Positions 1 to 22,583 of a stretch of DNA of 22,583 bases are shown here, in pieces. Source of the DNA: Candidatus Aenigmatarchaeota archaeon (GTDB taxonomy: Archaea > Aenigmatarchaeota > Aenigmatarchaeia > Aenigmatarchaeales > JACQIB01); contig JAZDNN010000008.1 in assembly GCA_043799675.1 (NCBI GenBank), positions 1 through 22,583 on the forward strand, given 5' to 3'. The translations under genes were made by a program, and so were the position numbers. The notes under the pieces were generated by a model. The model was not told where the DNA came from. It made no database searches and saw nothing but the letters and a program-made list of their open reading frames with translations. Numbering within the stretch: the first letter of the stretch is position 1; each line of letters starts with the position of its first letter.

Positions 1-1
1 T

Positions 2-412
2 CATGATTTCTACGTATCGGAGAACGGTCAGCGCGAAAGAAGGTGGCACGTCGCCCCCGATAAGAGATGGCTGAAAGTGAAGAGAGGGAAAAACAGGTTC
101 TTTTCTTATGATGTTGAAAAGACGCTCTTTTCCTCGGGGCAGATAAACATATATCCGGTCAACTGGCTGCGCGGCAGCCTGGATAGCAGGATAATGAACC
201 CGTCGATGTTCATGCACTGTGACGAGGTGAGCATGCTCTGGACGCCCTACGTATGTGGCAACTGCATGTCGCATGACATGGAATATACATTGAAGAAAAG
301 CAAGCCGTTCAGGCTGCTAATCGAAAAGACAAAGGAACCCATACAAACGGATTACATGCCCGCCTCCGAAGAGACGCCGAGCAAACCGTCTCCTGAGCAG
401 ACATGCTTATAA
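2..412 (+). CDS. Hypothetical protein, 5'-truncated by window edge
   Basis: Frame is open from position 2 (HDFYVSENGQRERRWHVAPDKRWLKVKRGKNRFF...) to TAA 410-412; CxxC (CGNC) near the C-terminus; no family recognised. Confidence 0.6.
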   Translation, partial: HDFYVSENGQRERRWHVAPDKRWLKVKRGKNRFFSYDVEKTLFSSGQINIYPVNWLRGSLDSRIMNPSMFMHCDEVSMLWTPYVCGNCMSHDMEYTLKKSKPFRLLIEKTKEPIQTDYMPASEETPSKPSPEQTCL

Positions 413-687
413 TAGTTCCGCTTCCAATTCTGTTTGCCGAGGTCGCATAGAGGAATTGCGATAGCCTGGAACTATTGCCGTTTGCAATCAAAGCGAGCGG
501 GAATATGACCGGCGAGCTATTGCTCCGCAAGGGGCTCGAGAGTTCGAATAAGCGCGAAGCGCCTAAAGGCGTTTTGGCAGCCTGCGGCTGCAATGCTATG
601 AGAGTCTCTCCCTCGGCGCCATTTGATTTCGAAGAAATCATGGCGACGACTAGCGAACCTCAGTTCGCGTTGGTCGGCGCCAATCAG

Positions 688-695
688 TATAAATT
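688..695 (+). promoter_or_regulatory. Putative archaeal TATA box for the ORF at 717 (leaderless spacing)
   Basis: TATAAATT ends ~21 nt upstream of ATG 717 in an AT-rich patch. Confidence 0.5.
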
Positions 696-716
696 CTTTC
701 CGTTACGATTTGTTTC

Positions 717-1454
717 ATGTCAAAGCCAGACGCGCACGAGATGAGCCTGATGACACGGAGGTCGATACAGACGGTCGTCGACTACTGGATACCAAGCGAC
801 GACAAGATTGCCAAAATCAGGCTACTCAATAGGGCCGTACACGGATTCATAAACGCATATGACGGACACGTCAGGAGGGTCTGGCCAAAGAACCTTCCGT
901 CGGAGGATGCAGACAAATGCTATTACCTTTACGAGGTCGCGCCGCAAAGGGCGATACCGAAGACCGCACCTGACAGCAGGCACAGGTGGGACTTTGCATA
1001 CGAAGTGGTCGCCTACTACAAAGGTGACGGTAACGGCAACTTCGTCCTCGAAAGCGTCGGTGAGGAGCATACTTTTGATATCGCGGGTGTCCCGAAGAAA
1101 ATAAGCGGTCACTCATGCAAGGACACGGTATACAACATAGGATTCAAGAGCATACAGACTGCGTGCTTCCATGATTTTGAAGTGACGTCGTTCTCGCCTC
1201 CTGAGCTGAACCAGATTGCCATGGCAGCCGGGGCACCGTTGAAATTCAGCGGCAACTATGAAATCAGGGACGGTCTGGTCGAGCTATACAATGAACTTTA
1301 CAAGCACAAGCTGAAGTCATGGCAGCGACTCAACCTGCTTTACGCAGAGTACTACGGAAAACTTGCTGATTGGAAGAAGGGGCGAAATTTCCGCAAGAGT
1401 GTCGATAAGTACCTTGACCCGATATTATTTCACCGGGATGACAGGCTTAGCTGA
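717..1454 (+). CDS. Hypothetical protein (245 aa)
   Basis: Long ORF with natural composition and an upstream TATA box; overlaps the 3' end of the PolB-like gene convergently by 8 nt; no family recognised. Confidence 0.7.
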   Translation: MSKPDAHEMSLMTRRSIQTVVDYWIPSDDKIAKIRLLNRAVHGFINAYDGHVRRVWPKNLPSEDADKCYYLYEVAPQRAIPKTAPDSRHRWDFAYEVVAYYKGDGNGNFVLESVGEEHTFDIAGVPKKISGHSCKDTVYNIGFKSIQTACFHDFEVTSFSPPELNQIAMAAGAPLKFSGNYEIRDGLVELYNELYKHKLKSWQRLNLLYAEYYGKLADWKKGRNFRKSVDKYLDPILFHRDDRLS

Positions 1455-3759
1455 ACTCGAGGAGACTTGAATTCCTGCCGCCGACGGTCGCGGAGAGGTT
1501 GCTTTTCATCGACATGTTGCCGTTCCTGAGTTCGATTGCGGCAATGTACCTGCCGAGGCTGCCTTCATTGAAGCTCCTGCCGGCGGCGGTCTCCGGCCCG
1601 AACAACGCATCAAGATACCTTTCCGCATCGACGTCATCCTTCCGTATTTTTTCCATCCGTTCGAATTTCCTGCCCTTTGAATAATAGTAACGGGTCTCTT
1701 CGCCGACCTTGAGGTTCAGCGCCTCGATGACCTTGACGCGTTCGGAACCCTGCGACCTCTCGGAGTAGACCGGTCTGTGGCGCTTTATTTTTATGCCGAG
1801 CGATTCCAGCGGCACGTTCATGTCCGATATCTTCTTGGAAAGGTCTATGACATATGCCAGGGCATCCTCCTTCTTTCCGGAAAAGACCTTGTCGATGTAA
1901 TCCGTCAGGGCCTGCCTCGCGAGCTCGCAGTTCAGCCCGTGGCGGCCCATCACGTCCATTCCCGACGTTATCAGCGATATGTCGACCCGGGCCACGGCCT
2001 CGCCCCTGCCGGCCGAGATGACGTCCGAGGAGAAGGCGAAAGGCAGGAAGTACGGGCAATCCTCGAGCCATTCGAGCGAACCGTCGCCCTCCAGGAAAAG
2101 GAAGCGGTTGGAAAAGTTCAGCAGCCTGAAGCCGTTCTGGTTGATGGTTGCAAGGCTCTCGCGGACCGATCTTGACAGCTTGCGATAGGTGTCCTCCGGG
2201 TTCTCCCCGTAGGAACCGACATACCAGTTGTTTGCCCTTTTCACCACGTTCTCAACCAGCTCGTCATTCACCCTTTCCTTCTCGAGCTTGACCAGGTCCG
2301 GGTGGTATTCCTCCGGGTACCTGCAGCATAGCAGGTCGAACAGCGGCTCCTCGCACATCGAGTCCAGGGCCTCGGCATATATCGCGGCCTCTTTCGCCGG
2401 GCTGCTCCGCATCAGCCTCACGAGATCATTCGTTTCCATGTCCCTGATCCTCGGAAGGGAATTCAGGGCGAACAGCGGGTAAACCAGAAGGACGTCATGA
2501 TGGAGACCGTTCTTCTCGCCTATCCGCTCGAAAGAGGAGCGGTCCAGACCGGCGCATCTTTCCATCAGTCCCATCTTCTCGTCCTTGAACTCGAATTCAC
2601 CCAGAGTGAAGCGTCTGTCGAACCTGTACGTGTTCAGGGTATGGAAGTAATCGTACGCCCATCGGCTTGACGCATTTGCGGATTGCGCCACCGAGCAGAT
2701 TGAGGTCAGGTCTGTCTTCATGGCGCGCGCTGTCGGTAGTCCTATCTCCTTCACCTTCATGGCAAGCTTGAACAGCCGCTCGGTGTCCTCGATGTTGTAT
2801 ATTGCGGCCCTTCTCAGGCTCTCCGGGTCGCGCTTCTGCATCAGTTCCTCCAGCTCGCCGTAACTGAGGTCCTTCTTGAACGGGTCCTCCGGAAAAAAAT
2901 AGTTGTAAACGTCCGGCAGCTTGTCCCGCGGGAGAGGCAGCCAGGCGCGCGAGAAAGCGCAGGTATCGAACCAGCTCTTTCCCGGCATCCGCACTATCTT
3001 CAGGAAACCGTCCTTCTCCCATGACTTTATCCTTGGCTGGGTCCCGTCGATTGACGGAGTGAAGGGCCTGTCGGATTTCTTCAATTTTACATGGTCCCTG
3101 AGCCGGCTCGCATCGTAAGGGATGTGATGGGCGGCGGCAAAAGGGGCGCTTAGGAGCAGTTCTCCGGTCTTTTCACTTATTCCGTGCTGATCCTTGACAA
3201 CATCCACACTGCAGCAATCAAATCCGCCGGGATTGGCATCCTGGACCACGATGAAGTCGGTAGTCTTTTTCCTGGCATCCCCTTTGACTACGGTGGACAT
3301 CGGGATGTTGATGTAGTTCTTGGTTCCGAGCTTCTCCATCTCGATGTCAAAGCAGGCGAGGTCCCCGTCGCACTCCTCCCGGGTGGAATAACGGACATAC
3401 CTCAGGCCGCCGTCGAAGGGCTCAACAATCGAATAAGTGGGAAACCTCAGTTTGAGGGACTGGTCGGAACCGACCAGGTTTCTGAAGTTGTTCGGGTCGA
3501 TGCGCTTGATCTTGTTACCGAGCCCTCTCTGACCCCAGACTTGGACCACGTAAGCGTTCCCGGAAGGGTGCTTCGTCGCGTCTATGCCGTAATTCTTCAG
3601 AAGCGAGGCGACCCGTGATGCCTGATCGGAGCCCATCCGCCTGCTCGAATAAAGGTGGTCTATCCGGACCTCAATAGGAGCTTCGGCTCTCATGTAAGCG
3701 ACCACGGAACGGCCGTGACGGCTATCAACGACCCGCAGGCCGTCGAGCAGGGCAGCCAT
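1447..3759 (-). CDS. Family-B DNA polymerase homolog (~770 aa); 3'-5' exonuclease motifs intact, polymerase motifs degenerate
   Basis: ExoI CFDIEME, ExoII-like HHIPYD, ExoIII YNIEDT. Palm: motif A region GLHHDVLLVYP, motif B KRANNWYVGSYG, motif C region GFRLLNFSNRFLFL (YGDTDS lost). Thumb-like SGMDVMGRHG...VPLESLGIKIK...DAERYLD. Start set at ATG 3759 because of the TATA-like box ~24 nt upstream and because it removes the overlap with the divergent ORF. Confidence 0.8.
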   Translation of the reverse strand: MAALLDGLRVVDSRHGRSVVAYMRAEAPIEVRIDHLYSSRRMGSDQASRVASLLKNYGIDATKHPSGNAYVVQVWGQRGLGNKIKRIDPNNFRNLVGSDQSLKLRFPTYSIVEPFDGGLRYVRYSTREECDGDLACFDIEMEKLGTKNYINIPMSTVVKGDARKKTTDFIVVQDANPGGFDCCSVDVVKDQHGISEKTGELLLSAPFAAAHHIPYDASRLRDHVKLKKSDRPFTPSIDGTQPRIKSWEKDGFLKIVRMPGKSWFDTCAFSRAWLPLPRDKLPDVYNYFFPEDPFKKDLSYGELEELMQKRDPESLRRAAIYNIEDTERLFKLAMKVKEIGLPTARAMKTDLTSICSVAQSANASSRWAYDYFHTLNTYRFDRRFTLGEFEFKDEKMGLMERCAGLDRSSFERIGEKNGLHHDVLLVYPLFALNSLPRIRDMETNDLVRLMRSSPAKEAAIYAEALDSMCEEPLFDLLCCRYPEEYHPDLVKLEKERVNDELVENVVKRANNWYVGSYGENPEDTYRKLSRSVRESLATINQNGFRLLNFSNRFLFLEGDGSLEWLEDCPYFLPFAFSSDVISAGRGEAVARVDISLITSGMDVMGRHGLNCELARQALTDYIDKVFSGKKEDALAYVIDLSKKISDMNVPLESLGIKIKRHRPVYSERSQGSERVKVIEALNLKVGEETRYYYSKGRKFERMEKIRKDDVDAERYLDALFGPETAAGRSFNEGSLGRYIAAIELRNGNMSMKSNLSATVGGRNSSLLEFS

Positions 3760-3810
3760 GCAAACAAACGAATGCCACACGGATTTAAGGTTGTTTTTGG
3801 TATTCGGGAC
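3760..3810. promoter_or_regulatory. Compact bidirectional promoter region between the PolB-like gene and ORF 3811
   Basis: 51-bp AT-rich gap; ATTTAAG at 3783-3789 reads TTAAAT on the - strand (with an A-rich BRE-like run upstream) and TTTAAG on the + strand, 21-24 nt from each ATG. Confidence 0.5.
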
Positions 3811-4920
3811 ATGCCGTATGTGAGGAACAAGATTTCCTGGGGCAGCGAGCGGCTGTTCTACGTCCTGGAGCCGCTGATGCCGGCGGATTTCACGCCAGTG
3901 CGGGGGAGTTACAAGGAAGGGATCATGCCGGAAATATTTTCCAGAGTCAAGATTGAATCCAGGAACCCGCGCAAGACCGGACGCGTGGAGATGTATCGCA
4001 TCTACCACGAGAAACTCAAACCGAGGATACCGGAGCTGAAGGAGAGGAGGAACCGGCTGATAACCGGCCTGAGCGTCGATTACAGCGAGCCCAGCGAGAC
4101 GTTCGGCATAAAGTACCCGTCAAAGTTCGGAATGGACTGGATGACGGGCATGGGAAGGTTTTACGAGGAACTGCTGGAAGGAGTGAACGATCTTGTGGAA
4201 AAGCAGGAGTTCAGGTACGGAAAAAAGCCGGAGGGTTACAAGAATGAAGTATTGCATCCGGTGTCACCCGTCCTGTTCCCGTTCAGGTTCATCAAAAAGA
4301 ACAGGGGAATAGGGATGGAGCATCCATTGAAGGACGTGATTCAGGAAACGGACGGCATCCTCAGGGAGAAAGGGAAGCTCACGTTCGGCGACACGGAACG
4401 GATGCTGGGTCAGTGCGGTCCGGCCACAGGAAGCTTCGAGTTCAGCGGCAAGCTTTTTTCTCCGAAGGCCGCCAAGCGGTCAAGGACAGGGTACTCGGGT
4501 CCCGATGAGCTTGACATCGGATTCATCAACAGGAGCATCCCGTTCCTGTCCGACTTCGCAAGAGAGGAGGTGAAGAAAAGGCTCGGGCTCGGATACGAGG
4601 AAAACAAAACGGCGATACAGAAACTGGTCGCGGACGAGTACGACAGCGTGATAGGCAGGAGCACGTATCTCAACAGGCAGATGCTTGCCTCCGCTTTTGA
4701 GAACAGCGTCCTTAAGCCGCTCGGGGTCAGCAGGATGGATGCGATAGCAATGTCCAGTTCGTACGTGTGGGGTGTCCTGCATTTCATACACGGTATCGAG
4801 TTCGTGAACTGGGGCCTGATGCAGGGGGCGAAGAATGGTTACCTGGCGGAGGCGGACCCGACAGCGATAGGAAGAATAATCGGGGGATTGCATGCAGACT
4901 GGGAACGGATGCGAGCTTGA
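3811..4920 (+). CDS. Hypothetical protein (369 aa)
   Basis: Long ORF with codon usage like its neighbours; ATG 3811 chosen for promoter spacing and no overlap with the PolB-like gene; family not recognised. Confidence 0.75.
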   Translation: MPYVRNKISWGSERLFYVLEPLMPADFTPVRGSYKEGIMPEIFSRVKIESRNPRKTGRVEMYRIYHEKLKPRIPELKERRNRLITGLSVDYSEPSETFGIKYPSKFGMDWMTGMGRFYEELLEGVNDLVEKQEFRYGKKPEGYKNEVLHPVSPVLFPFRFIKKNRGIGMEHPLKDVIQETDGILREKGKLTFGDTERMLGQCGPATGSFEFSGKLFSPKAAKRSRTGYSGPDELDIGFINRSIPFLSDFAREEVKKRLGLGYEENKTAIQKLVADEYDSVIGRSTYLNRQMLASAFENSVLKPLGVSRMDAIAMSSSYVWGVLHFIHGIEFVNWGLMQGAKNGYLAEADPTAIGRIIGGLHADWERMRA

Positions 4921-6067
4921 ATTCCTGAAGTGCCCTTTCAGGGGAACGGACAGGTGCAGGCCCGAGGATGAGATACCGGATTGCGTGTACGGTCTGACAA
5001 AGGCACGGGACGAGGACGGGGACCTTTACATAAGCGAGCATACGCTTGAGCTGGTGAAAAGATGGACATACGACAACGGATGCCACATCCACGGAATCGA
5101 GGACTACATCCTGCGGCTCAACAACGTTTTTGATACCATGGTCGAGCATGACGGCAGGGAGACCGAGGGGCTGAAGAAGTTCACCGAAACCTTCAGGTAC
5201 GAGCCGTTCATCGTGCCAAGGAAAAATGAATACCAATCATGCCACCTGCGGGCCAGCGAGTTCTCGGGGGGGAAGTTCGAGAAGGTGACGGACATGAAAA
5301 AGCCTTCCAATGGGAAGTGCGACCTGGCAAGGATATTCACGAAAGTTGACCAGGAAGAACTGGGTTACACGCAATCAGCCTCCGCCGAGACCGGGACAGG
5401 GAACCATGCGTTCACGAACGGGCAGCACAAGGAGGACATGCTGGAGAACTCCAGGCTTAAGCTGACAGGAATGAAACCGGTGGACCGAAGGAAGTACGGC
5501 GAGATTCCGGTCGAACTGATGCTGGAACTCAGCGGAAAGAAATACGTAATTTCAGGCCATCCCGATGCGATACTCCAGTGCGTCAACAGGGAAACCGGAG
5601 ATGCAGAACCCGCGATATTCGACCTGAAGAGCAAGAAGTATTCCATGTACGAGGACTGGGGCACGAAGTTCCAGATGATGATTTACGCGCTTGCGGTCAT
5701 CCAGCAATTGGACATGGACTGCGAGCAGTTCCAGGTGATATCCGCCAAGCGGCCGCGCTATGCCTACCCCGGCAACTACAGGGAGATGGAGCTGCACATA
5801 ACCAGGCTCAGGAGGGATGGTGATGCCATGGACAGGCTGCTGCTGGAAGCGGAACGGACGGCAACGGTGCAAAGGATGATACTGGACGACAGGGCATTCT
5901 ACAGGAAAGTGAAGGACAAGATGCTGGCGGCGAAGAAGTGCGACAGTTGCTTCAGCGGGAAGATAAGCCTCGATGTCGACAGGGCCCTGTTCGGGAACGA
6001 AATGACCCTGAGAAAACTGCTCTCGGAGGAGTGGAAGGCGCTCAAGAAGGGCGTCTCACTGCCCTGA
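4892..6067 (+). CDS. PD-(D/E)XK nuclease, Cas4/RecB-like, with Cys-rich N-terminal extension
   Basis: ISGHPDAI (motif II), IFDLKS (D-x-K motif III), QMMIYA (QxxxY), LRASEF...KC upstream and C-terminal KCDSC; extra N-terminal Cys cluster CELEFLKCPF...RC...DC. Confidence 0.75.
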   Translation: MQTGNGCELEFLKCPFRGTDRCRPEDEIPDCVYGLTKARDEDGDLYISEHTLELVKRWTYDNGCHIHGIEDYILRLNNVFDTMVEHDGRETEGLKKFTETFRYEPFIVPRKNEYQSCHLRASEFSGGKFEKVTDMKKPSNGKCDLARIFTKVDQEELGYTQSASAETGTGNHAFTNGQHKEDMLENSRLKLTGMKPVDRRKYGEIPVELMLELSGKKYVISGHPDAILQCVNRETGDAEPAIFDLKSKKYSMYEDWGTKFQMMIYALAVIQQLDMDCEQFQVISAKRPRYAYPGNYREMELHITRLRRDGDAMDRLLLEAERTATVQRMILDDRAFYRKVKDKMLAAKKCDSCFSGKISLDVDRALFGNEMTLRKLLSEEWKALKKGVSLP

Positions 6068-6269
6068 CGCATTTTTCCCGGTAAATCAGGCAGTTTTCGG
6101 GATGCTCGTTGCAAACGTAGGTCATGATCAGCCCAAGAACGGTTTCCGAGTCCTTCAAAAACTTCCCGTAGTCGGATTTTCCGATCTTTCTGCTGCTGCC
6201 GATGGTCTCCTCTATCGCTTGGAAGTTCTTCAGGAACGTGCAGTCCTCGAACTGCTGGCACAACGGCAT
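6042..6269 (-). CDS. Small Cys-rich hypothetical protein (75 aa), possible metal-binding
   Basis: MPLCQQFEDCTF...YVCNEHPENCLIYREK has two Cys pairs; ATG 6269 lies ~22 nt from the TTTAAA box at 6291-6296. Confidence 0.55.
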   Translation of the reverse strand: MPLCQQFEDCTFLKNFQAIEETIGSSRKIGKSDYGKFLKDSETVLGLIMTYVCNEHPENCLIYREKCVRAVRRPS

Positions 6270-6290
6270 CCGCCCGATACACTTGGAACC

Positions 6291-6298
6291 TTTAAATA
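6291..6298. promoter_or_regulatory. TATA box of the r-protein operon, possibly bidirectional
   Basis: TTTAAATA is the only strong TATA-like sequence upstream of rpl3; its core is palindromic. Confidence 0.6.
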
Positions 6299-6412
6299 GT
6301 CTGTAGAGGCACTCTTGACGGAAAGTTTTCGTGCCAGCCACTATTGGCTTAACGGCCATGTTGGCGAACTATGTGTTCTCGGAACGGGACAGGGTAACAG
6401 AGGAATGGAAAA

Positions 6413-7393
6413 ATGCCAGCAGTAAGGAGACCAAAACGGGGAAGCCGGGGATTCTGGCCGCGGTGCAGAGCCAGCCGTAGCTATCCGCGGATAACCTCAT
6501 GGCCGATTGTTCCTGAGGTAAAAGTTCTGGGGTTCGCCGGCTACAAGGCCGGGATGAGCCACGCGATGATAACCGATACCAACCCCAACAGCAGGACGAA
6601 GGGGCAGGTGATAAGCACCCCGGTGACCATACTCGACTGCCCGCCGATCGCAATCTTCGGATTCAAGTGCTACTCAAACACCGTTCATGGTAAGAAGGAC
6701 GTGTTCACGGTCGTAGCAGAGAAGAATGACAAGAACCTTTCGCGGAAGTGGGGGATACAGAAGGTCAGGCCGCTGCAGGACCAGTTCAGGTCGATAGAGG
6801 GAAGGAAAGTCGATTTCATCAGGCTGCTTGCGCATACAAAGCCGGGTTTCAAGAAGACGCCCGAGGTGTTCGAGCTCGGGGTCGGGGGGAACGTCGACAA
6901 GCAGATAGAGTTCGCGAAGTCGATGGTCGGAAAGGAAATCAAGGCGTCCGAACTGTACAAGGCCGGTGATCTGGTCGATGTTTATGCGGTCACCAAAGGC
7001 AAGGGGTTCCAGGGACCCGTTAAGAGGTTCGGCGTCCGCATCCTCGGAAGGAAGATGCAGCAGATGCACAGGCACACGGGAGCATTGGGAACGACCGAGC
7101 CCGGAAAGATAAGGACGACGGTTCCTGCGGCCGGTCAGATGGGATGGCAGTCCAGGATGGAATGGAACAAGAGGATAATCAAGGTCGGAGGAGACGCCAA
7201 AGAAGTGACGCCCGCGGGTGATTTCTTGCGATACGGAATAATCAGGGGAGAACCGCTGTTGATTGAGGGTTCATTGCCCGGGCCGACCAAGAGACTCATC
7301 AGGCTGAGGGTCTGCATGAGGCCGCCGAAGAGCAGGTTCCATGTCGAGCTAAAATCGGTCAGCACGAACAGCATCCAGGGAGTGCGTGTTTAG
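6413..7393 (+). CDS. rpl3: 50S ribosomal protein L3 (uL3)
   Basis: RPKRGSRGFWPR, GFAGYKAGMSH, VTKGKGFQGPVKRFG motifs; first gene of the cluster. Confidence 0.98.
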   Translation: MPAVRRPKRGSRGFWPRCRASRSYPRITSWPIVPEVKVLGFAGYKAGMSHAMITDTNPNSRTKGQVISTPVTILDCPPIAIFGFKCYSNTVHGKKDVFTVVAEKNDKNLSRKWGIQKVRPLQDQFRSIEGRKVDFIRLLAHTKPGFKKTPEVFELGVGGNVDKQIEFAKSMVGKEIKASELYKAGDLVDVYAVTKGKGFQGPVKRFGVRILGRKMQQMHRHTGALGTTEPGKIRTTVPAAGQMGWQSRMEWNKRIIKVGGDAKEVTPAGDFLRYGIIRGEPLLIEGSLPGPTKRLIRLRVCMRPPKSRFHVELKSVSTNSIQGVRV

Positions 7394-8188
7394 ATGGCAA
7401 ATGTTTTTGATATCAACGGGAACGTGAAAGGGAAGACCGAGCTGCCGAGGGTGTTCAACGCCGCGGTGAGGACCGACCTGGTGCAGAGGGCGGTTCTGGC
7501 ATTGCAGGCCGCAAAGAGGCAGTCTTACGGTTCGGATGTCCTGGCCGGAAAGAGGACGAGCGCAAAGTACCACGGCGTGAAAGACACGCGCGGCAGCATG
7601 AAGAACAGGGAGGTCTCCAGGGGACCCCGAGTCACCGGAGGCGCCCCGGGGCAGGAATGGAGGATAAAGTTCGTGCCGCACGCGGTGGGCGGAAGGGCCG
7701 CGCATCCGCCGAAGGTCGAGAGGGGACTGATACTCAAGATGAACCGGAAGGAGAACAGGCTCGCGCTCGCGTCGGCGATAGCCGCGACGGCCCTGAGGGA
7801 AGTGGTTGCCGCGCGCGGGCACAGGCTGCCCGACGCCGAGCTGCCGCTGATAATCACGGATGATGTTGAAAAGATGAAGAAGGCGAAGGAACTGAGAGGT
7901 GTGCTGGAAAAGCTCAAGCTCTGGCAAGAGCTCGAGAGGACCTCGGTGAGCAAGATACGCGCCGGGCGCGGAAAGATGCGGGGAAGGAAATACAGGACAA
8001 AGGTCGGGCCGTTGATTGTCATCGCGAAGGACGAGGGGATAGTAAAGGCGGCAAGCAACATTCCCGGCGTCTCGGTGAGCACGGTGCCCGCGCTGAACGT
8101 GGAATTGCTGGCCCCCGGAGCGAAGCCCGGAAGGCTGACCATCTGGAGCGAAGGGGCCATCAAGCAAGTTGGTGAAAGATTTGGCTGA
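7394..8188 (+). CDS. rpl4: 50S ribosomal protein L4 (uL4)
   Basis: VGGRAAHPPK, IRAGRGKMRGR, LAPGAKPGRLTIWSE motifs. Confidence 0.98.
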   Translation: MANVFDINGNVKGKTELPRVFNAAVRTDLVQRAVLALQAAKRQSYGSDVLAGKRTSAKYHGVKDTRGSMKNREVSRGPRVTGGAPGQEWRIKFVPHAVGGRAAHPPKVERGLILKMNRKENRLALASAIAATALREVVAARGHRLPDAELPLIITDDVEKMKKAKELRGVLEKLKLWQELERTSVSKIRAGRGKMRGRKYRTKVGPLIVIAKDEGIVKAASNIPGVSVSTVPALNVELLAPGAKPGRLTIWSEGAIKQVGERFG

Positions 8189-8489
8189 AACAAAGAAGGA
8201 AGAAAAAAAGGCGGAAGGGGAGCAGCAGGTCGACCCGTGGACGATAGTGAGCCATCCGATGCTCAGCGAGAAGAGCATCGGAAGGATAGAGACCGAGAAC
8301 AAGCTGGTGTTCGTGGTGAGGAGCGAGGCGAACAAGAAGCAGATAAAGTGGGCGATCGAGACGGCCCTGAAGGTCAAGGTCGTGAACGTCAACACGCTCG
8401 TCGACAGGGACGGGGTGAAGAAGGCGATGGTCAGGCTGTCAAAGGAGTTCAGGGCCAGCGACATCGCGACGAGGTTCGGGATGCTGTAA
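8181..8489 (+). CDS. rpl23: 50S ribosomal protein L23 (uL23)
   Basis: HPMLSEKS...ENKLVFVV...ANKKQIKWAIE...VNVNTL; probable TTG start at 8181 after GGTGA SD. Confidence 0.95.
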   Translation: MAETKKEEKKAEGEQQVDPWTIVSHPMLSEKSIGRIETENKLVFVVRSEANKKQIKWAIETALKVKVVNVNTLVDRDGVKKAMVRLSKEFRASDIATRFGML

Positions 8490-8552
8490 TGGTGATGAAA
8501 TGAGTGAAAACAAAGTCTTCACGGCATCATCAAACACAGGTGTTTGCTGATG
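8489..8552 (+). other. Spacer L23-L2 with bridging mini-ORFs (MVMK, MSENKVFTASSNTGVC) and a hairpin over the rpl2 SD/start
   Basis: ORF 8489-8503 (TAATG overlap), ORF 8500-8550 (ATGA and TGATG overlaps); CATCA-T-CAAACA-CAGG-TGTTTG-C-TGATG stem at 8525-8552. Confidence 0.55.
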
Positions 8553-9254
8553 GGAAAGCGGATAATCTCAAGGGCACGCGGGCACGGCGGGCCGCGGTAC
8601 AGGTCGCCGTCGCACAGGTACGCCGGCAGATCGACCTATCCCAAACAGGACGGGGCCGCGCTGGTCAAGGACATTGTTCATGATACCGGCAGGGACGCGC
8701 CGCTTGCACTCGTACGGTTCCCGGACGGGAAGGAAAATCTGGTAATAGCTGCGGAGGGAACACACGTGGGACAGACGCTCTATTTCGGACTCGCGGATGC
8801 GCCGGCGAACAGCGGAAACGTGCTGCCTCTGTCGGTCGTGCCGAAGGGAGGCTCCGTGTTCGCGATAGAAATCACTCCCGGCGGGGGTCCGAAGCTGTGC
8901 TGCAGCGCCGGAACGCGGGCGCTGGTGGTGACGCAGGAAGCGAACAAAATCATACTTCAGATGCCGAGCAAGCAGTTCAGGGAACTGAACCCGGATTGCC
9001 GTGCGACCGTCGGAATACCGGCCGGCGGCGGAAGGGGCGATAAGCCTTACGTCAAGGCGGGACAGGTGTACTGGGCATCGTATGCGCGGAACAGGCTGTG
9101 GCCACGTTCAAGCGCAAGCAAGATGAACCCGGTCGACCACCCGTTCGGTGGACACACCAAGCCCGGAACGCCCAAGACCATCAGTACATGGGCGCCGCCA
9201 GGTGCGAAGGTCGGTAGCGTAGGCGCGAGGAGAAGCGGAAGGAGCAAGAAGTGA
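8550..9254 (+). CDS. rpl2: 50S ribosomal protein L2 (uL2)
   Basis: MGKRIISRARG...YRSPSHRY, DIVHDTGRDAPLA, MNPVDHPFGG motifs. Confidence 0.98.
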   Translation: MGKRIISRARGHGGPRYRSPSHRYAGRSTYPKQDGAALVKDIVHDTGRDAPLALVRFPDGKENLVIAAEGTHVGQTLYFGLADAPANSGNVLPLSVVPKGGSVFAIEITPGGGPKLCCSAGTRALVVTQEANKIILQMPSKQFRELNPDCRATVGIPAGGGRGDKPYVKAGQVYWASYARNRLWPRSSASKMNPVDHPFGGHTKPGTPKTISTWAPPGAKVGSVGARRSGRSKK

Positions 9255-9259
9255 TATAG

Positions 9260-9640
9260 ATGGTCAAAATATTCAGCTACAAGGGAAAGAGCATAGAGGA
9301 ACTGCAGAAGATGAGTCTCGAGGATTTTTCCAAGCTGCTCCCTTCGCGGCAGAGAAGGAGCCTCAGGAGAGGCATGACCCCGCTGGAGAAGAAGGTGCTT
9401 GAGAAGATCCGGACCAGCAAGAAGCCGGTAAGGACCCATGAGAGGGAAATGATAATCGTGCCCGAAATGGTCGGGAAGAAGATGAGCATCCATGCCGGGA
9501 AGGATTGGGTGGCTCTGGACATAACCGCCGAGATGCTGGGGCACAGGCTCGGAGAATTTGCGCTTACGAGGAAGAAGGTACAGCACAGCTCGCCGGGAGT
9601 GGGAGCGACCAGGAGCAGCAAGTTCCTGCCGCTGAAGTGA
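9260..9640 (+). CDS. rps19: 30S ribosomal protein S19 (uS19)
   Basis: [43 protein letters not shown]. Confidence 0.98.
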
Positions 9641-9649
9641 GATGATGAT

Positions 9650-9706
9650 ATGAAGTTGACAAATTCAACCAAGAGCAATTGGCCGGCAGAGCCGGCAGGT
9701 GCATGA
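9650..9706 (+). repeat. Intergenic double-hairpin element, copy 1 (S19-L22); mini-ORF MKLTNSTKSNWPAEPAGA
   Basis: ATGAA GTTGA-caaat-TCAAC CAA gagcaa TTG GCCGGC-aga-GCCGGC AGGTG CA TGA. Confidence 0.8.
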
Positions 9707-9708
9707 GA

Positions 9709-10116
9709 ATGGAATATGCGATGAAAACCACGAAGGAGATGGCAATCGCCAGCACAACGCTCAGGGCCAGCCCGAAGACGGTGCTGAAGATATGCAGGGC
9801 CCTCAACCGGAAGCAGTTCGCCGTTGCACAGGCGTTCACGGACAAGCTGGTGGCGCATGAGGTGAGCATGGACGGGAAGTTCCATGACAAGGCGGCGGAA
9901 GGGCTTCGACAGTTCCTCAGGGAAGTCGAGAACAACGCGAAACAGAAGAAGCTCGAACCGAAGGAAATGAAACTGATGATAAGCATGCACCAGGCGCCGA
10001 AGATGATGAGAGGAAGGAGACGGAGACGGCACGGGATGCTCATGAAGAACGCTCACGTCCAGGCGGTGCTCGTGCCCGTACAGAAAAAGGAGAAGAAAGA
10101 AACGAAGAAGGCATAA
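9709..10116 (+). CDS. rpl22: 50S ribosomal protein L22 (uL22), divergent
   Basis: LRASPKTVLKICRAL, LREVENNAKQK, NAHVQAVL; position between S19 and S3; alternative in-frame ATG at 9703. Confidence 0.93.
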   Translation: MEYAMKTTKEMAIASTTLRASPKTVLKICRALNRKQFAVAQAFTDKLVAHEVSMDGKFHDKAAEGLRQFLREVENNAKQKKLEPKEMKLMISMHQAPKMMRGRRRRRHGMLMKNAHVQAVLVPVQKKEKKETKKA

Positions 10117-10118
10117 TT

Positions 10119-10748
10119 ATGGTTGTTGAAAGAAAGTTCATCGGCGAGGCGATAAGGAAGAACAAGGTCCACGAGTACCTGGCAGAGGAGTTCTCGAAGG
10201 CCGGGTTCAGCCATGCAGAAATAGCAAGGACCCCCGTGGCGATGCGTGTTACAGTCTGGGTGCAGAAGCCCGGAATAGTCATCGGGCGCGGAGGGAAGAC
10301 GATTGATGCTCTGACCGAGACGCTCAAGACGAGGTTCGGCCTGGAGAACCCGCAGCTCGATGTCCAGGAAGTGCAGGAGCCCGACCTTGATGCCGCAATA
10401 GTCGCCAGGCAGATAGCGGCTGCCATTGAAAGGGGCCTCAACTACAAGAGGGTCGCGCAGCTCACGCTCCAAAGAGTGATGCAGGCGGGAGCCGCCGGAG
10501 TGGCGGTCAGGATAGGCGGAAAGCTCGGAGGGGAAGTCAGCAGGAGGGAAAAGTTCTCCGCTGGCTACCTGAAGTGGGCGGGAGAGCCGGCCGAGCAGCT
10601 CAGCAAGGGATATGCGACCGCGAGAGTGAAGCTCGGTAACATCGGGATACAGGTCAGGATACTCATAGAACAGCCGAAGGACCTGGTTTCAATGAGCAAA
10701 ATAATGGCGCAGCCGCAGCCCGAGCAGAAGACCGAGGAGACGAAATAA
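10119..10748 (+). CDS. rps3: 30S ribosomal protein S3 (uS3)
   Basis: KH motif KPGIVIGRGGKTI, PDLDAAIVARQIA, KLGNIGIQVRI. Confidence 0.98.
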   Translation: MVVERKFIGEAIRKNKVHEYLAEEFSKAGFSHAEIARTPVAMRVTVWVQKPGIVIGRGGKTIDALTETLKTRFGLENPQLDVQEVQEPDLDAAIVARQIAAAIERGLNYKRVAQLTLQRVMQAGAAGVAVRIGGKLGGEVSRREKFSAGYLKWAGEPAEQLSKGYATARVKLGNIGIQVRILIEQPKDLVSMSKIMAQPQPEQKTEETK

Positions 10749-10750
10749 TC

Positions 10751-11020
10751 ATGGCCATAATCAGGAAGAAGGCGATGAGGGAGATGGGCAGGGAAGACGC
10801 GAAAAAGAAAGTCGCGGAGCTCAGGCTCGAGCTCGCCAAGGACAGGGCGCAGGTCGCTGTCGGGGCGTCACCCGTGAACCCCGGAAAGATAAAGGAAACC
10901 AGGCGGGGGATAGCGCGGCTGCTCACGCTGGTGAAGTCGAAAGAGGAAGCGATGCTCAAGCAGGCATTGACAATCAAAGGAAACACAAAAACGAAGAAGG
11001 GGGTCGTCGGGGCTGGCTGA
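10751..11020 (+). CDS. rpl29: 50S ribosomal protein L29 (uL29) with basic C-terminal tail
   Basis: ELRLELAK...NPGKIKETRRGIARLLT. Confidence 0.95.
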   Translation: MAIIRKKAMREMGREDAKKKVAELRLELAKDRAQVAVGASPVNPGKIKETRRGIARLLTLVKSKEEAMLKQALTIKGNTKTKKGVVGAG

Positions 11021-11315
11021 GATCTGCAAGGTCTGCGGGTTCCCGAAGGAGTTGTGCATATGCGGGACACTGGCGAAGGAAGCGGCGAAGGTCAAGATAT
11101 ACACGGTCAAGAGGTCCTTCGGAAAGTCCGTGACCATCATAGAAGGGGTGTCGGAAGGGACCAAGGAACTGGCGAGCAAGCTGAAAACCAAGCTCGCGGC
11201 CGGGGGCACCATCAAGGAAGGACGAATAGAGATACAGGGCGAGCATGCCGCGAAAGTCAAGAAGCTGCTGCTGAACTCCGGGTTCAAGGAAGAGCAGATA
11301 GAGGTAGCGGGGTAA
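11013..11315 (+). CDS. sui1: Translation initiation factor aIF1 (SUI1), probable CTG start
   Basis: (M)AEICKVCGFPKELCICG Zn-knuckle-like N-terminus, FGKSVTIIEG, LKTKLAAGGT, IEIQGEH; no in-frame ATG/GTG/TTG between TGA 10968-10970 and the Cys motif. Confidence 0.92.
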   Translation: MAEICKVCGFPKELCICGTLAKEAAKVKIYTVKRSFGKSVTIIEGVSEGTKELASKLKTKLAAGGTIKEGRIEIQGEHAAKVKKLLLNSGFKEEQIEVAG

Positions 11316-11319
11316 TAAT

Positions 11320-11682
11320 ATGAGTCTAAGCAAAACGAAAAGGGCGAAGATGAAAGAGAAGAACATCGGTTTCTCCTCGGTGAGACCGCAGGAGACATGC
11401 ACCGATTCGAAGTGCCCGTGGCACGGCTCGCTGCCGGTAAGGGGACGGATGATAATCGGAACGGTCATGGCGGTGCGCGCACCGATGACGGCTACGGTCG
11501 AGTGGAACTACACGCGCTGGCTCCCGAAGTTCGAGCGGTTCGAGAGGAGACACAGTCACATCGTTGCGTACAGCCCGACCTGCATAGGGGCCAAGGAGGG
11601 CGACACGGTTAAGATAGCCGAGTGCAGGCCGCTCAGCAAGACCAAGAGCTTCGTGATAATCGAGAGGATGGGAAACAAATGA
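11320..11682 (+). CDS. rps17: 30S ribosomal protein S17 (uS17)
   Basis: CTDSKCPWHGSLPVRG, AECRPLSKTKSFV. Confidence 0.97.
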   Translation: MSLSKTKRAKMKEKNIGFSSVRPQETCTDSKCPWHGSLPVRGRMIIGTVMAVRAPMTATVEWNYTRWLPKFERFERRHSHIVAYSPTCIGAKEGDTVKIAECRPLSKTKSFVIIERMGNK

Positions 11683-12077
11683 AGTCAATATCGGCAAAGA
11701 TAACCGGGGCATTGCAGCCGGGAAGCAGCATGATATGCGCGGACAACAGCGGGGCGGACATGCTGGAGATGATATCGCTCAAGGGATACCACGGCGTCAA
11801 GAGGCGAAGGGCCACGGCAGGCATAGGCGACGTGATAGTCGCCGCGGTGAAGAAGGGCGACCCGAAGATGAGGCACGAGGTTGTGGAGGCGGTCATAATC
11901 AGGCAGAGAAGGGAGTTCCGGAGAAGGAACGGTCTGAGGGTCAGCTTCGAGGACAATGCGGCGGTGCTTGTCAACGAAAGGGGAGAACCGAGAGGGACGA
12001 GGCTCAAGGGCCCGCTCGCGAGGGAAGTGGTCGAGCGCTTCTCCGCCATCGGGAAGATAGCGGCAATAGTGGTGTAA
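11679..12077 (+). CDS. rpl14: 50S ribosomal protein L14 (uL14)
   Basis: CADNSGA, AVIIRQRRE, FEDNAAVLV; ATGA overlap with rps17. Confidence 0.98.
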   Translation: MKSISAKITGALQPGSSMICADNSGADMLEMISLKGYHGVKRRRATAGIGDVIVAAVKKGDPKMRHEVVEAVIIRQRREFRRRNGLRVSFEDNAAVLVNERGEPRGTRLKGPLAREVVERFSAIGKIAAIVV

Positions 12078-12437
12078 ATGAAAAGTGAAAATGCAGGAAA
12101 ACAACGGAAGGCAAGGGCGAACGCAGCCCTGCATGTGCGGCACAAGATGATGGCGGCCCACCTGTCCGAGCAGCTGCGCAGACAGGTGAGGAGAAGGAGC
12201 ATGCCGCTCAGGAAAGGGGACGAGGTGAGGGTGATGCGGGGCAGCTTCCGCGGAACCGTCGGAAAGGTGACGGAAGTCGACCTGAAGGAAATGAAGGCGT
12301 ACGTCGACAGCGTCAAGAGACGGAAGGTAAGCGGGACGGAGGTGCAGGTCGCGCTCGAACCCTCGAAACTCATAATCACGAATCCGGTGCTGGATGACCC
12401 CAGAAGGAAGCTCGTGCTGGAGAGGAAGAGGCAATGA
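12078..12437 (+). CDS. rpl24: 50S ribosomal protein L24 (uL24)
   Basis: KQRKARANAALH, LRKGDEVRVMRGSFRG (KOW), PSKLIIT. Confidence 0.97.
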   Translation: MKSENAGKQRKARANAALHVRHKMMAAHLSEQLRRQVRRRSMPLRKGDEVRVMRGSFRGTVGKVTEVDLKEMKAYVDSVKRRKVSGTEVQVALEPSKLIITNPVLDDPRRKLVLERKRQ

Positions 12438-12496
12438 TGCAAGTCAACGAAGTTGACCAAATGATGATTGGCTGCCCGAGGCAGCAGGAGCTATAA
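12434..12496 (+). repeat. Intergenic double-hairpin element, copy 2 (L24-S4e); mini-ORF MMQVNEVDQMMIGCPRQQEL
   Basis: ATG ATGCAA GTCAAC-gaa-GTTGAC CAA atgatga TTG GCTGCC-cga-GGCAGC AGGAG CTA TAA. Confidence 0.9.
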
Positions 12497-12498
12497 TC

Positions 12499-13191
12499 AT
12501 GGCAAGAATAGGCGGAAGGAGAAGGCTTGTAAGGGCGGAGACCACATGGGCTCCGAGCAGGAAGGCGATAAGGTTCGTAACGGCACCGCGCGGTGCACAT
12601 CCGATGGACAGGAGCATGCCGCTCCTGCTGGTGATTCGGGAGACGCTCGGGCTCGCAGACACCGCCCGCGAGGCGCGCCGTATAATCAAGGGGAAACAGG
12701 TCAAGGTCGACGGCAAGATTTGCAGGGACCATAAGCGCGGTCTCGGCCTGTTCGACACGATGGAAGTGGCGGGCAAGGCGTACAGGATGATCCCGTCACG
12801 CTCCGGGCTGCGAATGACCGAGATAGAAAAGCATGAGGCAAACTCGAAGGTCTGCCAGGTCACGACCAAGACGGCGGTGAGGGACGGGAAGATACAGATA
12901 GGGCTGCATGACGGGAGGAGCATACTTACAGAAAAAAGCGATGCTAAGCCGGGCGACAGCCTGCTGATAGAACTTCCGGGGCAGGCCGTGAAGGAAAAGC
13001 TGCCGCTCGAGGAAGGCGCGATATCTCTCATAACCTACGGTGCCAACGCGGGAAAGCTCGCACGGATACGGAAGATAGAACGCGGCCTGTACCCGAGGGC
13101 GTGGCTGCATGTCGATAACCAGACGTTCGAGGCCCCGCTCGCGGCGGTGATGCCGGTGGGCAAGGAGAAAGCGGTGATAAAAGTTGCATGA
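12499..13191 (+). CDS. rps4e: 30S ribosomal protein S4e (eS4)
   Basis: PRGAH...SMPLLLVIRE, VKVDGK, QIGLHDGRSI, GANAGK. Confidence 0.97.
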   Translation: MARIGGRRRLVRAETTWAPSRKAIRFVTAPRGAHPMDRSMPLLLVIRETLGLADTAREARRIIKGKQVKVDGKICRDHKRGLGLFDTMEVAGKAYRMIPSRSGLRMTEIEKHEANSKVCQVTTKTAVRDGKIQIGLHDGRSILTEKSDAKPGDSLLIELPGQAVKEKLPLEEGAISLITYGANAGKLARIRKIERGLYPRAWLHVDNQTFEAPLAAVMPVGKEKAVIKVA

Positions 13192-13271
13192 ACATCAGGC
13201 ATTGCAGTCTTCAGCTGCCGACAGAGGACACGAGACATTCCTGCCTTCGGCAGGCAATAGAGGAAATATAA
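13188..13271 (+). other. Spacer S4e-L5 with bridging mini-ORF (MNIRHCSLQLPTEDTRHSCLRQAIEEI) and hairpins
   Basis: ATGA overlap with the S4e stop, TAATG overlap with the L5 start; CCTGCC-ttc-GGCAGG hairpin at 13240-13254 just before the GAGG SD. Confidence 0.6.
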
Positions 13272-13768
13272 TGAGACAAATCAGGGTCGAGAAGGTCGTT
13301 CTCAACATCGGTGTAGGTGAGGCAGGGGAAAGGCTGGAGAAGGCGAAGAAGGTGCTCGAGACGGTGTCCAACGGAAGGAAGGTCATAGTCACCAAGGCGC
13401 ACAACAGGACGACGTTCGGCGCCGCGAAGGGCAGGCCGCTTGGAGTGGCCGTCACGCTGCGAGGAAAAGAGGCGCTCGCATTCCTGAAGAAGGCGTTCGA
13501 GGCGATAGACATGAAGCTGCCTGCGCGCGTGTTCGACAGGCAGGGGGACTTTTCGTTCGGAGTGAAGGAGCACATAGGGCTGCCGGGAACGAAGTATGAT
13601 CCTGAGATAGGAATATGGGGCATGGACGTCGCGGTGCGGCTGGCAAGAAGGGGCTACAGGGTGTCCAAGAAGAGGATATCCCACCGCGTCGGCATGAGCC
13701 ACCGCATCACTCCCGAGGAAGCGAGGGAGTGGACGGTAAGAAACCTGGACGTGAAGGTGGAAGAATGA
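13271..13768 (+). CDS. rpl5: 50S ribosomal protein L5 (uL5)
   Basis: [42 protein letters not shown]. Confidence 0.98.
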
Positions 13769-13923
13769 AGCCGATAAAAAAGGACAGGAAGTACGGCAAG
13801 GGGACATATCTCTGCAGGCGCTGCGGGAGATCCGGAGGGGTAATCAGGAAATACGGGCTGATGTACTGCCGCCAGTGCTTCCGTGAAGTGGCCAAGAACG
13901 TCGGCTTCAAGAAATACTCATAG
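13765..13923 (+). CDS. rps14: 30S ribosomal protein S14 (uS14, Zn-binding type)
   Basis: CRRCG...[19 protein letters not shown] overlap with rpl5. Confidence 0.97.
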
Positions 13924-13933
13924 GTGTGATGAC

Positions 13934-13993
13934 ATGAAAATCAGCTTCGTTGATGAAAGAAAAATTGGCTGCCAGAAGCAGCAGGTGCTATAA
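13934..13993 (+). repeat. Intergenic double-hairpin element, copy 3 (S14-S8); mini-ORF MKISFVDERKIGCQKQQVL
   Basis: ATGAAA ATCAGC-ttc-GTTGAT GAA agaaaaa TTG GCTGC-cagaa-GCAGC AGGTG CTA TAA. Confidence 0.88.
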
Positions 13994-13994
13994 T

Positions 13995-14381
13995 ATGAGA
14001 CATGACTTACTAAGCGACGCGTTGTCAGCGATACAGAACGGTGACAGGGTCGGCGGCAAGGAAGCGGTCAGCCCGGTATCCAACATGGTGAAGGATGTGA
14101 TGCAGGTGCTTCAGAAGCACAAGTACATCGGGAACTTCGAAATGGTGGACGACGGAAGGGGCGGAAGGTTCAGGGTAAGCCTCTTAGGCGCAATCAACCG
14201 CTGCGGTGCAATCAGACCCCGTTTCTCCATCAAGAAGGAGGAATGGGAGAAATGGGAGCGAAGATACCTGCCGGCCGTCGGGTTCGGCCTGCTCATAGTC
14301 AGCACCAGCAAGGGAGTGATGACGCACGACGATGCCAAGAAGGAAGGGGTGGGGGGAAAGCTGCTGGCTTTCGTTTATTGA
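13995..14381 (+). CDS. rps8: 30S ribosomal protein S8 (uS8)
   Basis: DLLSDALSAIQN, DDGRGG, INRCGAIRPRF, IVSTSKGVMTH. Confidence 0.98.
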   Translation: MRHDLLSDALSAIQNGDRVGGKEAVSPVSNMVKDVMQVLQKHKYIGNFEMVDDGRGGRFRVSLLGAINRCGAIRPRFSIKKEEWEKWERRYLPAVGFGLLIVSTSKGVMTHDDAKKEGVGGKLLAFVY

Positions 14382-14390
14382 GGGATAAAG

Positions 14391-14924
14391 ATGGAAAAAA
14401 CACTGAGCATACCTGCCGGCGTTCATGTCGATATCAAAGGGATGCACGTGACGGTGAAGGGACCGAAAGGGCACCTGCAGAAGGACTTCGCCAGCCCGGA
14501 GTTCGGGGGTCTGGTGAAGATGGAGAATGCCGCCGACAAGGTAAGGATATCGACCGAAGAGACAAAACGAAAATACAAGTCGGAGGTCGGGACCATAGTG
14601 GCGTGCGTAAACAACATGATGCAGGGAGTGACGGCGCCGTGGAAGTACAAGCTCAAGATAGTGTACATGCACTTTCCGGTCACAGTAAAGATGCAGGGCA
14701 GGGAAGTTATGATAAGCAACTTCCTCGGAGAGAAGGCCCCGAGAAAGGCGGAGATAATAGGCGACACAAAGGTCGAGATAGCCGGCGACGAAATAACCGT
14801 TACCGGCATAAATCTGGAAGAGGCGGGGCAGACGGCGGCAAACCTTGAGAGGGCGACCAGGATACTCGCGCGCGACAGGCGCGTGTTCATGGACGGAATA
14901 TTCATCACGGAGAAACCGAAGTGA
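14391..14924 (+). CDS. rpl6: 50S ribosomal protein L6 (uL6)
   Basis: VTVKGPKG, YMHFPVTV, NFLGEKAPR, DRRVFMDGIFI. Confidence 0.98.
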   Translation: MEKTLSIPAGVHVDIKGMHVTVKGPKGHLQKDFASPEFGGLVKMENAADKVRISTEETKRKYKSEVGTIVACVNNMMQGVTAPWKYKLKIVYMHFPVTVKMQGREVMISNFLGEKAPRKAEIIGDTKVEIAGDEITVTGINLEEAGQTAANLERATRILARDRRVFMDGIFITEKPK

Positions 14925-14932
14925 GAAATGAT

Positions 14933-14992
14933 ATGCAAGTCAACTTCGTTGACCAAATGGTGATTGGCTGCCCGAGGCAGCAGGTGCTATAA
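14933..14992 (+). repeat. Intergenic double-hairpin element, copy 4 (L6-L32e); mini-ORF MQVNFVDQMVIGCPRQQVL
   Basis: ATGCAA GTCAAC-ttc-GTTGAC CAA atggtga TTG GCTGCC-cga-GGCAGC AGGTG CTA TAA; 55/60 nt identical to copy 2. Confidence 0.9.
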
Positions 14993-15427
14993 ATGAATCC
15001 AAAGAAAAAACCCGCGTTCCTGAGACAGGAGTGGTTCAGGCACGGGAACATCAGAAAGAAGTGGCTGAAGTGGAGGATGCCGCGCGGCAACAAGAGCAAG
15101 CTCAGGCGGCACTTCATCGGAAAGGGATTCATACCGAGCGCCGGATACGGCGCCCCCGTGGAGACGCGGATGCTCCATCCGAGCGGTCTCGGGGAAGTCA
15201 TGGTCAACAATCCGCAAGAGCTGGCAGGCATCGATGCCGGAACGCAGGCGGTCAGGATCGCCGGGGCGGTGGGCGGAATGAAAAGAATGCTGATACAGAA
15301 GAAGGCCGAAGAACTCAAGCTCAGGGTGCTCAACCCGAGGAAAATCGAACTCAGGGTGAAGACCAAGGAGAAGAAGGAAACGAAAGGCGAGAACAAGCCT
15401 GAGGGTCCAAAGGAGATTAAAAAATGA
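14993..15427 (+). CDS. rpl32e: 50S ribosomal protein L32e (eL32)
   Basis: KPAFLRQEW, WRMPRGNKSKLR, GYGAP...LHPSG, RVLNP. Confidence 0.97.
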   Translation: MNPKKKPAFLRQEWFRHGNIRKKWLKWRMPRGNKSKLRRHFIGKGFIPSAGYGAPVETRMLHPSGLGEVMVNNPQELAGIDAGTQAVRIAGAVGGMKRMLIQKKAEELKLRVLNPRKIELRVKTKEKKETKGENKPEGPKEIKK

Positions 15428-15861
15428 GCAAGCAAAGCAGGACAGCCAATTCGCAAAGGAGAATCGCGTCAAAAATACTGAAGGCCGGTTCCAGCCGAGT
15501 ATGGATGGACCCGAACCAGGCGGCCAAGATATCCCAGGCCATCACCCGGACGGACATACGAAGGCTGATAGACAAGGGAATCATACGCGAGCTTCCCGAA
15601 AGGAAGCCCACGCCCGAGGCCGGTGCAAGAAAGCAGGATATCGGCAGCAGGAAGGGGGCGCGCGGTGCCAGGCTCCGCGGCGGAAAGAAGGAGCCGTGGC
15701 TGAACATAATCAGGCCGCAGCGACAAATGCTCAACGAGCTGAAACCGAGCCTGAAACCGATGGCGTACAGGAAGCTGTACCGGCTGGTCAAGGGCGGGGC
15801 GTTCAGGAGCAGGACGCACTTGAAGAGCTACGTGGAGGAGAAGAAGCTGCTCAATAAGTGA
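15424..15861 (+). CDS. rpl19e: 50S ribosomal protein L19e (eL19)
   Basis: QRRIASKILKAG..RVWMDP, AITRTDIRRLI, GSRKGARGAR, YRKLYRLVKGG. Confidence 0.97.
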   Translation: MSKQSRTANSQRRIASKILKAGSSRVWMDPNQAAKISQAITRTDIRRLIDKGIIRELPERKPTPEAGARKQDIGSRKGARGARLRGGKKEPWLNIIRPQRQMLNELKPSLKPMAYRKLYRLVKGGAFRSRTHLKSYVEEKKLLNK

Positions 15862-15866
15862 TTTAC

Positions 15867-15926
15867 ATGCAAGTTCATGAAATGAACCAAACGATGATTG
15901 GCTGCCAGAAGCAGCAGGAGCTATGA
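15867..15926 (+). repeat. Intergenic double-hairpin element, copy 5 (L19e-L18); mini-ORF MQVHEMNQTMIGCQKQQEL
   Basis: ATGCAA GTTCAT-gaa-ATGAAC CAA acgatga TTG GCTGC-cagaa-GCAGC AGGAG CTA TGA. Confidence 0.9.
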
Positions 15927-15928
15927 GT

Positions 15929-16510
15929 ATGGCAAAAACAGCGCTCTATACGATGCCCCACCGGAGACGGAGGGAGCAGAAGACCGATTACAGGATAAGG
16001 CTTGCCCTTGTCAGGAGCGGCAGCGTGAGGGCGGTCATACGGAAGAGCGGGAGCCACATGACCGTGCAGTTCGTGAAATGGGAGAAGGACGGTGATAGAA
16101 CATTGCTGACCGTAAGCAGCTCGCATCTGGCGAAGTTCGGATGGATGGCCGGCACCGGCAACGTTCCTGCAGCCTACCTGACCGGCCTGCTGGCCGCGAA
16201 GCTTGCGCGCACCGTGGATGTCAAGGACGCGATAATCGATTTCGGGATGCAAACGAACACGAAGGGCAGCAGGCTTTATGCCGCGGTCAAGGGCCTTGTC
16301 GACGGCGGCATCAATGTCCCTCACGATGCGGAGAGGCTGCCGGGTGAGGACAGGATAAGCGGGAAGCACATCGCGGCCTGGTCAGGTTCCGCGAAAAATT
16401 CGTTCACGTCTTATAAGGTCCGGGCTGCCGATTTGCAGAAGCACTTCGCCGAGGTCAAGGCGAAGATAGAGGCGGGAAGCAAAATTGCCGCCAAAGGCGG
16501 GAGCGTATGA
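15929..16510 (+). CDS. rpl18: 50S ribosomal protein L18 (uL18)
   Basis: RRRREQKTDYRIRLAL, NVPAAYLTGLL, KGLVDGGINVPH; alternative in-frame ATG at 15923. Confidence 0.97.
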   Translation: MAKTALYTMPHRRRREQKTDYRIRLALVRSGSVRAVIRKSGSHMTVQFVKWEKDGDRTLLTVSSSHLAKFGWMAGTGNVPAAYLTGLLAAKLARTVDVKDAIIDFGMQTNTKGSRLYAAVKGLVDGGINVPHDAERLPGEDRISGKHIAAWSGSAKNSFTSYKVRAADLQKHFAEVKAKIEAGSKIAAKGGSV

Positions 16511-17406
16511 TTATGGGAGAACAGGAATCGCACAAGCGGAGCCTTCCGAGAGAGCCGACCGCGCAGGAAACGGCGCAGAAACAGTCGATAAGCGAGACCG
16601 ATAACATCCTGCCGGCTGAGGTGGTGGAAGCCGCGAAGAAGGCGGAAGAAGCGGTAGTATTGACAAGCAAGCCCGGCATCCAGATGGGCGAGTGGAACCC
16701 GCGGACGCAGCTCGGGAAGGACGTGCTTGCCGGGAAGATAACCAGCATCGACCAGCTGTTCGAGGACGGGGTGAAGATAACCGAGCCGGGGATAGTTGAC
16801 GCACTGCTGCCCGGGCTCGCGCATGAAATAATTCTCATCGGAGGAAGCGGTGGAAAGGGCGGAGGGGTCAGGAGAACACCGTCAAGAAGGACATCAAGGA
16901 TGCACAAGAGCGGAAGACGATACAAGGTCTCGGCGATGGTGGTGGTCGGCAACGGCAACGGTTACGTCGGCATGGGTTATGCGCGCGGCATGCCGGGAAG
17001 ACACAAGGAAATAATAGAAAAGGCGCTGGTGAAGGCGAAGCTCAATCTCATACCGGTCATGCGCGGCTGCGGCAGCTGGGAATGCAGGGACGCCAGTCCT
17101 CATAGCATACCGTTCGCAGTCACCGGGAAGTCCGGCTCGGTGAAGATAACGTTCATGCCGGCGCCGCGCGGACTCGGTCTTGTGGTTTCGGATGAAGTGA
17201 AGAAGGTGCTCAGGCTGGCGGGGGTCGAAGACGTCTGGGCGAAGAGCAGGGGCCAGACCAGCAGCAGGGTCAACACCATTCATGCCGTATTCGACGCGTT
17301 CGGCAAGCTCAACAGGCTGAGGCTTTCCGAGGAATCCAAGCAGTCCGTCGGACTGAGGGTCGGAAGGGTCGGCCTGGGCTCGCCGCTGGTGAAGGGTGGT
17401 CAGTGA
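16507..17406 (+). CDS. rps5: 30S ribosomal protein S5 (uS5) with N-terminal extension
   Basis: WNPRTQLGK, RMHKSGRR, VVVGNGNGYVGMG, RGCGSWEC, PAPRGLGLV. Confidence 0.97.
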   Translation: MIMGEQESHKRSLPREPTAQETAQKQSISETDNILPAEVVEAAKKAEEAVVLTSKPGIQMGEWNPRTQLGKDVLAGKITSIDQLFEDGVKITEPGIVDALLPGLAHEIILIGGSGGKGGGVRRTPSRRTSRMHKSGRRYKVSAMVVVGNGNGYVGMGYARGMPGRHKEIIEKALVKAKLNLIPVMRGCGSWECRDASPHSIPFAVTGKSGSVKITFMPAPRGLGLVVSDEVKKVLRLAGVEDVWAKSRGQTSSRVNTIHAVFDAFGKLNRLRLSEESKQSVGLRVGRVGLGSPLVKGGQ

Positions 17407-17834
17407 TGCTCGCAGTGATAAGATTGAGGGGTACGGTCAACATGCGGAAGGACAAAATTGAGACGCTCAGGCTGATGAGGCTGAACAGGAAGATGCATTG
17501 CGTGCTCATACCGGAGAACAAATCATACAAGGGAATGATACAGATGGCGAAGGACTACATCACATGGGGCACGATAAGCGATGCACTTCTCGAGAAACTG
17601 ATTGCCAAGAGGGGAAGGAAGACAGGGGACGTCAGGCTGAATGCGGAGGAAGTCAAGCAGATAATCAATGAGCTCAAGAACGGGGCATCTGCCAATGAGC
17701 TGGGAATAAAGCCGGTGTTCAGGCTGAACCCGCCGAGCGGCGGTTTCAAGCACGGCATCAAGCACGCCTATCCGAAAGGGGAGCTGGGCAACCGGAAGGA
17801 AAAGATCAACGAGCTGCTGGAGAAGATGATTTAG
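17406..17834 (+). CDS. rpl30: 50S ribosomal protein L30 (uL30)
   Basis: AVIRLRG, KDYITWG, FRLNPPSGG, INELLEKMI; GTG at 17403 is an alternative start. Confidence 0.97.
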   Translation: MLAVIRLRGTVNMRKDKIETLRLMRLNRKMHCVLIPENKSYKGMIQMAKDYITWGTISDALLEKLIAKRGRKTGDVRLNAEEVKQIINELKNGASANELGIKPVFRLNPPSGGFKHGIKHAYPKGELGNRKEKINELLEKMI

Positions 17835-18299
17835 ATGGCAACGCTAGGCACGCTCTGTTTCATCGAGAAGGAAGGCAAATACCTGATGCAGCTGAAGAAC
17901 GACAATAAGTTCGGCGGCGGAAGGTGGAACGCGCCCGGCGGAAAGACGAAGGAAAACGAGAGCGTGGAGCAGGGGGTCGTGAGGGAAATCCTGGAAGAGA
18001 CCGGTTTGAAGATAAGAAACGCGAAGAAGCGGGCGGTGCTGAACTTCTTCAACGGGGACGAGTTCGCGTGGGCGGTGCATGTTTTTGCCACAAAGGATTT
18101 CGAGGGAAAGGTCAAGTCCAGCGAAGAAGGGGAACTGAAGTGGATGGACAAGGGCAGCCTTCCGTATGCGCAGATGTGGGAGGACGACAGGCACTGGGTG
18201 CCGCTCGTGACGGAAGGGAAGAACTTTGAGGCAAACTTCCACTTCAAGGAAAACTTCAAGGACATATTCAAGTGGTCGGTCAAACTGGTGAGCATATGA
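17835..18299 (+). CDS. Nudix hydrolase, MTH1/NUDT1-like (8-oxo-dGTPase type)
   Basis: Complete Nudix box G-KTKEN-E-SVEQGVV-REILEETGL; FGGGRWNAPGGK and MWEDDRHWVP resemble MTH1-family signatures; abuts rpl30 and overlaps rpl15 (ATGA). Confidence 0.9.
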   Translation: MATLGTLCFIEKEGKYLMQLKNDNKFGGGRWNAPGGKTKENESVEQGVVREILEETGLKIRNAKKRAVLNFFNGDEFAWAVHVFATKDFEGKVKSSEEGELKWMDKGSLPYAQMWEDDRHWVPLVTEGKNFEANFHFKENFKDIFKWSVKLVSI

Positions 18300-18736
18300 C
18301 AGCAAGATTCCGCAAGAAAGTAAGAAGGATGAGGGGGACCCACACGCACGGCTGGGGCGAGAAGAAGAAGCACCGAGGGGCCGGAAGCAGGGCGGGCAGG
18401 GGAAGGAGCAACTGGCTGTATTCAAAGAGGAGCTATACTTACGCTTACGAGCCCGAGAGGCTCGGCAAGAAGGGATTCACGTTCAAGCCGAAGAAGGAGG
18501 ACATACGCAGCATAAACATAAGGGACATCGAAAGCATGGCCATAAGCAGGAAGAGCAGGGACATTGATGTGGCTTCCCTCGGATTCAACAGGGTGCTCGG
18601 GAACGGGCAGCTCACGATGCCCATCAACGTCAAGGCGCCGCGGATATCGCCCAAGGCAAGGGCGAAGATAGAAGGCGCAGGCGGCAAAGCGGAAGAGACG
18701 GCGCCGAAGAATGAGGGGAAGAAGGAGGGGAAGTAA
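18296..18736 (+). CDS. rpl15: 50S ribosomal protein L15 (uL15)
   Basis: RGTHTHGWGEKKKHRGAGSRAGRG, GKKGF, VLGNG, KIEGAGG. Confidence 0.97.
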   Translation: MTARFRKKVRRMRGTHTHGWGEKKKHRGAGSRAGRGRSNWLYSKRSYTYAYEPERLGKKGFTFKPKKEDIRSINIRDIESMAISRKSRDIDVASLGFNRVLGNGQLTMPINVKAPRISPKARAKIEGAGGKAEETAPKNEGKKEGK

Positions 18737-20394
18737 TGGACGACGTTCCCGTCGCCCAGCCTGCAGGGCCGTCAGGCCAGACACCATCGGCAGAACCGTC
18801 CCATTCGTTATTGCATCCGCAGCACGAGGAGGAACACAAGCCGAAGAAGAGTTTCAAGTTCGATCTTGCGAGCATAGGGACGAGATTCCCGTCGGTGAAG
18901 AAGCCCGAGCTCAAACTGCCGTTCAGGCAGAAACTGGTGTGGACGGGCGCCATACTGGTGCTGTTCTACGTCCTCGGAAGCATCAACGCGTGGGGGATAG
19001 ACGCGAACGCGGTGGCCAGGTTCGATTTTCTTGAAATAATTTTCGGAAGCAAGTTCGGTTCCATAATTACGCTCGGTATCGGACCGATAGTCACCGCCTC
19101 CATCATTCTGCAGCTGCTGGTCGGGGCCAAGATACTGAACTGGGACACCAAGACGTCGGAAGGGAAGGCCAAGTTCATGGGGACGCAGAAACTTCTTGCG
19201 GTCGCGTTCAGCCTCTTTGAGGCAATCGCCTATGTCGTGGCCGGTGCGGTGCCGCCTGCGGCGGGCGGAGGGGCCCCGTTGATGATGGCCGTCATACTTC
19301 AGCTGGCGGCAGGAGGTATACTGATAATTTTCATGGATGAGGTCGTGAGCAAGTGGGGAATAGGCTCCGGAGTCAGCCTGTTCATCGCGGCCGGAGTGGC
19401 AAAGACCATAATCGTCCGCGTGTTCAACCCGCTCACCGCCGCCGGGGCGTGGCCCAGCATCGAGGAGCCGGCTTCCGGCCTGATACCGGGCATGATAGCC
19501 TACATCGCGGCCGGGCAGCCCACTCAGGCGCTCATCAGCCTGTTCCCGCTCCTGGCAACGGGTGCGGTGTTCGTCATAGTACTTTTCGCGCAGGCAATGA
19601 AAATCGAGATACCGATGGCAATAACCATGCCCTACGGCCGTTTCGGTTCCAGGCGCTGGCCGCTGCGTTTCATCTACACCAGCAACATTCCGGTCATCCT
19701 TGTCGCTGCGGTATTGGCCAATGTGCAGGTGGTGGTAAGGACGATGGCGAACCAGGGGATGACCTGGCTCGGGACATACGACCAGCAGGGCTCGCCGCTG
19801 AGCGGGCTCGCCCTTTTCCTGCAAGCGCCGAGCAGCACGAGCCTGATGGTAACATCGGTCATTGCCGGCCTGTTCGCCCTCGGAATAGGGCTGCTGGTGG
19901 CACTCAGGTTCAAGAAGTGGGTGCTGAGGAGCATAGTTGTCAGTTCGATAGCCGGACTTTTCTTAGGTTCGCTCCTGCTCGGGACGTTCGGCCTGCCTCA
20001 GATTACATCGCTGGACGCGTCCAGGGTCGCGGTCCATATGCTGATAATGGTCGTCGGCAGCGTGATTTTCGGAATGTTCTGGGTCCAGACGGCCGGAATG
20101 GACGTCCACAGCGTGGCGGAGCAGTTCAAGTCCAGCTTCCTCAGTATACCCGGCTTCAGACGCGACCCGCGGATAATCGAGTCGGTGCTGCAGCGCTACA
20201 TACCCGCGGTCACGGTGCTGGGCAGCGCGTTCGTGGGATTCCTGGCGGGCTTTGCGGACCTCACCAACGCGATAGGTTCCGGGACAGGAATACTGCTGAC
20301 GGTCATGATAGTGTACCAGCTGTACGAGCAGATAGGGCAGCAGCACGGCTCGGAGCTGCCGCAATGGCTGCAGAAATGGATGGGAGTGGCATGA
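18736..20394 (+). CDS. secY: Preprotein translocase subunit SecY (Sec61alpha), 552 aa, elongated
   Basis: TLGIGPIVTASIILQLL, KWGIGSGVSLFIAAGV, YTSNIPVIL, IPGFRRDPR, GSGTGILLTV. Confidence 0.98.
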   Translation: MDDVPVAQPAGPSGQTPSAEPSHSLLHPQHEEEHKPKKSFKFDLASIGTRFPSVKKPELKLPFRQKLVWTGAILVLFYVLGSINAWGIDANAVARFDFLEIIFGSKFGSIITLGIGPIVTASIILQLLVGAKILNWDTKTSEGKAKFMGTQKLLAVAFSLFEAIAYVVAGAVPPAAGGGAPLMMAVILQLAAGGILIIFMDEVVSKWGIGSGVSLFIAAGVAKTIIVRVFNPLTAAGAWPSIEEPASGLIPGMIAYIAAGQPTQALISLFPLLATGAVFVIVLFAQAMKIEIPMAITMPYGRFGSRRWPLRFIYTSNIPVILVAAVLANVQVVVRTMANQGMTWLGTYDQQGSPLSGLALFLQAPSSTSLMVTSVIAGLFALGIGLLVALRFKKWVLRSIVVSSIAGLFLGSLLLGTFGLPQITSLDASRVAVHMLIMVVGSVIFGMFWVQTAGMDVHSVAEQFKSSFLSIPGFRRDPRIIESVLQRYIPAVTVLGSAFVGFLAGFADLTNAIGSGTGILLTVMIVYQLYEQIGQQHGSELPQWLQKWMGVA

Positions 20395-20479
20395 AACGTT
20401 TTGCCCGTCACCCTCTTGTGAACGGAGTGATATCACATTTTGCCCGTCATGCTGTTTGTAGCGGGGGAATATGAAATGA
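20391..20479 (+). other. Spacer secY-adk with bridging mini-ORF (MKRFARHPLVNGVISHFARHAVCSGGI), 12-bp direct repeat and palindrome
   Basis: ORF 20391-20474 (ATGA overlap with secY); TTTTGCCCGTCA at 20399-20410 and 20438-20449; GTGATATCAC palindrome at 20427-20436. Confidence 0.55.
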
Positions 20480-21132
20480 GGCTTCTTATTTTCGGACCGC
20501 AGGGCAGCGGCAAGGGGACGTATGCCAGCAGGCTGTCGCCGATTCTGGGGATACCGCACATAAGCACAGGCGACCTGTTCAGAGCCGAAATAAAGGCGGG
20601 AACCACCCTCGGAAAACATGTCGAGGGAATAATAAACGCCGGCAACCTCGTGCCGGACGGCACGGTGTTTGACGTGATACGGAAGAGGCTGGCGCAACAT
20701 GATGCCAAGAACGGCTTCATATTCGACGGATTCCCGCGAAACCAAAAACAGGCCGAAGAGCTTGACAGGATGACAAAGATAGATGCGGTCATCAACCTGG
20801 TGGTCCCCGACGAGATACTGATAAAACGGCTGAGCGCAAGGGTCCAGTGCAGGGCCGCCGGGCACATCTACAACCTGCTGACCCTCAAGCCAAAGGTCGG
20901 GGGCAAGTGCGACACCGACGGGAGCGAGCTTTACCAGAGGGACGATGACAAGCCGGATGCCATAAAAAAGAGGCTGAAGCTCTACCGTGAGCAGAGCGCC
21001 CCGCTGCTCGAACACTACAGGAAGAAGGGGCTGGTGATAGACTCGGCGGTCAACGATCTGATGACGCCGCCGGAGGTCGTGGTCGCAAGAATCCTCGCTG
21101 CTTTAAAAGGGTCGGAGGGAAAGAGGCGCTGA
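20476..21132 (+). CDS. adk: Adenylate kinase (bacterial-type, LID-containing)
   Basis: P-loop GPQGSGKGT, HISTGDLFR, FDGFPR, LID region and QRDDD. Confidence 0.97.
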   Translation: MRLLIFGPQGSGKGTYASRLSPILGIPHISTGDLFRAEIKAGTTLGKHVEGIINAGNLVPDGTVFDVIRKRLAQHDAKNGFIFDGFPRNQKQAEELDRMTKIDAVINLVVPDEILIKRLSARVQCRAAGHIYNLLTLKPKVGGKCDTDGSELYQRDDDKPDAIKKRLKLYREQSAPLLEHYRKKGLVIDSAVNDLMTPPEVVVARILAALKGSEGKRR

Positions 21133-21136
21133 GAAC

Positions 21137-21604
21137 ATGTTCGAGTTCATAACCGATGCCGTGGGAGCGTTTTTCAGTCCGCTGCTGGTATTGCCATCAA
21201 TAGTCGTGGTCGCCGGCATGGCGGTCTTCCTTACGGTCGTCAGCACGCTCTGCTACAGGTTCCTGGTCGACCAGAACAAGGTGAGGGAGATAAAGCAGAA
21301 GCTGAAGGAACTGGGGAAGCAGTCAAAGAAGACCGAGCAGCCGGAGGAAGCGAAGGCCGCGATGAGCGAGATGCTCAAACTGCAGAATTCGCAGATGAAG
21401 ATGAACATGAAGCCGATGATAGTCACCCTGCTGATAGTCGCGATGATACTGCCGTGGATGTCGGCAACGTTCAAGGGCGAAGTCGCCGTCCTGCCGATAA
21501 GCCTGCCGTACTTCGGCGCGGATTTCGGCTGGCTGATGTGGTACTTCGTGGTCAGCATACCGGTCACGCAGGTGGCAAGGAAACTGATGGGGGTCGAATC
21601 CTGA
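21137..21604 (+). CDS. DUF106 / EMC3-TMCO1 (Oxa1 superfamily) membrane protein
   Basis: TM, coiled coil, TM, TM layout with MKPMIVT and GWLMWYF motifs; conserved position after secY-adk. Confidence 0.9.
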   Translation: MFEFITDAVGAFFSPLLVLPSIVVVAGMAVFLTVVSTLCYRFLVDQNKVREIKQKLKELGKQSKKTEQPEEAKAAMSEMLKLQNSQMKMNMKPMIVTLLIVAMILPWMSATFKGEVAVLPISLPYFGADFGWLMWYFVVSIPVTQVARKLMGVES

Positions 21605-21629
21605 ACGGATTCATAACGAAGGTGTTCAT

Positions 21630-21914
21630 ATGAGAAGACAATTGCGCTCAAACTCGGTGAAGAAGATGAAGGTCGTCACACCGGGAGGAAGGACGGTCAT
21701 GCATTTCAAGAAGGGGAGGCACAACCATCAGCAATGCGCCAACTGCGGTATCAAGCTCAACAGGGTCACTTTGGACCCCCATCAAATCAGGTCCCTTGCA
21801 AAGAGCTCGAGAAGGCCGGAGAGGCGCTTCCCCGAGCTCTGCGTGAAGTGCAGCCGCGAGATGCTGAAGGTGAAGATGCTTGGCGGCACACTGGAGAAGA
21901 AGGTGTTTGGATGA
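21630..21914 (+). CDS. rpl34e: 50S ribosomal protein L34e (eL34)
   Basis: VTPGGRTVMHF, CANCG, SSRRPER...LCVKC. Confidence 0.95.
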   Translation: MRRQLRSNSVKKMKVVTPGGRTVMHFKKGRHNHQQCANCGIKLNRVTLDPHQIRSLAKSSRRPERRFPELCVKCSREMLKVKMLGGTLEKKVFG

Positions 21915-21976
21915 ATGGCATAAGCAGCGTAGCTGCCAAGAACAGTCTTGGCCGGCGAAGCCGGCAGGTGTTATGA
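21911..21976 (+). repeat. Intergenic double-hairpin element, copy 6 (L34e-L14e); mini-ORF MNGISSVAAKNSLGRRSRQVL
   Basis: ATG aatggcat AA GCAGC-gta-GCTGC CAA gaacagtc TTG GCCGGC-gaa-GCCGGC AGGTG TTA TGA; ATGA overlaps at both ends. Confidence 0.8.
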
Positions 21977-21978
21977 AC

Positions 21979-22326
21979 ATGGCTGTGATTGAACCCGGAA
22001 GGATAGTGATGAAGATAGCGGGCCGCGAGGGCGGGCGCTATGCAGTGGTGCTGGAAATACCGAAGGACAGCTTTGTCCTGATAACCGGCCCGAAAAGCAT
22101 AACCGGAATAAAGCGGAGGAAATGCTCAATCTTCCATCTGGAGCCCACGGAGCACATGCTCCAGGCAGGGACGGACGAACAACTCGAGAGGGCGTGGAAA
22201 AGCTCCGGTCTCATGGAAAAGCTCGGGATAATCGTGCCCCAGAAAAGGAAGCAGGCGACCGAAAACAAGCCCAGACCGAAGGCGGTCAGGAAGGCAAGGG
22301 CCAAGCCCGAGAAAAGACAGAAGTGA
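21979..22326 (+). CDS. rpl14e: 50S ribosomal protein L14e (eL14) with basic C-terminal tail
   Basis: IEPGRIVMKIAGREGGRYAVV, FVLITGPKSITGIKRRKCSIFHLEPT; alternative ATG at 21973. Confidence 0.95.
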   Translation: MAVIEPGRIVMKIAGREGGRYAVVLEIPKDSFVLITGPKSITGIKRRKCSIFHLEPTEHMLQAGTDEQLERAWKSSGLMEKLGIIVPQKRKQATENKPRPKAVRKARAKPEKRQK

Positions 22327-22384
22327 CTTAAATAGCATACCGCCTGCTGCAATCCTGATGCCGCGACCGATATTTCGGAACATG

Positions 22385-22392
22385 TTTATATA
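22385..22392 (+). promoter_or_regulatory. TATA box for the downstream gene
   Basis: TTTATATA followed by GGAGG SD (22431-22435) and ATG 22445. Confidence 0.65.
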
Positions 22393-22444
22393 CGCGTTTT
22401 ACAATATCCATCAGACGAGAACAAACCAATGGAGGTCGTAAGAT

Positions 22445-22583
22445 ATGAACAAGAAACCGATCCTGCTGGCCGTATTGCTGGCCTTGGCCATCGTAGTGGC
22501 TTATGCCGGTTTTATCGCCAGCATGCCTGCAATCAAGCCGCCCGTCGGCGCGAACCTCGAAGTGACCGGACCCGTTGCACCGA
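22445..22583 (+). CDS. Secreted or membrane-anchored hypothetical protein, 3'-truncated
   Basis: MNKKPILLAVLLALAIVVAYAGFIASMPAIKPPVG... has a basic N-terminus and hydrophobic stretch (signal peptide or anchor); good SD and TATA. Confidence 0.75.
   Translation, partial: MNKKPILLAVLLALAIVVAYAGFIASMPAIKPPVGANLEVTGPVAP

Follow-up and report, generated by a model that had tools for sequence, protein, structure and literature searches.

Mobile start-codon cassettes with mini-ORFs that probably relay ribosomes through the long spacers of an archaeal ribosomal-protein operon

Mini-ORFs bridging the long spacers

How do ribosomes travel from gene to gene in an operon whose spacers are mostly a few nucleotides long and in places 58-81 nt? 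The window analysed here (22,583 nt of a Candidatus Aenigmatarchaeota archaeon, contig JAZDNN010000008.1; all of its features named below lie on the + strand) carries a ribosomal-protein operon with nine such spacers, each containing an ATG mini-ORF that extends from the stop of the preceding gene to the start of the next. This bridged set comprises every operon spacer of ≥58 nt; one of the remaining spacers is 25 nt and the others are ≤9 nt. The nine mini-ORFs had been listed in a preliminary description, and all are present exactly as it stated: 8500-8550 (16 aa), 9650-9706 (18), 12434-12496 (20), 13188-13271 (27), 13934-13993 (19), 14933-14992 (19), 15867-15926 (19), 20391-20474 (27) and 21911-21976 (21). 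Measured from the final base of the upstream stop, their ATGs lie at -3 to +11 nt, with ATGA overlaps at four of the nine starts; their stops end -3 to +3 nt from a downstream ATG.

Would such frames arise by chance? Dinucleotide shuffling of the spacer interior with fixed flanks (20,000 shuffles per spacer) gave a spanning ORF with a probability of 0.04 for the spacer at 8500, 0.08 at 9650, 0.03 at 12434, 0.42 at 13188, 0.04 at 13934, 0.06 at 14933, 0.23 at 15867, 0.08 at 20391 and 0.48 at 21911. The expectation is 1.46 bridged spacers against nine out of nine observed (product of the probabilities 8e-10, or 7e-4 when the six related copies are taken as a single event), so the bridging noticed in the preliminary description is indeed rarer in shuffled spacers. 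Elsewhere in the genome, 10 of 136 co-directional spacers of 35-130 nt are bridged vs 5.2 expected, an approximately twofold enrichment based on crude gene models. The thermodynamic z-scores of the spacers are modest (-2.9 to +0.07).

Insertion at ancestral start codons

Where do these spacers come from? They stem from the recent insertion of small mobile repeat cassettes at ancestral start codons. At the nine junctions in 20 relatives, 114 of 145 spacers measure ≤20 nt, and the empty site of the relative L052 before L22 reads 'TGA GATGAT ATG aac(tac)' where the window has 'TGA GATGAT ATG[cassette]ATG gaa'. ATG 9650 is therefore where L22 ancestrally started, with the cassette lying 3' of it. 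Further empty sites are found at L23-L2, L24-S4e and S14-S8 in L052 and at L6-L32e, L19e-L18 and L34e-L14e in L055, the latter having the whole operon without a cassette. The cassette sits between the ancestral ATG, with its old Shine-Dalgarno site (SD) kept, and a second ATG that is preceded by a cassette-borne SD (AGGTG or AGGAG) adjoining or within the 3' hairpin. Related-strain contigs lack the 8500 cassette at L23-L2 and have it at L6-L32e, carry a 12437-type copy at L22-S3, where the window junction is 2 nt, and have 63 letters inserted at the S17 start. L051, with proteins 98-100% identical, has a different family member at L24-S4e, and at L5-S14, an ATGA overlap in the window, L052 carries a cassette. 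The cassette family occurs in only one of 40 relatives' genomes, and the same cassettes also precede unrelated genes, including the first genes of transcription units. A Y1 transposase was looked for in the genome (83% complete) and not found.

At least three families of about 50-80 nt can be distinguished: A/B with two covarying hairpins, the 8500 type (family C) and the S4e-L5 element. The two-hairpin repeat family reported earlier is real, as 94.4% of cells are paired compared with 79.1% after shuffling (reached in 0 of 500), and all six pairs of hairpin 1 show compensatory changes on both sides. Three spacers had been described as unrelated to this family; they belong to the 8500 type, the S4e-L5 element and a REP-like unit between SecY and Adk.

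The cassettes one by one

Six spacers hold members of family A/B, given here with their covariance model E-values. The S19-L22 cassette (9650..9708, mini-ORF 9650-9706, E 8.7e-16) has a tail 1 nt shorter (GGT GCA TGA) which puts the stop in its own frame, and L22 translation most likely begins at 9709 (MEYAMK). The family A cassette between L24 and S4e (12437..12498, mini-ORF 12434/12437-12496, E 5.7e-19) consists of hairpin 1 at 12443-12457, hairpin 2 at 12471-12485 and the SD AGGAG at 12486-12490; this junction is empty in L052 ('TAA tt ATG') and holds a 15867-like copy in L051 (98-99% identical), and a strain variant with 12495 A>G retains the stop (TAA to TGA). Another family A copy separates S14 from S8 (13934..13994, mini-ORF 13934-13993, E 6.6e-17), with the empty site 'TGA aggtgaaatgaa ATG' in L052. 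At L6-L32e (family A, 14933..14992, mini-ORF 14933-14992, E 6e-19) the terminal TAA immediately adjoins the L32e ATG, and the junction is occupied by an 8500-type cassette in strain variants and L052 and reads 'TGA tcat ATG' in L055. The family A cassette of L19e-L18 (15867..15928, mini-ORF 15867-15926, E 3.3e-19) keeps the ancestral SD as GTGAT 4 nt upstream of ATG 15867, with the L18 start at 15929 (MAKT) or 15923; L055 has 'TGA ATG' here and L052 two tandem cassettes. In the family B cassette of L34e-L14e (21911..21978, mini-ORF 21911-21976, E 1.4e-13) the element's own ATG is now ATA (21921-21923) and the frame is opened by an ATG overlapping the L34e stop; L055 reads 'TAA ATG', and the variants X1-X3 have 56 other letters at 21943-21949.

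The remaining three have other sources. The family C cassette between L23 and L2 (8499..8549) encodes the mini-ORF 8500-8550 (MSENKVFTASSNTGVC*), whose TGA overlaps the L2 ATG as TGATG, and the cassette's 3' hairpin (AAACAC/GTGTTT) holds the SD AGGTG in its loop region. It is missing in strain variants X2-X4 (a 52-nt skip) and in L052 ('TAG gtgattga ATG'), and the other copies at C4:48900, C10:58961 and the L6-L32e junction of L052 all have a spanning ORF and an ATG-to-ATG spacing of 50 nt. In the S4e-L5 element (13188..13271), a 27-codon mini-ORF overlaps the S4e stop as ATGA and the L5 start as TAATG, and the element contains the hairpin CCTGCC-TTCG-GGCAGG. This spacer measures 79 nt in the window, 43 in L051, 46 in L054 and 61 in L052, all equal modulo 3; the ORF spans it in L051 and L054 and begins 22 nt 3' of the stop in L052, and a 36-nt shorter form is seen in X1 and X4. 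The SecY-Adk spacer (20391..20474) is made of two ~40-nt REP-like units (TTTTGCYCGTCA...GAACGGAG.AATATCA) with a 27-codon spanning ORF. This bridging is the least secure of the nine cases, since the REP-like family, found at ≥15 genomic loci and mainly after gene 3' ends, shows no consistent ORF at its other genomic loci.

The same family in tRNA genes

Is the A/B family confined to mRNA? Its members are also, as read from their sequence, bulge-helix-bulge (BHB) introns in the T-loop of at least ten tRNA genes. A covariance model trained on 16 mRNA copies alone matches eight tRNA T-loop inserts over the full length of the model (E 2.5e-6 to 0.017, roughly calibrated), with reciprocal nhmmer matches of 0.003-0.03. 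ARAGORN calls a tRNA in 10 of 11 cases once the T-loop insert is removed. BHB geometry fits five of six T-loop inserts, four by script and C6:2295, a UCCG/UGGA covariant copy, by hand, because the script misplaced its 3' boundary. The window itself has a tRNA gene with several introns (436..621); one of them, at 549-604 in the T-loop (59/60), is a member of the two-hairpin cassette family (E 4e-4 with the mRNA-only model). In the unaltered window sequence ARAGORN detects no tRNA; with the insert removed, it calls one.

A probable relay as the condition for tolerance

What, then, is the mini-ORF doing? Most likely it passes ribosomes on to the next gene. We consider it probable that the spacers are mobile start-codon cassettes with a ribosome-relay mini-ORF, tolerated as insertions, and that families A and B serve as tRNA introns too. 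The cassettes would have inserted at or next to start codons of genes once joined by overlaps or a few bases. A ribosome finishing the upstream gene, or loading at the old ribosome-binding site, would start at the old ATG, read 16-27 codons through the hairpins and terminate directly on the new ATG or no more than 4 nt away from it, and termination-reinitiation would bring the new ATG into use. Every hop would then be ≤11 nt, even though 58-81 nt now separate the genes. Selection would keep the frame open and its terminal stop in place; a cassette without a terminated frame would yield extended or out-of-frame products from the old start, and coupling would be lost. Along the lines suggested for mycobacterial MIRUs, the relay would be what makes a selfish insertion tolerable; in tRNA genes, splicing and not translation would neutralise the A/B insertion.

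Because the cassettes are recent mobile insertions from at least three families, sit before unrelated downstream genes and share a family with tRNA introns, the relay looks like a condition for tolerating the insertion and not a dedicated regulatory device. The ribosome relay put forward in the preliminary description is thus the best-supported reading, having survived both the shuffling and the comparison with relatives, but not as a system built into the operon; its variant, translation-dependent gates on the downstream genes, finds no support in any result.

Is the frame itself under selection? Four lines of evidence suggest so. The conserved tail is read in three frames, every one reaching a stop at the gene start (CAG GTG CTA TGA/TAA; AGG TGC TAT TAG, TTC TAG or TGC TAG; GGT GCA TGA). 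Tandem copies keep in-frame ORFs of 37 and 34 codons, or chained ORFs of 19 and 38 codons, the latter at L19e-L18 of L052. In L051, L052 and L054, seven of eight spacers of ≥30 nt are bridged against 1.35 expected, and the S4e-L5 spacers are of constant length modulo 3. Finally, tRNA-borne copies with a homologous ATG do not have the frame closed at the element end. Of 17 non-tRNA loci with a downstream gene, 15 have an ORF that crosses the element and ends at -8 to +4 nt relative to the gene start. The exceptions noted are C4:15173 (the ORF continues for 86 codons, with no clear downstream gene), C11:2316 (a half-length ORF only), a G003 copy in a 5' leader (a stop after 4 codons) and the S4e-L5 ORF of L052 with its start 22 nt past the stop. 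Within a family, much of the ORF signal comes down from a master copy, and the independent frame evidence consists of a handful of frame-shifted or tandem copies plus three or four families.

Weighing the alternatives

Could the mRNA cassettes be true BHB introns, excised by EndA and RtcB to restore the ancestral SD-ATG-gene order, so that the mini-ORF matters only in unspliced transcripts? The family supplies predicted spliceable T-loop introns in at least ten tRNA genes, the genome encodes two EndA subunit genes and RtcB, and the rtcB gene has a 31-nt BHB intron, so that at least one mRNA would be spliced; with an ATG at both ends, excision would also recreate the exact empty-site sequence of the relatives. 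Still, we regard this as unlikely. Although the L19e-L18 and L34e-L14e spacers have a 4/4 central helix in the A|TG register, the other seven reach 0-2 of 4 pairs and none of the nine has an outer helix. A general BHB scan that recovered the rtcB intron placed none of the nine above shuffles (P 0.17-1.0), although its sensitivity is limited, as it also missed the T-loop introns. In tRNA one strand of the central helix is supplied by the T-loop, which has no counterpart at the mRNA sites, and splicing alone leaves the frame-compensated stops and in-frame tandems unexplained.

Those same stops and tandems weigh on a different possibility, that the spanning ORFs are the passive legacy of an open master copy, neither selected nor translated. 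Four core window copies do have identical 60-nt ORFs and no indels, the terminal TGA falls within the tail motif TATGAG that forms a BHB-helix strand in tRNA copies, the T-poor sense strand makes stops rare, and three spacers have shuffle probabilities of 0.23-0.48. Yet the layout recurs in unrelated families (8500 type, S4e-L5), and four of five copies shifted by 1 nt have acquired new stops at the gene start, with a chance of ~0.002 (a rough estimate assuming ~15% stop chance in the last 3-4 codons). Tandems stay open across 34-38 codons, the family's tRNA copies are not terminated at the element end, and the 21911 copy, having lost its own ATG, gained one overlapping the upstream stop; a passive origin is accordingly rather improbable. 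Less credit still is due to the proposal that the spacers are regulatory RNA (r-protein or L7Ae sites, processing or stability hairpins, attenuator leader peptides, internal promoters) whose mini-ORFs sense or gate translation, and we hold it to be very improbable. Hairpins kept via compensatory changes, GTGATGA-like strings at several 5' ends and the position directly on the ribosome-binding region would suit it, but the same cassettes precede unrelated genes and lie within tRNA genes, and their presence or absence among close strains, with differing members per junction, is a poor fit to gene-specific regulation. The peptides are not conserved, because the frame differs among copies; there is no Rfam family match, the hairpins are not followed by a T-run, and tRNA copies have a GC-rich linker in place of the A/T-rich one.

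Relation to known systems

The closest known analogue of the relay cassettes is the mycobacterial MIRU, described as mobile, inserting at start codons and having a coupled internal ORF (Brown & Wade 2025, PMC12548453, citing Supply et al. 1997). By that description, both are short dispersed repeats, apparently mobile, at start codons inside operons. Unlike the MIRUs so described, the window cassettes are archaeal (DPANN), have two covarying hairpins and their own SD, couple by ATGA, TGATG and TAATG overlaps or 0-4-nt gaps and not by -4 alone, and comprise several unrelated families with one layout, one of which also provides tRNA introns. In Thermoproteales, transposed non-canonical tRNA introns (Fujishima et al. 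2010, summarised in PMC4090602 and bioRxiv 10.64898/2026.10.13.758758) likewise form one family that recurs in tRNA genes of different isotypes (at least ten genes here) at a non-canonical position (59/60 here) with BHB geometry. The passages of these two sources used here mention no copies on mRNA start codons and give the arrival route of the introns as unknown; the window family, in contrast, also has mRNA copies, placed on start codons and apparently translated, not spliced.

Termination-reinitiation coupling is reported to be nearly abolished at ~20 nt in Haloferax and E. coli (Huber et al. 2023, PMC10666635; this comparison also draws on Huber et al. 2019, PMC6728339), so a 60-80-nt insertion would need a bridging frame. 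ATGA and TGATG overlaps and the need for very short distances are common to both; in the accounts cited, however, two real genes are coupled directly, whereas here a non-coding-looking mini-cistron or two-cistron chain is interposed. Archaeal mRNA BHB introns, for which PMC7714728 gives cbf5 in Crenarchaeota and the HVO_1309 5' UTR in Haloferax, are also small mRNA elements in an EndA/RtcB host, and the rtcB mRNA here has such an intron; compared with the introns given there, the nine spacers have no recognisable BHB and the gene is readable without excision.

Additional micro-ORFs

A four-codon micro-ORF (MVMK*) at 8489..8503 has a TAATG overlap with the L23 stop and an ATGA overlap with the mini-ORF start, and similar ones occur at 9642-9653 and 13929-13937. 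Their presence may be a side effect of the GGTGATGA-type SD, since 'TGA G ATG ATA TGA' is also present at the empty S19-L22 site of L052.

The operon and its nine bridged spacers

From 6413 to 22326, on the + strand, the window carries an archaeal ribosomal-protein supercluster in the order L3, L4, L23, L2, S19, L22, S3, L29, aIF1/SUI1, S17, L14, L24, S4e, L5, S14, S8, L6, L32e, L19e, L18, S5, L30, a NUDIX gene, L15, SecY, Adk, a DUF106-like gene, L34e and L14e; the names were assigned from the translations and from the gene order conserved in relatives. The source genome is that of a DPANN archaeon (749-kb assembly, 83% complete). The majority of the operon's junctions are overlaps (ATGA, TAATG) or spacings of 0-9 nt, one measures 25 nt, and nine are 58-81 nt long. 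How are these nine long spacers built? Each of them is bridged by an ATG-started mini-ORF of 16-27 codons, and the coordinates that the preliminary description had given (8500-8550, 9650-9706, 12434-12496, 13188-13271, 13934-13993, 14933-14992, 15867-15926, 20391-20474 and 21911-21976) are all exact. The mini-ORFs start between -3 and +11 nt relative to the end of the upstream stop, with an ATGA overlap in four cases and a spacing of +6 to +11 nt in the remainder, and their stops end -3 to +3 nt from the downstream ATG in all nine. A strict Shine-Dalgarno (SD)-like string (GGTG, GGAG, GAGG, AGGT or GTGAT) stands at -15 to -4 before six of the nine mini-ORF ATGs, and sites of the GTGAT type serve at real gene starts in relatives. 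If the layout were accidental, spanning ORFs should be as frequent in shuffled spacers. They are rarer: with the interior of each spacer shuffled 20,000 times, dinucleotides preserved and flanks fixed, 1.46 bridged spacers out of nine are expected against nine observed. The probability of a spanning ORF per shuffled spacer lies between 0.03 and 0.48, with a product of 8e-10, or 7e-4 when the six related copies are counted as one event.

Insertion at start codons and movement among strains

At the nine places, 114 of the 145 junctions that could be measured in 20 relatives are at most 20 nt long; these relatives are related at the family and order level (L5 protein 52-66% identical) and their gene models are automatic. 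Closer relatives come from operons on metagenome (JGI) contigs, here L051-L055. In L055 (L5 73% identical) the entire operon is cassette-free, with junctions such as 'TGA ATG', 'TAA ATG' and 'TGA tcat ATG'. At S19-L22, L052 (L5 88%) reads 'TGA GATGAT ATG aactacgca', and in the window the identical 'TGA GATGAT ATG' precedes the cassette, after which comes 'ATG gaatatgcg'. It follows from these matching empty and occupied sites that ATG 9650 is the ancestral L22 start, with the ancestral ribosome-binding region, and the cassette separates this codon from a second ATG, at 9709. The insertion reading also fits L23-L2, L24-S4e and S14-S8 (empty in L052), and likewise L6-L32e, L19e-L18 and L34e-L14e (empty in L055); the paired empty and occupied sites put the cassette immediately 3' of the ancestral ATG. 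Three further relatives from one genus of the same order (G016, G021 and G024; loci L036, L045 and L044) have A-rich spacers of 30-500 nt at nearly every operon junction. These often end in a common '..AATGATATTGTNGTGAT..ATG' motif and lack consistent spanning ORFs; they are either a different solution or a different repeat family.

Do the cassettes move? Logan contigs from four sediment metagenomes (DNA; runs X1-X4) were matched to the operon at 85% likeness or more; they stem from related strains or species, and joints inside repeats need care. Among contigs and loci of 85-99% likeness, cassette presence varies by loss, gain or swap at seven junctions. Runs X2-X4 contain a form without 8499-8550, and in X1-X4 a sequence of the 8500 type takes the place of the 14933 copy in the L6-L32e spacer, the ATG at the joint fitting either side. 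X1-X3 have a 12437-type copy at L22-S3, where the window has 2 nt, as well as 63 additional letters at the S17 start codon and 56 other letters in the interior of the L34e-L14e spacer, and in X1 and X4 the S4e-L5 spacer is 36 nt shorter. The JGI contigs confirm this pattern of movement independently. L052 has an 8500-type cassette at L6-L32e, a cassette at L5-S14 (an ATGA overlap in the window) and two in tandem at L19e-L18; in L051, with 98-100% protein identity to the window, a 15867-like copy occupies L24-S4e against the 12437 copy in the window, and the S4e-L5 spacer is also 36 nt shorter. As to what moves them, copies are flanked on both sides by AT/ATG (mRNA) or (G)AAT (tRNA), which fits a 2-3-bp target duplication, yet the start codon or the bulges of a bulge-helix-bulge (BHB) structure would impose the same pattern. 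A search of the 83%-complete genome gave no Y1 transposase (PF01797), and with no constant target tetranucleotide either, an IS200/IS605-type origin was set aside.

Cassette families and their copies across the genome

The spacers at 12437, 13934, 14933 and 15867 hold full copies of one repeat, here family A/B, and those at 9650 and 21918 hold diverged members. A covariance model of the family has 29 matches in the 749-kb genome, 19 of them in non-tRNA contexts; among 40 relatives' genomes it matches one (G003, two matches). In the two hairpins of 16 copies, 94.4% of cells are paired, against 79.1% in shuffles (none of 500 reaches 94.4%) and 8-45% with slid partners, and changes compensated on both sides occur in all six pairs of hairpin 1 and in two of the five pairs of hairpin 2. 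The folding energy of the spacers is unremarkable alone (z -2.9 to +0.07), and a third, middle hairpin (CCAA..TTGG) shows no covariation and is not claimed. For the copy at 21912-21981 a closed four-way junction is predicted, with three short hairpins and a 7-bp closing stem that joins the cassette's two ends (z = -2.9); other copies have closing stems of 3-5 bp only.

Family A/B also precedes unrelated genes on other contigs of the source genome (numbered here C1 and so on). Copies at C6:10350, C6:10473 and C16:43013 lie behind divergent promoter regions, with no upstream gene, and tandem pairs are found at C10:57606/57672 and C16:9531/9593. All the mRNA copies listed have the orientation of the downstream gene. 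Genome-wide, the element is crossed by an ORF whose end falls -8 to +4 nt from the gene start at 15 of the 17 non-tRNA loci that have a downstream gene of at least 60 codons; the two exceptions are C11:2316, with a half-length ORF only, and C4:15173, with no ORF ending at the gene start. This last copy (C4:15173-15243; locus L085, 874-944) has no clear downstream gene; the frame that starts at its ATG is 86 codons long and doubtfully coding, and a small membrane-protein gene may lie opposite it. Rfam recognises no family around it, and none in the window except a chance-level isrK (E 0.11).

The 8500 type has three loci in the genome and one in L052. At C4:48900 and C10:58961 it has a spanning ORF, with an overlap at or close to either end, and the distance from ATG to ATG is 50 nt in every copy. 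The SecY-Adk spacer is the weakest of the nine bridging cases: it consists of two units of a REP-like family that is distinct from A/B and has no consistent ORF. This family (window 20395-20475; C17:2996-3182, C42:2339-2453, and C12, C2, C8, C18 and others in the source genome) is made of ~40-nt units (TTTTGCYCGTCA..GAACGGAG.AATATCA) with one hairpin each, which stand singly or in arrays of up to five, mostly just past the 3' ends of genes.

Is the frame selected or inherited?

Within one family the ORF signal is largely inheritance, and five observations exceed it. Single-base indels in the linker or tail put the conserved tail CAGGTGCTATGA in three frames among the copies, each with a stop at the gene start. 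Most copies read CAG GTG CTA TGA/TAA; those at C17:2170, C16:10091 and C10:57607 read AGG TGC TAT TAG, TTC TAG and TGC TAG; and at 9700, where the tail is one base short, the frame is GGT GCA TGA. C16:9532, which runs 8 nt into the gene, is the sole off-frame exception, and a new stop is thus present in four of five off-frame copies, for which a rough estimate of the chance is ~0.002, if the final three to four codons are given a ~15% probability of containing a stop. Tandem copies are open through both units (37 and 34 codons, and ~37 at C6:39755), and in the tandem of L052 two ORFs, 19 and 38 codons long, are chained through ATGA and TGATG overlaps. In copy 21918 the family ATG is replaced by ATA, and the same frame is opened by an ATG overlapping the L34e stop. 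The expectation that relatives would keep spanning ORFs and frame-preserving lengths also stood. Spanning ORFs are present in seven of the eight 30-200-nt spacers of L051, L052 and L054, where 1.35 are expected; two more spacers were set apart, one because it contains a conserved zinc-ribbon gene and the other because the aIF1 start call creates it artificially. The orthologous S4e-L5 spacers measure 79, 43, 46 and 61 nt, all 1 modulo 3. The tRNA-borne copies, which are untranslated, have no terminal stop in the homologous frame.

Is bridging a rule of this genome? Elsewhere in it, a spanning ORF was counted in 10 of the 136 co-directional spacers of 35-130 nt, where 5.2 would be expected, with crude home-made gene models in which some genes are missed and some starts misplaced; these numbers do not support the bridging of all long co-directional spacers as a rule for the whole genome. 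The frame of a 5'-leader copy in the relative G003 stops after four codons.

A proposed relay and its likeness to known systems

The anatomy of the cassettes, their insertion at start codons, their polymorphism, the covarying hairpins, the behaviour of the frame and the common family are all observed; how would a ribosome pass such a spacer? It would begin at the old ATG, whether reinitiating after termination at the upstream stop or recruited by the old SD, read through the mini-ORF while melting the hairpins, and stop on or beside the new ATG, where restart would be aided by the SD of the cassette. With the mini-ORF, every hop would be 11 nt or less. According to the available text of PMC10666635, termination-reinitiation is nearly abolished at ~20 nt in Haloferax and E. 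coli, and therefore an untranslated insert of 60-80 nt would uncouple the ribosomal-protein genes. As in cistrons linked by termination-reinitiation, stops and starts at the cassettes overlap or stand a few nt apart; translation of the downstream gene may depend on that of the upstream one.

The cassettes work like MIRUs, the interspersed repetitive units of mycobacteria. In the available parts of the review by Brown and Wade (PMC12548453), MIRUs are mobile, insert at start codons and have an internal ORF coupled at -4, and the review suggests that this ORF minimises the effect of the insertion. The cassettes are likewise dispersed in many copies per genome, sited at start codons, co-oriented and mobile, with the stop of the ORF coupled to the gene start; the claim is one of likeness, not of membership by sequence. 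A literature search found no archaeal description of start-codon relay repeats, and as far as the available text goes only the bacterial MIRUs are in print (PMC12548453). The operon would show how a highly conserved, tightly coupled set of genes absorbs repeated selfish insertions with its expression kept; every insertion comes with a small reading frame, a ribosome-binding site and a stop/start overlap of its own.

Family A/B in tRNA genes

Iterated nhmmer searches from the cassettes reached stretches that start with GGTTCGAAT and end in ...CCA, and these are tRNA genes. Their T-loop is split at 59/60 by an insert of 52-58 nt, with two hairpins, linker and tail as in the cassettes. In 10 of 11 cases ARAGORN calls a tRNA that spans the site once the insert is taken out; its isotypes (Ile, Ala twice, Gly twice, Leu twice, Gln, Asn, Pro) are unreliable because other introns remain. 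A tRNA gene with several introns lies in the window at 436-621 (186 nt; T-loop intron 549-604), and neither ARAGORN nor Rfam detects it unedited. In such genomes gene callers misplace start codons and tRNA finders miss most tRNAs: ARAGORN reports 17 for the whole genome, several of them doubtful, and none for the unedited window.

The geometry of the insert fits a BHB: T-stem, UUCG, AA|U, intron, UGAG, A(A/G)|U, T-stem. The central helix has 4/4 pairs in four of six tRNA copies as scored by script, and also in a fifth, C6:2295 (UCCG/UGGA, covariant), which was scored by hand as the script misplaced its 3' boundary; the outer helix has 5/5 T-stem pairs in five of the six. An nhmmer profile of 18 mRNA copies retrieves four tRNA inserts (E 0.003-0.03), the reverse profile of six tRNA inserts retrieves three mRNA copies (E 0.004-0.02), and a covariance model of 16 mRNA copies only retrieves eight tRNA inserts at full length, with rough E-values of 2.5e-6 to 0.017. 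The kinship of mRNA cassettes and tRNA inserts holds without circularity. An additional copy stands at another tRNA-gene position (C16:18404).

Is this one mobile family in two niches, a BHB intron cut out by the splicing endonuclease in tRNA genes and a translated relay cassette on the start codons of mRNAs? We put the chances of this at about even. The tRNA-intron link is the new element, the most novel and the less secure part of the finding. If the reading is true, non-canonical tRNA introns of archaea can arise via insertion of a dispersed repeat at the DNA level, and the repeat persists wherever the host can neutralise the insertion, whether by excising it from the RNA or by translating across it. 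The conserved tail UAUGAG would then be a strand of the BHB helix in tRNAs, and a stop plus a start codon in mRNAs. The mechanism by which tRNA introns transpose or arrive is called unknown in the available portions of PMC4090602 and of bioRxiv 10.64898/2026.10.13.758758, and a literature search found no repeat common to tRNA introns and mRNA start sites. How tRNA introns are gained would become directly testable with a family that moves among close strains and serves both as a spliced intron in tRNAs and as a translated cassette in mRNAs.

Are the mRNA copies spliced, or something else altogether?

If the tRNA copies are introns, could the mRNA copies also be spliced out as BHB introns? The machinery is present. 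Two adjacent genes (C10:51469-52295; locus L090, 1474-2615, - strand) encode ORFs of 226 and 191 aa with a PF01974 domain in each, which indicates a putative two-subunit EndA, the type with broad specificity, and the genome has a gene for RtcB. The rtcB gene (C16:57796-59134; locus L092, 1209-2814) is itself broken within HWG|YGFPIGG by a 31-nt insert that has a clear BHB (UGGG/CUCA, bulges GU|A and AA|U, 9-bp inner helix). Excision of an mRNA copy would yield the ancestral junction again, but the genes are intact with the copy in place. Against splicing, however, stand the nine spacers themselves. In the A|TG register that would rejoin both ATGs, the 4-bp central helix is found in two of nine and the outer helix in none, and a general BHB scan gave nothing above shuffles, though this is a weak test which missed the known T-loop introns too. 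In tRNAs the T-loop itself supplies one strand of the BHB helix; as the spacers lack the motif, we consider splicing of the mRNA copies unlikely, and translation through them is the reading that we prefer.

Other identities were dismissed for the mRNA cassettes. The succession of helix, 3-nt bulge, 4-bp helix, 3-nt bulge and helix that defines a canonical BHB intron is found in the tRNA copies but not at the nine mRNA sites. A MITE would have terminal inverted repeats, whereas on inspection of alignment A2 the 5' terminus, (C)ATG(A/C)A.., shows no inverted match to the 3' terminus, GCTATGAGNAT. The peptides vary (e.g. ...IGCPRQQVL, ...LAARGSRCY, ...NWPAEPAGA), identical nucleotides being read in three frames, and the hairpins covary; with neither a conserved peptide nor regulatory codons found, a leader-peptide or micropeptide gene was rejected. 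The GTGATGA strings might recall a C/D box or K-turn, but there is no D box and the strings are native SD regions at the empty sites. Reading the A/T-rich linker as the TATA box of an internal promoter fails on the GC-rich linker of the tRNA copies, and it would leave the downstream SD useless. An intrinsic terminator or attenuator was discarded as well, no T-run following the hairpins.

Other features of the operon

Gene content differs somewhat from that of the relatives. An Rpp29-sized gene that they have between aIF1 and S17 (~273-nt gap) is absent from the window, as is the small zinc-ribbon gene found between L32e and L19e in L052 and L055. In L053 and L055 the NUDIX hydrolase gene is placed between S14 and S8, whereas the window has it (17835-18299) between L30 and L15. 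The frame of aIF1/SUI1 (11013-11315) has no ATG, GTG or TTG ahead of its conserved CxxC N-terminus (ICKVCGFPKELCIC from 11022); its start region reads, in frame, CTG GCT GAG AT(C/A) TGC in the window and in L052, against ATG GTT GAG ATA TGC in L054. This suggests that aIF1, the initiation factor policing start-codon choice, may itself have a CTG start codon, reminiscent of bacterial infC with its AUU start and of eIF1, whose start context is poor.

Follow-up and report, generated by a model that had tools for sequence, protein, structure and literature searches.

A hairpin-rich repeat family found both in tRNA T-loops and at protein gene start codons in a Candidatus Aenigmatarchaeota genome

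The window analysed here, a 22,583 nt stretch of DNA from a Candidatus Aenigmatarchaeota archaeon, contains a ribosomal protein operon in which six junctions between genes are occupied by similar spacers. These spacers and a set of introns in the T-loops of tRNA genes are members of one repeat family, and the spacers probably represent a lineage-specific repeat of around 55-60 nt, non-coding, rich in hairpins and mobile element-like in character, with the copies in mRNA being bridged by a micro-ORF. Scanning the 0.75 Mb genome with covariance models and an HMM revealed 31 copies or more, spread over 14 contigs, hence the family is not confined to the operon or the window; about 20 copies lie directly on start codons, in genes of various kinds, and 11 are found in tRNA T-loops. 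The uniform orientation noted in the first-pass annotation extends to the whole genome, with 31 of 31 copies in sense. No Rfam family matches any copy, the whole window giving one unrelated weak match, and literature searches found no published description of the element.

Repeats in the ribosomal protein operon

All six spacers were found at the positions, and with the hairpin arms, originally reported. They proved to be homologous both by nhmmer, using a profile made from the six (E values between 1e-13 and 4e-19 per spacer), and by a covariance model built from 19 non-tRNA copies, termed R1 (2e-14 to 6e-18), whilst a repeat search grouped four of the six at 65-100% identity. Each comprises an uninterrupted micro-ORF, 18-21 codons long, the ATG of which overlaps the upstream stop codon or lies 5-10 nt past it, and the stop codon of which is 0-2 nt ahead of the next ATG. 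All are on the forward strand. Copy w1, at the S19-L22 junction (9650..9706; R1 E value 2.4e-14), has 18 codons running from the ATG at 9650 to a TGA at 9704-9706, with the L22 ATG at 9709; its arms are GTTGA/TCAAC and GCCGGC/GCCGGC, followed by AGGTG. Between L24 and S4e, the ATG of w2 (12437..12496; 1.2e-17) overlaps the L24 stop codon (TGATG), and the 19 codon frame, which includes an SD-like AGGAG, has a TAA stop separated by 2 nt from the S4e ATG at 12499. The next three copies also have 19 codons: w3, at the S14-S8 junction (13934..13993; 6e-16), terminates with a TAA 1 nt before the S8 ATG at 13995, the TAA of w4, at the L6-L32e junction (14933..14992; 6.4e-18), adjoins the L32e ATG at 14993, and w5, at the L19e-L18 junction (15867..15926; 9e-17), has a TGA 2 nt before the L18 ATG at 15929. 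The first hairpin is ATCAGC/GTTGAT, with one G-T pair, in w3, and GTTCAT/ATGAAC in w5. Copy w6 separates L34e from the gene for a KOW-motif protein (21911..21976; R1 E value 4e-14) and is also detected by R2, a covariance model built from tRNA introns only (1.4e-4); its ATG overlaps the L34e stop codon (ATGA) and its 21 codons end with a TGA, 2 nt before the ATG at 21979.

The repeat had been described as a double hairpin. Both of these hairpins are present in the RNAfold minimum-energy fold of all six spacers, but the element has three hairpins rather than two, the middle one being formed by CCAA...TTGG; in w6, the fold has a 4 bp stem that closes all three. Folding energies are unremarkable (z = -0.03 to -3.3, with only one of the six spacers having no shuffle that folds as well), hence the case for structure is based on covariation. 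When 19 copies are compared, pairing is present in 87.4% of cells, as against 73.1% in shuffled sequences, and 41 cells have double changes, as against 13.3; neither value was reached in any of 500 shuffles, and slid controls had 9.5-49% of cells paired. Compensatory changes are present at all six pairs of hairpin 1. This bears out the original observation that the stems vary whilst pairing is kept. G-T and A-C are balanced in the stems (nine and eleven, respectively), and both GAA and its complement TTC occur as hairpin 1 loops, that of w4 (TTC) being the reverse complement of that of w2 (GAA); therefore the conservation of the stems may reflect the dynamics of a DNA palindrome, rather than a function of the RNA.

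Repeats in tRNA genes

At a threshold of E<=1, R1 has 37 matches in the 748,753 bp genome, about 20 of which are strong. Nine of the weaker matches lie in tRNA T-loops, and deleting the element in silico yielded a tRNA detectable by ARAGORN in every one of these nine cases. The seventh copy in the window is a 56 nt bulge-helix-bulge (BHB) intron (549..604, within 546-605, forward strand; R1 E value 0.0017, R2 E value 1.8e-17) at T-loop position 59/60 of a tRNA-Ala(GGC) gene, with the register TTCG[AA|T]...TGAG[AG|T]. This gene, which has an encoded CCA (437..621, forward strand), contains at least one further intron near the anticodon and, as it stands, is missed by both ARAGORN and Rfam; ARAGORN finds no tRNA in the intact window.

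All 11 tRNA copies occupy the same position, 59/60, and all have a BHB register in which the T-stem is the outer helix, the motif being defined by two 3 nt bulges at the borders of exon and intron, on either side of a 4 bp helix, with further helices beyond them. The central helix has four of four pairs in nine copies and three of four in the other two; the outer helix is 5 bp in ten, and the inner helix, usually preceded by one 1x1 mismatch, extends for 4-6 bp. Removal of the intron leaves a canonical (T/G)TC(G/A)AAT T-loop and a 5 bp T-stem in all 11, with one copy having GTCCGAAT. The same BHB rule recovers the 31 nt intron of rtcB in this genome, which also encodes the splicing machinery, having two adjacent EndA-domain genes as well as RtcB. 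Judged by the motif and the restored tRNA, the T-loop copies appear to be archaeal BHB introns of the tRNA type.

The mRNA copies are recovered by R2 and by an HMM made from the tRNA introns alone, with matches colinear over the whole model; examples of matches to the intron-only model are C16:9532-9593 (E value 8.7e-6), C10:57608-57668 (2.4e-5) and C16:40637 (6.7e-3). The best pairing of an intron with an mRNA copy is identical at 39 of 49 positions and scores 59, against 22 +/- 3.8 (maximum 36) in 1000 shuffles.

Distribution among relatives and strains

In five related genera (G001-G005), the same junctions are short and contain no copy, the host operon having overlapping or short-gap junctions in relatives. 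Among 40 related genomes, only two have a match to R1 and only two to R2, the latter marginal. Sediment metagenomes provide evidence of differences between strains, in the form of either an additional copy or an exchanged variant: contigs from three runs carry a w2-like piece of 62 nt between L22 and S3, as well as 63 extra letters at the start of S17, where the window has none. A contig with 95.6% identity has a w5-type copy at the site of w2, between L24 and S4e, and divergent variants are found at the w4 site in other strains.

Two origins for the spacers had been suggested by the first-pass annotation. With at least 31 dispersed, similar and non-coding copies, junctions that are empty in five genera and presence or absence that varies among relatives and strains, the repeat fits the description of a REP- or MITE-like element. 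As an origin, the other suggestion, that of a cis-regulatory module belonging to one ribosomal protein superoperon, is not supported, given the variety of genes that copies precede and the 11 that are tRNA introns; of the features expected of a ribosomal protein autoregulatory leader, neither a conserved position in the operon of related species nor a match to a described family was found. A secondary role in translation, suggested by the micro-ORF and SD-like motif, nevertheless seems likely.

Alignments revealed no terminal inverted repeats: the ends are ATGAGC... and ...GCTATGAG, of which AGC/GCT alone is inverted, ATGAG being a direct repeat. An 'AT' is present at both ends (GAAT...GAGAAT in tRNA copies, NATG...NATG in mRNA copies); this may be a target-site duplication, or it could belong to the element itself. 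The 83%-complete assembly has no matches to the transposases Y1_Tnp, TnpB zinc ribbon or DDE_3; it encodes many free-standing LAGLIDADG endonucleases and a resident reverse transcriptase. Mobility is nonetheless suggested by the distribution of the copies, and it is quite possible, although we would stop short of calling it probable, that the element is non-autonomous, mobile and still active today, becoming a BHB intron on landing in a T-loop and a relay micro-cistron on landing at a start codon. The driver may be the LAGLIDADG endonucleases, through double-strand breaks for which another copy serves as the repair template, or alternatively an RNA route via EndA, RtcB and the reverse transcriptase.

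Fate of the repeats in mRNA

In tRNA genes, where a proper BHB surrounds the copy, EndA and RtcB presumably excise it. In protein coding genes, where it lies exactly on the start codon and lacks a BHB, it would most likely be retained in the mRNA. The repetition of 'AT' on both sides means that NNAT followed by G would make a new upstream ATG, at which a ribosome ending the upstream cistron could re-start, reading the 18-21 codons of the micro-ORF through the hairpins before stopping 0-4 nt from the real start and re-initiating there, aided by the SD-like AGGTG or AGGAG 6-8 nt upstream. Termination-reinitiation coupling requires overlaps or very short distances, according to two reports (PMC6728339, PMC10666635), and a micro-ORF bridging the insert would be expected to keep the coupling intact.

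It could instead be argued that the mRNA copies are relaxed BHB introns, spliced by EndA and RtcB such that a tight ancestral junction (e.g. TGATGG) is restored, in which case the micro-ORF and SD-like motif would be irrelevant. The family shares homology with genuine introns, and removing the element with one flanking ATG would recreate junctions like those of the relatives; furthermore, the rtcB mRNA intron of this genome is spliced despite having no outer helix, so relaxed splicing might occur at some copies. However, at the homologous register in 14 of the 20 mRNA copies (C11, C10b, C4, C6c, C13 and C16:40637 being set aside for want of a clear 5' ATG or main start), the central helix has a mean of 1.86 pairs out of four, where chance gives about 1.5, and is missing in 12; only w5 and w6 have all four, compared with nine of the 11 tRNA copies. 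An outer helix of at least 2 bp is absent from all 14, and their inner helices are 0-3 bp. Neither a BHB nor a relaxed BHB was found at the borders of these 14 copies, and the 'best' motifs from an unconstrained scan fall at inconsistent registers, as chance predicts. An SD-like GGTG or GGAG is found in 14 of 20 mRNA copies but two of 11 tRNA copies (the 3' end of the host 16S, which would carry the anti-SD, being absent from the assembly), such that the claim that the second hairpin always abuts an SD applies to these 14 but not to the remaining mRNA copies. Similarly, an in-frame stop codon lies 0-4 nt before the next ATG in 16 of 20 mRNA copies (13 detected by a script allowing frames to end up to 14 nt from the end of the match, and three by hand) and in none of seven tRNA copies; these stops occur in two registers and include TAA, TGA and TAG. 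Because the copies share ancestry, these features may partly derive from a few master copies, rather than 14-16 independent events; even so, their gain in mRNA copies only would be difficult to account for were the element excised, and we consider splicing of these copies unlikely.

Other roles can be envisaged for the mRNA copies. A dedicated cis-regulatory RNA of ribosomal protein operons, acting as a repressor or chaperone site or as a translation gate, would accord with the covarying hairpins, the uniform sense orientation and the seven of 20 mRNA copies that precede Pfam-verified ribosomal protein genes (L22, S4e, S8, L32e, L18, L35Ae and L31e), six copies being in a single operon. Yet other copies precede prefoldin, eRF1-like, Topo VI-B, HerA-like, nucleotidyltransferase and unannotated genes, or lie in tRNA T-loops, and the stem sequences vary from copy to copy and, at one site, from strain to strain, so a specific binder would have no constant sequence to recognise; with the empty junctions of five genera, the lack of an Rfam match and the unexceptional folding energies, such a role is rather improbable. 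Bacterial REP/BIME sequences are stable, short GC hairpins between cistrons, and the repeats, which share this form and lie in sense within transcribed regions, could likewise serve mainly to block exonucleases or be cut, segmenting the polycistronic mRNA. That they are invariably placed at start codons, rather than behind stop codons or at 3' ends, makes this very doubtful as the main role, and it is compatible with a bridged mobile-like repeat rather than a replacement for it. Finally, the micro-ORFs might encode a functional family of approximately 19-residue peptides, given that the frame is open from the ATG in 16 of 20 copies and that four subfamily-A copies share an IGC(P/Q)(R/K)QQ(E/V)L tail; but peptide sequence is not conserved among the mRNA copies, as one-base indels shift the register of w1, C17, C16b and C10a, giving unrelated peptides whilst nucleotides and hairpins are kept, compensatory stem changes alter residues (VNEVD, VHEMN, ISFVD), and the same sequence works as a tRNA intron, which leaves this extremely unlikely. 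The reading we favour is hence still that of a mobile-like repeat retained in mRNA and spanned by a micro-ORF.

Comparison with known elements

Small intergenic repeats cotranscribed with operons include the REP/BIME, ERIC, Correia, RUP/BOX and Rickettsia palindromic elements of bacteria. In common with these and with archaeal MITEs, the element is short, structured, non-autonomous, dispersed, strain-variable and tolerated within transcription units; it differs in lacking terminal inverted repeats and a partner transposase among the three families searched, in its location exactly on start codons, in being in sense in every copy, and in doubling as a spliceable tRNA intron. The cbf5 mRNA of Crenarchaeota carries a BHB intron. 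As in that case, and that of rtcB in this genome, a tRNA-type sequence is present in the transcript of a protein coding gene, with EndA and RtcB available; however, the cbf5 and rtcB introns break the reading frame and need to be spliced, whereas the copies described here are intercistronic, lack the motif and have their own start, stop and SD-like sequence.

In the Thermoproteales, near-identical BHB introns have transposed between tRNA genes of different isotypes, as summarised in later accounts (Fujishima et al. 2010, via PMC4090602 and bioRxiv 10.64898/2026.10.13.758758). These introns resemble the present family in the BHB constraint, lineage-specific expansion and recurrence across tRNA genes, but differ in that this family is also found, without a BHB, at about 20 protein gene start codons, and in that all its 11 tRNA copies are at 59/60. 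With the gene pairs treated in PMC6728339 and PMC10666635, the micro-ORFs share, at both ends, ATGA or TGATG overlaps or very short gaps; unlike in such overlapping pairs, the ribosome would here be taken across an insert by a relay ORF that has no conserved product. This suggests how a compact operon of overlapping stop and start codons might tolerate insertions.

The origin of archaeal tRNA introns is an open question, and this family, with spliceable T-loop introns and insertions outside tRNA genes both present in one small genome, may show how such introns spread. Its strain-variable copies are a concrete system of donors and recipients that can be tracked in populations and tested in vitro and, were the element actively mobile, would constitute a living example of the arrival of archaeal tRNA introns. 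As regards annotation, most tRNA genes of this genome are missed by tRNA finders, and spacers of this type should not be labelled as regulatory leaders.

A dispersed family of structured repeats

The first-pass annotation had described double-hairpin elements in six spacers of the ribosomal protein gene cluster, at 9650-9706 (between the genes for S19 and L22), 12434-12496 (L24-S4e), 13934-13993 (S14-S8), 14933-14992 (L6-L32e), 15867-15926 (L19e-L18) and 21911-21976 (L34e-KOW-motif protein), and all six were found in the sequence at these positions, with the stem arms as listed. The flanking genes were assigned using Pfam, L22 scoring slightly below the cut-off. Four of the spacers were grouped together by a repeat search, and an HMM built from all six gave each an E value between 1e-13 and 4e-19. 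Both hairpins are present in the minimum-energy fold of every spacer; the description omitted a third, middle hairpin, CCAA...TTGG. As the folding energies are ordinary relative to shuffled sequences (z scores of -0.03 to -3.3, not significant for four of the six copies), the claim of a structure rests on covariation. Across 19 copies, 87.4% of cells were paired compared with 73.1% in shuffles, and double changes were found in 41 cells compared with 13.3, neither value being matched by any of 500 shuffles; two-sided changes affect all six pairs of hairpin 1, and slid controls paired in 9.5-49% of cells. The suggestion that pairing is kept whilst the stem letters vary is therefore borne out. 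Comparison with Rfam, which had also been proposed, matched no described family to any copy, at E<=1 for the window and E<=10 for positions 400-650.

When a sense-strand RNA was compared with a DNA palindrome as the paired form, the stem wobbles were balanced, with nine G-T and 11 A-C mispairs. The hairpin 1 arms of the L24-S4e and L6-L32e copies are identical and their loops, GAA and TTC, reverse complementary, hence palindrome dynamics at the DNA level may maintain the stems; complementary loop pairs across the family (GAA/TTC and AAA/TTT) suggest hairpin inversion in the DNA. Hairpin 1 as a whole is exactly reverse complementary between 12443-12457 (GTCAAC GAA GTTGAC) and 14939-14953 (GTCAAC TTC GTTGAC).

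The window is one contig (C43) of a 748,753 bp assembly in 45 contigs, which is 83% complete and has a GC content of 54%. A simple scan of this genome for double hairpins was set aside as too noisy, returning 646 candidates. Using nhmmer and R1, a covariance model built from 19 copies outside tRNA genes, approximately 20 strong non-tRNA copies were identified; R1 alone had 37 matches at E<=1, some being palindrome mirror matches. Every non-tRNA copy is sense-oriented and directly ahead of a gene start, including two located in a divergent promoter region and pointing outward, so the shared orientation reported for the window extends throughout the genome. Outside the window, the downstream genes encode L35Ae, L31e, prefoldin, an eRF1-like protein, Topo VI-B, a HerA-like ATPase, a nucleoside-phosphorylase-like protein, a nucleotidyltransferase and several products lacking a Pfam match. 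This whole-genome scan, called for by the first-pass annotation, thus revealed a family not restricted to ribosomal protein operons, Pfam-verified genes of this type lying downstream of seven of the 20 copies.

Related introns in tRNA genes

The weaker R1 matches have ggTTC(G/A)A upstream and ATCC...CCA downstream. Once the element was deleted in silico, ARAGORN called a tRNA in all nine cases (Ala, Leu, Asn, Gln, Ala, Gly, Gly, Ile and Pro), and every restored gene has a second intron near the anticodon. One of the nine, a tRNA-Ala(GGC) gene at 437-621 with an encoded CCA, lies in the window; besides its T-loop intron (549-604) it has one or more others, and it was missed by both ARAGORN and Rfam whilst the element was present. 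ARAGORN called no tRNA genes in the window as it stands and just 17 across the genome, several of which are odd. A reciprocal search added two further T-loop copies, giving a total of 11. In all of these, a BHB motif at position 59/60 is available with the T-stem serving as outer helix. Of the central helix, TTC(G/A):TGAG, all four pairs form in nine copies and three of four in two, with bulges mostly AA|T on both sides. The DNA of an intron-less T-arm reads GGTTCGAATCC.

R2, a covariance model built from the 11 introns only, recovers copies on protein-gene starts (mRNA copies) over the full model length, including the L34e-KOW copy at an E value of 1.4e-4, in agreement with nhmmer. The best intron and mRNA pair is identical at 39 of 49 positions, around ten standard deviations above shuffles. 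Judged from these alignments, the homology between the two sets is reciprocal. An element that is found genome-wide, before varied genes and as an intron, is not the regulator specific to ribosomal protein operons that had been envisaged; that reading is rejected, but the repeat family itself is real. A further family copy, at 18413-18461 of contig C16 (minus strand), lies near the anticodon arm, rather than in the T-loop, of a tRNA gene whose anticodon loop contains CAT.

The genome encodes splicing machinery, in the form of RtcB and EndA, the latter as two adjacent single-unit genes (C10:51469-52295, minus strand) rather than one multi-unit protein. The mRNA copies are probably not spliced. 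Examined in the register that corresponds to the tRNA BHB, the 14 of 20 mRNA copies that were tested (the remaining six having no clear 5' ATG or main start) formed a mean of 1.86 of the four central helix pairs; this helix was complete in only two of the 14, and an outer helix was absent from all. The rule used for the tRNA copies also recovers a 31 nt intervening sequence in rtcB (C16:57868-57898, approximately 1369-1399 of locus L048), which interrupts the stretch encoding H-W-G-Y-G-F-P-I-G-G and is flanked by the direct repeat TATGGGT; its borders form a 4 bp central and an 8 bp inner helix and lack an outer one. An unconstrained scan of 616 register pairs per mRNA copy always found some four-pair helix, in inconsistent registers; as chance predicts such motifs, they were not used as evidence.

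Micro-ORFs on start codons

Reading the sequence of the six window spacers revealed a micro-ORF of 18-21 codons in each. Its ATG overlaps the upstream stop codon in the L24-S4e (TGATG) and L34e-KOW (ATGA) copies and lies 5-10 nt beyond it in the other four, whilst its own stop ends 0-2 nt ahead of the next ATG, with AGGTG or AGGAG 6-8 nt upstream of that start. There is no conservation of the peptides: indels of a single base shift the S19-L22 copy, and several elsewhere, into another register, and compensatory stem changes alter the encoded residues. An SD-like core is present in 14 of 20 mRNA copies, compared with two of 11 tRNA copies, and an in-frame stop beside the real start in 16 of 20 (three read by hand), compared with none of seven, although the mRNA copies behind these counts are not independent of one another; two more mRNA copies continue in frame into the main ORF. 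The contrast comprises exactly the features needed by a translated insert. The micro-ORF stops use three codons in two registers, hence a single master copy cannot be the source of them all. Coupling of termination to reinitiation requires overlaps or very short gaps, according to the accessible portions of two sources (PMC6728339, PMC10666635), and the micro-ORF would supply these at both its ends. The 3' end of the 16S rRNA, sought for an anti-SD check, is absent from the 83% complete assembly.

Extra tiny ORFs (ATG ATG ATA TGA at 9642-9653; ATG ACA TGA at 13929-13937) lie between the upstream stop and the element ATG, each TGA overlapping this ATG as ATGA to give a chain of micro-ORFs, an arrangement that could be due to chance.

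Insertion and possible mobility

No copy was found at the same junctions in five genomes of the same family, and most of these junctions are short (e.g. ctgaagTGATAACTatgg and GAAGTGACatggcaaag). In one of the genomes, G002, three of the junctions are occupied by longer, unrelated inserts (locus L025): about 170 nt of spacer including an imperfect, GC-rich palindrome at L24-S4e, roughly 800 nt containing an ORF at S14-S8, and a spacer of about 80 nt at L6-L32e. Extending the scan to related genomes, as had been recommended, R1 matched two of 40 weakly, one match lying between a TATA-like box and an ATG, and R2 matched two of 40 marginally. The elements are carried by contigs from four sediment-metagenome runs, 90-99% alike, and are therefore not the assembly artefact against which the first-pass annotation had cautioned. 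Where the window has just ataatt between the L22 and S3 genes, three runs have a 62 nt piece resembling the L24-S4e copy; the same three have 63 letters in place of four at the S17 start, which we infer to be another copy. A metagenome pattern scan returned five loci, none spanning either filled site. A look-up of RNA runs containing 9200-16600 of the window listed none. In two of the metagenome runs, numerous small indels distinguish the L6-L32e copy. On a metagenome contig sharing 95.6% identity with the window, the L24-S4e site is occupied by a copy of the L19e-L18 type, 98.6% identical to that copy including its borders, which suggests that copies have been re-inserted or have undergone gene conversion with one another. 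The dispersed, REP/MITE-like repeat initially put forward is thus upheld by the genome-wide copies, copy-free junctions in relatives and strain differences.

Transposases of the Y1_Tnp, TnpB zinc ribbon (TnpB-type) and DDE_3 families were not found in the 83% complete genome. A reverse transcriptase is encoded 1.4 kb from rtcB (C16:60332-61408, minus strand; L048:3833-4909). A 93 nt repeat pair at the ends of upstream ORFs (L048:5385-5477 and 6243-6335) is 82% identical, one copy having A at 14 of 17 mismatches, and the enzyme resembles a component of a diversity-generating retroelement; it was consequently rejected as evidence for retro-mobility of the repeats. LAGLIDADG_3 domains are plentiful, with 15 matches at around 12 loci in 0.75 Mb (e.g. 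C10:53588-53842, C6:12867-13088 and C16:59314-59592). Three fall in very long ORFs, and are probably inteins, the others being free-standing; several loci are beside tRNA genes, some called by ARAGORN. Spread between T-loops could proceed through homing-type breakage of the conserved T-arm, with an intron-bearing gene serving as the repair template.

In the accessible parts of the relevant sources, transposing BHB introns are described only among Thermoproteales tRNA genes, their mechanism being unknown (PMC4090602; bioRxiv 10.64898/2026.10.13.758758), and those of the latter, a 2026 preprint on Asgard tRNA introns, leave the arrival route open. Unlike the Thermoproteales introns as described there, the present family is also found on start codons, a combination for which no report was found in the literature outside subscription journals. 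On sequence grounds, these elements seem better described as a lineage-specific mobile repeat, acting as an intron in tRNA genes and as a relay micro-cistron on start codons.

The 79 nt S4e-L5 spacer (13192-13270) has its own hairpin, CCTGCC TTC GGCAGG, ahead of a GAGGA SD, and could be a degenerate member of the family; in the contigs of two metagenome runs, positions 13223-13258 (36 nt) are missing. At the end of a metagenome contig from a more distant relative (L069), the end of an L19e-like gene and an element copy are succeeded, in place of L18, by a gene homologous to one at approximately 35,000 on C16; either a rearrangement took place at the repeat or the contig end is chimeric.
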